Assembly (NCBI GenBank): GCA_034659735.1
Contig: JAYEHX010000185.1
Span: 1 to 63,727, forward strand
DNA: 63,727 nucleotides
From: Fidelibacterota bacterium
GTDB lineage: Bacteria > Fidelibacterota > Fidelibacteria > Fidelibacterales > Fidelibacteraceae
Reading direction: 5' to 3'
The position numbers and the translations under genes are program-made. Every line of letters begins with the position of its first letter. The first letter of the stretch is position 1. Below, piece after piece: positions 1-63,727 of this stretch. The notes under the pieces were generated by a model that did no database searches, had not been told where the DNA came from, and saw nothing but the letters and a program-made list of their open reading frames with translations.

Positions 1-143
1 TAATTTTTATTATAGTTTGTCTTTTTTTTGTAAGCAATCTGGCAATTTGTTAAATATATAGAACGATATCTAATAATAACATATCAAAATCAATTATATA
101 GTGGACGATTTCCAAATTATTACACACAAATTGATGTTTTCGC

Positions 144-172
144 TTGACATTTTTTCAAAAAAATCTTATCTT
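144..172 (+). promoter_or_regulatory. candidate sigma70-type promoter upstream of tusA-yeeE
   Basis: TTGACA (144-149), 17-nt spacer, TATCTT (167-172), about 90 nt upstream of the ATG at 265. Sequence-only guess. Confidence 0.3.
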
Positions 173-264
173 AGGGCAGTTGGGAAACAATAAAAAAAAT
201 GTATCATAAGGCGATATATTTGTATTTTTGAGTTTTTTTAAAGTAACAAAAAAAGGAGAAGAAA

Positions 265-492
265 ATGGAAGCAGATAAAAAATTAGATTGTTCCGGTTTG
301 AGTTGTCCTATGCCGATTATGAAATTAGCTGGTACAATGAAGAAAATGAATAGTGGCGAGATTCTGGAAATGATAGGAACAGATCCGGGATCAAAAGAAG
401 ATGTTCCAGCTTGGTGTGAAAAAACAGGCAATGAATTTTTAGAACGAACAGAAGAAGGTGGATCTTTCATATTTTATATTAAGAAAAAATAA
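265..492 (+). CDS. tusA: TusA/SirA-family sulfur carrier protein
   Basis: 75 aa. N-terminal 'LDCSGLSCPMPIMKL' carries the CPxP active-site motif typical of TusA/YeeD. Strong SD (AAAGGAGAAG) upstream. Confidence 0.9.
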   Translation: MEADKKLDCSGLSCPMPIMKLAGTMKKMNSGEILEMIGTDPGSKEDVPAWCEKTGNEFLERTEEGGSFIFYIKKK

Positions 493-506
493 TCAAAAGG
501 TCAAAT

Positions 507-1724
507 ATGTTTAAAAAAGGAGTTTTGAGAGAATTATTTGATTCGCTATTTAAAAAATCGTGGCCAATGTGGGTTGGTGGAATTTTATTGGCATTTTTGA
601 ATGTTCTACTATTTGTAATTAAATATCCGTGGGGAGCAAGTGGAGGATATGTAAATATTGGACAAAATTTGTTTCAAGCACTCGGCTCGGCAAATATTTC
701 TGCCGGATTACCAATAAATTTACATACTGTTGCGATATTAAATATTTTTATTATAATTGGTGCTTTTGTGTCTGCACTATTTTCAAAAGAGTTTAGTATT
801 AAAGTTGCACCGATTGGTGAACTTATCAAAGGAATGCTTGGTGGAGCATTAATGGGAATTGGAGCAACTGTCGGAATTGGTTGTACAACAGGTGGATTTT
901 TTAGTGGTGTTCCTGCTCTTTCCGGTGGCGCTTTATTTCTCTCACTTGGGTTTATGTTAGGGACATTTGTAGCACTTAGATATCTAATTTGGGAAATGGA
1001 AAAACTTCCAAACATAAGTATGGGGAAATCGTGTAATTTGCTTGCAGGCACTGGTAAGAGAATGGGTTGGCAAAGATGGCTTGGTTGGATAGTGATTGCT
1101 TTGACTTTATTTGTGTTTAGCAGATATACAAATGTTGGAAATGCAATTTCAAAAATTGTCGGTTGGCATGTATTTTTGGGATTGATTTTGGGAATTATTT
1201 TGCAGAGATCAAGATTTTGTATAGTTCGTGCTTTTCGTGAGCCATTTATGACAGGAGAATCTTCTGCACCGATTGCAGTTATTTTGAGTGTTTTGGTTGC
1301 TCTTATTGGATTTACGGTTATAAAATATTTTGGAATTGGTACAGCAGGATCGACAGCAGTTCATGCTATTGAAATGAAATCGGTTTATGCAAACTTTTGG
1401 CTTCGCGCTCTTATTGGTGGATTTATTTTCGGTTTGGGAATGACAATTGCGGGTGGATGTGCTGTTGGAGCTTTATGGAGAGCCGGAGAAGGACATCTGA
1501 AATTATGGATGTCAATTCTTGGTTTTATAGTTATGGCACCAATTTCTAAAGCATTCATCGTTCCGGGATTTGTGAAAATTATTCCTGAATCACTTAGAAC
1601 AAAAATGTTTCTACCTGAATATTTAGGATATACAGGAGCAGTTGTATTAGTTTTAGTTATTTTATTATTATGGTATATATTCGTTAAATGGAACGAAAAG
1701 ACCGGAAAATTTTCTGCAATATAA
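507..1724 (+). CDS. yeeE: YeeE/YedE-family sulfur (thiosulfate) transport membrane protein
   Basis: 405 aa, polytopic and Gly-rich. Cys-containing segments 'GIGCTTGGFFSG', 'QRSRFCIVRAF' and 'AGGCAVGALWRAGEG' are typical of the two-repeat YeeE/YedE family. Immediately follows tusA. Confidence 0.88.
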   Translation: MFKKGVLRELFDSLFKKSWPMWVGGILLAFLNVLLFVIKYPWGASGGYVNIGQNLFQALGSANISAGLPINLHTVAILNIFIIIGAFVSALFSKEFSIKVAPIGELIKGMLGGALMGIGATVGIGCTTGGFFSGVPALSGGALFLSLGFMLGTFVALRYLIWEMEKLPNISMGKSCNLLAGTGKRMGWQRWLGWIVIALTLFVFSRYTNVGNAISKIVGWHVFLGLILGIILQRSRFCIVRAFREPFMTGESSAPIAVILSVLVALIGFTVIKYFGIGTAGSTAVHAIEMKSVYANFWLRALIGGFIFGLGMTIAGGCAVGALWRAGEGHLKLWMSILGFIVMAPISKAFIVPGFVKIIPESLRTKMFLPEYLGYTGAVVLVLVILLLWYIFVKWNEKTGKFSAI

Positions 1725-1737
1725 TAAGGAGAAGAAA

Positions 1738-2271
1738 ATGAAAAAATTAATATTAGTTCTTTTTGCAACTCTTCTTTTTATGAGTTGTGGAAAAAATCTA
1801 TCTGAAAGTGGATATTTTGTTGATGCGAAGGCAATGGTCAACGAAGCCAAATCGGGAATAGTAGAGGTTTCTTATGATGAATTAAAATCAAAATTGGAAG
1901 CTGAAGAAATTCGTGTTATCATAGATATTCGTGAACCATCTGAATTTGAGAATGGATATATTGGAATGCCGGATGTAGAAGACGAATATCCATATCCCGA
2001 AACTTTTACTGTAAATATTCCTCGTGGATTACTTGAATTTAAAATAGCAGATGAAGATTATTGGAATGATGAACTTTGGGTAGAGATGCCGTCAAAGGAT
2101 GAAGAAATTATAGTTTATTGTAAAAAAGGTGGCCGTGGAGCACTTGCAGTGCAGTCACTTCAAATGCTTGGTTATACGAATGTAAAAAATTTACTCGGTG
2201 GCTACCGAATATGGCTTGACCCAAGTGCACCGTTTGAAGAAGCACCAAAAAGTTCCGGTGGTTGTGGGTAA
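1738..2271 (+). CDS. single-domain rhodanese lipoprotein (exported sulfurtransferase)
   Basis: Lipobox 'LLFMSCG'. Rhodanese active-site loop 'VYCKKGGRGALA'. C-terminal 'SSGGCG' tail. Confidence 0.85.
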   Translation: MKKLILVLFATLLFMSCGKNLSESGYFVDAKAMVNEAKSGIVEVSYDELKSKLEAEEIRVIIDIREPSEFENGYIGMPDVEDEYPYPETFTVNIPRGLLEFKIADEDYWNDELWVEMPSKDEEIIVYCKKGGRGALAVQSLQMLGYTNVKNLLGGYRIWLDPSAPFEEAPKSSGGCG

Positions 2272-2328
2272 ATTAATTAAAAAAAGGTAGGGATAGAGAA
2301 CAAATTCATAAACAAAAAAGGAGGATTT

Positions 2329-3339
2329 ATGAAAAATTGGATTAGAAGTATAGTTGTAATTTCTGCTATAGCAATGCTGTTTACTGTAGGATGTGATAGA
2401 ACAGAATCTAAAACAGAATCGACGGTTTTGATTGAGTACTTAATTGATAACGATCTTGATTTATCAGATATCCTCAATGGCTGGATAATCACAGCTAAAG
2501 ATGTTCATGATAATCTTGGTGATTATTATGTTATTGATGTTCGTTCACAAGCAAGCTATGATGCAGGTCATATTCCCGGTGCAGTTTTTGCTGATGCCTC
2601 TACAATTCTTAATGTTGCCGGAAATAGCAATGGAAAAACAATTCTTGTGCATTGTTATAAAGGAATTGGTGCCACAAGATTATTAGTGGCTCTCCGACTA
2701 AGTGGATATACAACTGCAAAAAGTTTAAAATTTGGAATGAGTGCTTGGGGACCAGCTGATGCTGATAGTGGTGCAGCTTATGATAAATGGACAGGTGCAG
2801 TTTCTGACACAGCTCTTAGTTATCCTGCAGATTGGCTAACTACAGCAAGTACACCTGCTACTGATATTGAATATGAGTATCCTGAATTAAGCACAGGTGA
2901 AGATGAAGGTGCAGATATTCTTGCATCAAGAGTAGCAACTCTTTTATCTGATGGATATGGTTATGCAACAGCACCGGATATTCTTGTAAATCGTGGAGAT
3001 TATTTTATTAACAATTATTGGGATGAAACTTCTTGGGATCATTATGGACATATTGCAGGTGCACATCGTGTTTTTGGAATGAGTTTAGAAAATGGTGGAA
3101 TTGATAATATGAATCCTGATGAAACTATTGTGACATATTGCTGGACAAGTCAGACATCAGGAGTTATTACAGCATATTTAACAGTATTAGGTTATGATGC
3201 ACAAAGCTTAATGTTAGGTACTAATGGAATGATTTATTCAAACTTAGAGACACATGCTTGGGGATTGGGAGCAAATGTTAATGTAGCATTAGGTGTTACT
3301 GCCGGTGCAAATGCACCAGGTGATTACGAATTAGAATAA
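2329..3339 (+). CDS. tandem-rhodanese lipoprotein
   Basis: Lipobox 'LFTVGCD'. Two rhodanese-like loops, 'LVHCYKGIGATRL' and 'VTYCWTSQTSGV'. Confidence 0.8.
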   Translation: MKNWIRSIVVISAIAMLFTVGCDRTESKTESTVLIEYLIDNDLDLSDILNGWIITAKDVHDNLGDYYVIDVRSQASYDAGHIPGAVFADASTILNVAGNSNGKTILVHCYKGIGATRLLVALRLSGYTTAKSLKFGMSAWGPADADSGAAYDKWTGAVSDTALSYPADWLTTASTPATDIEYEYPELSTGEDEGADILASRVATLLSDGYGYATAPDILVNRGDYFINNYWDETSWDHYGHIAGAHRVFGMSLENGGIDNMNPDETIVTYCWTSQTSGVITAYLTVLGYDAQSLMLGTNGMIYSNLETHAWGLGANVNVALGVTAGANAPGDYELE

Positions 3340-3352
3340 ACCAAAAAAATGC

Positions 3353-3383
3353 AATAAAGAGCGGACAATTTCCGCTCTTTATT
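3353..3383 (+). terminator. strong stem-loop after the tandem-rhodanese gene
   Basis: Perfect 12-bp stem AATAAAGAGCGG / CCGCTCTTTATT with a 7-nt loop. The T-tract is weak (TTATTACTT). Confidence 0.55.
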
Positions 3384-3397
3384 ACTTAGGAGTTAAA

Positions 3398-4447
3398 ATG
3401 AAGAAAAATATTTATCTATTTATAGTATTGCTACTATGTCTTCCAACTTTCGTTCATGCGAGTGGTTGTATGGAAGCATCTTCTGATGAAGGAGTAAGTG
3501 TTGTTGGTTATTTGCAAAATCAATTTGAATATTTAATTGATAATGATGAAAATGAAAGTAGTTTTACATTTAATCGTGCGAGAATGGGTTTGGTTGGAAA
3601 TATACCGTACGATTTTAGTTATTATATTATGTTTGAATTCAGTCCTTATAAAAATGGGCCGTATCTTTTGGATGGATTTATAACATATTCTCGTCTGTCA
3701 CCATATTTAGAAATTTCTTTAGGACAATTTAAATCACCATTTAGTTTGGAATTAAATACACCTTGTCAAAAATTGCATACGATTAACCGATCAAATGTTG
3801 TAACAAATCTTGCAAATCCATTTAGAGATTTGGGATTATTAATCGAAGGTAAACATAAAGATTTATTGAAATATGCCTTTGCTATTACTAATGGTTCGGG
3901 ATTAAATGAAGTAGAAAATAATGATACAAAAGATTATGCAGGACGAGTAGTTTTATCACCTTTTAGTTTGCTTAGTGTTGGTGGCGGATTTAGTATAAAA
4001 ACTTTATTACCTGCATCAGTTGGTGCATCGGACCCCGATAAATTATACAGATATGCAGTTGAGCTCCAGTTAGAAATGGGCGAATTTTTAGTTCAAGGTG
4101 AATATCTTATGGCGAGTTATGAATCATCTGGTGGAACAGTTCATCATCCTGCAGATTGTTCTGGACCTGCATGGGACGAAGTGATTCCAGCGGGGACAAC
4201 AGAAAGAAACGGCTATTGGGCACAAGCAATGTATATGACAGATTGGAATATTCAACCGATAATAAAATACGAGACATACGAGCCGAATATAGATTTTGGT
4301 AATGATATTGAAAGTATTGTTACTTTCGGAGTAAATTATTTCTTTAACGATTGGACAAGGTTACAATTAAATTATCTTTACAAATATGAAGAATTTGAAG
4401 TATATAATGATGAAATATTATTACAATTACAAGTTGTTTTAAATTAA
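3398..4447 (+). CDS. outer-membrane porin (phosphate-selective porin O/P-like family)
   Basis: Signal peptide 'LLLCLPTFVHA'. Motifs 'FNRARMGLVGN' and 'GQFKSPFSLE' plus alternating beta-strand pattern resemble Porin_O_P proteins. Confidence 0.7.
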   Translation: MKKNIYLFIVLLLCLPTFVHASGCMEASSDEGVSVVGYLQNQFEYLIDNDENESSFTFNRARMGLVGNIPYDFSYYIMFEFSPYKNGPYLLDGFITYSRLSPYLEISLGQFKSPFSLELNTPCQKLHTINRSNVVTNLANPFRDLGLLIEGKHKDLLKYAFAITNGSGLNEVENNDTKDYAGRVVLSPFSLLSVGGGFSIKTLLPASVGASDPDKLYRYAVELQLEMGEFLVQGEYLMASYESSGGTVHHPADCSGPAWDEVIPAGTTERNGYWAQAMYMTDWNIQPIIKYETYEPNIDFGNDIESIVTFGVNYFFNDWTRLQLNYLYKYEEFEVYNDEILLQLQVVLN

Positions 4448-4502
4448 ATATTTAAAAATGTAATAGTAAATAAAACAGAAATTGAAAAAAGGGAGAATGA
4501 AA

Positions 4503-5351
4503 ATGAAAAAATTAATTGGAATTTTATTTGTAATTTTAGCTTTATCACAAATTGTTTTTGCGGATGTAATATCAGTTAAAGAAACAGCAAAATTAGCAAA
4601 AAAGGGAGAAGTTATTATCGTTTCTGCGAGAAGTAATTCAGATTATGCTAAAAAACATATCAAAGGTGCTGTTAATATTTACCATAAAGACCTTTATAAA
4701 TCAGATGGAATTTCTTCTATGTTAAAAAGTCCTGTCAAAATCGCCGAAATTTTTGGAAATCAAGGTATAAAAAGTGATAGCAAGATTGTTATATATGATG
4801 ATGGTGATAATAAACTCGCCGGAAGATTGTATTGGATATTTAAATATATGGGTGCTACAGATGTAAATATATTAGATGGACATATTAAGGGTTGGATGAA
4901 AGGAAGGAAACCGATTACAAAAAGTGCAACTAATATAAGTGCCGTCATATTTAGCAAGAATATAAAATCCTCAGAAATTGCTACAATGAAATATGTAAAA
5001 GATAATTTAGATAAAATTACTTTAGTAGATGTGCGAAGTGCTGATGAATACAATGGAAAAAATAATGATGATGAAAATATAAAAAGACCGGGGCATATTC
5101 CTGAAGCAATTCATTTTGAATACAATAATGTTGTAAATGATGATGGAACAATAAAATCAAAAGAGAAAATTGCAAAACTTGTGAAAGATGCAGGAATCAA
5201 ATCTGATAAAGAAATTGTTCTCTATTGTGCTTCAAGTGTTCGTGCGGGAATTGTTTATGTGGCACTTACTGATGTTTTAAATTTTTCTAAAGTAAGAGTT
5301 TATGATGGTGCATATTATGAATGGAGCAATAGTTCTAATTCGATTAAATAA
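4503..5351 (+). CDS. exported tandem-rhodanese thiosulfate sulfurtransferase
   Basis: The track ORF starts at TTG 4482. ATG 4503 lies 7 nt after GGGAG and gives the signal peptide 'MKKLIGILFVILALSQIVFA'. Catalytic loop 'LYCASSVRAG' is in the C-terminal domain. Confidence 0.85.
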   Translation: MKKLIGILFVILALSQIVFADVISVKETAKLAKKGEVIIVSARSNSDYAKKHIKGAVNIYHKDLYKSDGISSMLKSPVKIAEIFGNQGIKSDSKIVIYDDGDNKLAGRLYWIFKYMGATDVNILDGHIKGWMKGRKPITKSATNISAVIFSKNIKSSEIATMKYVKDNLDKITLVDVRSADEYNGKNNDDENIKRPGHIPEAIHFEYNNVVNDDGTIKSKEKIAKLVKDAGIKSDKEIVLYCASSVRAGIVYVALTDVLNFSKVRVYDGAYYEWSNSSNSIK

Positions 5352-5359
5352 AAAATAAT

Positions 5360-5383
5360 ATAGATAACCGAATTCTTATCTAT
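5360..5383 (+). terminator. stem-loop after the rhodanese gene
   Basis: ATAGATAA / TTATCTAT 8-bp stem with an 8-nt loop, followed by ATTTCCATTT. Confidence 0.4.
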
Positions 5384-5415
5384 ATTTCCATTTAGAAAAA
5401 AAGAGGAAAGATAAT

Positions 5416-5844
5416 TTGGAAAAAAAAGATTTTACTCCGAAAATTATTGGATTTTTATGTAACTGGTGTACTTATGCGGCAGCGGATCAAGCGGGAGCGT
5501 TAAAAAAAGAAATATCTCCGAACTTTTCTGTAATTCGTGTAATGTGTTCGAGTCGGATAGATCATAATTTATTACTCACAACATTTTTTAATGGAGCAGA
5601 TGGGATTCTTATAGCCGGATGTCATCCGGGGGATTGTCATTATGATAAAGGTAATTATTATGCAAGAAGAAGATATGCACTTTTAAAAGATGTAATGAAA
5701 ACACTAAATCTGGAACCGGAAAGATTAGAGCTTTCTTGGATTTCAGCAGCGGAAGGGAAAAAATATTCCGAATTTGTGAATAAGTTTAGTGAAAAAATAA
5801 AGAAATTAGGTCCGAGTCCGATAAACGAGAGCAAATTGTTTTAA
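5416..5844 (+). CDS. mvhD: MvhD-like iron-sulfur protein (methyl-viologen-reducing hydrogenase delta subunit family), copy 1
   Basis: 142 aa with 'FLCNWCTYAAADQAG', 'VMCSSRID' and 'GCHPGDCHY'. Paralog of 11304..11729 and 14831..15250. TTG start. Confidence 0.88.
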   Translation: MEKKDFTPKIIGFLCNWCTYAAADQAGALKKEISPNFSVIRVMCSSRIDHNLLLTTFFNGADGILIAGCHPGDCHYDKGNYYARRRYALLKDVMKTLNLEPERLELSWISAAEGKKYSEFVNKFSEKIKKLGPSPINESKLF

Positions 5845-5906
5845 TGTTTATTGAAGTGCAATTTTAAATTTATTTCCAAAAATTAATAATAGATAGGTTT
5901 AAAAAT

Positions 5907-7193
5907 ATGAGTGAAGAAAAAGTTTTAATAATGGGTTCAGGGTTGCCGGGTATGAGAGCAAGTTTACTTTTGGCAAATGCAGGAAAGACGGTTTATCTTG
6001 TGGAAAAGTTATCCAATATTGGCGGTGATGCAATTAAAAATGAAGAGAGTTTTCCAAAGTTAGAGTGTTCTACCTGTATGGTTGCACCTACTCAGCAGGA
6101 GGTCTTGCACCATCCGAAAATCAAAACAATGACGCTCTGCAAGGTTGAAAAAATCACCGGAAAGGTAGGAAAATTTAATGTATCTATTAAGAAAAAAGCA
6201 AGATTTGTAAGTGAAACGGATTGTATTGGTTGCGATGCGTGTTTTCCACCTTGTCCCGTGAGTATCAGTAATGAATGGGAAGAAAATCTCATCGACAAAA
6301 AAGCAATATTCGTTCCATGTCCGGGTTCTTTGCCAAATGTTCCAATGATCAATACAGAACATTGCTTACATATAAATGGTAAGAAAAAAGAGTGTAAAGC
6401 ATGTGTTGAAGCATGTATGTTTGATGCTATAAACCTTGATGATAAAGATGAGATGATAGATGTAGAAGTTGGTGCAATTATTATTGCAATAGGATCTGAA
6501 ACTTATGATGTCTCAACTCTTTCACAATTTGGATATGGTAATAATCCCAGTGTTTATACAGCCATGGAATTTGAACGACTCTTTTCTTCAAACGGCCCTA
6601 CGAAAGGAGAATTGACTCTTAGAAAAACAGAAAAAGAACCAAAATCTGTTGCGATTATTCACTGTGTAGGAAGGGAAGAGCAGGGATATTGTTCAGGTAT
6701 TTGTTGTATGTATTCTGTAAAACATGCTCATTTCATAAAACATAAATTACCGAAAACAAAAATATATAACATTCATACAGATATTTGCGTTGCCGATAAG
6801 ACATATTTTAATTTTGTAGAAAATTTTAGAGATAAAGAGACGAAATTAATTTATCACTCATCTATGAAAGATTTAAAAGTAGAAAAAAATGGCAACGGAT
6901 TAAGTGTGAATTATTTAAGTGGATTGGGAGCAAAAGAGAAATTGGATGTTGATATGGTAATTTTGGCATCTGCTATGGTTCCGGGAGAAGAGAATAAAGA
7001 AATCAGTGAAATGATCGGAATTGATTTGGACAATCATGGATTTTTTATGACAAAAAAAGACATGGTAGGTTCGGTTGAATCAAGTAAAGAAGGAATTTTT
7101 ATTGCAGGATGTGCAGAAGGTCCTAAGGATATTCAAACATCTGTAATACAGGCAGAAGCGACAGTTAGCGGTGTTATGAAAATTTTTGAATAA
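5907..7193 (+). CDS. hdrA: HdrA-like FAD/Fe-S flavoprotein, first half of a split double-HdrA unit
   Basis: 'IMGSGLPG' dinucleotide fold, 'FPKLECSTCMVAP', inserted ferredoxin 'CIGCDACFPPCP...CKACVEACMF', and HdrA signature 'HCVGREEQGYCSGICC'. Colinear with residues 1 to about 430 of 11774..14809. Confidence 0.88.
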   Translation: MSEEKVLIMGSGLPGMRASLLLANAGKTVYLVEKLSNIGGDAIKNEESFPKLECSTCMVAPTQQEVLHHPKIKTMTLCKVEKITGKVGKFNVSIKKKARFVSETDCIGCDACFPPCPVSISNEWEENLIDKKAIFVPCPGSLPNVPMINTEHCLHINGKKKECKACVEACMFDAINLDDKDEMIDVEVGAIIIAIGSETYDVSTLSQFGYGNNPSVYTAMEFERLFSSNGPTKGELTLRKTEKEPKSVAIIHCVGREEQGYCSGICCMYSVKHAHFIKHKLPKTKIYNIHTDICVADKTYFNFVENFRDKETKLIYHSSMKDLKVEKNGNGLSVNYLSGLGAKEKLDVDMVILASAMVPGEENKEISEMIGIDLDNHGFFMTKKDMVGSVESSKEGIFIAGCAEGPKDIQTSVIQAEATVSGVMKIFE

Positions 7194-7248
7194 ATTATAA
7201 TTGAAAATAATATTCTTTACCAATTATTTGAATTAAGAAGGTAGAAAA

Positions 7249-8934
7249 ATGAAAAAGAAAATCGGAGTATATGTATGTGAATGTGGCCCCAATATCGCGA
7301 GTAAAATGCATATTGATAAAATATTGGAATCGGTAAAATCACATAATTCTGAAGATGTTGAAATTGTGCCTATTAAACATAAATTGTTATGTTCAGTGCA
7401 AGGAAAGAAATTTCTTGAAGAGGATATCAAAAAGCAGGAATTGACTCATCTCGTAGTCGCCGCATGTTCGCCGAGAGAACATAATACTACATTTATGAAT
7501 ATCTGTAAAAAATCTGATTTGAATCCATATTTATATAAAATGATAAATATTCGCGAACAGGTTGCTTGGGTTATTCCGGATAAAGAGAAGGCAACAGAAA
7601 AGGCGATTCAATACATAAATGGTGGTATTAGTCGAGTGCAATATCAAGGTGAATTATTTGAAAATAAAATAGATGCAATTCCGGATGTGCTTGTAATCGG
7701 TGGTGGAATTTCAGGAATTGAATCGGCACTTTCATTGGCTAATGAAAAAAGAAAAGTAGTATTGATAGAAAAAACAGATAAATTGGGTGGAAATTCTGTA
7801 TTTTATAAAAAGTTACTTCCGAGACAAGGAGCAGAAAAAGATTTTATCGCAAAGAAAATTGCAGAGGTGACAAATAATAAAAATATCAAAATTCATTTAG
7901 AGACAGAACTTGAAGAAATTCTCGGTTTTCTCGGAAATTTTGAAGTTACTTTACGAAATGTAAATAATAAAGATAATAAAATTGAGATAAAAATCGGTGC
8001 GACTATTGTTGCTACAGGATTTCAATTATCAAATCCGACAAGTTTTAAAAATGTAAAATATAAAGAGAGTGATGAAGTATATACTTCACTTGAGATAGAA
8101 AAAATGTTTTCAGAAAAAGGAAAAATATTGCTTTCATCCGGAAGTGAGCCGAAAACAGTTGCTCTTGTTCATTGTGTTGGTAAAGATGAAAAAAAATATT
8201 GTTCTCAAATCTGTTGTAATTATATGATGAAAATCGCAAACTATTTCAAAGAACAATCAAAGGAAATTAAAGTAAAGGAATTTTATAAAGATTTATGTTT
8301 ACCAAATAAAGATGACGAAAAATTATTTAGAGATACAGAGAAAAATGGTGTTGATTTTGTGAGAATCAAAGATATTGATATTCAAGGAAATGAAATAAAA
8401 TATACAGGAATCAACGGAAAAAATGAAAAGACGAAATTTGATATGATTGTTGTTGCACCACCAATTGAACCGAAAGCCGGAACTAAAAATTTATCACAAA
8501 TAATTGATATTCCTTTAGATGAATTTGGTTTTTTTCAAGAGGTACATCAGACAACTAATCCAACAGGAACTGCAACTGATGGAGTTTTTATTGTTGGAAC
8601 GGCACAAGGACCAAAAGGAATTTCAAATTCTATGTTGATGAGTCAAGCCGTTTCCGGGAAGATTAAAACGCAATTAATTCCCGGGGAAAAAATAATTCCG
8701 GAAGTGAAGACATCAGAAATTTTAGAAGCGTATTGTATGGGTTGTAAAACTTGTTTGGAAGTATGCTGTTTTGGAGCAATTTATTTTGATGAGATAAAGG
8801 GAATATCACGAGTGAATGAAGCACTTTGTCGCGGATGTGGAAATTGTATTGCGAGTTGTCCTTCTGAGGCGATAAGACACAAACATTTTACAAGTGAGCA
8901 GTTGTTTCAAGAAGTTATTGAGATATTGAAATAG
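7249..8934 (+). CDS. hdrA: HdrA-like FAD/Fe-S flavoprotein, second half of the split double-HdrA unit
   Basis: N-terminal 'VYVCECGPNIA...VVAACSPREH' domain, 'VIGGGISG', 'HCVGKDEKKYCSQICC', and C-terminal ferredoxin 'CMGCKTCLEVC...CRGCGNCIASCP'. Colinear with the C-terminal ~570 aa of 11774..14809. Confidence 0.88.
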   Translation: MKKKIGVYVCECGPNIASKMHIDKILESVKSHNSEDVEIVPIKHKLLCSVQGKKFLEEDIKKQELTHLVVAACSPREHNTTFMNICKKSDLNPYLYKMINIREQVAWVIPDKEKATEKAIQYINGGISRVQYQGELFENKIDAIPDVLVIGGGISGIESALSLANEKRKVVLIEKTDKLGGNSVFYKKLLPRQGAEKDFIAKKIAEVTNNKNIKIHLETELEEILGFLGNFEVTLRNVNNKDNKIEIKIGATIVATGFQLSNPTSFKNVKYKESDEVYTSLEIEKMFSEKGKILLSSGSEPKTVALVHCVGKDEKKYCSQICCNYMMKIANYFKEQSKEIKVKEFYKDLCLPNKDDEKLFRDTEKNGVDFVRIKDIDIQGNEIKYTGINGKNEKTKFDMIVVAPPIEPKAGTKNLSQIIDIPLDEFGFFQEVHQTTNPTGTATDGVFIVGTAQGPKGISNSMLMSQAVSGKIKTQLIPGEKIIPEVKTSEILEAYCMGCKTCLEVCCFGAIYFDEIKGISRVNEALCRGCGNCIASCPSEAIRHKHFTSEQLFQEVIEILK

Positions 8935-8991
8935 TTTAAGAGGTTTAAGAGGGTTAGAAGGTTAGAGGGTTAGAAGGTTAGAAGGTTAGGA
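8934..8991. repeat. 8-nt period tandem array GTTTAAGA/GGTTAGRR (about 7 units)
   Basis: Read directly: gtttaaga ggtttaaga gggttagaa ggttagag ggttagaa ggttagaa ggttagga. Starts at the last base of the hdrA stop codon. Confidence 0.9.
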
Positions 8992-9033
8992 ATTTTAGAG
9001 ATGATGGAATAATCGAATTACGAGGAGAGATAG

Positions 9034-10185
9034 ATGGCAAATAATGGAGCGAAAATATCTTTTAAAAATGGTCTGCAAAATCAGATGCGAGATTTTCTAA
9101 AAGAATGTATGAAAAAAGGAATTTTTGACGCAGTTGTTTTGCCTGTTAGAGTTCCGGCAAATGATTCTTATGCTTGGATTTTAATGAATGATATTTCTAT
9201 AGTTGATCAAGCAAATCCAATTCCACCTGTGATGCCGGTTCAAGGAGCCAAAGCTCTAAAATCATTAACTCGTAAAGGAGATGGCATCTTAAAAATTGCA
9301 ACAATTATGAAACCATGTGAAATTCGTGCTACTATAGAATTAGCAAAATTAAGTCAAGTCAATTTGGAAAATATTACTCTGATTAGTTATGATTGCCCCG
9401 GTGCTATTCCGATGAGTATTTATAATAATTTGTCTGATGATATGGAAATTTTCTATAACGATGTTGTTTCAGAAAATAATTTTGTCAGTGAAAAGATGAA
9501 AGAAGTATGCGGATTTTGTGTTGATTTTTCTGATGTCCCTGATGATTTACATTTTGGATTTACAGGATTAGAAAATGAAGTTTATATAATTCCAAATACC
9601 GGAAAAGGTAATTCTGTTTTAGAAAAATTAGAGATGAAAAGTAGTGAAAATTTGTCTCAATGGAAAAAAAATGTTGCTGATATAAAAAAAATTAAATCCA
9701 AAAATAGAATAGATATTTACAAACAGGTTCAACCGACTGTAGATGGATTAGATAACTTGCAAAAAACTTACGAAAAATGTATCGGTTGTCATAATTGTCA
9801 AAGTGCATGTCCAATTTGTTATTGCAGGCAATGTTTTTTTGATTCAACGGCCTCGGAACAATCTGCCAATACTTTGATTGATATTGCAGAAAAACGAGGT
9901 GGTATCGGGTTTCCGAGAGACAAAATAATGTTCCAAGTTGGACGAATGTCACACATGAGTTTATCTTGTGTTTCGTGTGGACAATGTATGGATGCCTGTC
10001 CGGTAAATATTCCTGTTGCGAAGATATTTAGTTTCGTTTCCTCGAAGACACAGAATACTTTTGAATATAGAGCAGGATTTTCAGGTGACGAACCAATACC
10101 ACTGAAAGTATATAAAGACGATGAACTTAGTAAAATTCACGAAATTGTAAAAAATGCTGAATCTGATGGGAGTGAACATGAGTAA
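9034..10185 (+). CDS. AsrA/HydB/FloxB-C-like 2x[4Fe-4S] iron-sulfur protein
   Basis: 'IMKPCEIRA' N-domain. Extended Cys motif 'CIGCHNCQSACPICYCRQC' plus 'CVSCGQCMDACP'. Paralog of the next gene and of 15253..16218. Confidence 0.75.
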   Translation: MANNGAKISFKNGLQNQMRDFLKECMKKGIFDAVVLPVRVPANDSYAWILMNDISIVDQANPIPPVMPVQGAKALKSLTRKGDGILKIATIMKPCEIRATIELAKLSQVNLENITLISYDCPGAIPMSIYNNLSDDMEIFYNDVVSENNFVSEKMKEVCGFCVDFSDVPDDLHFGFTGLENEVYIIPNTGKGNSVLEKLEMKSSENLSQWKKNVADIKKIKSKNRIDIYKQVQPTVDGLDNLQKTYEKCIGCHNCQSACPICYCRQCFFDSTASEQSANTLIDIAEKRGGIGFPRDKIMFQVGRMSHMSLSCVSCGQCMDACPVNIPVAKIFSFVSSKTQNTFEYRAGFSGDEPIPLKVYKDDELSKIHEIVKNAESDGSEHE

Positions 10186-11278
10186 AGTAATAAAAATAGA
10201 CATTAATTCCAAACAGGGATTGCTTGATTTTTTAGAACATTTATTATCTAACAATGAAATAAGCGGAGTTATGTCATTACGGAAAATAAATGAAAATGGA
10301 ATCTGTGATTATGGTTTGATTACAGAAGTTGATGATTTGAAATCCATCGAACCTTTTGCACCTGTAATGCCGGTCAATGCTTCCCATATATTATCATCAA
10401 TAACACCTGCAAAAAAACCTATTATAGCAATTATTAAACCTTGTGAATTGCGAGGATTTGTGGAAAGGGTGAAGCGGAAACAGGGATCTATGAAAAATAT
10501 AATTACTGTTTCATATACTTGCGGTGGAGTTCTGCCTTTGAATACTTTTCAAAGCGACGACAATGAAAAAATAGTTTCTGAATATTTTGAAACAATTAAA
10601 GGAACTGATACTCCGGAAAATGTCAGACCGGTTTGTAAAGCTTGCGAACATTTTATACCAATGACGGCAGATATAACAATTTCGGTATTTGGCAATAAAG
10701 ATTTTAATTCAAAATCTTGTCTGATGATGAATACAGAACAGGCAATAAAACTTTCCAAAAGTTATAAATGTGAAATTGTTGAGAAAAAGATGGACGATAA
10801 ACTTATGGATGAAATTCTCAAAAAAAGGAAAGCGGGTAAGGAAAAATTATACAAAGAAATTGCAATCACAAAAGATGGATTAGATGAATTTGTAGATATT
10901 TTTGGGAAGTGTATCGGTTGTCATGGATGCAGTAGGGTTTGTCCGATTTGCTATTGTACACTTTGTGATTTTGAATCATCAAATTACGATTATAAAGTAG
11001 ATTTGATTGAGAATGAATTATCCCAAAAAGATGGATTACGATTACCGCCTGATACAATTTTCTTTCAACTTGGTCGATTAAATCATATGAGTTTTTCTTG
11101 TATCGGATGTGGACAGTGTGAAGATGTCTGTCCTGCAGGAATTCCCGTATCTTCAATATTTAAGAAAGTAGGAGAAAGTACAGCCGAATTATTCGATTAT
11201 ATTCCGGGAAAAGATGTTGAAGAGATAATACCTGTTATGATGATTAAAGAGCAAGAATTTCCTGAAGTAGGTGAATAA
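10178..11278 (+). CDS. AsrA/HydB/FloxB-C-like 2x[4Fe-4S] iron-sulfur protein (tandem paralog)
   Basis: The track ORF starts at 10154. ATG 10178 follows GGGAG and overlaps the upstream stop (ATGAGTAA). Contains 'IIKPCELRG', 'CIGCHGCSRVCPICYCTLC' and 'CIGCGQCEDVCP'. Confidence 0.75.
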   Translation: MSKVIKIDINSKQGLLDFLEHLLSNNEISGVMSLRKINENGICDYGLITEVDDLKSIEPFAPVMPVNASHILSSITPAKKPIIAIIKPCELRGFVERVKRKQGSMKNIITVSYTCGGVLPLNTFQSDDNEKIVSEYFETIKGTDTPENVRPVCKACEHFIPMTADITISVFGNKDFNSKSCLMMNTEQAIKLSKSYKCEIVEKKMDDKLMDEILKKRKAGKEKLYKEIAITKDGLDEFVDIFGKCIGCHGCSRVCPICYCTLCDFESSNYDYKVDLIENELSQKDGLRLPPDTIFFQLGRLNHMSFSCIGCGQCEDVCPAGIPVSSIFKKVGESTAELFDYIPGKDVEEIIPVMMIKEQEFPEVGE

Positions 11279-11303
11279 AAAAAATAGAGAATAGGAGAAT
11301 AAA

Positions 11304-11729
11304 ATGGAAAAAGAATTTACACCAAGAATTACAAGTTTTGTATGTAAATGGTGTACATATACAGGAGCAGATTTAGCGGGAATAGGACGACTGCAATATC
11401 CAACTTCAATAATTGCGATGAGAGTACTATGTTCGAGTCGAATTGATCCGGTTTTTATTTTAAAGTCCTATCTGAAAGGTGCCGATGGAATTTTAATTGG
11501 CGGTTGTCATCCTGGAGATTGTCATTATGAAACAGGGAACTATTATACTCGAAGAAGATTTATGATATTAAAATCGATTTTTGATTCTCTTGGTTTAAAA
11601 AGTGACAGATTACGATTGTCTTGGATTTCAGCTTCAGAAGGTGGAAAATTTGCAAGAGTAGCAAATGAATTTACGGAAAAAATAAAAAAAATTGGTCCGA
11701 GCGATACTAAGAGGAATATGTTTCTTTAA
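11304..11729 (+). CDS. mvhD: MvhD-like iron-sulfur protein, copy 2
   Basis: 'FVCKWCTYTGADLAG', 'VLCSSRID', 'GCHPGDCHY'. Confidence 0.88.
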   Translation: MEKEFTPRITSFVCKWCTYTGADLAGIGRLQYPTSIIAMRVLCSSRIDPVFILKSYLKGADGILIGGCHPGDCHYETGNYYTRRRFMILKSIFDSLGLKSDRLRLSWISASEGGKFARVANEFTEKIKKIGPSDTKRNMFL

Positions 11730-11773
11730 TGTGAGATGAGAGAAGTTAAGAGGAAAAAATAGGAAAAGAATTC

Positions 11774-14700
11774 ATGGTTAAAAAAAGTAAATCGGTATTA
11801 GTTGTTGGAGCGGGAATTGCGGGGATTCAAGCATCACTTGATCTTGCAGAGATGGGATTGGATGTTCACCTGATCGAAGAGAGTCCGACAATCGGAGGTA
11901 GAATGCCTCAATTGGATAAGACATTCCCGACTAACGATTGTTCAATGTGTATTTTATCACCTAAGATGAGTGATTGTGCAAGACACCCTAATATTACTCT
12001 TCACACTATGACGACACTCGATTCCATCAGTGGAAATCCTGGAGATTTTAACTGTAAAATTATAGAGAAAGCTAAGTTTGTGGATCCTGATAAATGTGTA
12101 TCTTGTGGAGTTTGCGAAGAAAAATGTCCCGTAAAAATTAATGATGAATTTGATATGGGACTCAGAACACGAAAAGCAATTTCAAGATATTTTTTACAAA
12201 GTATTCCTGCAGAATATACGATTGATAAGGAACATTGTTTATATCTGACAAAAGGTGTTTGTAAAATTTGTGAAAAAGTTTGTGAACCTAATGCTATAAA
12301 TTATGATGATGTGGATAAGGTAATTGAGTTAAAAGTTGGAACTGTAATTATGGCTACGGGAATTGATGCATTTAATCCGATTGGGTTTGGGCACTTTGGT
12401 TATAAACGATATAAAAATGTCGTCACCTCATTGGAATATGAACGAATGCTCTCTGCTTCAGGACCATTGGATGGACATGTTGTAAGAGCATCAGATAAGA
12501 AAGAGCCAAAAAGTTTAGCATTTATACAATGTGTCGGTTCGCGAGATGAGAGTATTGATAAAAATTATTGTTCATCTGCTTGCTGTATGTTTTCAATCAA
12601 GCAGGCAATAATCTCGAAAGAACATATTAAAGACATGGATATTTCAGTATTTAATATGGACATCAGAGCATTCGGAAAAGATTTTGATAAGTATTATGAA
12701 AAAGCAAAAACTACTCATAATGTAGATTTTATCCGTTCAAAAGTTGCTGAAATAACAGAGTTTTCAAATGGAAATCTCAAATTGAAATATGTTTTAGAGA
12801 ATGGAGATATTAAATATAAAGAATTCGATATGGTTGTCTTATCTATCGGTTTGGAAGCACGGAAAAATTTAGAAGAGTTCGCAGAAAAAATGGATATAAA
12901 GTTGAATCAATATAAATTCTGCAGATCCGATGGGTTTTCTCCACTTAAAACTTCTCGTGATGGAATTTATGTTTGTGGTGGTATGAATGGACCGAAAGAT
13001 ATTCCTGAATCTGTAATTACCGCATCTGGTGCTGTCGCAAATTCTGTAAAATATCTTGATATAAAAAGACAGGATATTTCTGTTGACGATGGAGAAGAGC
13101 AGAATGTATCGGGCGATCGTCCAAGAGTTGGTGCTTTTGTTTGTCATTGTGGAATCAATATTGCGGGTGTTGTAGATGTGAAAAATGTTGCGGAATATGC
13201 TAAAGATTTACCAAATGTAGAACATGCTGAAGATATTATGTATGCCTGTTCTCAAGATTATCTGGAGTTGATAAAGAAAAGAATTAAAGAACATAATCTA
13301 AATCGTATAGTTGTCGCTGCTTGTACTCCGAGAACTCATGAACCTTTGTTTAGAGAAACAATTGCAGAAGCTGGATTAAATCCATATCTTTTTGAGATGG
13401 CAAATATTCGAGATCAATGTTCTTGGGCACATATGAATGAGCCGGAATTGGCAACAGAAAAATCTAAAGACCTTATTGAAATGGGAATTGCCAAAGCGAG
13501 AGATTTAACTTCATTAGAGAGATTGCCAATTGATATTGGACCGGGAGCACTTATTATAGGTGGTGGACTTGCGGGAATGACATCTGCATTATCGCTTGCG
13601 GATGCAGGACAGGAAGTTTATTTGGTTGAAAATGAAAATAATCTTGGTGGAAATCTTCGTAATATATATTTTCAGCCGGACGGAAAAGATCCACAAAAAT
13701 TATTACACGAAACAGTAAGAAAGATAAAAGATAATAAAAAAATTCATTTATATAAAAATTCAAAGATTGAAGAGATTTTAGGATATGTTGGAAATTTTAA
13801 CACTACTATAAAAGATATAAAAACAGATAAACACACAAATGTAAAACACGGAGCTGTAATTGTTGCCACAGGTGGGAATGAACACAAAACCGATGAATAT
13901 CAATATGGAAAATCATCAAGAGTTGTCTCACAGGTAGAATTTGAAGAGATGATTCATAATAATGTTTTTCCAAAAGGAAGATTAAAAAATGTTGTAGTGA
14001 TACAATGTGTGGGTTCGAGAGAAGAAGGGAGAATGTATTGTAGTAGAGTTTGTTGTACTAAAGCTGTAAAAAATGGATTAGAATTAAAAAAAGTAAAACA
14101 AAATGTCAATATATATATTTGTCATCGTGATATTCGAACCTATGGTTTTCGTGAACAATATTATACAAATCTCAGAGATGAGGGAACTGTCTTTTTGAGA
14201 TATGATTTAGAAAATAAACCTGATGTAAAATTACAAGACCCTACAGATCCTGATAGCAAATTAACAGTCACTTCATTCGATCCTATTCTTGATAGAGATG
14301 TAGTTATTGATGCAGATTTAGTTGTCTTATCAGTTGCAATAGATGCTCCGAAAGAAAATGATAAATTGGCAAAAATGCTTAAAATTCCTTTAAATGCAGA
14401 TGGAATGTTTCTTGAAGCACATGTAAAATTACGACCTGTAGATTTTGCTACCGATGGTGTTTTTGTCTGCGGACTTGCACATTCTCCTAAAGATATTGAC
14501 GAAAGTATTGCACAAGCAAAGGCATCAGCAAGTCGTGCATTAACATTTTTAAGTAAGAAAGCAATTTTAGCTGAGGGAACAATTACCGAAGTTGATGAAA
14601 GTTTGTGTTCAGGATGTGGATATTGTGTAGATGTATGTGCCTACGCCGCATTGGAAATTGATTCTGAAAAAGAGGTAGTGCTTGTGAACGATGCACTTTG

Positions 14701-14809
14701 TAAAGGATGTGGTGCTTGTGTTTCGTCTTGCAGATGTGGAGCTTTAGATTTACGAGGATTTAGTAATAAGCAACTATATTCTGTTTTTGATGCTTTGGAA
14801 TTGAGATAA
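11774..14809 (+). CDS. hdrA: fused double-HdrA flavoprotein (1011 aa)
   Basis: Two GxGxxG folds ('VVGAGIAG', 'IIGGGLAG'). Two HdrA signatures ('QCVGSRDESIDKNYCSSACC', 'QCVGSREEGRMYCSRVCC'). Internal 'FVCHCGINIAG...VAACTPRTHE' domain, inserted and C-terminal ferredoxins. Confidence 0.9.
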   Translation: MVKKSKSVLVVGAGIAGIQASLDLAEMGLDVHLIEESPTIGGRMPQLDKTFPTNDCSMCILSPKMSDCARHPNITLHTMTTLDSISGNPGDFNCKIIEKAKFVDPDKCVSCGVCEEKCPVKINDEFDMGLRTRKAISRYFLQSIPAEYTIDKEHCLYLTKGVCKICEKVCEPNAINYDDVDKVIELKVGTVIMATGIDAFNPIGFGHFGYKRYKNVVTSLEYERMLSASGPLDGHVVRASDKKEPKSLAFIQCVGSRDESIDKNYCSSACCMFSIKQAIISKEHIKDMDISVFNMDIRAFGKDFDKYYEKAKTTHNVDFIRSKVAEITEFSNGNLKLKYVLENGDIKYKEFDMVVLSIGLEARKNLEEFAEKMDIKLNQYKFCRSDGFSPLKTSRDGIYVCGGMNGPKDIPESVITASGAVANSVKYLDIKRQDISVDDGEEQNVSGDRPRVGAFVCHCGINIAGVVDVKNVAEYAKDLPNVEHAEDIMYACSQDYLELIKKRIKEHNLNRIVVAACTPRTHEPLFRETIAEAGLNPYLFEMANIRDQCSWAHMNEPELATEKSKDLIEMGIAKARDLTSLERLPIDIGPGALIIGGGLAGMTSALSLADAGQEVYLVENENNLGGNLRNIYFQPDGKDPQKLLHETVRKIKDNKKIHLYKNSKIEEILGYVGNFNTTIKDIKTDKHTNVKHGAVIVATGGNEHKTDEYQYGKSSRVVSQVEFEEMIHNNVFPKGRLKNVVVIQCVGSREEGRMYCSRVCCTKAVKNGLELKKVKQNVNIYICHRDIRTYGFREQYYTNLRDEGTVFLRYDLENKPDVKLQDPTDPDSKLTVTSFDPILDRDVVIDADLVVLSVAIDAPKENDKLAKMLKIPLNADGMFLEAHVKLRPVDFATDGVFVCGLAHSPKDIDESIAQAKASASRALTFLSKKAILAEGTITEVDESLCSGCGYCVDVCAYAALEIDSEKEVVLVNDALCKGCGACVSSCRCGALDLRGFSNKQLYSVFDALELR

Positions 14810-14830
14810 AAAAATTAGGAGAGATATAAA

Positions 14831-15250
14831 ATGAAAGATTGGCAACCGAAAATATTAGCAATTTTATGCAATTGGTGTTCTTATGCAGGAGCAGATCTTG
14901 CCGGAGTATCTCGACTACAATATCCGCCGAATATTCGTGTTGTGCGAATTCCATGTTCCGGTAGAGTTGATCCGTTATTTATTATGAAAGCATTTCAAAC
15001 CGGATATGATGGCGTTTTGGTATCAGGATGTCATCCCGGCGATTGTCATTATCTTTCGGGAAATTATTTTGCACGAAGAAAATTTGCGGTGCTGAAACCA
15101 TTGATGGAATTTATAGGTGTTGAACCGGATCGGTTACAATTTTCTTGGGTTTCTGCAGGTGAAGGAGAGAGATTTTCTAAAGTTGTGACAAAGGTGACAG
15201 ACGATATAAAAAAGATTGGCCCCATAAAAAAAATGGTTAAGGGAGATTGA
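14831..15250 (+). CDS. mvhD: MvhD-like iron-sulfur protein, copy 3 (FloxD-like position)
   Basis: 'ILCNWCSYAGADLAG', 'IPCSGRVD', 'GCHPGDCHY'. Directly precedes the Flox-like genes. Confidence 0.88.
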   Translation: MKDWQPKILAILCNWCSYAGADLAGVSRLQYPPNIRVVRIPCSGRVDPLFIMKAFQTGYDGVLVSGCHPGDCHYLSGNYFARRKFAVLKPLMEFIGVEPDRLQFSWVSAGEGERFSKVVTKVTDDIKKIGPIKKMVKGD

Positions 15251-15252
15251 GA

Positions 15253-16218
15253 ATGGTAAAGGAACTACAGAAAAAAGTCAGAGAATTATTCGAAGATAAA
15301 AAAGTTGATATGGTAGTCGGTTGGGGAAAAGGTTCGGTCCCAATGTCTGCAACTCCACTATTTATTAAGAGTATTGATGAAGTCGATGATTTGATTTTTG
15401 ATGAAACATGTCAGAATAATTTGGCAGTATATTTTACAAAAGATAAACGAAAATTATCAAAAGATGGAAAAAAAGTTGGAGTTATTGTTAAGGGTTGTGA
15501 TGATCGTTCATTGGTTTTGTATTCCATAGAAAAACAGATAAAGAGAGATGATATTGTAATAATTGGAGTTCCTTGCGATGGAGTTATTGACAAAAATAAG
15601 ATATTACGAAAAACGAATAATCGTGAAGTGATAGAATATAATTGTGATGAAAAAAAAGTAAAAGTTAAGGGACGAGATTTTGAATTAACACTTGACAAAA
15701 AAGATGTTTTAAGTGATTCTTGTCTTACCTGTTCTTATCCTGATGCACAAGTTTATGATGAATTTATAGGGAAGGCGAGGAAAAAAGTTGATTGCAAAGA
15801 TGAGTTTAAAAAAGTAGATGATTTTGAGAAACTCTCATTAGATGAAAGATGGAATGCGATTACGGAAGAATATTCAAAATGTATTCGCTGTTATGCTTGT
15901 AGAAATGTATGTCCTTCTTGCTACTGCACAAAATGTTTCGTCGATACTAATAAACCGCAGTGGATAGGAAAAAGTCCTGAAATAACAGATTCAATTATTT
16001 TTCATTTAATTAGGAATTTGCATGTTGCCGGACGATGTGTTGAATGCGGTGCTTGTGCCAGAGCATGTCCGGTTGGAATTGATTTATTACTACTAAATAA
16101 AAAAATAACAAAAGAGATAAATCAAAGATTTGATTATACGGCAGGATTGGATATTGATGAAAAACCAGTTATGACAACATATTGCGAAAATGAAAAACAA
16201 GATTTCATTATGGGGTAA
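15253..16218 (+). CDS. FloxC/AsrA-like iron-sulfur protein
   Basis: The track start is TTG 15247; ATG 15253 is about 7 nt after GGGAGA. Contains 'VKGCDDRSLV', 'CIRCYACRNVCPSCYCTKC' and 'CVECGACARACP'. Confidence 0.7.
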   Translation: MVKELQKKVRELFEDKKVDMVVGWGKGSVPMSATPLFIKSIDEVDDLIFDETCQNNLAVYFTKDKRKLSKDGKKVGVIVKGCDDRSLVLYSIEKQIKRDDIVIIGVPCDGVIDKNKILRKTNNREVIEYNCDEKKVKVKGRDFELTLDKKDVLSDSCLTCSYPDAQVYDEFIGKARKKVDCKDEFKKVDDFEKLSLDERWNAITEEYSKCIRCYACRNVCPSCYCTKCFVDTNKPQWIGKSPEITDSIIFHLIRNLHVAGRCVECGACARACPVGIDLLLLNKKITKEINQRFDYTAGLDIDEKPVMTTYCENEKQDFIMG

Positions 16219-16220
16219 AA

Positions 16221-17255
16221 ATGATAATTAAAATTAATAAAAATAAGTTTGATAAATTTTTTAAAATTCTAAAAGGGAATTATGATGTTTTTGCTCCGAT
16301 AGGCGATGGCATGAATTCAAAATTTAGTCGAGTGAAATCTATTAAGGAAATAAACCTTGATATTTCAAATACAGACAAATCTCCAAAAGAAATATTTTTT
16401 CCGCAAACCGAAATACTTTTCAATTTTGAATCACAAAAAATCAATTTGAATGCAGAAAAAAATAAATCTTTTGCTGTTTGGGGAATGCGACCTTGTGATG
16501 CAAAAAGTTTAACATTAATTGATAAAATATTCGGAAGTGCAAAACAGAAACCTAATGACGAAAATTTTGAAGATCCTTATTGGAAATCAAAATATGACGA
16601 TGCTTTGATTTTTTCTATCGGATGCAACACTCCGGCATCTACATGTTTTTGTAATTGGTTTGAGAGTGGACCTTTTGAGAAAATCGGTTCTGATATTTTT
16701 GTTGTGAATACAGACGAATATTATTTAATGGAAGCCGTTAGTGAGAAAGGAAAAGTGTTTCTCAAGAAAGTGACTGATTTTGAAAAAGGCATAAAAAAAG
16801 ATGAAGAGAAAATTACAGAATTAAAAAAGAGAGCAGAAAGTTATTTAAAAAAATCTGTAGATTTAAAGGCATTAGATAATGTTATTGAGGAAATTTGGGG
16901 AAATCCGGTTTGGGATGAGCTCAGTAATAAATGTATAAATTGTGGTGCATGTACTTTTATTTGTCCCACTTGCCACTGTTTTGATATTCAAGATGAAGGA
17001 AAAGAAAAGGCAGGAAAACGAATACGATTATGGGATTCCTGTATGTTTCCGGATTTTACAGGTGAAGCATCGGGACATAACCCGAGATTACTTTCTAAAG
17101 ACAGATTTCGTCAGAGATTTATGCATAAATTCAAATATTTTCCAGATAATAATGACGATTATTTATGTACGGGATGTGGAAGATGTATCTATGTTTGTCC
17201 TGTGAATGTTGATATTAGAGAAGTGGTTGAGAAAATTGTGAAATGTGAATCGTGA
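16221..17255 (+). CDS. AsrA/HydB (sulfhydrogenase beta)/FloxB-like iron-sulfur protein
   Basis: 'GMRPCDAKSL', 'CINCGACTFICPTCHCFD', 'CTGCGRCIYVCP'. The architecture resembles anaerobic sulfite reductase subunit A and sulfhydrogenase beta. Confidence 0.75.
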   Translation: MIIKINKNKFDKFFKILKGNYDVFAPIGDGMNSKFSRVKSIKEINLDISNTDKSPKEIFFPQTEILFNFESQKINLNAEKNKSFAVWGMRPCDAKSLTLIDKIFGSAKQKPNDENFEDPYWKSKYDDALIFSIGCNTPASTCFCNWFESGPFEKIGSDIFVVNTDEYYLMEAVSEKGKVFLKKVTDFEKGIKKDEEKITELKKRAESYLKKSVDLKALDNVIEEIWGNPVWDELSNKCINCGACTFICPTCHCFDIQDEGKEKAGKRIRLWDSCMFPDFTGEASGHNPRLLSKDRFRQRFMHKFKYFPDNNDDYLCTGCGRCIYVCPVNVDIREVVEKIVKCES

Positions 17256-17289
17256 GAGATATAAATTTATGAAAAAAGAAAGGTAGTAG

Positions 17290-18123
17290 ATGAAAAATAC
17301 ATATATACCAGTTCCAATGAAGGTAGAAAATATAATTACAGAAGATCCGAATAAGACATTACGGACTTATGATTTATCTTTTATTAATTCGGAAGATAGA
17401 AAAAATTTCAAATATATGCCGGGTCAGTTTTGTGAATTTTCCATTCTCGGCAAAGGTGAATCGCCTTTCGGTATTGCCTCTTCGCCAACTGAAAAGGATT
17501 TTTTGAGATTCACTGTAAATAATACCGGCTTGGTGACGAATGAAATTCATTATTTGCGAAAGGGCGATAATGTAGGTATTCGTGGTCCACTCGGGAATTG
17601 GTATCCCGTAGAAAAATTTAAGGGCGAAAATATTGTAATAATAGGTGGTGGATTTGCTTTCACAACATTACGGTCGTTATTGATTTATTTGCTGGAACAT
17701 AGGAAAGATTATGGAGAAATTACAGTAATTTATGGTGCAAGAAATCCGGATTTATTTATCTATAAAGATGAAATAGCCGAATGGGAAAAACGAGATGATT
17801 TGAATTTGCATCTCACAATTGATAAAAAAGCAGATGGTTGGGATAAATTGGTTGGATTCGTTCCAGCTGTTGTAAAAGAATTAGCACCTAAAGCCGAGAA
17901 GACATGGTGTGTTGTTTGTGGTCCGCCTATTATGATAAAATTTACATTACCTGTATTGGTTCAATTAAAATTTCCAAATGATAGAATCTATACTTCACTG
18001 GAAAGAAAAATGAAATGTGGAATTGGAAAATGTGGTCGCTGTAATATCGGCTCAAAATATATTTGTATTGATGGTCCTGTATTTTCTATGGAAGATATAA
18101 ATAATATTTCTGAGGAGATTTAG
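17290..18123 (+). CDS. AsrB/HydG/FloxA-like FAD/NAD(P)-binding oxidoreductase with C-terminal [2Fe-2S]
   Basis: FNR-like 'MPGQFCEF', 'RFTV' and 'IIGGGFAF' motifs. C-terminal 'MKCGIGKCGRCN' cluster motif as in PyrK/AsrB-type proteins. Confidence 0.8.
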   Translation: MKNTYIPVPMKVENIITEDPNKTLRTYDLSFINSEDRKNFKYMPGQFCEFSILGKGESPFGIASSPTEKDFLRFTVNNTGLVTNEIHYLRKGDNVGIRGPLGNWYPVEKFKGENIVIIGGGFAFTTLRSLLIYLLEHRKDYGEITVIYGARNPDLFIYKDEIAEWEKRDDLNLHLTIDKKADGWDKLVGFVPAVVKELAPKAEKTWCVVCGPPIMIKFTLPVLVQLKFPNDRIYTSLERKMKCGIGKCGRCNIGSKYICIDGPVFSMEDINNISEEI

Positions 18124-18179
18124 AAGAGGGAGAAGAGGGTTAGAAGGTTAGGAGGTTAGAGGGTTAGTAAGTTAGGAAA
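18124..18179. repeat. 8-nt period purine-rich tandem array (GGTTAGRR family)
   Basis: aagaggga gaagaggg ttagaagg ttaggagg ttagaggg ttagtaag ttaggaaa. Begins immediately after the TAG stop at 18121-18123. Confidence 0.9.
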
Positions 18180-18200
18180 ATAATATAAAGGGAGAGATAT

Positions 18201-18671
18201 ATGGATAAGATAAATTTAAAAGATATGGATCCAAAGTTTAAAGATGATATTGTTTCACAACCGGGTGGAGAATTTTTTAGACGATGTTTCACTTGTGGGA
18301 CTTGTACTGCGGCTTGTCCTGTTGCAGAAGTTCATGATGAATACGATCCCAGAAAAATAATTAGAATGGCGATTCTCGGAATGCGAAAAGAAGTTCTTTC
18401 GTCTGATATTTTATGGATGTGTTCCAGATGTTACACTTGTTATGCATTATGTCCTCAAAATGTAAAATTTACAGATGTAATTAGTATTCTTAGAGATATG
18501 GCAATTAAGGAAGGATATGTATCAAAAGAGCGACTTGAACAGGCAAAAGAGACAGATAAACAGATTCAAGAATTGAGATGCAAAATTATTGATAACAAAT
18601 TACATCCTGAAGAAAAAAAAGTAAAAGAAATTAAAAAATCAATTGAAAAAGAATTAAGTGAGAATTGGTAA
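18201..18671 (+). CDS. hdrC: HdrC-like 2x[4Fe-4S] ferredoxin-domain protein
   Basis: 'CFTCGTCTAACP' and 'CSRCYTCYALCP' in a helical-ferredoxin arrangement. Charged C-terminal tail. Confidence 0.7.
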   Translation: MDKINLKDMDPKFKDDIVSQPGGEFFRRCFTCGTCTAACPVAEVHDEYDPRKIIRMAILGMRKEVLSSDILWMCSRCYTCYALCPQNVKFTDVISILRDMAIKEGYVSKERLEQAKETDKQIQELRCKIIDNKLHPEEKKVKEIKKSIEKELSENW

Positions 18672-18721
18672 ATAATGATAGATAAAAACAATCCAATAAT
18701 TAATTGGAGTGAGGTAATATT

Positions 18722-19846
18722 ATGATTCCAGAAAAGAAATTGAATTTTGATAATTTAAAAACTGAAGTAATAGAAAAAGGAATCTGTGGACGATGTGGAG
18801 GTTGTATCTCTTTCTGTTCGGCGAATAGTATAGATGCTCTGGAAATGGGAATAGATGGTCTGCCACGATATAGTGATCAGGAAAAATGTTTAGATTGTGG
18901 ATTGTGTTATCTTGTTTGTCCGCAAATCAAAATTCTGAATGAAGAGGTAAAAGAGGAATTTGGTTGGAAGGAACCTATTGGTCAATATTTGGATATTTTT
19001 TCAGTGAGAACGACTGACGATGAAATTTTAGATGTGGCTACAGATGGTGGATTTGTCACATCTCTACTTATCAATATGCTTGAAAATCATGAAATTGACG
19101 GAGCTATTGTATCACAAAAAACCGGTTTGTTTTCCAGGCAACCTATTGTAGCAACAACCAGGGAAGAATTAATCTCTGCGGCAGGTTCGCACTTTGATGA
19201 ATCTCCGAATCTCAAAGAAGTTGGTGATAATTATTCATCTTATATTTCAGTAATCAAAACTCTTGATAAAGCTTCAACAAAAAAGTTTTCTAAATTGGCT
19301 GTTGTTGGAACTCCATGTCAGATTAATACAATCAGGAAAATGCAAGTTTTGGGAATTGTTCCTTCTGATATTATCATATTTACAATAGGATTATTTTGTT
19401 TGCAATGTTTTTCATTAGATGATTTGATGCAGAAAGATTTTGCACAAAAACATCATCTTACCTTAGATGATATATCGAATTTGAATATTAAAGAGCAATT
19501 TATGCTTCAAATGAAATCTGGAATAACTATTAATGTTCCTCTATCCGAAATTGAAACCATTGCAAGACCGGCATGTTTGGTCTGTGAAACTTTTTCAAAT
19601 GAATTTGCTGATGTTGCAGTAGGTGGTTTAGCTTCACCTCATGGATATACAACTGTAGTTGTTCGCTCAATTGCAGGAAAAAAAATGGTTGCTGATGCTC
19701 TTTATAATAGAGTTATCGAACATTGTGATGCAGAAAATATTCATAAATCGGATGTTGATAAACTAAAGAAACTTGCACTTATTGCAGATTTTTCAAACAT
19801 GAAAAGGGAACGAGGAAAATCTTATCTAGAACAGATTGGAAGATAA
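18722..19846 (+). CDS. FrhB/FdhB-family flavoprotein (coenzyme F420 hydrogenase/dehydrogenase beta-like) with N-terminal ferredoxin
   Basis: 'CGRCGGCISFC...CLDCGLCYLVCP', 'DGGFVTSLL', 'VVGTPCQINTIRK'. Confidence 0.75.
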   Translation: MIPEKKLNFDNLKTEVIEKGICGRCGGCISFCSANSIDALEMGIDGLPRYSDQEKCLDCGLCYLVCPQIKILNEEVKEEFGWKEPIGQYLDIFSVRTTDDEILDVATDGGFVTSLLINMLENHEIDGAIVSQKTGLFSRQPIVATTREELISAAGSHFDESPNLKEVGDNYSSYISVIKTLDKASTKKFSKLAVVGTPCQINTIRKMQVLGIVPSDIIIFTIGLFCLQCFSLDDLMQKDFAQKHHLTLDDISNLNIKEQFMLQMKSGITINVPLSEIETIARPACLVCETFSNEFADVAVGGLASPHGYTTVVVRSIAGKKMVADALYNRVIEHCDAENIHKSDVDKLKKLALIADFSNMKRERGKSYLEQIGR

Positions 19847-19899
19847 TCATTTTATAGATTTTAAGAATTAAAAAATGTAAAAACACAGGAAATTATTAA

Positions 19900-22800
19900 A
19901 TGGATAATATCGAAAAAAATAAAAAATCAGGTTCTGTTCTTGTAATTGGTGCAGGTATCGCGGGTATTCAATCGTCATTAGATCTTGCTGATTCCGGATA
20001 TAAAGTTCATCTACTCGAAAAGACACCAGCGATTGGTGGAGTTATGGCTCAATTGGATAAGACATTTCCAACAAATGATTGTGCGATGTGTGTTATTTCA
20101 CCTAAACTTGTGGAGTGTGGTCGTCATTTGAATATAAATTTGATGACGGATGCTAAGTTGAAAGAGGTGACAGGTGGTCCGGGAAATTTCAAAGTAAAAA
20201 TATATAAGCATCCAAGATTTGTAGATCTTGATAAATGTACAGGTTGTGGTGAATGTGAAAAAGTTTGTCCTGTACATGTTGATTCGGAATTTGATGAAGG
20301 ACTTGTGAGCCGAACTGCGATTTATAAACCTTATGCACAAGCATCACCAAATGCCTTCGTTATTGAAAAGAAAGAAACAGCTCCTTGTCAGATTTCTTGT
20401 CCGTCCGGAATTCATGTTCAGGGTTACATCGCATTGACAGCAGAAGGTAACTACAAAGAAGCTTATGAACTTATTCGAAAAAATAATCCTTTTGTCTCAA
20501 TTTGTGGACGAGTTTGTTTTCATCCATGTGAAACCGAATGTCGTAGAGGCGAATATGATGAGCCATTGGCAATTGCATCTATAAAACGATATATTGCAGA
20601 TTATGTACATTCACATCATGAAGAATTGGATCTTAAAGAAGCAATCGTTCCAAAAGATAAAGAAAAAGTTGCAATTATTGGTTCTGGTCCGGCTGGATTA
20701 TCCTGTGGATTTTATCTTGCCAGAAAAGGTTATCAAGTTACGATTTTTGAAAAAAATAGCAAGACCGGTGGAATGATGCGTTCCTGTATTCCTCCTTATC
20801 GACTTTCACGATATGAACTGGATTGGGAAATTGAACAAATTTTAAAAGAGGGAATTGAACTAAAAACTAATCATGCTATAAATTCCAATGAAGATATTGA
20901 AGTATTACGAAAAGAAGGATTTAAAGCTTTTTATATTGCAATAGGTGCTCAAAAAAGTATTTCATTAAAAATTCTCGGTGAAGATCTTAATGGAGTTTAT
21001 GGTGGTATAGATTTCCTTCATAAAGTTAATTATAAGGAAAAAATTAAAGTAGGGAAAAAAGTTGCCGTTATCGGTGGTGGAAATACTGCAATTGATTGTG
21101 CTCGTACTGCTCGCAGGATGGGTGCAGAAGTAAGTTTGATATACAGGCGTACAAGACGAGAAATGCCGGCAGAATATCATGAAATTCTTGCAGCGAAAGA
21201 AGAGGGTATAAAATTTATATTTCTTACAAATCCCGTAGAAAATATTGGGGAAAATGGTAAGCTGAAATCAATTAAATTTGATGTAATGAAACTTGGTGAA
21301 GCTGATGAAAGTGGTAGAAGAAGACCATTGCCGACTGGTGAACAATTTACTGAAGAATTTGATAATATGTTAATTGCAGTGTCTCAATCTCCTGATCTTG
21401 CTGTGCTTGATGGATCTGGTGTTGATACTACGAAATGGAATACAATTAAAGCAGACCCTGTAACTTTTGAGACGAATGTAAAAGATATTTTTGCAGGTGG
21501 TGATGTAGTACTTGGTCCTGCCTCTATTGTGGAAGCTGTGGGTCAGGCAAATGAAGCGGTAGTGTCTATAGATAGATATTTGCGTAGTGAAAATATTGCA
21601 GAAGGTAGAACAGAAAAACCGGAATATCGACCGACAAAAAAACAGACAGAGTTCGTACCTGAAGAACTTAGAGTGCCGATGCCGATGGTTTCTGCAAAAA
21701 AGCGTGTCACAAATTTTGATGAATGTGAAAAAGGATATTCAGAAGAAGAGGTTCAGAAAGAAGCTGCTCGTTGCCTGGAATGTGGAATCTGTTCCGGATG
21801 TTTAGAATGTGAATCTGTTTGTGAAGCAGATGCAATTTTACACTCAATGCATGGCGAAGTAGAAGAGATAAATGTTGGTGCAATTATTGTTGCAACAGGA
21901 GCGGATAAATTTGATCCGACAGCGATGCATCAGTATGGATACGGAAGATATAAAAATGTGCTAACAAGTATTCAATTTGAAAGAATTCTCGCGGCATCAG
22001 GACCTTTTGAAGGACATTTGCAAAGACCTGATGACGGGAAGTTACCAAAAAAGATTGCGTGGATACAGTGTGTTGGTTCGCGAACGGAAGACCAGCATAT
22101 GCCATATTGCTCCTCTGTATGCTGTATGTATGCGATGAAAGAGGCGATAATAGCAAAAGAACATGAGCCGACAATAGAGCCGACAATTTTCTATATGGAT
22201 ATGAGAGCATTTGGAAAAGATTTTGATAAATATTATGATAAAGCCGAACAATCTCAAGTGCGATTTGTTAGGTCGCGAGTTGGAAAAATAAGGGAAATAT
22301 CTGAGACGGGAAATTTAGAATTATATTACACAAAAGAGAATGGTAATGTTGAGATTGAAGAATTTGATCTCGTTGTTCTCTCTATCGGATTAAGACCGCC
22401 GGAAGATCTGAAAGAGATGTCAGATGTGCTTGATATTCGTTTAAATTCTTATGGCTTTATTGATCATCTTGATGCGATGCCAATCGAAACAACTCGGCCC
22501 GGAGTTTTTGTTTGTGGTCCAGCTGTTTCTCCTAAAGATATTCCGGAAACAGTAATGCAAGCATCTGGTTCTGTGGCGGGAGCAGCGGAGGTTTTAGCAA
22601 AAGTTCGTGGAACAGAAATTACAATAAAAGAATTTCCACCTGAGAAGAATGTATTTGGAGAAAAACCAAGAATTGGCGTTTTTGTCTGCCATTGCGGAAT
22701 CAATATTGGCAGTATTGTAGATGTTCCTGGAGTTGTTGAATATATTAAAAAATTACCAAATGTAGTTTATGCATCGGATAATCTATTCACCTGTTCACAA

Positions 22801-24363
22801 GATACACAGGTAAAAATAAAAGAAATCATCAAAGAATATAATCTCAACAGAGTCGTTGTCTCATCTTGTTCGCCATCTACTCACGAGCCACTTTTTCAGG
22901 AAACGATAAGAGAGGCAGGACTAAATCCGTATTTATTTGAAATGGCTAATATTCGAAATCATTGTAGTTGGGTGCATCGTGATGATCATGCAAAAGCGAC
23001 GATTAAAGCAAAAACTCTTACTAGAATCGCTGTCGGAAAAGTAGGATTATTAGAACCGCTAAAAACCATTGCACTTGATGTGACTCAAAAAGGAGTTATA
23101 ATTGGTGGTGGTTTAGCAGGAATGACTGCAGCTTTATCCATCGCCGAGCAGGGTTTTGAAGTGACTTTAGTAGAGCAGAAAGATAAACTTGGTGGTAATC
23201 TTCAACGGTTAAGAGAAACTTGTGCCGGTGAAAATATTCAAGATTATTTAAAGAAAATGATTAATAAAATTGACAAACATCCATTGATAACGGTTTGCAG
23301 AAATTCAAAAGTTACGAGTATTGAGGGATATATTGGGAATTATAAAACAACAATAAGAAACACAGAATCAAGAGAATCTAAAGAACATAAATACGGTATC
23401 ATAATTATCACAACGGGTGCAAATGAGACAAAACCGAGTTCTTATCTTTATGGAGAATCTGAAAATGTGATGACGCAACTTGAACTTGACGAAGCACTTA
23501 ATAGTAATAATGAACAATTCCAGAAAACAAAAAATGTTGTAATGATTCAATGTGTAGGTTCGAGAAATGACGAGCATCCATATTGTTCAAGAGTATGTTG
23601 CACACAATCAATAAAAAATGCTATTACACTTAAAAAAACAAATCCTAAAATGAATATTTTCGTATTATATCGAGATATCAGAACTTATGGATTTAATGAG
23701 AAATATTATCAAGAAGCTCGTCAACTTGGTGTGCTTTTTATGAGATATGAAGTAGATAGAAAACCTGAAGTGGAAATTATTGAGCAGGGGAAAAAGCAGA
23801 AAATTTCTGTAAATATAAGAGATCATGTAATGGGAGCGGATGTGGAAATAATTGCAGATAAACTCATTCTCGCATCTGCTATGGAACCTCAAAAAGATGC
23901 AAATGTAATATCACAAATGTTGAAAGTCCCGTTGAATGAAGATAGATTTTTTGTGGAAGCACATGTAAAACTTCGTCCTGTCGATTTTTCTGCCGAGGGA
24001 ATATTTTTAGCCGGATTAGCTCATTCGCCTAAGATGATGGCAGAGACAATTTCACAAGCGAAAGGTGCAGCGGAAAGAGCATGTACAATCATTAGTTCCG
24101 ATGAATATTTTTCAGAAGCGAATGTTTCTGTAGCAGATCCAAATGTATGTGTAGGTTGTGGGATGTGTGTTCCCGTCTGCCCTTATGATGCTCCGGGATT
24201 GGTTTCCAAAAATGGTAAAGAAATTTGTGAGGTGAATACTGCATTATGTAAAGGTTGCGGAAGTTGTGCTTCAATCTGTCCGTCCGGTGCTATGCAACAG
24301 CTGGGATTTAAAGAAGAACAAACTTTGGAAATGGTTAATCAGGCATTAGCTACTTTATTGTAA
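19900..24363 (+). CDS. hdrL: HdrL-type giant flavoprotein: double HdrA with inserted GltD/NfnB-like NAD(P)H oxidoreductase module (1487 aa)
   Basis: HdrA motifs 'VIGAGIAG', 'FPTNDCAMC', 'QCVGSRTEDQHMPYCSSVCC', 'FVCHCGINIG', 'IIGGGLAG' and 'QCVGSRNDEHPYCSRVCC'. The insert at about aa 161-620 has 'ICGRVCFHPCETECRRG', 'IIGSGPAGLSCGFYLARKG' and 'VIGGGNTAIDCARTARRMGA', typical of glutamate-synthase small-subunit-like proteins. Confidence 0.88.
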   Translation: MDNIEKNKKSGSVLVIGAGIAGIQSSLDLADSGYKVHLLEKTPAIGGVMAQLDKTFPTNDCAMCVISPKLVECGRHLNINLMTDAKLKEVTGGPGNFKVKIYKHPRFVDLDKCTGCGECEKVCPVHVDSEFDEGLVSRTAIYKPYAQASPNAFVIEKKETAPCQISCPSGIHVQGYIALTAEGNYKEAYELIRKNNPFVSICGRVCFHPCETECRRGEYDEPLAIASIKRYIADYVHSHHEELDLKEAIVPKDKEKVAIIGSGPAGLSCGFYLARKGYQVTIFEKNSKTGGMMRSCIPPYRLSRYELDWEIEQILKEGIELKTNHAINSNEDIEVLRKEGFKAFYIAIGAQKSISLKILGEDLNGVYGGIDFLHKVNYKEKIKVGKKVAVIGGGNTAIDCARTARRMGAEVSLIYRRTRREMPAEYHEILAAKEEGIKFIFLTNPVENIGENGKLKSIKFDVMKLGEADESGRRRPLPTGEQFTEEFDNMLIAVSQSPDLAVLDGSGVDTTKWNTIKADPVTFETNVKDIFAGGDVVLGPASIVEAVGQANEAVVSIDRYLRSENIAEGRTEKPEYRPTKKQTEFVPEELRVPMPMVSAKKRVTNFDECEKGYSEEEVQKEAARCLECGICSGCLECESVCEADAILHSMHGEVEEINVGAIIVATGADKFDPTAMHQYGYGRYKNVLTSIQFERILAASGPFEGHLQRPDDGKLPKKIAWIQCVGSRTEDQHMPYCSSVCCMYAMKEAIIAKEHEPTIEPTIFYMDMRAFGKDFDKYYDKAEQSQVRFVRSRVGKIREISETGNLELYYTKENGNVEIEEFDLVVLSIGLRPPEDLKEMSDVLDIRLNSYGFIDHLDAMPIETTRPGVFVCGPAVSPKDIPETVMQASGSVAGAAEVLAKVRGTEITIKEFPPEKNVFGEKPRIGVFVCHCGINIGSIVDVPGVVEYIKKLPNVVYASDNLFTCSQDTQVKIKEIIKEYNLNRVVVSSCSPSTHEPLFQETIREAGLNPYLFEMANIRNHCSWVHRDDHAKATIKAKTLTRIAVGKVGLLEPLKTIALDVTQKGVIIGGGLAGMTAALSIAEQGFEVTLVEQKDKLGGNLQRLRETCAGENIQDYLKKMINKIDKHPLITVCRNSKVTSIEGYIGNYKTTIRNTESRESKEHKYGIIIITTGANETKPSSYLYGESENVMTQLELDEALNSNNEQFQKTKNVVMIQCVGSRNDEHPYCSRVCCTQSIKNAITLKKTNPKMNIFVLYRDIRTYGFNEKYYQEARQLGVLFMRYEVDRKPEVEIIEQGKKQKISVNIRDHVMGADVEIIADKLILASAMEPQKDANVISQMLKVPLNEDRFFVEAHVKLRPVDFSAEGIFLAGLAHSPKMMAETISQAKGAAERACTIISSDEYFSEANVSVADPNVCVGCGMCVPVCPYDAPGLVSKNGKEICEVNTALCKGCGSCASICPSGAMQQLGFKEEQTLEMVNQALATLL

Positions 24364-24521
24364 TATTTGATACTTTATGCCTGTGGAATATTTTTAAATT
24401 TTTAATAATAATTTTTTTATTTGAGTTTATTATTTAAATAAGCAATGTTTTTGTTTTTATAAATTAAATTATTAAATTTATTATGTGTAATTAAAAAAAA
24501 TAGCTACAAAAGTAAAATCAA

Positions 24522-25769
24522 ATGAAAATAAAAATTCCTTATGGGAAAAACGAAAAATTAGAAGTTCAAGTTGAGGATAAATTTGTTTCTCAAATTGCAG
24601 AGACAAATGAAGTTTCAAAAAATAACGAATCGGAAATATTACAAAACGCTCTATCAAATCCATATAATTCTGTCAAACTTGATGAGTTTTTAGAAGATGC
24701 AAACGATGTTTTAATAATAGTAAATGATGGCACGAGACCGACTCCGACAAAGAAAGTATTAGAAATTATTTATGAAAAAATAAAAGTTAAAAATGTTAAG
24801 TTTCTAATTGCAACTGGAACTCATCGTGGTCCTACGGAAGAGGAATATTCTTATATTTTTGGTAGGTTTTATGAAGAATTTAAAGATGCGATTTTTGTTC
24901 ACGATGCAAAGAAAGAGCAGGAATTAATAAACATTGGAAAGACGAAAAGCGGAACGGAAATTATTATCAATAAGTTGGCAGTTGAATCGGATAAAATTAT
25001 TGTTATCGGATCGGTTGAGCCACACTATTTTGCAGGATATACAGGCGGAAGGAAAGGGATAATTCCCGGAATTTCTGCATATAAAACAATTGAGCAAAAT
25101 CATAAATTTGCAATGAGTTCAGAATCTGAAGGATTGAAACTTAAAGATAATCCTGTTCACGAGGATTTGATTGATGGATTGAGTAAATTCAAAAAAGATA
25201 TATTTTCTATCATGACGATTTTGGATAAAAATGACAATATTTATTTTGCAACTTCAGGGAATATCATCGATTCACTATTGCTGGCGACAGAAAAAGCGAA
25301 TGATGTTTTTGCTGTGAATATAAAAGAGAAAGCGGATATTGTCGTTGCAGTTGCTGAGTTTCCGATGGACTTGGATTTGTATCAATCATTGAAAGCAGTG
25401 GAAAATGGAAAATTAGCTCTGAAAAAAGATGGTATTTTTATACTTATCTCTAAATGTAATGATGGAATTGGAACTAAAGCATTTGAAAAAATATTAGAAA
25501 ATTCATCGGGAAATCACAAAGAAATTTTAAGTAAAAAAAATGTGGAATATAAATTGGGTTATCATATTTTGTATAGAAAAGCTCAATTGAGAACTTGGGC
25601 GAAATTATTTTCCGTAACAGATTTACCAAATGAAATTCTTGGCAAAATATTTTTTCAACAGTTTAACTCACCACAAACAGCAATTGATGAAGCAATCAAA
25701 GTAAAAGGTAAAAATTCTAAGATACTTTTTTTGATGAATGCCACGATGATAACTCCGATTATTGAGTGA
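24522..25769 (+). CDS. larA: LarA-family nickel-pincer-dependent 2-hydroxyacid racemase/epimerase, copy 1
   Basis: 'VNDGTRPTP', 'ATGTHRGPT', 'VEPHYFAGYTGGRKGIIPGI', 'EQNHKF'. These match the conserved LarA His/Lys motifs as I recall them. Confidence 0.8.
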   Translation: MKIKIPYGKNEKLEVQVEDKFVSQIAETNEVSKNNESEILQNALSNPYNSVKLDEFLEDANDVLIIVNDGTRPTPTKKVLEIIYEKIKVKNVKFLIATGTHRGPTEEEYSYIFGRFYEEFKDAIFVHDAKKEQELINIGKTKSGTEIIINKLAVESDKIIVIGSVEPHYFAGYTGGRKGIIPGISAYKTIEQNHKFAMSSESEGLKLKDNPVHEDLIDGLSKFKKDIFSIMTILDKNDNIYFATSGNIIDSLLLATEKANDVFAVNIKEKADIVVAVAEFPMDLDLYQSLKAVENGKLALKKDGIFILISKCNDGIGTKAFEKILENSSGNHKEILSKKNVEYKLGYHILYRKAQLRTWAKLFSVTDLPNEILGKIFFQQFNSPQTAIDEAIKVKGKNSKILFLMNATMITPIIE

Positions 25770-25786
25770 TTTTGGAAGTGATTAGC

Positions 25787-26100
25787 CACCGAATACACCG
25801 AAAGACACCGAAATTTTGGTCATTAGGTCATTGGGTCATTAGGTCATTGGGTCATTAGGTCATTGGGTCATTGTGGGTCATTGGGTCATTAAGTCATTGG
25901 GTCATTAAGTCATTGGGTCATTGGGTCATTTGGTATCGTGCACAAAAGTGTGTTTAAATCAATGACCATCGATGACAATTAATGACAACCAATGACAATG
26001 AATGACAATAAATGACAACAAATTCCTCTGCGTCTTCTTGCACTGAGCTTGTCGAAGTGTGCGTCTCTGCGGTAAAGTAAAATGACAATAAATGACAATC
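25787..26100. repeat. composite short-period repeat block with opposed GGTCATT / AATGAC arrays
   Basis: CACCGAAW x3 (25787-25814). GGTCATTR about 14 units, period 8 (25818-25933). AATGACA period-10 array x6 (25961-26020). A 22-mer (26037-26059). AATGACAAT x2 (26080-26100). Confidence 0.9.
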
Positions 26101-26317
26101 AATAATATTAAAAATAAATAAAGCAACAAATATTTATAAAATATAAAAAGTAGTGGTATTTTACAATAATTTTTATTATATTTACCTCTGTGAAATAAAG
26201 AAGTAGGAGACAGATTGTGAATGGTCAGATAATGATAAATAAAAAAAAATATTTTGAGTTGTTGATGAGCATCTGCATTTTTAATATAATAATATTAATA
26301 TAAAAAAGGAGAATGAA

Positions 26318-28216
26318 GTGAGTGTTAACGAAAATTTAGAACTTATTTTGTCGAAATGTGATGATGCAAATCGAAAAAAACTTCAAGTTATTAAAAATGA
26401 GAGTATTTTATCTAAAATTGCGGAGAGAATAGAACTCTGTAATCCTGATAATTTATTTATTCAAACAGGAAGTAAAGAAGACAAAGAGTTTGTTAAAAAA
26501 ATGGTATTGGAAGTTGGTGAAGAAGAGAAGTTGAAAATGGAAGGTCATACAATTCACTTTGATCCTCCTTATGAACAGGGTAGAATTGTAGCACAAACTT
26601 ATGCAATAGAAGACAAGGGTGTTTATACAAGTTCACTTGCGAATGCAATGCCGAGAGCAGAAGCAGATGAATTAATAGTGAATAAGATGAAAGGTATTAT
26701 GAAAGGAAAAACAATGATAGTTGGTTTTTATGTTCGTGGACCTGTTGGAGCACCGACTGCTTTTGCATCATTGACGCTTTCAGATACTTGGTATCTCGTT
26801 CATCAGCAGGATAATCTTTATAAATGTAATCCTGTTGATTTCGTAAAACAGGTTGAACTTATCGGTTTTTTCTATACAAATACTCACAGTAAAGGAACAT
26901 TAAATACTAAAGATGCCTATGTTTTAACTGACAGAAAAAAACAAGAAACTTGGGCATGGAATGTTTCATATCTTGGAAATTGTGCTCTAATTAAAAAAGG
27001 ACATCACAGATTATCAAACGATGATGCAATTTATAAAAACAGAGGATCGCGACTTTCCGAACATATGTTTATTACAGGAATAAAAATGAAAGATGGTTCT
27101 GTTTCTTGGATTGATGGTGCTGCACCAAGTGGATGTGGAAAGACGACAACAGCTATGGCTGGCGATACATTTGTTGGTGATGATTTAGCACAAATATGGA
27201 TTGCCGAAGATGGGACAATTCGTTCTATAAATCCTGAATTTGGAATATTTGGAATTGTTAGAGATGTTAATCTTGAAGGTGATCCTGTTTTAATGGATAG
27301 GTTAAGAAAGAAGGGTTCGGAAGTGATTTGGTCAAATGTTTTAGTTTCTGATGGAGTTCCGTATTGGGAAGGAAATAATGAAGAAGTTCCTGAAAGTGGA
27401 AAGAATTTTCAAGGCGAATGGACAAAAGGGAAAAAAAATGCAGATGGAAAAGAAATTCCAATTTCACATCCAAATGCAAGGGCAACAATTAGAGCAAATC
27501 AATTAAGTAATTATAATGAAAAATCGGCAGATAATCCAAACGGAGTTGAAACAAAAGTATTTACTTATAGTGGACGAGATGCGGATACAATGCCACCTGT
27601 AGTTGCTGCTTTGAATTCTGAAGAAGGTGTAACATTTGGTGCGGATATTACATCTGCAACAACAGCAACAGAAGTTGGAGCAAAAGGTGAAGTGAAAAGA
27701 TCTCCTTGGGCAAATGCTCCATTTTTCTTAGGTGCTTTGGGTGATTATATGGATGGACAATTTCAATTTTTTACAAATCCTAAATTAAAAGAGAGACCTG
27801 TTTTAGCATCTTTGAATTATTTCTTAACTGAAGAAGCTCGTGGTGGCTCTACAAAAAAACTTCTTGGTGAAAAACGAGATGTCAAAGTTTGGTTAACTTG
27901 GTTAGCACGACTTGCAAATAAGGAATTAAAAGGAATGAAAACTGCATTGGGAATAATACCGACATTTGAAGAATTAGATTCATTATTTAAAGAACTTATT
28001 CCGAGTAAAAATTATACAAAAGAGTTGTATGATAAACAATTTTCATTGTATATTGATAAAATTATTAAGATAATAGATATGCAGATAGAAGCATATAAAA
28101 AAGAGGTAAATGTTCCTGATATTTATTTTGAAACACAAGATAAGAAAAAAGCAAGATTAGAAGAATTAAAGAATTCAAAAGGGTCAATTGTAAAACCTGA
28201 TGATTTAAGTAAATGA
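26318..28216 (+). CDS. pckG: phosphoenolpyruvate carboxykinase, GTP-type (divergent)
   Basis: 632 aa with GTG start 7 nt after GGAGA. P-loop 'APSGCGKTTTAMAG' corresponds to the 'FPSACGKTN' kinase-1a motif. Length and overall pattern fit GTP-PEPCK. Confidence 0.8.
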   Translation: MSVNENLELILSKCDDANRKKLQVIKNESILSKIAERIELCNPDNLFIQTGSKEDKEFVKKMVLEVGEEEKLKMEGHTIHFDPPYEQGRIVAQTYAIEDKGVYTSSLANAMPRAEADELIVNKMKGIMKGKTMIVGFYVRGPVGAPTAFASLTLSDTWYLVHQQDNLYKCNPVDFVKQVELIGFFYTNTHSKGTLNTKDAYVLTDRKKQETWAWNVSYLGNCALIKKGHHRLSNDDAIYKNRGSRLSEHMFITGIKMKDGSVSWIDGAAPSGCGKTTTAMAGDTFVGDDLAQIWIAEDGTIRSINPEFGIFGIVRDVNLEGDPVLMDRLRKKGSEVIWSNVLVSDGVPYWEGNNEEVPESGKNFQGEWTKGKKNADGKEIPISHPNARATIRANQLSNYNEKSADNPNGVETKVFTYSGRDADTMPPVVAALNSEEGVTFGADITSATTATEVGAKGEVKRSPWANAPFFLGALGDYMDGQFQFFTNPKLKERPVLASLNYFLTEEARGGSTKKLLGEKRDVKVWLTWLARLANKELKGMKTALGIIPTFEELDSLFKELIPSKNYTKELYDKQFSLYIDKIIKIIDMQIEAYKKEVNVPDIYFETQDKKKARLEELKNSKGSIVKPDDLSK

Positions 28217-28300
28217 ATGATGTTTTATTTAAAAATAAATTTTAAGAGATAAATAATCTAAATTTAGAATAAAACTAAAAGAATAATAATAGGAGAAAAA

Positions 28301-29728
28301 ATGAAAATCAACATTGAAAAATTAACAAAGATCGTGGGTAAAGGAAATATAAAATCTGATCCTGCTGATCTTTATGTTTATGGTTCGGATGCATCGGTTC
28401 ATGAATCATCTGCTTCAATTGTTGTAAAGCCAACGACGATAGAACAAGTGCAAAAAATTATGCGCTATGCAAATGAAAAGTTAATTCCGGTTATTCCAAG
28501 AGGTACAGGTTCCAGTACATCGGGTCACACAACTCCAATAGATGGTGGTATTGTTTTAGATTTAAAAGGAATGAATAAAATTCTTGAAATAAAACCGGAA
28601 AACATTTATTGTAAGGTTGAGCCGGGTGTAATTGATGATGACTTGAATCGTGCACTTAAACCTTATGGTTTCTTTTGGCCAGCTGCACCAGCATCTTCAA
28701 AAATTGCAACTATTGGTGGTGAAATCGGAGCTAATGCATCGGGGATGAGATCTGTAAAGTATGGTGCTACAAGAGATTCTGTTCTTGGAATGAAGGTCGT
28801 TCTCGCAAACGGAGATTTAGTCACACTGGGTTCTAATACAAGAGTAGCCACATCAGGTTATCCACTTGAGAGAATAATAGTTGGCTCTGAAGGAACACTT
28901 GGTATAGTAGTAGAGGCAACATTGAAAATAATTCCTTTACCAAAATTGAGGTGTCTTGGAATAGCCAACTTCAATAGCGTTGAGGAAGCCGGAAAAGCAG
29001 TAACAGATATAATATCAAGTGGTGCATCACCATCAATGCTTGAAATAATGGATAATATTGGAATAACTGCTGTAAATAAGACGCTCAATCTCGGATTACC
29101 AGATGTGGGAGCTATCATAATGTTTGAAGCTGATGGGAAAATTAAAGAAGCGATAGATTATGAAATGGAAGCAATAAAAAATATTTGCGAGAAAGATAAG
29201 GGCTTTGATATTGAAATAAGTTACGATAAGGAAAAACAGACAAAAATATTTATGGGAAGAAAAAAATTATTCTCATCACTTTCTAGATATAAAGATGGAA
29301 TAATTTGCACTGATCTTGCAGATGATATGGCAGTACCGAACTCGAAAGTTGCAGAAGCAGCTCATGAAATTCACGAAATTGCTGAGCGGAATAATGTGAT
29401 AATGTCTGTTTATGGACATTGTGGATCTGGAGTTATACATACGAAAATAATGTTTGATGTAACAGATAAGAAAAAGTGGGATGATGCAAGTAAAGCAACA
29501 TCAGAATTATACGATTTTATTCATTCAGTTGGTGGAACAACTTCAGGTGAACATGGAATTGGAATTTCAAAAGCATCTTTTTTTAAAAAAGAGAAAGCAG
29601 ATTCGCTTAATATAATGAGAGCAATTAAAAAAGCTTTTGATCCAAACAATATTTTGAATCCGCATAAATTGATAGATGCTCCGGATGATTGGGTTACAGC
29701 AACTAAATTAAGATATAAAATTAGTTAA
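28301..29728 (+). CDS. glcD: FAD-linked oxidase, GlcD/D-lactate (D-2-hydroxyacid) dehydrogenase family
   Basis: 475 aa. FAD_binding_4-type 'PRGTGSSTSGH' and C-terminal 'GGTTSGEHGIG...FDPNNILNP' motifs. Confidence 0.85.
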   Translation: MKINIEKLTKIVGKGNIKSDPADLYVYGSDASVHESSASIVVKPTTIEQVQKIMRYANEKLIPVIPRGTGSSTSGHTTPIDGGIVLDLKGMNKILEIKPENIYCKVEPGVIDDDLNRALKPYGFFWPAAPASSKIATIGGEIGANASGMRSVKYGATRDSVLGMKVVLANGDLVTLGSNTRVATSGYPLERIIVGSEGTLGIVVEATLKIIPLPKLRCLGIANFNSVEEAGKAVTDIISSGASPSMLEIMDNIGITAVNKTLNLGLPDVGAIIMFEADGKIKEAIDYEMEAIKNICEKDKGFDIEISYDKEKQTKIFMGRKKLFSSLSRYKDGIICTDLADDMAVPNSKVAEAAHEIHEIAERNNVIMSVYGHCGSGVIHTKIMFDVTDKKKWDDASKATSELYDFIHSVGGTTSGEHGIGISKASFFKKEKADSLNIMRAIKKAFDPNNILNPHKLIDAPDDWVTATKLRYKIS

Positions 29729-29740
29729 TAGGAGAATGAA

Positions 29741-30808
29741 ATGAAAACTGAATATTTAAAAGATTGGGAAAATGAACTAAATATATGTATAAGATGCGGT
29801 TATTGTTTTGAAGGATGTCCTATATTTAATGAACTTGGTTGGGAAATAGATGGAGCAAGAGGAAAATTGGTTGTAGCTTATGGTTTGTTAACGGGTGAAA
29901 TAGAGCCCTCTGAACATGTTGCCGAAAAATTATTTCAATGCACTTTTTGTAAGGATTGTGTAGAAAGATGTTCAGCAAATGTATCGGTTCCTGATATATT
30001 ATCGGCAGCTCGAGCTGACTTATATGAAGCTGGCTATTCTATCGAAGGGCACCAACAATTATTGAATAAGCTTGAAAAAAGTGGGAATATATTTGGTAAA
30101 GAATTAAAAGCCCCTGTTTATGATGAAGAGAAGCCAGTTATGCTTGGTTGTCGTCTTCTTGAAAATTCAGAGGATGCAAATAAATATCTCGAATTACTTA
30201 AAAAACTCGGTTTAAAACCAAAAACATTTGATGAGACCTGTTGTGGAATGCCTCCTGCGGTACTTGGTGACAAGAAAGGATTTAAAGAACAGCAAAATAA
30301 GTTCAGAGATACAATTGAGGATAAAGATAAAGAGGTTATATGTCTTTGTACAACTTGTGCATTTTTTATTGATAAAAAATATCCTGATCTAAAAGCAAAG
30401 TATGTAATTACAGAAATTGCAGAAAGATTGAAAAATTATAAAGGCAAGATCAAAAAACTCAACACTAAATTAACATATCATGATGCTTGCAATTTAGCAA
30501 GAGGAATGGATATAGTGGATGCTCCAAGAGAGGTATTAAAGATGATTGGTGTCGAACTTGTGGAACTTCCAACTAATGGAAAACAGGCAGAATGTTGTGG
30601 TGGCGGTGGTGGATTGCTTGTAACTGACAATCCGCTTGCTGAAAAACTTTCTACAAAAAGAATGAAACAGGTATCAGAAATTGGAGTTGATACAATGACA
30701 AGTCTGTGTCCAACTTGTGTGTTTAATCTTGGTAATGCAGCTGAGAAAATGGACGAAGAACTTGCAGTTAAAAATGTTCTTGATCTTGTTTATGAAGCTG
30801 TCTGTTAG
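29741..30808 (+). CDS. Fe-S oxidoreductase with two CCG domains (GlcF/HdrD/LutA-like partner of the FAD oxidase)
   Basis: 'CIRCGYCFEGCP', 'CTFCKDCVERC', and CCG motifs 'ETCCGMPP' and 'AECCGGGGG'. Confidence 0.85.
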   Translation: MKTEYLKDWENELNICIRCGYCFEGCPIFNELGWEIDGARGKLVVAYGLLTGEIEPSEHVAEKLFQCTFCKDCVERCSANVSVPDILSAARADLYEAGYSIEGHQQLLNKLEKSGNIFGKELKAPVYDEEKPVMLGCRLLENSEDANKYLELLKKLGLKPKTFDETCCGMPPAVLGDKKGFKEQQNKFRDTIEDKDKEVICLCTTCAFFIDKKYPDLKAKYVITEIAERLKNYKGKIKKLNTKLTYHDACNLARGMDIVDAPREVLKMIGVELVELPTNGKQAECCGGGGGLLVTDNPLAEKLSTKRMKQVSEIGVDTMTSLCPTCVFNLGNAAEKMDEELAVKNVLDLVYEAVC

Positions 30809-30821
30809 AAACGATGATATT

Positions 30822-30938
30822 TATAAAAAAGAGGTAAATGTTCTTGATATTTATTTTTAAATACAAGAAAAGAAAGGAGGAAGATTAGAAGAATTAAAAG
30901 CTTTAAAAGGTGTTGTTACTACACCTGATGAGTTATAA
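30822..30938 (+). pseudogene. decayed copy of the 3' end of pckG
   Basis: Colinear with 28094-28216, sharing runs such as TATAAAAAAGAGGTAAATGTTC and AAGATTAGAAGAATTAAA. Translates KEVNVLDIYF*IQEKKGGRLEELKALKGVVTTPDEL* versus KEVNVPDIYFETQDKKKARLEELKNSKGSIVKPDDLSK*. Confidence 0.8.
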
Positions 30939-30980
30939 TGAACTAATTAAAATAATTACAAGGAATAAAATGGAGTAAAT

Positions 30981-31043
30981 ATGACAAGTGTTGATATTGA
31001 AAAATTAAAAAGTAATGTGGGCGAAAAAAATATAAAATATAAT
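30981..31043 (+). pseudogene. decayed copy of the 5' end of the glcD-like gene
   Basis: MTSVDIEKLKSNVGEKNIKYN* versus MKINIEKLTKIVGKGNIKSD... at the start of 28301..29728. Same order and orientation as the intact pck-glcD junction. Confidence 0.7.
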
Positions 31044-31054
31044 TAGGAGGAAAA

Positions 31055-31978
31055 ATGGAAAAAGTATCGATAATTGGCAGTGGCAATGTTGGAGTTGCAA
31101 CAGCATTCTACCTTGCTGAAAAGGGAATAGCCAACATAATGTTGGTTGATATTGTGGAAGGCAAGGCCAAAGGAAGTGCACTTGACCTTTCAGAGGCTGC
31201 ACCGGTGCGTGGTTATGATGTGAAAATTGAGGGTTCTTCAGATTTTAAAAATATTAAGGGCTCGAAAGTTGTTGTAATTACTGCCGGAAAAGTTAGAAAA
31301 CCGAATACTCTAAGATATGAATTACTCGAAGAAAATGTAAAACTTATTGATCCGATATTTGAAGAGATTAAAAAATATGCACCGAAAGCGATTGTTGTTG
31401 TACTCACTGAACCTATCACGGCAATGACATATTATGCTTGGAAAAAATCCGGCTTGGATAGGAAAAAAATTATTGGTGTAGCAGGGAAACTTGATGTGAC
31501 AAGGGTTTGTGAATATGCTGCGGAAGAACTTAAAGTGTCACCTATTGATGTGACTGCATTGGTCTTGGGTGGTCATCATAAATTTATGGTTATACCTCCC
31601 GAATTTATCAGAGTAAGTGGCATTCCAATAACAGAGTTATTACCAGAAGAAAAAATCAAGAAATTGATAAATTCAGCAAGAGAAGCCGGAACAACTATTT
31701 TATCGTTATTGAAAAAGCAGACATCAACATATTCACCAGGAGCGGCAGTTGCTGAAACAGTTGGAGCAATTGTCAATGATACGAAGGCAATAATGAGCGT
31801 TTCAACTTGTCTTGAAGGAGAGTATGGTTTCAAAAATACCTGTTTAGGCGTTCCTGTAATAATTTCAAAAAAGGGAATTGAAAAAATTATTGATATTGAA
31901 CTCTCTCTTGAAATTAAAGAAGAATTGAAAGCATCTGCAGATGTCATTAATAAAACTATTGAATCATTAGGAATTTAG
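31055..31978 (+). CDS. LDH/MDH-superfamily 2-hydroxyacid dehydrogenase, divergent paralog
   Basis: 'IIGSGNVGVATAFYLA' Rossmann fold, 'GKLDVTR'. Conserved motifs are altered: 'RKPNTLRYEL', 'LTEPIT', 'GGHHKFMV'. Confidence 0.8.
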   Translation: MEKVSIIGSGNVGVATAFYLAEKGIANIMLVDIVEGKAKGSALDLSEAAPVRGYDVKIEGSSDFKNIKGSKVVVITAGKVRKPNTLRYELLEENVKLIDPIFEEIKKYAPKAIVVVLTEPITAMTYYAWKKSGLDRKKIIGVAGKLDVTRVCEYAAEELKVSPIDVTALVLGGHHKFMVIPPEFIRVSGIPITELLPEEKIKKLINSAREAGTTILSLLKKQTSTYSPGAAVAETVGAIVNDTKAIMSVSTCLEGEYGFKNTCLGVPVIISKKGIEKIIDIELSLEIKEELKASADVINKTIESLGI

Positions 31979-31987
31979 GAGGCAAAA

Positions 31988-32920
31988 ATGAAAATAAGTA
32001 TAATTGGAAGTGGTAATGTTGGTGTGGCAGCAGCACTTTACCTCATAGAAAAAAAAGTTGCAGATGTGGTTTTAATAGATATAGTCAAAAATTGGGCTGA
32101 AGGTATTGCAATGGATATTGTTCATGTTTCACCTATAAGGAAATATGATGTTCATATAAATGGGTATTCTGATTTTTCAAAAATAAAAGATTCTGATGTT
32201 GTTATTGTAACTGCCGGAAAACCGAGACTACCCGGAATGTCAAGAGAAGATTTACTTCGAGATAATATCAAAATTATGAAGCAAGTATCGGAATATGTTG
32301 CAAAATATGCACCAAATGCTGTCCTCATTACGGTTTCAAATCCGCTCGATATCCTCGCTTATGTTGCTCTGAAAGTGACTGGATTTGCACTAAAAAAAGT
32401 TATTGGAATGGCTGGTATTTTGGATTCATCAAGATTTAGATATTTCATTGCAAGTGAGCTTGGTGTAAGTCCTAAAAATGTAACAGCATTAGTGCTTGGT
32501 GGACATGGCGATCTTATGGTTCCACTCCCGAGATATTCCACTGTGCATGGAATTCCTGTTACGGAATTGTTATCGAAATCAAAAATCGAAGAATTGGTTG
32601 AGAGAACCAGAAAAGCAGGTGGAGAAATTGTATCTTATCTTAAAACTGGAAGCGCATATTGGTCACCCGGATGTTCCGCTGCTGAAATGGCAGAATGCGT
32701 AGTAAGAGATAAGAGACGAATCGTTCCTTGTTCTGCGTATCTACGAGGTGAATATGGCATTGATGGTTTATTTGTCGGTGTTCCAATACAAATAGGGAAA
32801 AATGGTGTTGAAGAGATAATTGAATTGGCATTAACTACTGAAGAAAAAGAAGCATTACATTTTTCTGCAGGAAAAGTGAAAGGCACGATTGAAAAACTTG
32901 AAGCAGAAAAATTAATATAA
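31988..32920 (+). CDS. mdh: malate dehydrogenase (LDH-like MDH type)
   Basis: 'IIGSGNVGVAAALYL', 'AGKPRLPGMSREDL' (Arg at the substrate-discriminating position), 'SNPLD', 'GILDSSR', 'LGGHGDLMVPL'. Confidence 0.85.
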   Translation: MKISIIGSGNVGVAAALYLIEKKVADVVLIDIVKNWAEGIAMDIVHVSPIRKYDVHINGYSDFSKIKDSDVVIVTAGKPRLPGMSREDLLRDNIKIMKQVSEYVAKYAPNAVLITVSNPLDILAYVALKVTGFALKKVIGMAGILDSSRFRYFIASELGVSPKNVTALVLGGHGDLMVPLPRYSTVHGIPVTELLSKSKIEELVERTRKAGGEIVSYLKTGSAYWSPGCSAAEMAECVVRDKRRIVPCSAYLRGEYGIDGLFVGVPIQIGKNGVEEIIELALTTEEKEALHFSAGKVKGTIEKLEAEKLI

Positions 32921-34308
32921 TGAAAATAAAAATTCCATATTGGGGAGAAGAATTAGAAATTTCTATTCCGAAACAAAATGTTGGAGAAATAATTTATCCA
33001 AATAGAGTGGAAATTCAATCTGAAAAGAAAATTTTATTAGAAGCAATTAATAATCCGGTTGAGTCGCAAAGTTTTGATGATTTCATAAAAGGGAATGATG
33101 CTATTCTTTTTATCGTAAATGATGCGACGAGGCCAACACCAACAGCAAGAATAATTAGCCTAATCTGGGAAAAAATCAAAAATAAAGATGTTAAATTCAT
33201 GGTTGCAACAGGAATGCACAGAGCTCCATCTGAAGATGAATATCTCGAAATATTTGGTGAATATTATGAAAAAATTAAAGGGAAAATATTCTCTCATAAT
33301 GCGAGAAATGAAAAAGAAAATATGTTAATTGGTAGGACGAAAAATGGTACAGATGTATATTTCGATAAGATGGTGATGAAAACAAAAAAAATTGCTTTCA
33401 TAACTTCTGTGGAACCACATTATTTTGCCGGATATACAGGTGGAGCAAAGTCATTTTTGCCTGGGATTTCTGGATACAAAACAATTACTCACAATCATGA
33501 AATGGCACTTAAATTCACGGCAAAAGCACTTGTCACGAAAGGGAATCCGGTTCGAGAAGATATTGAAGAAGCATTTGATTTTATCGCAAAAGATAAAAAA
33601 ATATTTTCAATACAAACTGTGTTGAATAGGAATCATAAAGTATATTATTGTGTTTGTGGTGAAACACATCAAGCATTCGAACTTGCATGCAAAAAGGCGA
33701 AAGATGTATTTTCTGTCGAGATAAAAGATAGAGCAGATATTGTTGTTGCCGTTGCTCCATACCCAATGGACATTAATCTTTATCAATCCCAAAAAGCAAT
33801 TGATAATAGCAAATCGGCTCTTAATGATAACGGAATTCTAATTCTAATATCCAGTTGTAGAAAAGGTATTGGCGATGAAACATTTACTCGATTATTAAGT
33901 GAAGCCAAAGATCCGGATCAAGCACTAGAGCGGATTGCAAAAGGTTATAAATTTGGTTATCATAAAGCATCGAAAATGGCGGAAATAATGAAATGGGCAT
34001 CTATTTGGTCTTTTACAAAACTTAAACCAAATTTGCTGAATGATATTTTTATCCGCGGATTTTTGAATTTGCAGGAAGCACTTAATGAAGCAATTAAAAA
34101 GAAAGGCAATGAAAAAATTCTTTTTCTAATGAATGCGAGTATGACTGTTCCACGAATTGCACCTCACATTTTGCATAAACATAGATTCATTCACGGTCCG
34201 AAACCAAAAATTACAAGAAAAGAATATTTCAATACAGATGATTTGTTTTCGTATGATAAGAATAATTTGGATACAAAAAATATCGATAGTTCATTTTTGA
34301 AAAATTGA
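32920..34308 (+). CDS. larA: LarA-family nickel-pincer-dependent 2-hydroxyacid racemase/epimerase, copy 2
   Basis: 'VNDATRPTP', 'ATGMHRAPS', 'VEPHYFAGYTGGAKSFLPGI', 'THNHEM'. The ATG shares one base with the mdh stop (TAATG). Has about 45 extra C-terminal residues relative to copy 1. Confidence 0.8.
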   Translation: MKIKIPYWGEELEISIPKQNVGEIIYPNRVEIQSEKKILLEAINNPVESQSFDDFIKGNDAILFIVNDATRPTPTARIISLIWEKIKNKDVKFMVATGMHRAPSEDEYLEIFGEYYEKIKGKIFSHNARNEKENMLIGRTKNGTDVYFDKMVMKTKKIAFITSVEPHYFAGYTGGAKSFLPGISGYKTITHNHEMALKFTAKALVTKGNPVREDIEEAFDFIAKDKKIFSIQTVLNRNHKVYYCVCGETHQAFELACKKAKDVFSVEIKDRADIVVAVAPYPMDINLYQSQKAIDNSKSALNDNGILILISSCRKGIGDETFTRLLSEAKDPDQALERIAKGYKFGYHKASKMAEIMKWASIWSFTKLKPNLLNDIFIRGFLNLQEALNEAIKKKGNEKILFLMNASMTVPRIAPHILHKHRFIHGPKPKITRKEYFNTDDLFSYDKNNLDTKNIDSSFLKN

Positions 34309-34348
34309 AAATTTTATTGTGAAACGAACAAAAATGGAGAGTAAATAA

Positions 34349-36280
34349 ATGAATATAGTTCAAAAAATACTTAAATCTCATATCGTGGAAGGCGAAGGAA
34401 AGTCAGGCGAAAATATCGGTATAAAAATTGATCAAACTCTGACTCAAGATGCAACCGGAACTATGGCATATTTGGAATTTGAAGCGATGGAGATTCCAGA
34501 AATTAAAACCGAAGTTTCAGTTAGTTATGTTGATCATAATACATCTCAAATGGGATTTGAAAATAATGATGATCATAAATATCTGCAGACGATTGCGGAA
34601 AAATATGGAATAAATTACTCAAGAGCAGGAAATGGAATTTGTCATCAAGTGCATTTGGAAAGATTTGGACTTCCCGGCAAAACACTTCTCGGTTCTGATA
34701 GTCATACTCCAACGGGTGGTGGAATTGGAATGATGGCGATTGGTGCAGGTGGTTTGGATGTTGCTTGTGCTTTGGCAGGATTACCTTTTCATATTTCATA
34801 TCCAAAAGTTTTAAAAATAAATTTGCAGAATAAATTATCTGAATGGGTGACAGCGAAAGATATAATTTTGTATGTTTTAGAACTATTGTCAACTAAGGGA
34901 AATGTCGGTTGGATTGTGGAATATGGCGGAGAAGGAGTTAAAACTTTAACAGTTCCGGAGAGAGCTACAATAACAAATATGGGTGCAGAACTTGGTGTGA
35001 CAACTTCAATTTTTCCGAGTGATGAATTGACTTATGATTTTCTAAAAGCACAAGGTAGAGAAGATGGCTGGATAGAATTGAAAGCAGATGATGATGCAGA
35101 ATATGATAGAATTATTGATATAGATTTAAGTAAACTTGAGCCGAGATTTGCTACTCCGCACAGTCCGGGAAATATAAGTTTAGTTAGAGAATTGGCAGGG
35201 AAAAAAGTTGACCAAGTTGCAGTTGGAAGTTGCACAAATTCTTCTTACAAGGATTTGATGACTGTTGCAAAAATGGTTGAAGGAAAGAAAGTTCATCCGA
35301 ATGTTAGCTTTGGAGTTGCTCCCGGATCGAAACAGGTTTTGCGAATGATAAGTGAAAATGGAGCATTGGCGGATTTGATTTCATTTGGTGCAAGAATTAT
35401 GGAATCTGCCTGCGGATTTTGTATTGGAAATGGATATGCACCTTCAACTGATGCAGTTTCAATTCGAACAAACAATCGAAATTTCAAAGGTCGTTCCGGA
35501 ACAGTTTCTGCAAGTGTATATCTTGCAAGCCCTGAAACAGCAGTAGCTTGTGCCATTGCTGGAGTAATAACTGATCCACGAGAATTGGGAATGGAAGTGC
35601 CGAAAATTGATGAAGTAGAAAAATTCACAATAGACGACAGTATGATAATTTCAGCAAAGAAAGATAGAAAAGAGATCGAGATATTTCGTGGTCCAAATAT
35701 TGGTGATCCACCAAAAGGTAAGCCACTTTCTGAAAAAATCACTGGTGAAGTAACATTAAAAATTGGCGATAAAATTACAACCGATCACATAATGCCTGCC
35801 GGAATAAGATTAAAATATCGTTCTAATATTCCGAAATATTCTGAATTTGTATTTGAACCTGTAGATTCTACATTTCCAAATAGATGTTTAGAAAATAAGG
35901 AAAAAAACAGAGCGAATATAATCGTTGCCGGATTAAGTTATGGACAAGGATCTTCTCGAGAACATGCGGCGATTTGTCCTGCATTTCTCGGAGTCAAAGT
36001 TGTAATTGCAAAATCGATTGAAAGAATTCATTATTCAAATTTAATCAATTTTGGGATATTGCCTTTGGAATTTGTGAATGAAGATGACTTCGAAAAGATT
36101 GATGAAAAAGATGAATTAGAATTAAGCGATATTATTAATACTTTGGAAAATAAATCACCAATTATTATTGGTAATAAAACTAAGAACACGAAAATAGAAT
36201 TAAAATATGCACTTACAGATAGAGATATTGAGATAATAAAATTGGGTGGATTATTGTCGCATATAAAAGTGAATAAATAA
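34349..36280 (+). CDS. acn: aconitate hydratase (short, ~640-aa aconitase-family enzyme)
   Basis: 'GSDSHTPTGG', 'GSCTNSSYKD', 'NRNFKGRSG' and 'GQGSSREHAA' aconitase cluster/substrate motifs. Confidence 0.85.
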   Translation: MNIVQKILKSHIVEGEGKSGENIGIKIDQTLTQDATGTMAYLEFEAMEIPEIKTEVSVSYVDHNTSQMGFENNDDHKYLQTIAEKYGINYSRAGNGICHQVHLERFGLPGKTLLGSDSHTPTGGGIGMMAIGAGGLDVACALAGLPFHISYPKVLKINLQNKLSEWVTAKDIILYVLELLSTKGNVGWIVEYGGEGVKTLTVPERATITNMGAELGVTTSIFPSDELTYDFLKAQGREDGWIELKADDDAEYDRIIDIDLSKLEPRFATPHSPGNISLVRELAGKKVDQVAVGSCTNSSYKDLMTVAKMVEGKKVHPNVSFGVAPGSKQVLRMISENGALADLISFGARIMESACGFCIGNGYAPSTDAVSIRTNNRNFKGRSGTVSASVYLASPETAVACAIAGVITDPRELGMEVPKIDEVEKFTIDDSMIISAKKDRKEIEIFRGPNIGDPPKGKPLSEKITGEVTLKIGDKITTDHIMPAGIRLKYRSNIPKYSEFVFEPVDSTFPNRCLENKEKNRANIIVAGLSYGQGSSREHAAICPAFLGVKVVIAKSIERIHYSNLINFGILPLEFVNEDDFEKIDEKDELELSDIINTLENKSPIIIGNKTKNTKIELKYALTDRDIEIIKLGGLLSHIKVNK

Positions 36281-36295
36281 AAAAAGGAGAATATT

Positions 36296-37603
36296 ATGAA
36301 TTTAAAGAACAAATTTGAAGCCAAGATAGGGCCTATGAGAGATAAGGTTAAAAATCTTGTGAAAGAACATGGTGATTTTGTTGTATCAGAGGTAAATATT
36401 CAACAGTTATTTGGTGGAACGAGAGGTGTAAAATCACTTATTTGCGATACTTCCGATCTTGATCCTTATGATGGTATAAAATTTAGGGGCTTTTCAATTC
36501 CTGAATTACGAGAGAAATTACCATCTGCAAAAGATGGAGAACAACCACTTCCTGAAGGACTTTTTTATCTATTGTTAACAGGTGATTTACCAACTGAAGA
36601 TGATGTAAAATTAGTATCAGACGAATGGAAACAGCGACAAAAGTTGCCGGATTATTTATTAAAGATAATGGACTCATATCCAAAAGACCTGCATCCAATG
36701 ACACAATTTTCATCGGCGATTTTAGCACTTGAAAAAGATTCTATATTTGCAAAAAAATATTCTACAGGAATTTCAAAATATGAGTTGTGGGATCCAATGT
36801 ATGAAGATGTTATGAATTTATTGGCGAAACTTCCATCTATTGCCTCATATATTTATAGACGCACCTATAAAGATGGCAAGAGAATAATGCCTGATGATAA
36901 TTTAGATTGGGGAGCAAATTTTGCTCATATGATGGGTGTAGAAAAACCTGATTATAAAGAATTAATGAGAATTTATCTTGTTATTCACAGTGATCATGAA
37001 GGTGGAAATGTTAGTGCACATACTGCAAAATTAGTGAATTCAGCATTGGCTAGTCCGTATTATTCATTTTCAGCAGCGATGAATGGGCTTGCAGGACCGC
37101 TACATGGATTAGCAAATCAGGCAGTAATAAGTTGGATAATGGATGTGAAACAACAACTCGGTGGTGGAGTTCCTACAAAAGAACAACTTAAAAAATTCTT
37201 GTGGGACACACTTAAAAGTGGAAGAGTAGTCCCGGGATACGGACATGCAGTATTAAGAAAAACCGATCCAAGATATATGGCTCAAAGAGATTTTGCATTA
37301 AAACATTTACCTGATGATGAGATTTTTAAAATTGTTAGTATGCTTTATGATGTGACACCGGATATTTTAAGAGAACATGGAAAGGCAAAAAATCCTTGGC
37401 CAAATGTTGATGCACATTCTGGTTGTTTACAAGTTCATTATGGTGTGACAGAGTATAATTTTTATACTGTAATGTTTGGTGTTGGACGAGCTCTTGGAAT
37501 TCTTTCACAGATATTATGGGCACGGACAATTGGAAGAGCAATAGAGAGACCGGGTTCGGTAACAACTGATTGGTTAGTAGAACAAGTTAATAAAAAGAAT
37601 TAA
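36296..37603 (+). CDS. gltA: citrate synthase (eukaryote-like type)
   Basis: 'LVIHSDHEGGNVSAHT', 'GPLHGLANQ', 'VVPGYGHAVLRKTDPR'. Confidence 0.9.
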   Translation: MNLKNKFEAKIGPMRDKVKNLVKEHGDFVVSEVNIQQLFGGTRGVKSLICDTSDLDPYDGIKFRGFSIPELREKLPSAKDGEQPLPEGLFYLLLTGDLPTEDDVKLVSDEWKQRQKLPDYLLKIMDSYPKDLHPMTQFSSAILALEKDSIFAKKYSTGISKYELWDPMYEDVMNLLAKLPSIASYIYRRTYKDGKRIMPDDNLDWGANFAHMMGVEKPDYKELMRIYLVIHSDHEGGNVSAHTAKLVNSALASPYYSFSAAMNGLAGPLHGLANQAVISWIMDVKQQLGGGVPTKEQLKKFLWDTLKSGRVVPGYGHAVLRKTDPRYMAQRDFALKHLPDDEIFKIVSMLYDVTPDILREHGKAKNPWPNVDAHSGCLQVHYGVTEYNFYTVMFGVGRALGILSQILWARTIGRAIERPGSVTTDWLVEQVNKKN

Positions 37604-37618
37604 AAGGAAAAAATAAGC

Positions 37619-38965
37619 ATGGAATATAAATTATTGAAAAAACCGGAAAATGGTGTAAAAATTAAATTTGGAAATGGTAAAATTGTTGTTCCCGATAATC
37701 CAATTGTTCCCTTTATAGAAGGTGATGGAATTGGTCCGGATTTATGGAAAGCAACAAAACAAGTTATTGATTCAGCAGTTAAAAAAGCTTTTAATGGTAA
37801 AAAGAAAATTTCTTGGTATAAAATTTATGCAGGACTTGATGCTTTGGAAAAATACGGGAATGATGATATTTTACCGCAGGATACTTTCAATGCGATAGAA
37901 GAATATAAGGTTGCAATAAAAGGACCATTAACAACACCGGTTGGGAAATTTGATTTCGTCTGTTTAGAGTGTTCAAAAGAACAAGATGGAGTAAATGGTA
38001 AGCGTCCCGAGAAGTGTGAAAAATGTGGTTCAACAATGGTGACAAAAAGATTTCGTTCATTAAATGTGACACTACGACAGAAACTTGATCTTTATGCTTG
38101 TGTTCGTCCTGTTAGATGGTATCAAGGAGTTCCGGCACCTGTGAAAGCACCGGAAAAATTAGATGTGATAATATTTAGAGAGAATACGGAAGATGTATAT
38201 TCGGGAATAGAATTTCAAGAAGGAACTGATGACGCAAAGAAATTAATTACTTTTTTGAAAGATAATTTTGATAAAAATGTCCGTAAAGACAGCGGTATTG
38301 GAATTAAACCAATGTCAATAACCGGTTCAAAACGATTAATTAAGAAAGCTATTGAATATGCTATTTCAAATAATAAACCGAGTGTCACATTAGTTCACAA
38401 AGGTAATATTATGAAATTTACTGAAGGTGCATTTCGTGATTGGGGATATGAACTGGCAAAGAGCGAATTTAGAGATCAGATAGTGACTGAGCAAGAATTA
38501 TGGGATGATTTTGACGGAAAGATGCCCGAAGGAAAAATATTGATAAAAGATAGAATTGCGGATCAAACATTTCAACAGCTTCTGCTTCGTCCTGATGAAT
38601 ATAGTGTTCTTGCGACTCCAAATCTTAATGGCGATTATATTTCAGATGCATGTGCGGCTCAGGTTGGTGGACTTGGACTTGCACCCGGCTCAAATTTTGG
38701 TGACGAATTAGCACTTTTTGAAGCTACTCACGGAACCGCACCAAAATATACCGGAATGGATAAAGTAAATCCTACTTCATTAATTCTATCTGGAGTGATG
38801 ATGCTAAGACATTTGGGCTGGAATGAATCGGCGGACTTAATTGAACTTGCTATCGAGAAGACAATTGCAAATAAAACTGTCACTTATGATTTAGAGAGAC
38901 AGATGAAAGGAGGAACAAAACTCAAGACATCAGAATTTGGTCAAAAAATAATTGACAATATGTAA
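37619..38965 (+). CDS. icd: isocitrate dehydrogenase (NADP-type, prokaryotic homodimeric family) with CxxC...CxxC insertion
   Basis: 'IEGDGIGPD', 'KGPLTTPVG', '[19 protein letters not shown]', '[10 protein letters not shown]', '[11 protein letters not shown]'. Extra segment '[36 protein letters not shown]'. Confidence 0.9.
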
Positions 38966-38976
38966 AGGAGAGTAAA

Positions 38977-39648
38977 ATGAATTCAAATGAAAAAATGCTT
39001 AATGAGGCACAAGAGTATGTTTATCAAGGTAAAATGATAAATGCGGTGAAACTTTATGAAAAAGTTTCAGAAAATGATTCAAAAAATGTCACTGCACTTA
39101 TGCAATTGGGAAATTGTTATTATGTGCTTGGACAATTGACAAAATCAATAGAATCTTATCAAAAAGTGGTGGAATTAAAGCCACATTATCTTTATGCTAA
39201 ATGTCGTCTTGGAGTTTCATATTATCGTTCAGCAAGATTTAAAAAAGCAATAGAAACTTTTGATAGTATTGATGGAGAAAAGGTTGATTTATATATGGCA
39301 TATAGTTGGATTGGATTGTGTTATTATCATCTTGGTAGAGAAGATAAAAGTATTGAATATTATGAAAAGTTAGTTAAAAAAATACCGGAGACATCTATTA
39401 TAAATTATCATCTTGCAGTGGCAAATAAAGCAAGTGGAAATTATAAAGATGCAACCAAAAACCTTAATCTTTTGCTTGAGGCAAATCCTGAACATGTTTC
39501 AGCAACATTTCATTTGGCACTATGCTATATGAGACAATATGAGATAGATAAGGCATTAGAATTGTTTAAGAAGGTATTAGAAATAGATTCTGAACATAAA
39601 GTAGCAGCCGAATATTTTGAAACGATAACTAATGTTCCGTCGGTATAA
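38977..39648 (+). CDS. TPR-repeat protein
   Basis: Repeated 34-aa A/Y/L patterns ('LGNCYYVLGQLTKSIESYQKVVELKP'). Paralog of 41174..41986. Confidence 0.75.
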   Translation: MNSNEKMLNEAQEYVYQGKMINAVKLYEKVSENDSKNVTALMQLGNCYYVLGQLTKSIESYQKVVELKPHYLYAKCRLGVSYYRSARFKKAIETFDSIDGEKVDLYMAYSWIGLCYYHLGREDKSIEYYEKLVKKIPETSIINYHLAVANKASGNYKDATKNLNLLLEANPEHVSATFHLALCYMRQYEIDKALELFKKVLEIDSEHKVAAEYFETITNVPSV

Positions 39649-39702
39649 TTAGCAATATGAATTATTAATTAAAAATATTAAAAATGAATAAAGAGGAAAT
39701 AA

Positions 39703-41157
39703 ATGAAAGAAGTAAGTATTCGATTAAATAACTTAGATGAAGTATTTTCCGATTATTTTACTGAAGAAAAAATTGCAGAGGCCAAAACTATTTTTTTAAA
39801 AAAATTGTCTGAAACTGCTCATGAATTTTATGGTGGAAAAATTCAAACAGCACCAAAAGCCGGTGTGTTTGGATTTAATTGGTTTAATGTTTGGTACACA
39901 CCTGGTGTTTCAAAAGTTTCTACAACAGTCCGTGATGATAATGATAGATCATTTGATTTATTAAATAGAGGAAATATTGTTGCTGTTGTAAGTGATTCAA
40001 CAAGAGTATTAGGTGATGGTAATTGTACTCCTCCGGGTGGTTTAGGAGTAATGGAGGGCAAGGCATTTTTGATGAAATATCTTGGTGGTGTTGATGCCGT
40101 CCCACTTTGTATTGATAGTCGTAATGAAAAAGGGGAAAATGATCCTCAGAAAATCATCGATTTTGTGAAAATGGTGCAATATAGTTTTGGAGCAATAAAT
40201 TTAGAGGATATTTCTCAACCAAATTGTTATAAGGTATTAGATACATTGCGTGAAGAGTGTGAAATTCCTGTTTGGCATGATGATGCACAAGGAACTGCAT
40301 GTGTTACTTTAGCCGGATTGATTAATGCATTAAAATTAGCTAATAAAAAGATATCCGATGTTAAAATTGCTATGTTAGGTGCTGGAGCATCAAATAGTAC
40401 AATTGCGAGATTAATTATGACAGCTGGTGGAAATCCCAAAAATATTATTATGTTTGATTCTAAAGGCGGACTACATAAAAATCGTGAAGATATCAAATCT
40501 GATCCAAGATTTTATAGAAAATGGGAAATATGTCAATCGACTAATCCGGAAAATGTAGATGATTTTTCAGAAGCATGTAAAGGTGCTGATGTATTAATTG
40601 CTCTTTCTACACCCGGACCTGATACGGTTAAACCGGAATGGATAAGTAGTATGGCCGATAAATCTATCGTTTTTACATGTGCTAATCCTGTACCAGAAAT
40701 ATATCCTTATGCTGCAAAAGAAGCTGGAGCATATATTGTAGCAACAGGCAGAGGAGATTTTTCAAATCAGGTAAATAATTCCATTGGTTTTCCGGGTATT
40801 CTTAAAGGTGCTTTATTGGTAAGAGCAAAAAAAGTGACGGATAATATGGCAATTACGGCGGCATATTCATTGGCACAATATGCTGAAGATAGGGGAATTG
40901 ATCAGGAAAATATTGTACCTACTATGGAAGAATATGGTGTTTTTCAATATGTGGCTGCCGAAGTTGCAATGCAAGCGATAAAAGATGGTGTCGCAAGAAA
41001 GAAAATGACAAAAGAGGAAGTTAGAAAAAAAGCAGGTAGGGATATTGTATATTCTCGTACGATGACTAAAACACTAATGGATGAAGGGTATATAGAAAAA
41101 CCACCACAGAAGATGCTACAAGATACTTTAGAGTTTACTCTAAAAGAAATGAAATGA
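39703..41157 (+). CDS. maeB: NAD(P)-dependent malic enzyme (short form, no PTA domain)
   Basis: 'VVSDSTRVLGDGN', 'GVMEGKAFLMKYLGGVDA', 'NLEDISQPNCY', 'HDDAQGTA', 'GAGASNS', 'ANPVPEI'. Confidence 0.88.
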   Translation: MKEVSIRLNNLDEVFSDYFTEEKIAEAKTIFLKKLSETAHEFYGGKIQTAPKAGVFGFNWFNVWYTPGVSKVSTTVRDDNDRSFDLLNRGNIVAVVSDSTRVLGDGNCTPPGGLGVMEGKAFLMKYLGGVDAVPLCIDSRNEKGENDPQKIIDFVKMVQYSFGAINLEDISQPNCYKVLDTLREECEIPVWHDDAQGTACVTLAGLINALKLANKKISDVKIAMLGAGASNSTIARLIMTAGGNPKNIIMFDSKGGLHKNREDIKSDPRFYRKWEICQSTNPENVDDFSEACKGADVLIALSTPGPDTVKPEWISSMADKSIVFTCANPVPEIYPYAAKEAGAYIVATGRGDFSNQVNNSIGFPGILKGALLVRAKKVTDNMAITAAYSLAQYAEDRGIDQENIVPTMEEYGVFQYVAAEVAMQAIKDGVARKKMTKEEVRKKAGRDIVYSRTMTKTLMDEGYIEKPPQKMLQDTLEFTLKEMK

Positions 41158-41173
41158 TTTATGGAGTATTAAA

Positions 41174-41986
41174 ATGATTGATTTAGAAAAGACATTGGTA
41201 TTAGCCAACAAGTTAAAAATGGAAGGTGATTTAGAAGGATCGGCACAGGAATATAAAAAAATATTAGAAAATAATCCTGAAAATATTAATGCCAAATTTA
41301 ATCTTGGTGATATTTATTATATACTTGGTGATATTAATAAGTCAACTAATTATTATGAAGAATTAATAAAGCAAGCACCAAAACATATTTTAGCACTTTA
41401 TAGATTAGGTATTTCATATTTTAGGTCTTCAAATTTTAGTAAAGCAGTAAAAACTTTGGAAAGTGTAATTGATAGTGATGCGAAAATTGATATGGCTTAT
41501 TATTGGTTAGGTTTGTCCTATTACCATATTGGAAGAATGGAAAAAAGTATAGAAGCATTTATAAATTTGAGATTATTGAACACAAAGAATTCATTGGGTT
41601 GTTATCATTTGGCAATTGTTTATAAAGCAGTTGGGAAATATCATGATGCAATAGAATGTTTATTGAAAATTTTTGATGAATCTAAAAATGTTGTTTCAGT
41701 TAATTATCATTTGGGATTGGCTTATCTCGGGATTACAGATGTGGCGAATGCATTAAAATATTTCAAAAAAGTCATTGAATTAGATCCCGAACATAAATCG
41801 GCAAAGGAAAAAATTGATGAAATTGTTAATGATCAAGATATGATGTATTCGTATGGAATTGAGATGCCAAAAGATGATTCGCCGAATAAATTAGCAAGTA
41901 ATTATTTTCTTGGACAGGCATACAAGGGATTTTCATTATTAGAAAAAGCGTTGAAACATTTTAAAGATAATTTGGAAGAGAAATAA
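41174..41986 (+). CDS. TPR-repeat protein (paralog)
   Basis: Shares 'MAYYWLGLSYYHIGRMEKSIEAF' and 'YHLAIVYKAVGKYHDA' with the upstream TPR protein ('MAYSWIGLCYYHLGREDKSIEYY', 'YHLAVANKASGNYKDA'). Confidence 0.75.
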   Translation: MIDLEKTLVLANKLKMEGDLEGSAQEYKKILENNPENINAKFNLGDIYYILGDINKSTNYYEELIKQAPKHILALYRLGISYFRSSNFSKAVKTLESVIDSDAKIDMAYYWLGLSYYHIGRMEKSIEAFINLRLLNTKNSLGCYHLAIVYKAVGKYHDAIECLLKIFDESKNVVSVNYHLGLAYLGITDVANALKYFKKVIELDPEHKSAKEKIDEIVNDQDMMYSYGIEMPKDDSPNKLASNYFLGQAYKGFSLLEKALKHFKDNLEEK

Positions 41987-42018
41987 AATAAACTATAAAA
42001 AACGGAGGGAATATCTTT

Positions 42019-43926
42019 ATGGCAACAAAAGGTAATTTACCTGAAATTACAGTTAAAGCGGTATTTTTGGGGATAATTTTATCTGTGGTTCTGGCAGCCG
42101 CAAATGCTTATCTCGGACTGTTCGCCGGAATGACAGTAAGTGCTTCAATACCCGCAGCGGTTATTTCGATGGGAATATTGGGACTATTCAAAAAATCAAA
42201 TATACTTGAGAACAACATTGTTCAAACAGCAGCATCGGCAGGAGAATCTCTCGCAGCGGGAGTTATTTTCACAATTCCTGCTTTGGTATTGATGGGATAT
42301 TGGACTGATTTTAATTATATTGAAATTGCGAAAATTTCTGGTGTCGGTGGAATTATTGGTGTTTTGTTTACCATTCCACTGAGACGAGCTTTGATAATCG
42401 AAGCAAAATTAAAATATCCTGAAGGAATTGCGACTGCGGAGGTCTTACAAGCAGGAAATGATGCGAAGGAAAAAATAGCAGGTGGAAAATCTGAGATAAT
42501 GATAATTTTATATACTGCATTAGCAGGCGGATTTATGAAATTATTGCAACAGGGTTTTACAATGTGGAATTCTGCATTAGAGGGTGCTTTTGGTGTGCCA
42601 TTTGTTCGAAATTCTTCAGGTGCCGGAAAGTCGGTTTTCGGATTTGGAACTGATCTCTCTCCTGCATTAGTCGGAGTCGGATATATTGTTGGGAAAAACA
42701 TATCTATTTTAGTTTTTGCCGGTGGTTTGATTTCTTGGTTATTTGCGATTCCAATTTATACTTGGATTACAGGCGAATATACTGTTGTGAATATGGATGT
42801 TGCTATGGATATTTGGAGTACGAAAATAAGATATATTGGTGTTGGTGCCATGGTTGTTGGTGGAGTTTGGTCGATTATCAATTTATTCAAACCATTAGCT
42901 GCCGGAGTGAAGTCAAGTTTACAAGCATATAAAAGTGCAAATTCCGGTGTAGAAGTGGCACGAACTGAAAAAGATATTCCAATTAAATGGGTTGGTACTG
43001 CTCTATTATTTGCAGTTATTCCTGTCTTTCTAATTTATATTGATGTTCTCCACAGTTGGAAAATTGCTTTACTTCTTTCCGTTGTAATGATGGTTTTCGG
43101 ATTTTTGTTTTCTGCGGTTGCAGGATATATGGCTGGTTTGGTCGGTTCATCTAATAATCCAATTTCCGGTGTGACAATTGCTACGATTTTATTTGCATCG
43201 CTTTTACTTCTCGCAATTCTTGGAACAGGAAGTGTCGAAGGTGCTGCAGGAGCAATAATTATCGGTGCTTTGGTCTGCAGTGCTGCCGCGATTGCCGGTG
43301 ATAATATGCAGGATTTGAAAGCGGGTTATATACTCGGTGCTACTCCTTGGAAACAGCAGGTAATGCAAATTGTTGGAACTTTATCCGCCGCACTTGCTCT
43401 TGGATTGACATTAGATATTTTGCATACTGCATATACTATTGGTTCAGAAACACTATCAGCTCCGCAAGCAACATTAATGAAATCTGTAGCAGAGGGAGTT
43501 TTTCAGGGGAATTTGCCTTGGAATTTTGTTCTCGTTGGTGCGATAATCGGAGTTGTAATTATTATTATTGACTTGATTCAGAAGAAAAGAGGTTCGGATT
43601 TTAGAGTTCCGATTCTTGCAGTTGCGGTTGGAATATATTTGCCAATTACACTGTCAGTTCCCATATTTATTGGTGGAATGATTGCACATTATTCACAGAA
43701 AAGAAATACTTCCGATGCAGGAAAAAAGAAGGGCTTACTATTTGCATCAGGTCTTATCACTGGTGAAGCTTTGATGGGAATTTTTGTTGCAATACCGATT
43801 TTTATTACTGCTAATAAAGATTGGTGGCCTAACTTTTCAGGATTCGCTTGGTTGGGAACGGTTTTATTTATTGGAATAATTGCTTGGCTGTATTTTTCTG
43901 TTAGTAAGAGAGAATCTACTATATAA
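42019..43926 (+). CDS. OPT-family oligopeptide transporter
   Basis: 635 aa, polytopic. 'ELTVKAV..G..L....AANAYLGL..GMTVSASIPAAV' N-terminus and 'MQDLKAGY..GATP' motif are typical of bacterial OPT proteins. Confidence 0.8.
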   Translation: MATKGNLPEITVKAVFLGIILSVVLAAANAYLGLFAGMTVSASIPAAVISMGILGLFKKSNILENNIVQTAASAGESLAAGVIFTIPALVLMGYWTDFNYIEIAKISGVGGIIGVLFTIPLRRALIIEAKLKYPEGIATAEVLQAGNDAKEKIAGGKSEIMIILYTALAGGFMKLLQQGFTMWNSALEGAFGVPFVRNSSGAGKSVFGFGTDLSPALVGVGYIVGKNISILVFAGGLISWLFAIPIYTWITGEYTVVNMDVAMDIWSTKIRYIGVGAMVVGGVWSIINLFKPLAAGVKSSLQAYKSANSGVEVARTEKDIPIKWVGTALLFAVIPVFLIYIDVLHSWKIALLLSVVMMVFGFLFSAVAGYMAGLVGSSNNPISGVTIATILFASLLLLAILGTGSVEGAAGAIIIGALVCSAAAIAGDNMQDLKAGYILGATPWKQQVMQIVGTLSAALALGLTLDILHTAYTIGSETLSAPQATLMKSVAEGVFQGNLPWNFVLVGAIIGVVIIIIDLIQKKRGSDFRVPILAVAVGIYLPITLSVPIFIGGMIAHYSQKRNTSDAGKKKGLLFASGLITGEALMGIFVAIPIFITANKDWWPNFSGFAWLGTVLFIGIIAWLYFSVSKRESTI

Positions 43927-43951
43927 AAAGAATAATAATTATTCAATATCA

Positions 43952-43987
43952 GAAATGCCATATCATAATGATGTGGCATTTTTTTTA
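43952..43987 (+). terminator. rho-independent terminator after the OPT gene
   Basis: AAATGCCA / TGGCATTT stem with a 13-nt loop, followed by a T-run. Confidence 0.7.
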
Positions 43988-44033
43988 CCAATTTTTAACT
44001 TGAATATTATTTAATAAACAAGTAAATTCAAAT

Positions 44034-45227
44034 ATGTTAAGATTAAGATTTATAGCAATTATTTTATTAATATTTATTTCGCAGATAATGTTTGCTGAAG
44101 ATGTATCGGAATATAATCGCAAAATTGAGAATAGCAATCGTAAATTGAAAAATATTGATAATGAAATTAAAAAATTACGACAAAATATTAATAAGAAAAA
44201 AAGAGCTGAACGATCTTTGGTAGATGAACTAAATCAATCTGAACAGGAGATTTCTTTAATAAATAAAAAAATGGATACTCAAAAAGAAAAATTAGATTTG
44301 CAAAAGAATAAGTTGCATACCTTAGAAACAAAAAAAAGTGTTCAAATAGTTCAAAAAAAGGAGTTAAAGGAAAGATATAAAAAGAGAGTTGTTCGTTTTT
44401 ATATGGATTATGAAGATGATATTTATTCGTATATTGTTAAATCAGATAATGTAAATCAGTTTTTTTATAGAATAAAATATTTTAATATTATTAATGATAT
44501 AGACAAGGAAATTTATGATAAGATAAGATTTTTGATTAATGATATTGACGATAAAACCGTGCAGATATATAATGAAAAAAAGGAAATTGTTAACACGATT
44601 AATAGTTTCAAAGAGGAAGATATAAAACTAAAAAAGATTAAAAGTGAGAAAAATAGAAATTTAAAAAAGGTAAAAAATAATCGTTTAGAACTTACCAAAG
44701 CATTAAAAAACAAGCGAGAGTCACGGAAAAAAATTCAAAAAATGATAAGAGATGTTGAGCAAAAAAAATCACGATATTTAGCGGAATTAAAAAGGCAAAG
44801 AGAATTACGGCAACAGAAATGGAAAAAGAGTTATAGGAAAGGTGAAATTCCTTGGCCGGTATATGGAAGTGTGATAAGCAAATTTGGAAAACATAAAGAT
44901 CCTAAATTAAAAACAATTACGGAAAATTCGGGTATTGATATTCGAGCTTCAAAAGGAACAGCCGTAAAAACAGTTATGGACGGAATGATTGCTTCTATTA
45001 CTTGGCTTCGTGGATATGGAAATACGATAATGGTGTTTCATGAGAATGGTTTTTATACTGTATATTCGCATGTTGATGGGATTAAAGTTAAGGCAAATGA
45101 TTATGTAAAATCAGGAGCAACTATTGCAGAAGTCAGTGATAGCGGTTCTATGAATGGTGATATGCTTCATTTCGAAATTTGGAATGAAAAGGAAAACCTT
45201 AATCCTGAACTATGGTTAAAAAGATAA
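44034..45227 (+). CDS. M23-family peptidase with long coiled-coil (EnvC-like murein hydrolase activator)
   Basis: Signal/anchor, then about 250 aa of K/E-rich coiled coil. C-terminal LytM domain 'GIDIRASKGTAVKTVMDG...GYGNTIMVFHENGFYTVYSH...LHFEIW'. Confidence 0.85.
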   Translation: MLRLRFIAIILLIFISQIMFAEDVSEYNRKIENSNRKLKNIDNEIKKLRQNINKKKRAERSLVDELNQSEQEISLINKKMDTQKEKLDLQKNKLHTLETKKSVQIVQKKELKERYKKRVVRFYMDYEDDIYSYIVKSDNVNQFFYRIKYFNIINDIDKEIYDKIRFLINDIDDKTVQIYNEKKEIVNTINSFKEEDIKLKKIKSEKNRNLKKVKNNRLELTKALKNKRESRKKIQKMIRDVEQKKSRYLAELKRQRELRQQKWKKSYRKGEIPWPVYGSVISKFGKHKDPKLKTITENSGIDIRASKGTAVKTVMDGMIASITWLRGYGNTIMVFHENGFYTVYSHVDGIKVKANDYVKSGATIAEVSDSGSMNGDMLHFEIWNEKENLNPELWLKR

Positions 45228-45246
45228 AAAATATAAAAGGACAGGT

Positions 45247-46674
45247 ATGAATAAAGAGACAAGGCAAATATTAATTGAATTATACGAAAAGCAATTTGAT
45301 GAAAATGTAAGGGATATTAAAAAGTTAGCTCGTTCCGGTTCTGCTCGTGAATATTTTAGAATTACAGGCAATAATAATTCTGCGATTGGTGTTTTTAATA
45401 ATGACAGAAAAGAGAATGTTGCATTTATTGAATTCACAAAATCTTTTTTAGAAAGCGATGTGAATGCACCACAAATATATCAAACCGATTTAGAAAATGC
45501 TGTTTATCTCGAAGAGGATTTGGGTGATGAAACACTTTTTGGACATTTATCTAAAATATATAAAAAGGGAATATTTCCTAAGGAATTGATTGAACTTTAT
45601 AAAAATATATTGACAATACTTCCTAAAATTCAGATAGATGTTGACAAAAAAATTGATTATTCAAAATGTTATCCGAGAAGTTCATTTGATCGTCAATCGA
45701 TGATGTGGGATTTAAATTATTTCAAATATTACTTTTTGAAACTTGCTCATGTATCGTTTGATGAACAGTTGCTTGAAGACGATTTTCAAAAATTTTGCGA
45801 CTATCTTTTGAATTATGATAATGAATATTTTTTATACAGAGATTTTCAGTCGCGAAATATTATGCTAAAGAATAATAAAATTTATTTTATCGATTATCAA
45901 GGTGGAAGAAAAGGTGCATTGCAATATGATGTCGCATCGCTACTTTATGATGCAAAGGCAAATATTCCTCAACATATTCGCAAGGAATTATTGGAATATT
46001 ATATTGACGAGTTGCAAAAATATATCAAGATTGACAAAGAGAAATTTATCAAGCAGTATTATGGTTTCGTCTTGGTAAGAATTATGCAAGCGATGGGTGC
46101 TTATGGTTTCAGAGGATTTTATGAGCGGAAAGAACATTTTTTGAAAAGCATTCCCTATGCGATTAAAAATATGAAATACATTTTGGAAACAGTTGAGTTG
46201 CCGGTTAAGATTCCTTTTCTGATGGAGGCATTAAAAAATGTTGTAGAATCCAAATGGTTGAAAAAAATCGGTGAGAAAAAAAATAATCTAAAAATCCGTA
46301 TAAATAGTTTTGCATTTAAGAATGGAATTCCCGGAGATGCGAAGGGAAATGGTGGTGGATTTGTTTTTGATTGCAGAGGAATATTGAATCCGGGAAGAAT
46401 CGATAAATATAAATCACAAACCGGAAAAGATGAAAATGTGATAAAATATTTAGAAGAAAAAACAGAAATAAAAAAGTTTTTAACAAATATTTATGACTTA
46501 GTTGATGGAACTGTTGAGAATTATATAGATAGAAATTTTACAGATTTATTAGTGAATTTCGGTTGCACAGGCGGACAGCATCGCTCGGTATATTCTGCTG
46601 AAAAGTTGGCTGAACATTTAGAAAAAAAATATGATATTTCAATTAGTATAAATCATAGAGAACTTGAAAATTGA
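45247..46674 (+). CDS. AmgK-like sugar/aminoglycoside-family phosphotransferase fused to a RapZ C-terminal-like domain
   Basis: Kinase core 'LYRDFQSRNIMLKNNKIYFIDYQGGRKGALQYDVASLL'. The C-terminal ~135 aa has 'INSFAFKNGIP...FVFDCRGILNPGR...FGCTGGQHRSVY', which matches the RapZ/UPF0042 C-domain signature GCTGGxHRSV. Confidence 0.75.
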   Translation: MNKETRQILIELYEKQFDENVRDIKKLARSGSAREYFRITGNNNSAIGVFNNDRKENVAFIEFTKSFLESDVNAPQIYQTDLENAVYLEEDLGDETLFGHLSKIYKKGIFPKELIELYKNILTILPKIQIDVDKKIDYSKCYPRSSFDRQSMMWDLNYFKYYFLKLAHVSFDEQLLEDDFQKFCDYLLNYDNEYFLYRDFQSRNIMLKNNKIYFIDYQGGRKGALQYDVASLLYDAKANIPQHIRKELLEYYIDELQKYIKIDKEKFIKQYYGFVLVRIMQAMGAYGFRGFYERKEHFLKSIPYAIKNMKYILETVELPVKIPFLMEALKNVVESKWLKKIGEKKNNLKIRINSFAFKNGIPGDAKGNGGGFVFDCRGILNPGRIDKYKSQTGKDENVIKYLEEKTEIKKFLTNIYDLVDGTVENYIDRNFTDLLVNFGCTGGQHRSVYSAEKLAEHLEKKYDISISINHRELEN

Positions 46675-46703
46675 AAAATCAAAATAACAATACTAAATTG
46701 AAA

Positions 46704-46766
46704 TCTTTGCGTTCTTTGCATAACTTTGCATTCTTTGCGTGAAACTCTTAAATGCATGAAACTCTT
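46704..46766. repeat. short-period CTTTGCR array plus TGAAACTCTT x2
   Basis: tctttgcg ttctttgca taactttgca ttctttgcg tgaaactctt aaatgca tgaaactctt. The same CTTTGCG unit recurs at 58618-58641. Confidence 0.85.
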
Positions 46767-46783
46767 ATTTTAGGAAACAGAAG

Positions 46784-47518
46784 ATGAAAGCAATGATATT
46801 ATCAGCAGGATTGGGAACAAGATTAAAACCCTTGACCAATAATATTCCAAAGGCGTTAGTAAAAATAAACGGTATAACTCTTTTAGAAAATGCAATAAAA
46901 ACCGTTTCAAATTTTGGTTTTGATGACATAATAATAAATGTTCATCACTTTTCTGAAAAAGTTAAAACATTTATTAAAGAAAATAAATTTTCCGCCAAAA
47001 TAACAATTTCTGATGAAAGTGAAAAATTGTTGAATACCGGTGGCGGTGTAAAAAAGGCAAGTCGGTTTTTTGATAATGAACCATTTTTGTTGTATAATGT
47101 TGATATTATTTCAGATATAAATTTGAATAAAATGATGAAGCAACATAAAAAAAGTAAAGCACTGGCAACACTTGCTATTCGTAAAAGAGAGTCGTCAAGA
47201 TATTTATTATTTGAAGAAAATAATTTATTGTGCGGTTGGAAAAATAATAAAAGTGGTAAGAAAATTATTAAAGGAAATGCAGAAAAGTTAGAAGAAATGG
47301 CTTTTAGTGGAATTCATATTATAAATCCGCGAATTTTTAAATTGATGCCAAAAGATGATAAATTCTCGATTATTAAATTATACTTGGATTTAATAGAAAA
47401 AAATAAAATTATAGGTTTTAATCATTCTGATTCGTTGTGGATGGATGCAGGGAAAATTGAAGATTTGGAATTAGCTGAAAAGAGGGTTAGAAGGTCGGAA
47501 AGAGGGCTAGAAGGTTAG
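46784..47518 (+). CDS. sugar-1-phosphate nucleotidyltransferase (MurU-like)
   Basis: 'MILSAGLGTRLKPLTNNIPKALV' NTP-transferase motif. Adjacent to the AmgK-like kinase. The last ~12 codons and the stop are encoded by an octamer array. Confidence 0.8.
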   Translation: MKAMILSAGLGTRLKPLTNNIPKALVKINGITLLENAIKTVSNFGFDDIIINVHHFSEKVKTFIKENKFSAKITISDESEKLLNTGGGVKKASRFFDNEPFLLYNVDIISDINLNKMMKQHKKSKALATLAIRKRESSRYLLFEENNLLCGWKNNKSGKKIIKGNAEKLEEMAFSGIHIINPRIFKLMPKDDKFSIIKLYLDLIEKNKIIGFNHSDSLWMDAGKIEDLELAEKRVRRSERGLEG

Positions 47519-47536
47519 TGGGTTAGGAGGTTAGAA
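47481..47536. repeat. 8-nt period GGTTAGRR-family array overlapping a CDS 3' end
   Basis: agagggttagaaggtcggaaagagggctagaaggttagtgggttaggaggttagaa. The TAG stop (47516-47518) lies inside a GGTTAG unit. Confidence 0.9.
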
Positions 47537-47565
47537 TTGAAAAGAAATAAAAAAATGGAATTGAA

Positions 47566-48591
47566 ATGATTGATTTACGAAGTGATACTGTAACGAAACC
47601 GACAATTGAAATGCGAAATGTAATGGCAAATGCAGTTGTTGGCGATGATGTTCTTGGTGATGATGTTACTGTTAATAATTTGCAGAAACGAGTTGCAAAG
47701 ATGTTTGGAAAAGAAGCGGGACTTTTTATGGCGAGTGGAACGATGAGTAATCAGGTTGCAATTGCGATTCAGACCGAGCCGGGAACGGAAGTAATTTGCG
47801 ATAAAAATGCTCATATATATCAGTATGAATCAGGTGCTCCGGCAATAATTTCAGGTGTCCAAATTAAAACTTTAGATTGTGGCGAAGAGATTCTAATTCC
47901 GGAAATTGTAGAGAAAAATATTCACGATTGGGGTGATATTCACCATGCACCAACGACATTGATAGAAGTTGAAAATACGAATAATAAAGCCGGTGGAATA
48001 ATTTTATCAATAGAGAGAATTCGCAAAATAAGAGAAATTGCAAACAGATTTAATATTCCATTGCATCTTGACGGAGCGAGAATTTGGAATGCATCGGTAG
48101 CGACAGGAATAAGTTTTAAAGAGTATGGAAAATATTTTGATACGATAAGTGTCTGCTTTAGTAAAGGACTTGGAGCACCGGTTGGTTCGATGCTTTTGGG
48201 AACAAAAGAACTGATGAAAAAAGCATTGCGAAAGCGAAAACAACTCGGTGGCGGTATGCGACAAATCGGGATTTTGGCTAGTGCTGTTGATTATGCCTTG
48301 GATAATAATTTAGAGCGAATGAAAGATGATCACAATAATGCGAAATATTTTGCAGAAGAAGTGACAAAGATAAATGGAATGAATATTAAATTAGAAAATG
48401 TGCAATCTAATATTGTAATGGTTGAACTTGAAAAAGAAAATGCAGTTACGATTGTTGAAAGGTTAGAGAAGTTAGGATTGCAATCTTTAGATTTAAGCAG
48501 GTCAATTATCAGAGTTGTTTTTCACCTTCATATAAGTTATGATGATACAAAAAAAGCAGTTGAAATATTTAAAAAAGTAGAATTAAAATAA
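47566..48591 (+). CDS. ltaE: low-specificity L-threonine aldolase (PLP-dependent, beta-eliminating lyase family)
   Basis: '[12 protein letters not shown]', 'VGDDVLGDD', '[10 protein letters not shown]', '[12 protein letters not shown]' (PLP lysine). Confidence 0.88.
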
Positions 48592-48601
48592 GGTAAATAA
48601 A

Positions 48602-49429
48602 ATGAATAAAAAGTTACTAAACAGAATTTTTGTTTCTGTGATTTATGCTCCGTTGATTGTTGGATTATTGTATTTCGGGAAGGAGTATTTTCTTGGTTTT
48701 ATTATGATTGTAGTTGGTTTGTCATTATGGGAATTATTGAATATCACAAAATTTCCATCACTGTTTTTGAAGATAGCAAATGTGATAATTGCGATGGCGG
48801 GAGTTTATGCACTTTATAAAAATGAATTTGTATTTGTTATACTTTTGGCTTTTATTTTGTTTGCATTAAATTCACTGATTTTGATGTTGTTCTATAAGGA
48901 TGATTTTATCAAGAATTTGTATTTGAGCATAGGTGGTTTTATTTATCCGGCATTGAGCATTGGTGCTTTGGTTTTGATTAGAGAGTTTAAAATATCAATA
49001 GTGTCTTCTTATAATGTCGGTTGGCTCTTGGGAATTTTACTTTTTCTCGGGATTTGGATTTGTGATATGAACGCATATTTTTTTGGAAAAGCATTCGGAA
49101 AGACGAAAATTTATCCTGCCGTTAGTCCAAATAAATCTTGGGAAGGAACGATTGCCGGATTTCTCGGAAGTATTATTGTTTATTTAATTGCATATAAATT
49201 TGATATTATTTCGTTCTTTACAATTTGGGATTATCTTGCGATGGCAATTATAACAGGAGTATTTGGACAGTTGGGGGATTTGGTAGAATCCAAAATAAAA
49301 CGAACTGTGAAAATAAAAGATTCTTCTAAGATACTAATGGAGCATGGCGGAATTTTTGACAGATTCGATTCGGTAGCATTATCCGCACCGATATTTTGGT
49401 TATATTTATATTTGCGATTTATAAATTAA
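48602..49429 (+). CDS. cdsA: phosphatidate cytidylyltransferase
   Basis: Polytopic. C-terminal 'SPNKSWEG...GQLGDLVESKIKR...KDSSKILMEHGGIFDRFDS' CdsA signature. Confidence 0.88.
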   Translation: MNKKLLNRIFVSVIYAPLIVGLLYFGKEYFLGFIMIVVGLSLWELLNITKFPSLFLKIANVIIAMAGVYALYKNEFVFVILLAFILFALNSLILMLFYKDDFIKNLYLSIGGFIYPALSIGALVLIREFKISIVSSYNVGWLLGILLFLGIWICDMNAYFFGKAFGKTKIYPAVSPNKSWEGTIAGFLGSIIVYLIAYKFDIISFFTIWDYLAMAIITGVFGQLGDLVESKIKRTVKIKDSSKILMEHGGIFDRFDSVALSAPIFWLYLYLRFIN

Positions 49430-49487
49430 TTTATTATATTATCAGGTTAAAATACAAATTTTATTTCAAAATAATTGAGGTATAAAA

Positions 49488-51311
49488 GTGATAAAAAAAG
49501 AAATCAAGTCGATATTAGCTACTGATTGCGGTAGCACGACTACAAAGGCGATTTTAATTGAAAGACAGGATGATGGTGTTTATCGTCTTTCTACAAGAGG
49601 TGAAGCACCAACAACCGTTGAGTCGCCATTTGAAGATGTGACTCAGGGAGTTTTAAATAGTGTTAAAGAAGTGGAAGAGATTCGTAATAGAAAACTCTTA
49701 GATGGCGATAAAATTATTACACCACAGAATGGAAAAGAGGGAGTGGATATTTATATATCTACAAGTTCTGCCGGTGGTGGATTGCAGATGATGGTTGTCG
49801 GACTTGTGAAAGCGATGAGTGCAGAATCAGCGGAACGAGCAGCACTTGGAGCAGGTGCAATTGTTATGGATATTATAGCAGCGAATGATGGAAGATTAGC
49901 ACATGAGAAAATTTCAAGAATCAGACATTTGCGACCGGACATGATTTTGCTTTCAGGTGGAACAGATCAGGGAAATATAAAAACAGTTGTAGAACTTTCT
50001 GAATTAGTAAAAGCCGCGAATCCGCAACCACGACTTGGAATGGATTATAAATTACCTGTTATCTATGCCGGAAATAAAAAAGCTTCCGGAGAAGTTGAAA
50101 AGAATTTAAATGAGATTAGTGATTTGAGTGTTGTACCAAATTTACGACCAACTTTGGAGAGAGAAAATCTTGACCCTGCTCGTGATAAAATTCATGATTT
50201 ATTTATGGAACATGTTATGGCACAAGCACCGGGATATAAAAAATTAATGGCGATGACAGATGCTCCGATTATGCCAACTCCGGGAGCCGTTGGACATATT
50301 ATGCAGGTGATTGCAAAAAATGAGAATATCACAGTTGTTGGTGTTGATATTGGTGGAGCGACAACGGATATTTTTTCTGTATTCAGAGATTTAGAAACTA
50401 AGGATCCGATATTCAATAGGACCGTAAGTGCAAACTTGGGGATGAGTTATTCAATTTCAAATGTATTGGCAGAGGCGACTTTACCAAATATCCAAAGATG
50501 GGTTCCATTTGAAATCAATGAAGTTGATTTGAGAAATAGAATTGGAAACAAGATGATTCGCCCGACAACAATTCCGCAGTCATTAGAAGAATTGAAATTA
50601 GAACAAGCGATTGCGAGAGAAGCATTACGACTTTCGTTTAAGCAACACAAATCATTTGCAGTTGGATTGAAAGGAGTTCAGAAAGAGCGAACAATTTCCG
50701 ATGCATTCGAGCAGACATCATCAGGTGTAACATTAGTTAATATGATGGACTTGGATTTGATGGTTGGAAGTGGTGGAGTTTTATCTCATGCACCGAGAAG
50801 ACATCAAGCAGCAAAGATGATGATAGATGCATTTTTACCGGAAGGAATTACACAAATCGCAGTTGATTCTATTTTTATGATGCCGCATCTTGGAGTGTTG
50901 GCAAGTGTAAATAAAAATGCCGCAACGGAAGTTTTCAACAAAGATTGTTTGATTCGTTTGGGAACATGTATTGCACCGGTTGGACAATCTAAAGATGGAA
51001 AAGATTATATGACTGTTGAATTAGATTTACCTGATGGCGAAAAATTTAAGAAAGTGATGAAATATGGCGAGTTATTATTAGTAGAAGCACCATATACAGA
51101 AATTCCTGCTATAATTACTCCGGCAAGTAGAAAAATTGATGCTGGTTCCGGTCCGGGTGAAGTAGTAAAAACAAAAATTTATGGTGGAACAGTTGGAGTA
51201 ATAATTGATGCAAGAGGAAGACGACCTTTTGTAATTCCGGAAGATCCAAAAGTGCGAGTAGAAAAATTGCAGGAATGGAGTAAAGCAATTAAAGAGTTTG
51301 ACGAAGAATAA
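49488..51311 (+). CDS. GlmL/MutL-family ASKHA ATPase (glutamate-mutase-L-like, function unknown)
   Basis: GTG start. 'ILATDCGSTTTKAILIE', 'VGVDIGGATTDIFS', 'LMVGSGGVLSHAP'. Confidence 0.65.
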   Translation: MIKKEIKSILATDCGSTTTKAILIERQDDGVYRLSTRGEAPTTVESPFEDVTQGVLNSVKEVEEIRNRKLLDGDKIITPQNGKEGVDIYISTSSAGGGLQMMVVGLVKAMSAESAERAALGAGAIVMDIIAANDGRLAHEKISRIRHLRPDMILLSGGTDQGNIKTVVELSELVKAANPQPRLGMDYKLPVIYAGNKKASGEVEKNLNEISDLSVVPNLRPTLERENLDPARDKIHDLFMEHVMAQAPGYKKLMAMTDAPIMPTPGAVGHIMQVIAKNENITVVGVDIGGATTDIFSVFRDLETKDPIFNRTVSANLGMSYSISNVLAEATLPNIQRWVPFEINEVDLRNRIGNKMIRPTTIPQSLEELKLEQAIAREALRLSFKQHKSFAVGLKGVQKERTISDAFEQTSSGVTLVNMMDLDLMVGSGGVLSHAPRRHQAAKMMIDAFLPEGITQIAVDSIFMMPHLGVLASVNKNAATEVFNKDCLIRLGTCIAPVGQSKDGKDYMTVELDLPDGEKFKKVMKYGELLLVEAPYTEIPAIITPASRKIDAGSGPGEVVKTKIYGGTVGVIIDARGRRPFVIPEDPKVRVEKLQEWSKAIKEFDEE

Positions 51312-51354
51312 CAAAATAAGAAATTATCTTTAATTAAGATAATAGGAGGATAAA

Positions 51355-52482
51355 ATGGCACATGCTTATGTTCCGGGATTAAAAGTAGTTCCAAATACAA
51401 CAGTTAGAAAAACAAGACAATTACCACTAAAAGGTGATATATTAAAAAAAGTAGGTGAAAAGGTAAAGGCAAGTGATGAAGTTGCAAAGACACATTTGCC
51501 AGGGAATGTTGTACCGACAAATATTGCAAATAAAATAAATATAGAGCCGGCTGATATAGAAGATTTTATGAAAAAGTCAGAAGGTGATTCAATAAAAAAA
51601 GGCGAGATACTTGCTGAGACAAACGGAGTTTTTGGTTTGTTCAAAAGTGCAGTTCATTCACCGATTGATGGAACATTAGAATCATATTCAAAAATTACAG
51701 GTCAAGCAATATTGATGGAAAATCCAATTCCGGTAGCAGTAAATGCTTATGTGAATGGAGTAGTTGACGAAATAATTTCTGATGAAGGTGTAGTAATAAA
51801 GACCCAAGCAGCATTTATTCAAGGTATTTTTGGGATTGGCGGAGAGCAGAGAGGAGCATTGAAAATAATCACTTCCAAAGAAGATGAACCTCTAAATGAA
51901 GATATGATAGATGAAAGCTGTAAGGGAAAAATCATCGTTGGTGGTTCATTTCTAAATCATTCAGCATTCAAAAAAGCAATAAACATTGGAGTTAAAGGAA
52001 TAGTTGTTGGTGGATTTAACTATGACGACATTAAGAAAATAATTGGATATGATATTGGTGTGGCAATTACAGGACAGGAAGATATTTCCACTACATTGAT
52101 ATTAACAGAAGGATTTGGAAATATTCACATGGCGAAACAGACCTTTGAATTGTTAAAAAAACACGAAGGTGATATTGCTTCAATAAATGGTGCCACACAA
52201 ATTCGTGCAGGTGTAATTCGCCCGGAAGTTATTATTCCAATAGAAAAAAAAGCAGAAAATGATTCAGGAAAAAAGGAAATTGCAGGAATGGATATTGGAA
52301 CTGAAGTTAGAATAATTCGTGATCCGTATTTTGGAACAATTGGAAATGTATCGGGACTTCCACATGAACTGCAACAATTAGAATCTGGTTCGTTAGCTCG
52401 TGTTGCCAAAATTAAAATTGGTGAAATGAAAAAAGAAGTAATAATACCAAGAGCAAATTTAGAAATGATAGAAAATAAATAA
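51355..52482 (+). CDS. conserved hypothetical protein with hybrid-barrel (lipoyl/biotinyl-like) N-terminal region
   Basis: Long ORF with good SD (AGGAGGA). 'GDSIKKGEILAE...SPIDGTL' resembles a barrel-sandwich hybrid motif. No family recognised with certainty. Confidence 0.6.
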   Translation: MAHAYVPGLKVVPNTTVRKTRQLPLKGDILKKVGEKVKASDEVAKTHLPGNVVPTNIANKINIEPADIEDFMKKSEGDSIKKGEILAETNGVFGLFKSAVHSPIDGTLESYSKITGQAILMENPIPVAVNAYVNGVVDEIISDEGVVIKTQAAFIQGIFGIGGEQRGALKIITSKEDEPLNEDMIDESCKGKIIVGGSFLNHSAFKKAINIGVKGIVVGGFNYDDIKKIIGYDIGVAITGQEDISTTLILTEGFGNIHMAKQTFELLKKHEGDIASINGATQIRAGVIRPEVIIPIEKKAENDSGKKEIAGMDIGTEVRIIRDPYFGTIGNVSGLPHELQQLESGSLARVAKIKIGEMKKEVIIPRANLEMIENK

Positions 52483-52488
52483 AGTGAG

Positions 52489-52914
52489 TTGAATATGTAT
52501 TTTTCCAGTAAATATTATAATGATACGATGGTCTTCAAAGTGACAGATGTAGTGTTAAGTGATTTAGGTATAATTCAATATAAAAGAGGTCTTGCTTCTG
52601 CATTATCAAAGCAAAAGGTAAAGAATATAATTATTGATTTTGAAAGAGTTAAGATAAATAACAGTGATGGGCTTAAAACGGTTTTATTTGCAAAAAGATA
52701 TACAGAAGGAAAAGGTGGAAAATGTTCTATTGTATCCCCTAAACCAAAAGTTGTTAGTTGTATGAAAAAAGCCGGAATTCTGAATTTATTTGATATTGTT
52801 AGCGATAAAAAAGAGTATCAAGAGATAATAAATGATCTTTCAAAAGTAGAAAAAGTGAAAAAACCAATTAGTGAAGATGTTAAAGTTGAGAATAAAAATG
52901 TAGATAATGATTGA
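52489..52914 (+). CDS. STAS-domain protein (anti-sigma-factor-antagonist-like)
   Basis: About 140 aa. 'IIIDFERVKINNSDGLKTVLFAKR' pattern. The start could be ATG 52495 instead of TTG 52489. Confidence 0.55.
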   Translation: MNMYFSSKYYNDTMVFKVTDVVLSDLGIIQYKRGLASALSKQKVKNIIIDFERVKINNSDGLKTVLFAKRYTEGKGGKCSIVSPKPKVVSCMKKAGILNLFDIVSDKKEYQEIINDLSKVEKVKKPISEDVKVENKNVDND

Positions 52915-52985
52915 TGTTTTTTTGCAGAAAACGAAATCAATGAAAACAATTTACTATTTACAAAAGATTATTATAAACAACTAAA

Positions 52986-53615
52986 ATGCCAACTCTATTC
53001 CAAAATATTGATTATCAATTATTCATTCTAATTAATCAAAAATTAATACATCCGGTTTTGGATGTATTTTTTGTATTGATAACAGGAAAGACATTTTGGA
53101 TTATTCCATTATTATTGTTTATGATTTTTGCAATATTTTTTGATAAGAAACGAGGGAAGATTATTTTTGTTCTAGTGATTTTGGTTATAAGCTTTACCGA
53201 CTATTCTGCATATCGTTGGCTGAAACCAAATATAAAGAGAGTGCGACCGTCAAGAGCAATCGAAGTATATAAAAATGTAAATCCAAAATTAGAAAATGCT
53301 TTGGAAAATATTAGAATATTAACAGGACGAGGCGGGAAGTGGTCAATGCCATCAAATCATGCTTGTAATTTTTTTGCTATTGCGACTTTACTTACAATTT
53401 TTTATTTTAAATATAGATATTATTATTTCATATCAGCATTTCTGGTCGGATATTCTCGCATATATGTAGGCAAACATTATCCTTTTGATGTAATCGCTGG
53501 AATGTTTTATGGTATATTTATTGCATTATTATTTTATTATTTTTGGATAATTATAAGAACAAGGTTAGAGAAGAAAGAGATTTTTTTATTGACTATAAAT
53601 GAAAAAAAAGTTTAA
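52986..53615 (+). CDS. PAP2-family membrane phosphatase
   Basis: 'KRVRPS', 'SMPSNH' and 'SRIYVGKHYPFD' tripartite acid-phosphatase motif. Confidence 0.85.
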   Translation: MPTLFQNIDYQLFILINQKLIHPVLDVFFVLITGKTFWIIPLLLFMIFAIFFDKKRGKIIFVLVILVISFTDYSAYRWLKPNIKRVRPSRAIEVYKNVNPKLENALENIRILTGRGGKWSMPSNHACNFFAIATLLTIFYFKYRYYYFISAFLVGYSRIYVGKHYPFDVIAGMFYGIFIALLFYYFWIIIRTRLEKKEIFLLTINEKKV

Positions 53616-53660
53616 AGATATAAAAAATATTTAATAAGTGTAGAATTGCAAAATCAAATA

Positions 53661-54377
53661 TCAAGCATTCAATTTCAAACTTCCACCACGAATCTTAATT
53701 ACATTTCTATTTATTTTTTTCATTAGAAAATTTTTAAAAATAAAGTGTTTTAGTCCTGTCAGATTTGATTTATAATATTTGAAAAAATCGTCAGGTGAAT
53801 TAAAAACTTCTAAATATTTGACAATTCCACCTCTTTGCACATAAGTATTTTTTCCATTCCAAGAAGTATTGAGTTCGCTTCGATCAATTATTGCTATAGC
53901 ATATCCATTCAAATTTCTTTTTATATTTTTGAAAAGAGATAAAATTGTATTTAAATAACCATCGTCAATTGTCACACCTTCCAAAACAATCCATTTTTCA
54001 TTAAAAAATATTTCCGTCCAGCCGTGGTTTATATTTGTTGGTAAGATAGAATAGCCCATACCTGTTATCGCACCTTTATGGATTTCTTTTTTAATTTTCA
54101 TTCCTTTGAATCTGCATGGAATTCCATTTGATCTTAAAAGTGCCATCAGAAGAATTGATTTTGTTGTGCCGTTTCCAAATTCTTGCTGTAAAACATCTGA
54201 CGCTTTTATGTTATCAGAATCAGTGTAGCCAAAAAGTATTTCATTTTTAACATAATTATAAATTTCCGATATTTTATCATATTCGTCTAATTGTGACCAC
54301 TGTTTTTGTGAATTCAATTCACGAATTAATTTATGATTATAGTTTAGTAATTTTGTATTTTCTGTAAATCTATCCAT
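53661..54377 (-). CDS. transglutaminase-like (papain-fold) domain protein
   Basis: 'NGIPCRFKG', 'HGWTEIFF' and a downstream Asp fit the Cys-His-Asp transglutaminase-core pattern. One of only two supported minus-strand genes. Confidence 0.65.
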   Translation of the reverse strand: MDRFTENTKLLNYNHKLIRELNSQKQWSQLDEYDKISEIYNYVKNEILFGYTDSDNIKASDVLQQEFGNGTTKSILLMALLRSNGIPCRFKGMKIKKEIHKGAITGMGYSILPTNINHGWTEIFFNEKWIVLEGVTIDDGYLNTILSLFKNIKRNLNGYAIAIIDRSELNTSWNGKNTYVQRGGIVKYLEVFNSPDDFFKYYKSNLTGLKHFIFKNFLMKKINRNVIKIRGGSLKLNA

Positions 54378-54518
54378 TAATATATTGTTCCTTTTTTAAC
54401 TACGGTGTAATATAATAAAAAATTCGTGTTATGAAAATGATTTTTTCTTAAAATTAGTTTTAGTAAGTCAATTATTAATATTATTAGTATTTGAAAAAAT
54501 ATTTAATTATATTAAAAC

Positions 54519-56876
54519 ATGGGAAATCAAAAAGAAAAAATGCTTTATATAATTTTATTTATTATATTTTTTTCAAATGTGATATTTGCATCTACAATTT
54601 CCGGATTTATTGAAGATAAAGCCGATAGTGAACCGATTTCTTATGCAAATGTTTATCTGAAAAATACTTCGGTAGGTGCCGTGACGAATAAAGATGGGTA
54701 TTTTTACTTTAAAACTAATTCCACCGGAAAACAAACATTGTTTGTGACGATGATGGGATATGAAAAATTAGAAAAAGAGTTGATAATAAAAAAAAGTAGT
54801 TCAATCAAAGTGAAATTACAGATGAAAAAAGTTCCGATTGAATTAGGCGAAGTCACAGTAACGGCGGAGATGGAAAAATTCAAAAAAGATGTAAGAATAA
54901 GCACGATAAGTTTAAGTAATAATGACCTTCGTTCTGCACCTGTTATTTTGGAAGCGGATGTTTTTCGTACTATTCAGATGCTTCCGAGTGCTACAGCGGG
55001 AAATGATTTCAGTAGTGCATTATATGTTCGTGGTGGTTCCCCCGATCAGAATTTAATTTTATTAGACGGAATTACAATTTACAATCCATATCATCTTGGT
55101 GGTGTTTTTTCTACATTCAATAATGATGCAATAAAGGAAGTGGAATTTATGGCAGGTGGATTTCCTGCAAAATATGGCGGAAGAATGAGTTCGGTTTTGA
55201 GCATCACAAATAGAGAAGGGAATGCGAAACATTTTAAAGGACAAGGAAATATTTCGCTGATTTCCAGTAAAATATTATTGGAAGGACCGGTTCCTCGTGG
55301 CTCATTTATGATTGCCGGCAGACGAACATATTTTGATGGATTGTGGGAATTGATAAGAAAACCATTGAATAAAAAAAGAGAAGCAGATAATAAATTACCT
55401 GCTTTTCCATATTATTTTTACGATTTTCAAGCGAAGTTAAATATTGATATAAATCAAAAGCACAGAACAACATTCAGCGGTTTTTTTGGTGATGATGTGT
55501 TAAAAATTAATCAAGAAACGACATTTGGAAATAAGGAAGATTATGACTATTATCGTTCAAAATTTGCTATTGATTGGATTTGGGGAAATAGAACAATAAG
55601 TGTGCAGCATAGATGGATAATCTCACCGAGTTTAATTAGTAAATTTTCATTGGCACAGAGCAAATTTCATTTTGATGTTGATTTTGATGTAGAAGACACA
55701 TTTTTTAATGAAGATTCGGTTTTGGTAAATGAGCAAATGAAATTAAAAGTTTATGATTATATTACAGATGTTTCGCCATTTATTGATTTTGTTTGGTTTG
55801 CAAATAGCAAGAATACTGTTGAATTTGGAGCATTTTATAAAAAAATTGATTTTGACTTGGGATTAGAATACGAATCAAGAACAATTATTGATATTGGTTC
55901 AAAACCATCTGAATATGGAATATATTTTCAGGATAAATTTCAGCCAAGCCCACTGTTTATGATTCAGCCGGGAATTCGTTTAACTCATTATGAATTCAAA
56001 CATAAAATCTATCCAGATTTTCGACTGAATGCAAAATATTTTCTATCTGATAAATTTGCAATAAATGGAGCTGTTGGAAATGTATATCAATTTTTGCAAA
56101 CTGCAAATCCTGAATCTCAAGAATTTAGAATTATTGACTTTTGGTATCCAACTTCAAAAGAGCAAGAACCAAGTATTGTAAAAAGTGGAATAGTCGGTGC
56201 AGAATATTGGTATGAAGAAAAAGTGCAATTTAAACTTGAAGGATATTATAAAGATTATCAACATTTAATAACTCTTGACGATGGATTGATGGGAGCATTT
56301 GATTCTACAAATAATTTTACAGAAGCTAAAGGTTATGCTTACGGAGCCGAATTTTTAATAAAAAAACAGATTGGAAATTTAACAGGGTGGGTTGGTTATA
56401 CATATTCGATAACGAGAAAAAAAGACGGGAATATTTGGTATTCGCCTAAATATGATAAGACGCACAATTTGAATATTGTTGCAAAATATGATATTGGGAA
56501 TAAATGGTATTTTTCATCGGCACTCGTCTATAATACCGGAAATCCATATACACAAATTTTAGGGAAAATACATCTTATTGACGATTATTCATTAGATTCA
56601 GAAAATAATAGATTTAGATTTGATAGTTATGGAACAGAATTTTATGGAGAAAAAAATTCTGAGAGGTATCCAAATTATTTTAGATTAGATGTTGGTTTTA
56701 ATAGGCGAGGAAAATTATTCAAAATAGATACGGAATTTTATTTACATATAATAAATGTGACAAATCACATGAATGTTTTTATGTATTGGTGGATGGAAGA
56801 TTACAATAAAATTTATCGTCAACCAGTTCCAATGTTTCCGTTTTTTCCGAGTTTGGGAATAAAATTTAATTTTTAG
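54519..56876 (+). CDS. TonB-dependent receptor-like outer-membrane protein with N-terminal CarboxypepD_reg domain
   Basis: Signal peptide. 'ISGFIEDKADSEPISYANVYLKNTSVGAVTNKDGYFYF'. Plug-like 'LYVRGGSPDQNLILLDGITIYNPYHLGG'. C-terminal beta-barrel ending in 'GIKFNF'. Confidence 0.8.
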   Translation: MGNQKEKMLYIILFIIFFSNVIFASTISGFIEDKADSEPISYANVYLKNTSVGAVTNKDGYFYFKTNSTGKQTLFVTMMGYEKLEKELIIKKSSSIKVKLQMKKVPIELGEVTVTAEMEKFKKDVRISTISLSNNDLRSAPVILEADVFRTIQMLPSATAGNDFSSALYVRGGSPDQNLILLDGITIYNPYHLGGVFSTFNNDAIKEVEFMAGGFPAKYGGRMSSVLSITNREGNAKHFKGQGNISLISSKILLEGPVPRGSFMIAGRRTYFDGLWELIRKPLNKKREADNKLPAFPYYFYDFQAKLNIDINQKHRTTFSGFFGDDVLKINQETTFGNKEDYDYYRSKFAIDWIWGNRTISVQHRWIISPSLISKFSLAQSKFHFDVDFDVEDTFFNEDSVLVNEQMKLKVYDYITDVSPFIDFVWFANSKNTVEFGAFYKKIDFDLGLEYESRTIIDIGSKPSEYGIYFQDKFQPSPLFMIQPGIRLTHYEFKHKIYPDFRLNAKYFLSDKFAINGAVGNVYQFLQTANPESQEFRIIDFWYPTSKEQEPSIVKSGIVGAEYWYEEKVQFKLEGYYKDYQHLITLDDGLMGAFDSTNNFTEAKGYAYGAEFLIKKQIGNLTGWVGYTYSITRKKDGNIWYSPKYDKTHNLNIVAKYDIGNKWYFSSALVYNTGNPYTQILGKIHLIDDYSLDSENNRFRFDSYGTEFYGEKNSERYPNYFRLDVGFNRRGKLFKIDTEFYLHIINVTNHMNVFMYWWMEDYNKIYRQPVPMFPFFPSLGIKFNF

Positions 56877-56885
56877 GTAGCAATT

Positions 56886-57782
56886 ATGAAAAATAAAATT
56901 ATTTTAATATCACTGATCTTTATTATTTTCTCCTGTGGAAATTGGGGACCGGAAGAGATAATAATAAATCATGAACCAATGTTAAATATTTTTGCTCATT
57001 TTAGTAGTACGAGTGCAAAGAGCAATTTTGTAAAAGTGGCACACACTATTTCGATAAGTGATCCTGAATATGTTGAAACAGATAGTTTGATTACAGAGTA
57101 TACAGAGTTTTGGGTAGATGGCGATACATTAGAATGGAATTATTATTATTATAAACCGACTTATGTTATTGAAAATGCGAATGTTTTTGCAATTAATTCA
57201 AATTCTGATACGATTGATTTTCAACATTTTTCTGAAGGTGTATATTTGCCGAATGATACGACTTTTCTTTTTAATGCAAACGAAGAGTATAGTTTAACAA
57301 TTATTACCGATAGTTTTGATGTTGCAACAGGTAATGTGACGATTGCCGAAAAACCGGAATTTACAATAACAGATACAATTTTTCATTTAGATGAAAATGA
57401 TTGGAAAATTAGTTGGACAGATATAAATGATTTTGGATATGATGTAAAAATGGAATTAGATTATGATAGCACATTTTATACAGATACGACAAAATATTTT
57501 TATTTCTATTTTGATGATGAGGTTGAAGAGAATGAATGGAGTTACGATTCTACCGAATTTATGTTTTACAATCCATTTAAAGAGTTTCCTTCCGATACGA
57601 TTATTACTTGGATTACAGTAAAATCATATTCTGAATATTATGATAAATATTTTGATGTCAATGACGGTATGGGAATAGGATATATTACAATGGATGATTT
57701 TTATCTAAATATCAATAATGCTCTCGGTGCGATAGTTTCCAGTGCGAAGTCCGATAGTCAGAAGGTTGTATTTATTAAATAG
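56886..57782 (+). CDS. lipoprotein partner of the TonB-dependent receptor (possibly DUF4249-like)
   Basis: Lipobox 'IIFSCG'. Position directly after the CarboxypepD_reg receptor. The family assignment is from memory of typical synteny, not from motifs. Confidence 0.5.
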   Translation: MKNKIILISLIFIIFSCGNWGPEEIIINHEPMLNIFAHFSSTSAKSNFVKVAHTISISDPEYVETDSLITEYTEFWVDGDTLEWNYYYYKPTYVIENANVFAINSNSDTIDFQHFSEGVYLPNDTTFLFNANEEYSLTIITDSFDVATGNVTIAEKPEFTITDTIFHLDENDWKISWTDINDFGYDVKMELDYDSTFYTDTTKYFYFYFDDEVEENEWSYDSTEFMFYNPFKEFPSDTIITWITVKSYSEYYDKYFDVNDGMGIGYITMDDFYLNINNALGAIVSSAKSDSQKVVFIK

Positions 57783-57810
57783 TGAATTTTTTTAATAAAT
57801 AGTAATCACA

Positions 57811-57848
57811 AAAAAAAGAAGATGAATTAACATCTTCTTTCTTTTTAT
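57811..57848. terminator. bidirectional terminator between convergent genes
   Basis: A-run, then AAAGAAGATG / CATCTTCTTT stem with a 6-nt loop, then a T-rich tail (CTTTTTATT). Confidence 0.7.
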
Positions 57849-57865
57849 TATATGTAGTTAAATGA

Positions 57866-58051
57866 CTATTCGAAATCTCTATCTTTAATAGTTTTTCTTT
57901 TATCATTTTTTGCATTTTCGGCAGCTTGATCAACTAATGTGCGAACGATGTCAGATAATACTTCAGGAACATTTCCCGCTGTATTCATACCTTTTTCTTT
58001 GATATATTTTTTTAATTTTGATGCTACTACTAAAACTTCTTTTTCTGACAT
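57866..58051 (-). CDS. short histone-fold protein (bacterial singlet histone-like)
   Basis: 61 aa: 'VVASKLKKYIKEKGMNTAGNVPEVLSDIVRTLVDQAAENAKNDKRKTIKDRDFE'. The 'RKTIKxRD' C-terminal signature and helix-loop-helix spacing resemble archaeal HMf-type and Bdellovibrio-type histones. SD AAAGGAGA upstream. Confidence 0.7.
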   Translation of the reverse strand: MSEKEVLVVASKLKKYIKEKGMNTAGNVPEVLSDIVRTLVDQAAENAKNDKRKTIKDRDFE

Positions 58052-58343
58052 TATGTCTCCTTTTTGTTACTCTTTCAAATTACTCTCAAAAATCGCCGAA
58101 ATATATAGATATTAATGGATATATCATAGAAAAATAATATTTTTTCCCTGAAACTGAAGTGATTTTAAAAAAATATTCATAAGTGTATTAGTGGTAAAAT
58201 AATAAAATGTTTTGCATAACTACAACAAATAATAAGAATAAAAATAAAATAATAAAAATGTTTAGAAATTTACTAGTTTAGAACAATGGAAATTATTTTT
58301 ATTAACAATAAATTATATAATTAAATTGTTTTTGTTAATTATA

Positions 58344-58497
58344 ATTTTTGTTGAACTCTTTCAGAGTTCTGTATTTTTCAATGATTTTATATCTACAGGT
58401 TTCACCTGCAGTTAATAATATTCAACCGCTTCGCGGTTTTTTGAAAGTTATACAATTAAAATGTATTTGTTATGTTGATCAAAGGTCTCTAATAATT
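58344..58497 (+). repeat. 153-bp structured element, copy 1 (three TTC-triloop hairpins, the last a terminator)
   Basis: GAACTCT-TTC-AGAGTTC (58352-58368). CAGGT-TTC-ACCTG (58395-58407). AACCGC-TTC-GCGGTT plus T-run (58423-58442). Near-identical to 58785-58937. Confidence 0.9.
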
Positions 58498-58589
58498 AAT
58501 ATCTACGAAGTAGATAAATGTTATTAACTATGGATGGAATCCATAGAAAGTAATCCAATTATATCTAAACTACAAAGTAGTTTAATATT

Positions 58590-58727
58590 CTCAACCTTAA
58601 CCTCAACCTAAATCCCCCTTTGCGTCTTTGCGACTTTGCGAGCCACCTCAACCTCAATCTTGGCGACTTGGCGACTTATTGCACTGAGCTTGTCGAAGTT
58701 CTTGCACTGAGCTTGTCGAAGTGTGCG
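58590..58727. repeat. block of short-period arrays (AACCTYAA, CTTTGCGW x3, CTTGGCGA x2, 22-mer x2)
   Basis: ctcaaccttaacctcaacctaa is the reverse complement of the GGTTRAGG family. ctttgcgt ctttgcga ctttgcga. cttggcga cttggcga. TTGCACTGAGCTTGTCGAAGT twice (58679-58722). Confidence 0.9.
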
Positions 58728-58784
58728 AGATTATTTTCGTTGCAAGAAATTATATTAAATTATTAATCGACCTTATTACCTTAT

Positions 58785-58937
58785 TTTTTGTTGAACTCTT
58801 TCAGAGTTCTGTATTTTTCAATAATTTTATATCTACAGGTTTCACCTGCAGTTAATAATATTCAACCGCTTCGCGGTTTTTTGAAAGTTATACAATTAAA
58901 ATGTATTTGTTATGTTGATCAAAGGTTTCTAATAATA
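58785..58937 (+). repeat. 153-bp structured element, copy 2
   Basis: Differs from copy 1 by a few substitutions and one T in the T-run. Ends about 45-60 nt upstream of the UbiA-family gene. Confidence 0.9.
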
Positions 58938-58995
58938 ACGAAATCTATGTATGAAAACAATTTGAATAATTCAAATAAAATTGTATATTCACGAT

Positions 58996-59853
58996 ATGAA
59001 ATTAGAAAGAACAACCTCAAAAATAATATCTTATTTCAAAATATCAAGACCGATAAATATTTTGCTTGGTTCAACAGCTGTTCTTATTTCTGCTACATTT
59101 TTTCAGAATTTTCCGGATATTCTAAATATTATTTTTGCAATGATGGTTGTGATGTTTTTGAATGCCGGTGCAAATTGTGTGAATGATATCTATGACATAG
59201 AAATTGATAAAATAAATCGTCCGAATCGTTCACTTCCTGCTGGAAAATTGAGTATAAATGAAGTTAAAAATTTTGCTGTTATATTGTTTTTAATCGGGAA
59301 TGGAATTTCGTTTTATTTGGGTAATTTTCCATTTATAATTTCATTAATTATTGCTACACCGTTGATGGTTCTTTATGCTTCCAAATTAAAAAAAATTGCA
59401 TTAATCGGGAATTTACTTGTATCATTTATTTTGGGTTTAACTTTTATTTTTGCTTCAACTGTCTTTGGGAATTATATGATTGGAGTCGTGCCGGCTGTTT
59501 TGGCTTTTTTGCTTACATTGATTCGTGAGATAGTGAAAGATATGGAAGATATTGATGGAGATAAAAAATATGGTGCGAATACATTGCCAATTTTTTTGGG
59601 AATTGAGAGGACGAAAATTATTGTTTCAGCTTTAATGATGTTGTTGGTGGTGGTAATTATTATTCCGTATTTGATGGGAATTTATGGAATTTATTATTTG
59701 CTTGTTGTTATGAATAGTATAGGAATTCCGATGATATTTATGATTTTTTATATATTCATTAGCAGAAATAAAAATAAATATTCATTGTTGGCGAAGGTGT
59801 TGAAAGTGGAGATATTTTTTGGGTTGTTATCTATTTATTTGGGGAAGTTTTAG
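58996..59853 (+). CDS. UbiA-superfamily prenyltransferase, DGGGP-synthase-like
   Basis: The track start is TTG 58981; ATG 58996 gives MKLERTT. 'NCVNDIYDIEIDKINRPNRSLPAGKLS' and 'IVKDMEDIDGDKKYGANTLP' are the two Asp-rich motifs. About 8-9 TM segments. Confidence 0.8.
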   Translation: MKLERTTSKIISYFKISRPINILLGSTAVLISATFFQNFPDILNIIFAMMVVMFLNAGANCVNDIYDIEIDKINRPNRSLPAGKLSINEVKNFAVILFLIGNGISFYLGNFPFIISLIIATPLMVLYASKLKKIALIGNLLVSFILGLTFIFASTVFGNYMIGVVPAVLAFLLTLIREIVKDMEDIDGDKKYGANTLPIFLGIERTKIIVSALMMLLVVVIIIPYLMGIYGIYYLLVVMNSIGIPMIFMIFYIFISRNKNKYSLLAKVLKVEIFFGLLSIYLGKF

Positions 59854-59963
59854 CAACTAACAAGAGCGAACAAAACTAACTTGGAATTTAAAATAATGAG
59901 AATTTTAACAACTAACAAGAGCGAACAAGAACTAACTTGGAATTTATATAATGAGAATTATAG
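59854..59963. repeat. 2 x 55-bp tandem direct repeat upstream of dnaE
   Basis: CAACTAACAAGAGCGAACAA[A/G]AACTAACTTGGAATTTA...ATAATGAGAATT at 59854-59908 and 59909-59963. Unit 2 contains TATAAT (59947-59952). Confidence 0.9.
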
Positions 59964-59990
59964 AAAGAAAAAAATGGGAGAAATAAAATA

Positions 59991-62900
59991 ATGTCAGAAT
60001 TTGTTCATTTACATGTTCATAGTGATTATAGTATATTAGATGCATCACAAAAGATAGAAGCTATAATTCATAAGGCGAAAGAATTTAATATGGAATCAAT
60101 TGCTTTGACTGATCATGGAAATATGTTTGGTGCATTTAATTTTTATAAATTAGCAAAAAGTTTTGATATTAAACCGATAATTGGTTGTGAAGTGTATGTT
60201 GCGAAGGAATCAAGATTCAAAAAGGAAATGACAAAAGAGGGGAAACGACCGACAAATCATCTTATACTTTTGGCAATGAATAATATCGGTTATCATAATT
60301 TAATTAAGTTGGTTTCTCTTGGATATACGGAGGGGTTTTATTATACGGCACGAGTTGATAAGGAATTATTGGCAAAATATAATGATGGATTAATTGCACT
60401 ATCCGGTTGTATAAAAGGTGAAGTAGCAGAGCAAGTTATTTTAGGTCAATATGAAGATGCGAAGAAAACTGCATTGGAATTTAAAGAAATTTTTGGCGAC
60501 AGATTTTATTTGGAGATTCAAAATCACGGAATTCCCGAACAGCAAGTTGTTATTGATAAATTCGCAGAAATGTCAAAAGAATTAGATATTCCGTTAGTGT
60601 GTTCAAATGACACTCACTATACGGAAAAAGACGAAGCGGAAACTCATGATTTATTGTTATGTATCGGTTCAAAAAATATAGTTAAAGATGAAAAGCGGAA
60701 GAAATATTTTGGTAATCAGTTTTATCTAAAATCCGGTCATGAGATGGAGGAACTTTTTAAAGAATATCCGGAAGCGATAGAGAATACGAAAAAAATTTCT
60801 GACCGATGTAATTTAGAAATTGAGATGGGCGAATATTTTCAGCCGGAATTTCATATTCCAAAAGAGAGTGCAATTCAGGAACCAGAAGAGTATTTAAGAA
60901 AGTTGGCAAATGATGGATTGAAAGATCGTTTTGGTAATAATATCGGTGAGGAATATCAAGAGAGATTAGATTTTGAATTGAATGTAATTAACGATATGGG
61001 ATATCCGGGTTATTTTTTGATTACGGCTGATTTTGTTAAATATGCGAAAGATAATTTGATTCCCGTTGGACCAGGTCGCGGTTCGGCAGCGGGAAGTTTA
61101 GTTGCATATTCTCTTGGAATTACAAATGTTGACCCGTTAAAATATAATTTACTTTTTGAGAGATTTTTAAATCCCGATAGAATTTCTATGCCTGATATTG
61201 ATATTGATTTTTGTAAAATAAAGAGAGAGAGAGTAATTGATTATGTCAAGGAAATTTATTCTGAAGAGAATGTTTGTCAGATAATTACTTTTAATAATTT
61301 GAAAGCGAAGGGAGTTATCAGGGACATTACACGGGTTCTTGATTTACCATATTCATTAGGTGATAAATTTTCAAAAATGATTCCCGACGAGTTAGAGATA
61401 ACTCTTGAAAAAGCTGAAAATATGTCTAAAGAATTAAGAGAATTCATAGCAAGTTCCGATGATAATAAAAAGATTTGGGAAAATGCTAAAGTGCTTGAAG
61501 GCAATGTCCGACATATTGGGAAACATGCCGCAGGAGTAGTTATTACACCAAGTAAAATAACCAATTATATTCCAATATCTAAGACAAGTGATGGTGATAT
61601 TGTCACTCAATATTCAGGCAAATCATTAGATGATATTGGGATTTTGAAAATGGATTTTTTGGGCCTCAATACCTTGACAATTATTGATCAAACCATTGAA
61701 TTATTGAGAGATAAAAATATTGAAATAGATATTGAAAAGATTCCATTAGATGATAAAAAGGTTTTCAAACTCTTTAGCGATGGATTGACTTCAGGTATTT
61801 TTCAATTTGAATCCGATGGGATGAGACAATATTTGAAGCAATTGAAACCTGCGAGTATAGAGGATTTGTCAGCGATGAATGCACTTTATAGACCCGGACC
61901 GAGGGAAAATATCCCATCTTATATTAGTAGAAAAAATGGTAGTGAAAAAGTTGAATATTTGCATCCTTTATTAGAATCTATTCTCAAAGATACTTACGGG
62001 ACAATTGTATATCAGGAACAGGTGATGCAGATTGGTTCGAAAGTTGGAGGATTTACACTTGCGAAAGCGGATCTTTTACGACGAGCAATGGGGAAAAAGA
62101 AATTAAAAGAATTGACTAAATTACGAGATGAATTTGTTGAAGGTGCAAAGGAAAATGGTTTGTCAAAACAATTGGCAGATGACATATACGACTTACTTGA
62201 AAAATTTGCGAATTACGGATTCAATAAAAGTCATGCTGTTGCATATTCATTAATTGCATATCAGACGGCATATTTAAAGGCACATTATCCAATTGAATTT
62301 TTTGCTTCTATTTTAAATAATAAACTCGGCGGACAACTTGAAAGTTTAGTAAAAAAAATAGATGAAGTTAAAAAAATGGATATTCCAATTATTAATCCTG
62401 ATATAAATATTTCCAAATCACTTTTTACTGTTAATGACGGAAAAATAATTTACGGTTTTTCCGCCTTAAAAAATGTTGGAGAGCATGCCGCCGAATCGAT
62501 TGTTGAAGCACGAGATGAAGGTGGAAAATTTAAGTCGCTATTTGATTTGACAAGTAGAGTAAATTTAAAAAAGGTAAATAGAAGAGCTTTAGAAGCATTG
62601 GTTTCGGTTGGTGCGATGGGTGAACTTCCCGGAAATAGAAATCAACAACTTGATGCAGTAGATGTTGCATTAAAATATGGTCAAAAATATCAAGAGGAAA
62701 AGAAGTCAAATCAGGTAAGTTTATTTGGGAGCAATTCACAAGATACGATTATGACGGAGCCACAATTCAACGATTTGTCGGATTGGGTAGATAGTTACAA
62801 ATTGGATCAGGAGAAAAAATTTATCGGTTTTTATCTTTCGGGACATCCTTTGGAAAAATATCAAGACGAATTAGATGCTTTTTCAAATATAGATTCATTG

Positions 62901-63422
62901 GAAAAAAATAATGTTGCTGAATATAAAATTGGTGGAATAATAGTAGGGAGAAATATTCACCATGATAAAAAAAACAGACCTTGGGCAAGATTTTCACTTG
63001 ATGCTATGAATAAAAAAGTCAATGTATTGGCTTTTAGTTATCAATATGAAAAGTATCAGAAACACATTGAGAATGAAAAACAAGTATTGGTTATTGGAAA
63101 AATGTCGGATAGAGATAGAGACAATGAGGAAAAAACCATTATCATGGATTCAATAATTCCATTAGAAAAAATTAGAGAAAAAATGGTGAAACAACTTCAT
63201 ATAAGAATTAATCAAGAAACTTCAAATCCCAATACACTTAAAAATCTGATAGAAAATGTGTTGCAAAAATACAAGGGGAAAATTCAGTTGGTGCTTCATA
63301 TTATTGATAAAGATAATAAAGAGTGGATAAAAACGGCGAAAACAATTTCCGTGAATACTTCTCGAGAATTGGTTGAAGATATCAGAAAAGAACTTGGGCA
63401 TGAGAATGTTTGGTTGGGATGA
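59991..63422 (+). CDS. dnaE: DNA polymerase III alpha subunit
   Basis: 1143 aa. PHP domain 'FVHLHVHSDYSILDAS', 'GPGRGSAAGSLVAYSLGIT', 'MPDIDIDF', 'GLLKMDFLGL', 'FNKSHAVAY'. Confidence 0.95.
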   Translation: MSEFVHLHVHSDYSILDASQKIEAIIHKAKEFNMESIALTDHGNMFGAFNFYKLAKSFDIKPIIGCEVYVAKESRFKKEMTKEGKRPTNHLILLAMNNIGYHNLIKLVSLGYTEGFYYTARVDKELLAKYNDGLIALSGCIKGEVAEQVILGQYEDAKKTALEFKEIFGDRFYLEIQNHGIPEQQVVIDKFAEMSKELDIPLVCSNDTHYTEKDEAETHDLLLCIGSKNIVKDEKRKKYFGNQFYLKSGHEMEELFKEYPEAIENTKKISDRCNLEIEMGEYFQPEFHIPKESAIQEPEEYLRKLANDGLKDRFGNNIGEEYQERLDFELNVINDMGYPGYFLITADFVKYAKDNLIPVGPGRGSAAGSLVAYSLGITNVDPLKYNLLFERFLNPDRISMPDIDIDFCKIKRERVIDYVKEIYSEENVCQIITFNNLKAKGVIRDITRVLDLPYSLGDKFSKMIPDELEITLEKAENMSKELREFIASSDDNKKIWENAKVLEGNVRHIGKHAAGVVITPSKITNYIPISKTSDGDIVTQYSGKSLDDIGILKMDFLGLNTLTIIDQTIELLRDKNIEIDIEKIPLDDKKVFKLFSDGLTSGIFQFESDGMRQYLKQLKPASIEDLSAMNALYRPGPRENIPSYISRKNGSEKVEYLHPLLESILKDTYGTIVYQEQVMQIGSKVGGFTLAKADLLRRAMGKKKLKELTKLRDEFVEGAKENGLSKQLADDIYDLLEKFANYGFNKSHAVAYSLIAYQTAYLKAHYPIEFFASILNNKLGGQLESLVKKIDEVKKMDIPIINPDINISKSLFTVNDGKIIYGFSALKNVGEHAAESIVEARDEGGKFKSLFDLTSRVNLKKVNRRALEALVSVGAMGELPGNRNQQLDAVDVALKYGQKYQEEKKSNQVSLFGSNSQDTIMTEPQFNDLSDWVDSYKLDQEKKFIGFYLSGHPLEKYQDELDAFSNIDSLEKNNVAEYKIGGIIVGRNIHHDKKNRPWARFSLDAMNKKVNVLAFSYQYEKYQKHIENEKQVLVIGKMSDRDRDNEEKTIIMDSIIPLEKIREKMVKQLHIRINQETSNPNTLKNLIENVLQKYKGKIQLVLHIIDKDNKEWIKTAKTISVNTSRELVEDIRKELGHENVWLG

Positions 63423-63600
63423 TTTTGAAAATTTATAAAAATATTTGGTATATTAGTGAAAATAAAAAATCCCATAGGGACATATTTTCTATTTTAAAAA
63501 ATATCAAACAAAAAACAAACTCCGTAGAATATTTTATTCCGTTGGTTTTTTATTTTTGAAAACTTAATGAATTATTAATATTTATTTGTATATTTATGTT

Positions 63601-63727
63601 ATGATAACAGTATTACAAAGAGTAAAAAAATCATCTGTAAAAGTTGATGAAAAGATTATCGGGAAAATCGGAAATGGATTGCTGATTTTTCTTGGTGTTT
63701 TTGAGAATGATTCTGAAAAGGATGTTG
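63601..63727 (+). CDS. dtd: D-aminoacyl-tRNA deacylase, 5' fragment (runs off the window)
   Basis: Not in the ORF track. My translation is MITVLQRVKKSSVKVDEKIIGKIGNGLLIFLGVFENDSEKDV, which matches the Dtd N-terminus pattern (MIxxIQRV..A.V.V....G.IG.GLL.LLGV). Confidence 0.8.
   Translation, partial: MITVLQRVKKSSVKVDEKIIGKIGNGLLIFLGVFENDSEKDV

Follow-up and report, generated by a model that had tools for sequence, protein, structure and literature searches.

Among the described systems with which the locus studied here can be compared, BamE of Geobacter metallireducens is known in structural detail: cryo-EM shows a dimer of fused HdrAs that has clusters E1-E7 and a Cys59-Cys62 pair, along with the MvhD-like BamF and the BamGHI input module (bioRxiv 10.64898/2026.04.10.717634). 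In methanogens, the electron-donor arm is joined to HdrA via MvhD and has FdhB/ElpB as its flavin/Fe-S subunit; in the Elp-Hdr complex electrons pass from FAD over four [4Fe-4S] clusters to the terminal domains of HdrA, the MvhD homologue and the bifurcating FAD (PMC12350162). HdrL (defined in PMC2702500), an HdrA/glutamate-synthase-like fusion, is encoded with mvhD and an FdhB-like Fe-S gene in Desulfobacterium autotrophicum and Syntrophobacter fumaroxidans, and the HdrL/MvhD/FdhB-like complex of the latter was detected under sulfidogenic conditions only (PMC5947623), a tie to sulfidogenic growth that is circumstantial. In the FlxABCD-HdrABC systems of Desulfovibrio and other anaerobes, FlxA (FAD/NAD), the HydB/FdhB-like FlxB and FlxC, and FlxD, which is an MvhD, lie adjacent to HdrA and HdrC. 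QmoABC of sulfate reducers, which acts in sulfur metabolism, is an HdrB-less assembly of two HdrA-like proteins, an MvhD-like domain and an HdrC-like subunit, anchored in the membrane through QmoC and serving AprAB. A genomic tie of an Hdr-like complex to TusA, DsrE, rhodanese carriers and YeeE-like import is found in the sHdr-LbpA system, and the clustering of Hdr genes with TST, TusA and a sulfur transporter is already on record for Ca. Stygibacter, where it was taken as sulfur oxidation (Williams et al. 2021, PMC8542988).

In this study, we analyse a 63.7-kb contig of a Fidelibacterota bacterium over its whole length (the window), with genes assigned by searches of Pfam, NCBIfam and the PDB. 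An Hdr block of 14 genes occupies ~19 kb (5416-24363, from the start of mvhD1 to the stop of the 1487-aa gene), and immediately 5' of it are genes for a TusA, a YeeE transporter, a porin and three secreted rhodaneses; block and upstream genes are all on the + strand. We tentatively propose a soluble multi-module bifurcating/confurcating system with carrier-bound sulfane sulfur as redox substrate, a reading that we consider plausible rather than probable.

Gene content and domain architecture of the Hdr block

The block encodes three MvhD adaptors and three double HdrAs: a split one, a fused one and HdrL, which carries a glutamate-synthase-like NAD(P)H module. A second NAD(P)H module is FlxCBA-like, and HdrC-like and FrhB-like proteins complete the set. 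A preliminary description, made from the letters of the sequence, had listed the same three MvhDs, three double HdrAs and two NAD(P)H modules, and the Pfam, NCBIfam and PDB matches bear this out; the modular NAD(P)H/ferredoxin HdrA-type architecture that it had suggested likewise holds, from the domain content of the block. Scans of the sequence for promoters and terminators gave results no different from shuffled sequence.

The adaptors MvhD1 (5416-5844; a [2Fe-2S] protein with five Cys; Pfam FlpD 1.4e-49), MvhD2 (11304-11729; 2e-47) and MvhD3 (14831-15250; 4e-54), the FlxD equivalent, have FlpD/MvhD E-values spanning 1e-47 to 4e-54. They are Cys-type and short (~140 aa), whereas BamF is a long selenoprotein.

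The split double HdrA consists of HdrA1a (5907-7193, 428 aa; NCBIfam HdrA2 positions 139-559, E 1e-112), with TrxR-like FAD domain 1, a C54/C57 pair, an inserted 2x[4Fe-4S] ferredoxin domain and the HA4 cysteines, and HdrA1b (7249-8934, 561 aa; HdrA2 E 3e-124), with the HdrA N-terminal domain, a TrxR-like domain 2 that has neither the Cys pair nor the inserted ferredoxin domain, and a C-terminal 2x[4Fe-4S] domain. The fused HdrA2 (11774-14809, 1011 aa), a BamE-like pseudo-dimer, matches PDB 5odc_A in three stretches (E 1e-207) that correspond to TrxR1 with the inserted ferredoxin domain, followed by the N-domain, TrxR2 and the C-terminal ferredoxin domain; it has invariant cysteines sufficient for seven [4Fe-4S] clusters and two GxGxxG FAD sites, and its domain order is repeated in the split pair and in HdrL. 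The GxGxxG motifs and the Lys five residues past the CC motif are kept in 28-46 orthologues. Every HdrA half had been said to carry CxGxR...CSxxCC; four halves do read CVGSR...CSxxCC, but the split pair reads CVGR... and CVGK..., while in an alignment of the halves all four HA4 cysteines are invariant in 6/6. Judged from sequence, the double HdrAs are arranged like BamE, the HdrA fusion dimer that belongs to class II benzoyl-CoA reductase: there are two TrxR-like FAD domains and seven [4Fe-4S] clusters, the TrxR1 flavin has a Cys pair nearby, and an MvhD-type adaptor is present. They differ in that there are three double-HdrA units per block, neither BamD (an HdrBC fusion) nor the BamBC tungsten module is present, and the second halves keep a Lys at the putative counterpart of Gln768, a position that we infer.

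The third unit, HdrL (19900-24363, 1487 aa), is a double HdrA in which a GltD/NfnB-like NAD(P)H module, matched at ~residues 150-600 in the domain searches, is mapped by its insertion site to ~aa 126-624, within the inserted-ferredoxin domain of half 1. In the third unit of relatives this insert is replaced at the identical site by NuoE/NuoF/NuoG-N modules: aa 10-134 of the NuoE fusion are 71% identical to HdrL 1-125, and aa 221-1077 of the Fer2_4 fusion are 58% identical to HdrL 625-1483. BamE is fed by just such a NuoEFG/HydBC-like NADH/ferredoxin module, which is found at its C-terminal ferredoxin domain, whereas the NAD(P)H module of the window's third unit lies inside the inserted one. 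The HdrL loci of D. autotrophicum and S. fumaroxidans are those of sulfate reducers and include HdrABC or dsrABC; the HdrL described here, in contrast, stands with two other double HdrAs, goes with TusA/DsrE and comes from fermentative lineages of the FCB type.

Between the split HdrA and mvhD2 lie FeS1 (9034-10185; 15 invariant Cys) and its paralogue FeS2 (10154-11278; 30% identity), whose genes overlap by 32 nt. They had been called AsrA-like Fe-S genes, an identity that we drop: FeS1 matches 9t1s_M (1e-32) and 8rvu_E (1e-25) in a phmmer search of the PDB, and the best Foldseek matches of its AF2 model are 8rvu_E and 7bkb_E (TM 0.58). By sequence and predicted fold the two are rather full-length FdhB/ElpB homologues, and the pair is better read as a putative FdhB/ElpB-type donor arm. 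As in ElpABC-HdrABC and FdhAB-MvhD-HdrABC (8RVU, 7BKB), an FdhB/ElpB-type flavin protein with four [4Fe-4S] clusters stands beside an MvhD homologue and HdrA; unlike the methanogen arms, the window has only the FeS1/FeS2 pair, with no FdhA/ElpA partner and no HdrB. We know of no report that these bacteria use F420.

The NAD(P)H module comprises an FlxC-like protein (15247-16218; PDB 7bkb_E 8e-28), which aligns with the C-terminal region of FdhB (chain residues ~220-380) and has 16 invariant or near-invariant Cys; an FlxB-like protein (16221-17255; Pfam Fer4_22 1e-34; PDB 9nez_B 1e-42), resembling HydB (sulfhydrogenase beta) and AsrA (NCBIfam ShyB 8e-54, AsrA 1e-46); and a HydG/AsrB-resembling FlxA-like protein (17290-18123) for FAD, NAD(P)H and [2Fe-2S] (Pfam NAD_binding_1, DHODB_Fe-S_bind and FAD_binding_6; NCBIfam). 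Compared with FlxABCD-HdrABC, the genes run in the opposite order (D-C-B-A), HdrA is doubled by fusion, HdrB is missing, and the window's family has TusA/DsrE instead of a DsrC context. The HdrC-like 2x[4Fe-4S] protein (18201-18671, 156 aa) matches NCBIfam TIGR03290 (1.6e-27) and qmoC (4e-21), in all cases under cut-off; its gene follows flxA in related loci and is present in every one. In contrast to Qmo, the block has neither a membrane domain nor an apr gene. The FrhB-like flavin/Fe-S protein (18722-19846; Pfam FrhB_FdhB_N and _C) has an N-terminal 2x[4Fe-4S] domain and matches 8rja_E (2e-47), 8riu_B and Fsr 7npa_A.

The CCG protein and the HdrC-like subunit

No HdrB/CCG protein, hydrogenase, FdhA, DsrC or DsrE is encoded in the cluster or elsewhere on the contig apart from one CCG protein at 29741, and no lipoate-binding protein is found on the contig, in agreement with the earlier statements that HdrB, hydrogenase, formate dehydrogenase and DsrC are absent from the cluster and that the only CCG protein of the window stands beside a GlcD-like gene. 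The HdrC-like subunit might nevertheless serve as the dock for a CCG protein (HdrB, or one like HdrD/DsrK) whose gene lies at another place in the genome; the reaction would then be canonical thiol/disulfide chemistry on a disulfide that is DsrC-like or of low molecular weight, and the cluster would lack HdrB in its gene order only. This would fit the constant presence of the HdrC-like gene, the occurrence of the TfrB/HdrD-like CCG protein at 29741 on the contig and the role of BamD as the high-potential exit of BamE (bioRxiv 10.64898/2026.04.10.717634), and two relatives, L012 and L061, do have hdrC-hdrB inside the block directly after mvhD2 (CCG Pfam 2e-17). In the sampled flanks of all other related loci, however, there is no CCG gene; the CCG gene of the window is paired with glcD among lactate/TCA genes, and in the closest relative (L001/L007), as in L033, hdrL is followed by another gene, so that we regard this alternative as distinctly unlikely. 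TCA-cycle genes are found downstream of the Hdr block on the contig.

The sulfur cassette and its distribution

The cassette begins with a 75-aa TusA-family carrier of the YeeE-linked type with an LSCPMP active-site motif (265-492; Pfam TusA 8.6e-28), whose orthologues sit before YeeE in 11 related loci. It is followed by a YeeE/YedE-family inner-membrane transporter with a sulfur compound as putative cargo (507-1724; Pfam Sulf_transp 8e-49), rhodanese 1 (1738-2271; Pfam Rhodanese 8e-16) and rhodanese 2 (2329-3339; 1e-20), with lipoprotein-type signals (...LLFMSC, read from the N-terminus, and ...FTVGC), an outer-membrane anion porin of the OprO/P type (3398-4447; Pfam Porin_O_P 5e-15), kept between rhodanese genes in relatives, and the tandem-domain rhodanese 3 with a signal peptide (4482-5351; Pfam Rhodanese 6e-36 in two stretches; NCBIfam 3-MST-like 3e-35). 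The DsrE-TusA2 pair that precedes mvhD1 in most relatives is missing from the window.

The transporter's best NCBIfam match is YedE/FdhT (4e-32), a selenium-metabolism family, rhodanese 3 has a weak ExtH match, and 62 mvhD genes across 28 related loci have an in-frame TGA at the cysteine of G-C-HPGDC; a YedE/TusA(YedF)-like cassette with rhodaneses could thus supply selenium for selenocysteine-containing MvhD subunits. We consider this highly improbable. TsuA scores nearly the same (5e-29), both matches being far under their cut-offs; the window, L001, L002 and L004-L007 have Cys-type MvhDs yet retain the cassette; and a trace element should not need DsrE insertions, a porin and as many as three rhodaneses for its supply.

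The Hdr block is collinear with that of the closest relative at 75% nucleotide identity and is also found in several uncultured anaerobic phyla: Cloacimonadota, KSB1, Krumholzibacteriota, Zixibacteria, Delongbacteria and Stahlbacteria. In these six lineages TusA, DsrE, YeeE, rhodanese and porin genes adjoin or interrupt the block at varying positions. The preliminary description had tied the Hdr genes to the neighbouring tusA-yeeE-rhodanese genes, and the two do co-occur, sulfur-relay genes being syntenic with the block in 24 of the 40 related loci of at least 12 kb, under at least seven lineage labels, among them 14/15 such loci of Cloacimonadota. TusA is immediately 5' of mvhD1 in 17/21 related loci; the TusA-YeeE-rhodanese-porin cassette lies upstream in some genomes, and 11 others have it between hdrC and frhB/hdrL; and DsrE genes are inserted after hdrA2 (7/51 loci) or between flxB and flxA (6/45).

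The block might also work independently of sulfur, balancing redox cofactors by an Nfn/Stn-like interconversion of NADH, NADPH and ferredoxin or with a hydride acceptor at the FrhB/FdhB flavins, while the sulfur genes serve assimilation or detoxification. Sulfur genes are absent from the sampled flanks in Fermentibacterota (0/5 loci of at least 12 kb), WOR-3 (0/2 loci) and some unclassified loci with the Hdr/Flx block; the most widespread part among relatives is the core hdrA2-mvhD3-flxCBA-hdrC; the block has two distinct NAD(P)H modules, and diffusible cofactors are the usual partners of FrhB-family flavins. Against this, sulfur-carrier genes are embedded at several positions of the block in independent lineages, which makes a chance neighbourhood hard to accept, and the exchange of GltD-type for NuoEF-type modules in the third unit argues against a fixed NADH/NADPH transhydrogenase role. 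We therefore treat redox balancing as a serious possibility that is, on the whole, unlikely.

Proposed route and direction of electron flow

From this content we infer complex formation, wiring, substrate and direction of electron flow as follows. The 24 kb from 265 to 24363 may be one functional system in two parts, the first of which would import and relay sulfur anions from the porin through the secreted rhodaneses and YeeE to TusA; most relatives add DsrE and a second, two-cysteine TusA. The second would be a soluble, multi-module HdrA-type flavin-based bifurcating/confurcating machine, with each of the three double HdrA units an asymmetric BamE-like pseudo-dimer: half 1 would provide a flavin, a nearby CxxC pair and the inserted ferredoxin domain as low-potential exit, and half 2 an N-terminal shuttle-cluster domain and a C-terminal ferredoxin domain that would take up electrons and hand them on via the [2Fe-2S] adaptor MvhD. 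Reducing equivalents could enter or leave as NAD(P)H via FlxA-FlxB-FlxC and the GltD-like insert of HdrL, and further through the FdhB/ElpB-type FeS1 and FeS2 and the FrhB-type flavin/Fe-S protein. The third redox partner would be sulfane sulfur that stems from polysulfide or thiosulfate and is carried by TusA/DsrE as a persulfide; its most likely fate would be reduction to sulfide, an electron sink for the fermenters with a coupling to the ferredoxin pool. HdrB might be replaced by FrhB/FdhB-type flavin sites downstream of HdrC or be encoded elsewhere.

Several points speak against this proposal. The cluster encodes no recognisable disulfide- or persulfide-reducing site (CCG/HdrB), and the sulfur-free sampled flanks in Fermentibacterota and WOR-3 and the lack of DsrE-TusA2 in the window weigh in the same direction. 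The S0 or polysulfide/HS- couple (~-270 mV) lies little above NAD(P)H and is thus a weak high-potential acceptor for driving ferredoxin reduction. FdhB/ElpB arms are electron donors in characterised complexes, which would suit an oxidative reading too.

On such a reading, imported thiosulfate or sulfane sulfur would be the donor, and its electrons would be lifted to NAD(P)+/ferredoxin and feed carbon fixation by the reductive TCA cycle; Williams et al. 2021 (PMC8542988) made this proposal for Ca. Stygibacter and Ca. Tenebribacter. The sulfur-oxidising sHdr system is always accompanied by TusA/DsrE/rhodanese sets (PMC11094781); the FdhB/ElpB-type arms next to DsrE-TusA act as donors in known complexes, and TCA-cycle genes stand downstream on the contig. 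However, sHdr comprises HdrB1/B2, HdrC1/C2, a simple non-bifurcating HdrA and LbpA, of which HdrB1/B2 and the lipoate-binding protein are absent from the contig, and the MvhD, Flx and HdrL proteins of the block are not part of sHdr. There is also no sulfite-forming or sulfite-handling enzyme and no evident high-potential acceptor for an obligate anaerobe; without such an acceptor the S0/sulfite couple, being far too positive, could not reduce NAD+ or ferredoxin. An oxidative direction thus seems to us quite improbable.

Sulfur reduction as a fermentative sink has a precedent in Thermotoga maritima, with a cytoplasmic NAD(P)H polysulfide/thiosulfate reductase and a yeeE/dsrE/tusA cluster induced 42-fold by thiosulfate (PMC9431562); YeeE/TusA/DsrE import is coupled there to cytoplasmic NAD(P)H-dependent sulfur reduction, as we propose for the system described here. 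The T. maritima enzyme (NSR) differs in being a single flavoprotein of the CoA-disulfide-reductase type, with no involvement of HdrA, MvhD or bifurcation. Homologues of the window's FlxB and FlxA are found in HydB and HydG, the beta-gamma part of the Pyrococcus furiosus sulfhydrogenase.

Gene content of the block and its contig

The window, a complete contig of 63,727 bp, has a G+C content of ~33% and a strongly positive GC skew, and nearly all of its genes lie on the + strand. The block runs exactly from the start of the first mvhD gene (5416) to the stop codon of a 1487-aa ORF (24363), the limits proposed in the preliminary description, and contains 14 co-directional ORFs with intergenic gaps of at most 100 nt and two overlapping pairs (10154/10185 and 15247/15250). 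The profile searches called for in that description were run against Pfam and NCBIfam and recovered every element it had named: three MvhD copies (5416..5844, 11304..11729 and 14831..15250; FlpD/MvhD matches at E 1e-47 to 4e-54), HdrA-like proteins of 428, 561, 1011 and 1487 aa, a Fer4_22 HydB/AsrA-like protein as the FloxB/AsrA-like product (FlxB-like, 16221..17255), a HydG/AsrB-like FAD/NAD/[2Fe-2S] protein as the FloxA/AsrB-like product (FlxA-like, 17290..18123), a 156-aa HdrC-like protein (18201..18671) and an FrhB-like protein with FrhB_N and FrhB_C domains and a dicluster domain at its N-terminus (18722..19846). The NCBIfam scores for HdrA and HdrC all lie under the curated cut-offs.

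The cluster had been described as free of HdrB, hydrogenase, formate dehydrogenase and DsrC, and in our profile searches this extended to the whole 63.7-kb contig, where no hydrogenase large or small subunit, molybdopterin Fdh subunit, DsrC or DsrE was found. No CCG/HdrB match falls within 5416-24363, and the sole CCG protein on the contig is indeed the one at 29741, a TfrB/HdrD-like protein adjoining a GlcD-like gene. A link from MvhD to a hydrogenase or formate dehydrogenase was rejected for this contig, as it encodes neither MvhA/G nor FdhA. Scans for sigma-70 promoters and intrinsic terminators gave the same counts as shuffled sequence and are uninformative on operon structure.

Double HdrA units and their electron-input modules

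The fused HdrA2 (1011 aa; 11774..14809) aligns with HdrA from M. wolfeii (5odc_A, E 1e-207) in three stretches: residues 6-368 match 144-503 of the 5ODC protein (TrxR-like FAD domain with inserted ferredoxin domain), residues 448-602 match 2-156 (N-terminal domain) and residues 828-1005 match 467-646 (end of a second TrxR-like domain and C-terminal ferredoxin domain). By this three-part alignment the unit is an asymmetric pseudo-dimer, not a homodimer, in which TrxR1 with its inserted ferredoxin domain is followed by the N-domain, TrxR2 and the C-terminal ferredoxin domain. The same domain order is found in the split pair HdrA1a (428 aa; 5907..7193) and HdrA1b (561 aa; 7249..8934) and in the 1487-aa HdrL (19900..24363). 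All six halves have the TrxR-like FAD domain with GxGxxG and the four-Cys HdrA cluster motif HA4 (C...C-x3-C-C), both invariant in 28-46 orthologues, and all six have a Lys five residues past the CC motif, at the position of 5ODC Lys409, which together with GxGxxG is kept across the same 28-46 orthologues. The four accessory parts that a homodimeric HdrA carries in each protomer are here divided between the halves: the Cys pair (FPTNDC-x2-C, equivalent to Cys194/197 of 5ODC) and the inserted ferredoxin domain occur in first halves only, and the N-domain and C-terminal ferredoxin domain in second halves only. The signature CxGxR...CSxxCC, previously ascribed to every HdrA half, holds in four of them (CVGSR) and reads differently in the split pair (CVGR and CVGK), with the four cluster cysteines invariant in all six.

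This layout resembles that of BamE from class II benzoyl-CoA reductase, for which a 2026 cryo-EM study describes clusters E1-E7 in a fused HdrA dimer, together with a bifurcating FAD in TrxR1 beside the Cys59-Cys62 pair, a non-bifurcating FAD in TrxR2 and an MvhD-like adaptor, BamF (bioRxiv 10.64898/2026.04.10.717634). As in BamE as described there, each unit here combines two TrxR-like FAD domains with a CxxC pair confined to TrxR1, and its invariant cysteines are enough for seven [4Fe-4S] clusters; one gene encodes the whole unit in HdrA2 and HdrL, and two genes encode it in the split pair. The residue near flavin N5 of BamE is described as Lys in TrxR1 and Gln in TrxR2; by our mapping it would be Lys in all six halves. 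In the Bam complex the partners of BamE include BamBC and a long Sec-containing BamF, the high-potential electron is accepted by BamD, an HdrBC fusion, and BamGHI forms a confurcating input (bioRxiv 10.64898/2026.04.10.717634); no homologue of BamD or BamB was found on the contig. With its insert removed, HdrL shares 48-50% identity with each corresponding half of the fused unit, and the split unit shares 30-34% with either; this paralogy shows that the pseudo-dimer is older than the triplication.

The insert of HdrL (Fer4_20 and Pyr_redox_2, aa 160-560; PRK12771 1e-164, gltA 6e-114) is a GltD/NfnB-like NAD(P)H module placed between the two cluster motifs of the ferredoxin domain of its first half. 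HdrL thus has the features by which that family was defined (PMC2702500), HdrA fused to a glutamate-synthase-small-subunit-like NAD(P)H module with mvhD in the same locus. Loci with HdrL, MvhD and FdhB-like genes are known in Desulfobacterium and Syntrophobacter (PMC2702500, PMC5947623), and Syntrophobacter makes the complex only in the presence of sulfate (PMC5947623). In many relatives the third unit consists of three genes, which encode the N-terminal piece of HdrA joined to NuoE, a NuoF-like protein, and a Fer2_4 domain (NuoG N-terminal) joined to the remainder of the double HdrA. By BLASTP the break point is identical, with residues 10-134 of the NuoE fusion aligning with HdrL 1-125 (71% identity) and residues 221-1077 of the Fer2_4 fusion with HdrL 625-1483 (58% identity), and two different NAD(P)H-oxidising modules are therefore interchangeable at one site. 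That site lies on what in canonical HdrA is the low-potential branch, one module being NfnB-like and the other like HydBC and BamGH. The two arrangements can be compared in the window at 19900-24363 and in two relatives at L002:18020-23063 and L005:16951-22877.

The two Fe-S genes annotated earlier as AsrA-like, FeS1 (9034-10185) and FeS2 (10154-11278), are present but encode homologues of FdhB, the beta subunit of F420-type formate dehydrogenase, which in methanogen supercomplexes binds to MvhD and HdrA. FeS1 is homologous over its full length, with PDB sequence matches to 9t1s_M (E 1e-32, collinear over 383 aa), 8rvu_E (1e-25) and 7bkb_E (2e-16), and FeS2 is its paralogue at 30% identity. 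The AlphaFold2 model of FeS1 (mean pLDDT 72) is reliable for residues 1-245 only; its top Foldseek matches were ElpB of the Elp-Hdr complex (8rvu_E) and FdhB (7bkb_E), at TM 0.58, followed by FrhB, HCAR, Fsr and sulfhydrogenase beta. As a guide to cofactor sites the model was dropped, because the cluster-binding C-terminal domain is poorly modelled and of low confidence. An invariant 4+7+4 Cys pattern is common to FeS1, FeS2 and the FlxC-like protein (15247..16218), and the 15 invariant cysteines of FeS1 are enough for four [4Fe-4S] clusters, as in FdhB/ElpB donor-arm subunits. Judged by their sequences, all three proteins are best regarded as homologues of the FdhB/ElpB donor arm. In the Elp-Hdr, Fdh-Hdr and Mvh-Hdr complexes electrons pass from the donor arm through the C-/N-terminal domains of HdrA and an MvhD-type [2Fe-2S] cluster to the bifurcating FAD, leaving at high potential through HA4, HdrC and HdrB and at low potential through a shuttle cluster and the inserted ferredoxin domain (PMC12350162). 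The NADH-linked version is Flx(Flox)ABCD-HdrABC (PMC5947623), and the block contains the parts of FlxABCD, a FAD/NAD(P)H protein, two HydB-like Fe-S proteins and MvhD beside hdrA.

Sulfur genes and a possible third substrate

Directly upstream of the block lie genes for TusA (265-492), a YeeE/YedE-family transporter (507-1724), two lipoprotein-type rhodaneses (1738..2271 and 2329..3339), an OprO/P-type porin (3398..4447) and a secreted tandem rhodanese (4482..5351). As in YeeE/TsuA-YeeD thiosulfate uptake, a Sulf_transp membrane protein is encoded beside a TusA-like partner. In NCBIfam the transporter scores best with the selenium-linked YedE/FdhT (4e-32), slightly ahead of the thiosulfate transporter TsuA (5e-29); both scores are far under the cut-offs, which argues for a distinct subfamily of ambiguous specificity. 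The 59-nt gap between the second rhodanese and the porin gene contains a hairpin with a 15-bp stem, GCAATAAAGAGCGGA…TCCGCTCTTTATTAC (3351-3385), flanked by A/T runs, which may act as a terminator, partial or bidirectional, or as a processing site.

An exact-sequence search with the 1011-aa protein matched no contig, and the analysis turned to relatives; using the window's proteins as probes, we annotated 62 related loci. MAGs whose labels are Cloacimonadota, KSB1, Krumholzibacteriota, Fermentibacteria, Delongbacteria, WOR-3, Zixibacteria and Stahlbacteria encode fused double HdrAs of ~1010-1020 aa (55-84% identity), and the block is found widely in uncultured anaerobes that abound in sulfidic waters, sediments and digesters. 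Over 19.1 kb, window positions 5410-24364 run collinear with L007, the closest relative, at 75% nucleotide identity. The genes hdrA2-mvhD3-flxC-flxB-flxA-hdrC form a near-universal core among the 62 loci, preceded by mvhD1-hdrA1a-hdrA1b-FeS1-FeS2-mvhD2. Where upstream sequence is available, a TusA gene, mostly with DsrE before it, stands immediately 5' of mvhD1 (17/21 loci). The TusA-YeeE-rhodanese-porin cassette is upstream in some genomes and in 11 loci lies within the block, immediately past hdrC, and Pfam-confirmed DsrE-family genes are inserted after hdrA2 in 7/51 loci and between flxB and flxA in 6/45. Among loci of at least 12 kb, counted by lineage label, a sulfur-relay gene is held by 14/15 from Cloacimonadota, by the single loci from KSB1, Krumholzibacteriota, Zixibacteria and Delongbacteria (1/1 each) and by 1/2 from Stahlbacteria, and by none from Fermentibacterota (0/5), WOR-3 (0/2) or the distant, MetF-linked loci of Planctomycetota (0/3). 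The synteny check proposed earlier thus found the linkage conserved, at varying positions. That it outlasts rearrangement, with carrier genes embedded at several places, is the strongest evidence that the sulfur carriers work with the machine. The Fermentibacterota loci imply either that the link to sulfur is optional or that those genomes encode the sulfur genes elsewhere, and redox balancing independent of sulfur, or another hydride acceptor at the FrhB/FdhB flavins, is a rather unlikely alternative that we nevertheless keep.

The DsrE-TusA pair that precedes mvhD1 in relatives is missing from the window, with neither gene between 5351 and 5416. In those relatives (L001:2975-3583 and equivalents) the TusA is of a second type, with an extra invariant Cys (ADCPSFP in place of the classic ADDP), and could form an intramolecular disulfide or trisulfide in the manner of DsrC.

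The analysis establishes the parts list, conserved cofactor ligands, BamE-like pseudo-dimer layout, donor-arm homology of FeS1, FeS2 and FlxC, two NAD(P)H modules and a conserved linkage to an envelope-to-cytoplasm sulfur relay. The block very probably encodes a multi-module HdrA-type NAD(P)H/ferredoxin bifurcating system; the preliminary observation is confirmed and its interpretation supported in part, the multi-module architecture and the lack of HdrB both standing. It is not a member of the HdrABC or sHdr systems and probably not of Bam, and it would work like, and is built from modules of, BamE/F, FlxABCD, HdrL and the ElpB/FdhB arms. HdrABC has an HdrB with two CCG domains (non-cubane clusters) alongside HdrA and HdrC, and this HdrB is lacking here. 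TusA/DsrE/rhodanese relays supply the sulfur-oxidising sHdr-LbpA system (PMC11094781). The accompanying relay is matched by TusA and three rhodaneses in the window, with DsrE in relatives only; of the defining sHdr parts (HdrB1/HdrB2, HdrC1/HdrC2 and LbpA) the cluster has no CCG protein, and no lipoyl/GcvH-type domain was found among annotated contig ORFs of at least 80 aa. Membership in sHdr was rejected on the absence of HdrB and LbpA.

Since MvhDs and double HdrAs number three to three, here and in relatives, one MvhD would serve each double HdrA. FlxA, FlxB and FlxC would feed the fused unit, whose high-potential electrons the HdrC-like protein would accept, and FeS1 and FeS2 would form the arm of the split unit. 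The third substrate may be persulfide sulfur carried on TusA/DsrE, and we favour its reduction to sulfide, an electron sink coupled to the ferredoxin pool, because the hosts are anaerobic fermenters of sulfidic habitats, the defining sHdr parts are missing and Thermotoga offers a physiological precedent. The fermenter Thermotoga maritima reduces polysulfide and thiosulfate with NAD(P)H in the cytoplasm, and its yeeE/dsrE/tusA cluster is up 42-fold on thiosulfate (PMC9431562). Sulfur oxidation has the support of Williams et al. (2021), who saw in Ca. Stygibacter a cluster of Hdr genes with TST, TusA and a sulfur transporter and proposed a reverse TCA cycle powered by sulfur oxidation (PMC8542988), the only earlier, and brief, mention of the block that we found; our matches include loci of Ca. 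Stygibacter frigidus and Ca. Tenebribacter mawsonii. Against the same missing sHdr parts we consider oxidation improbable to a marked degree.

The complete reading, a multi-module HdrA machine that reduces TusA/DsrE persulfide sulfur to sulfide, is put forward tentatively, at somewhat below even chances. Its weak points are the lack of an HdrB-type catalytic site, the S0/HS- couple, which lies only modestly above NAD(P)H, the Fermentibacterota loci without sulfur genes, and hdrC-hdrB in two relatives (L012 and L061). Confurcating thiosulfate reduction is an equally plausible variant. In its boldest form, which we think rather doubtful, three hierarchically coupled HdrA-type units would form a cytoplasmic super-assembly that takes TusA/DsrE protein persulfide as its 'heterodisulfide' at a new kind of catalytic site, without an HdrB-type non-cubane cluster, and couples reduction of environmental polysulfide/thiosulfate to the ferredoxin pool through bifurcation or NADH + ferredoxin confurcation, as an unrecognised energy-conservation mode of FCB-type fermenters (Cloacimonadota, KSB1, Krumholzibacteriota, Zixibacteria, Delongbacteria and Stahlbacteria).

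HdrA bifurcation is well understood only with HdrB reducing a disulfide, in methanogens, and lately also with an HdrBC fusion passing electrons to ETF in benzoyl-CoA reductase. The present block is unusual in stacking three BamE-like units, in exchanging, at one insertion point, NAD(P)H modules that belong to two different bifurcation families and in being tied to sulfur-carrier proteins, not to HdrB or DsrC. A functional sulfur link would account for 'fermenters' losing or gaining reducing power through cryptic sulfur cycling and would be a new acceptor chemistry for HdrA systems; even without it, the block is a clear natural case of modular assembly of bifurcation units and offers targets for expression and cryo-EM.

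Variation among the related loci

Two relatives have a canonical two-CCG HdrB with HdrC right past mvhD2, at L012:3288-4166 and in L061 (next to hdrC, minus strand), so that HdrB-lessness is the majority state of the block and not universal. These hdrC-hdrB genes favour canonical CCG-type chemistry, supplied by a gene at another place in the genome, an explanation that we judge unlikely. Only within it do we retain the GlcD and CCG pair (28301-30808), which was rejected as the missing high-potential partner in a lactate-linked confurcation because the gene past hdrL differs in the relatives whose sequence extends so far (L001/L007 and L033); no homologue of the GlcD-linked CCG protein was found in any related locus, a test of low power. 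The pair belongs to a central-carbon run at 24522-41157 that also includes two LarA-like genes, PEPCK, two Ldh/Mdh paralogues, aconitase, citrate synthase, isocitrate dehydrogenase and malic enzyme, and that fits the TCA/reverse-TCA discussion for these Cloacimonadota.

In 28 loci (L008-L056), comprising most Cloacimonadota relatives and the Delongbacteria locus, 62 mvhD genes have an in-frame TGA, presumably for selenocysteine, at the first Cys of G-C-HPGDCHY. All three mvhD of a locus have such a site, equivalent in the window to MvhD1 Cys69, MvhD2 Cys68 and MvhD3 Cys67. The window and its closest relatives have Cys-type mvhD, as do the loci from Fermentibacterota, KSB1, Krumholzibacteriota and Zixibacteria, together 60 genes. 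These TGA codons and the YedE/FdhT match of the transporter could point to selenium delivery for Sec-containing MvhD as the role of the cassette, but Cys-type loci retain the YedE-like cassette, which makes this explanation very improbable.

The closest relative L007 (82% protein identity) is labelled Neomarinimicrobiota and another, L011, Armatimonadota, among close matches that are otherwise all Cloacimonadota, and both labels may reflect mis-binning, mislabelling or lateral transfer. The Planctomycetota loci (L057, L060 and L062) are distant, at 45-47% identity, and combine Flx genes with an HdrL-type protein; a large MvhD-containing fusion is encoded in L057 and L062, and L057 also has a MetF C-terminal-domain protein and folate-pathway-like genes. 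They are a separate variant, tied to methylene-THF reductase. In L037 and L040 a 133-142-aa ORF with the sequence …YRDLEVWQKS… is inserted between hdrA2 and mvhD3, which we take to resemble the four-helix-bundle proteins of 23S rRNA intervening sequences.
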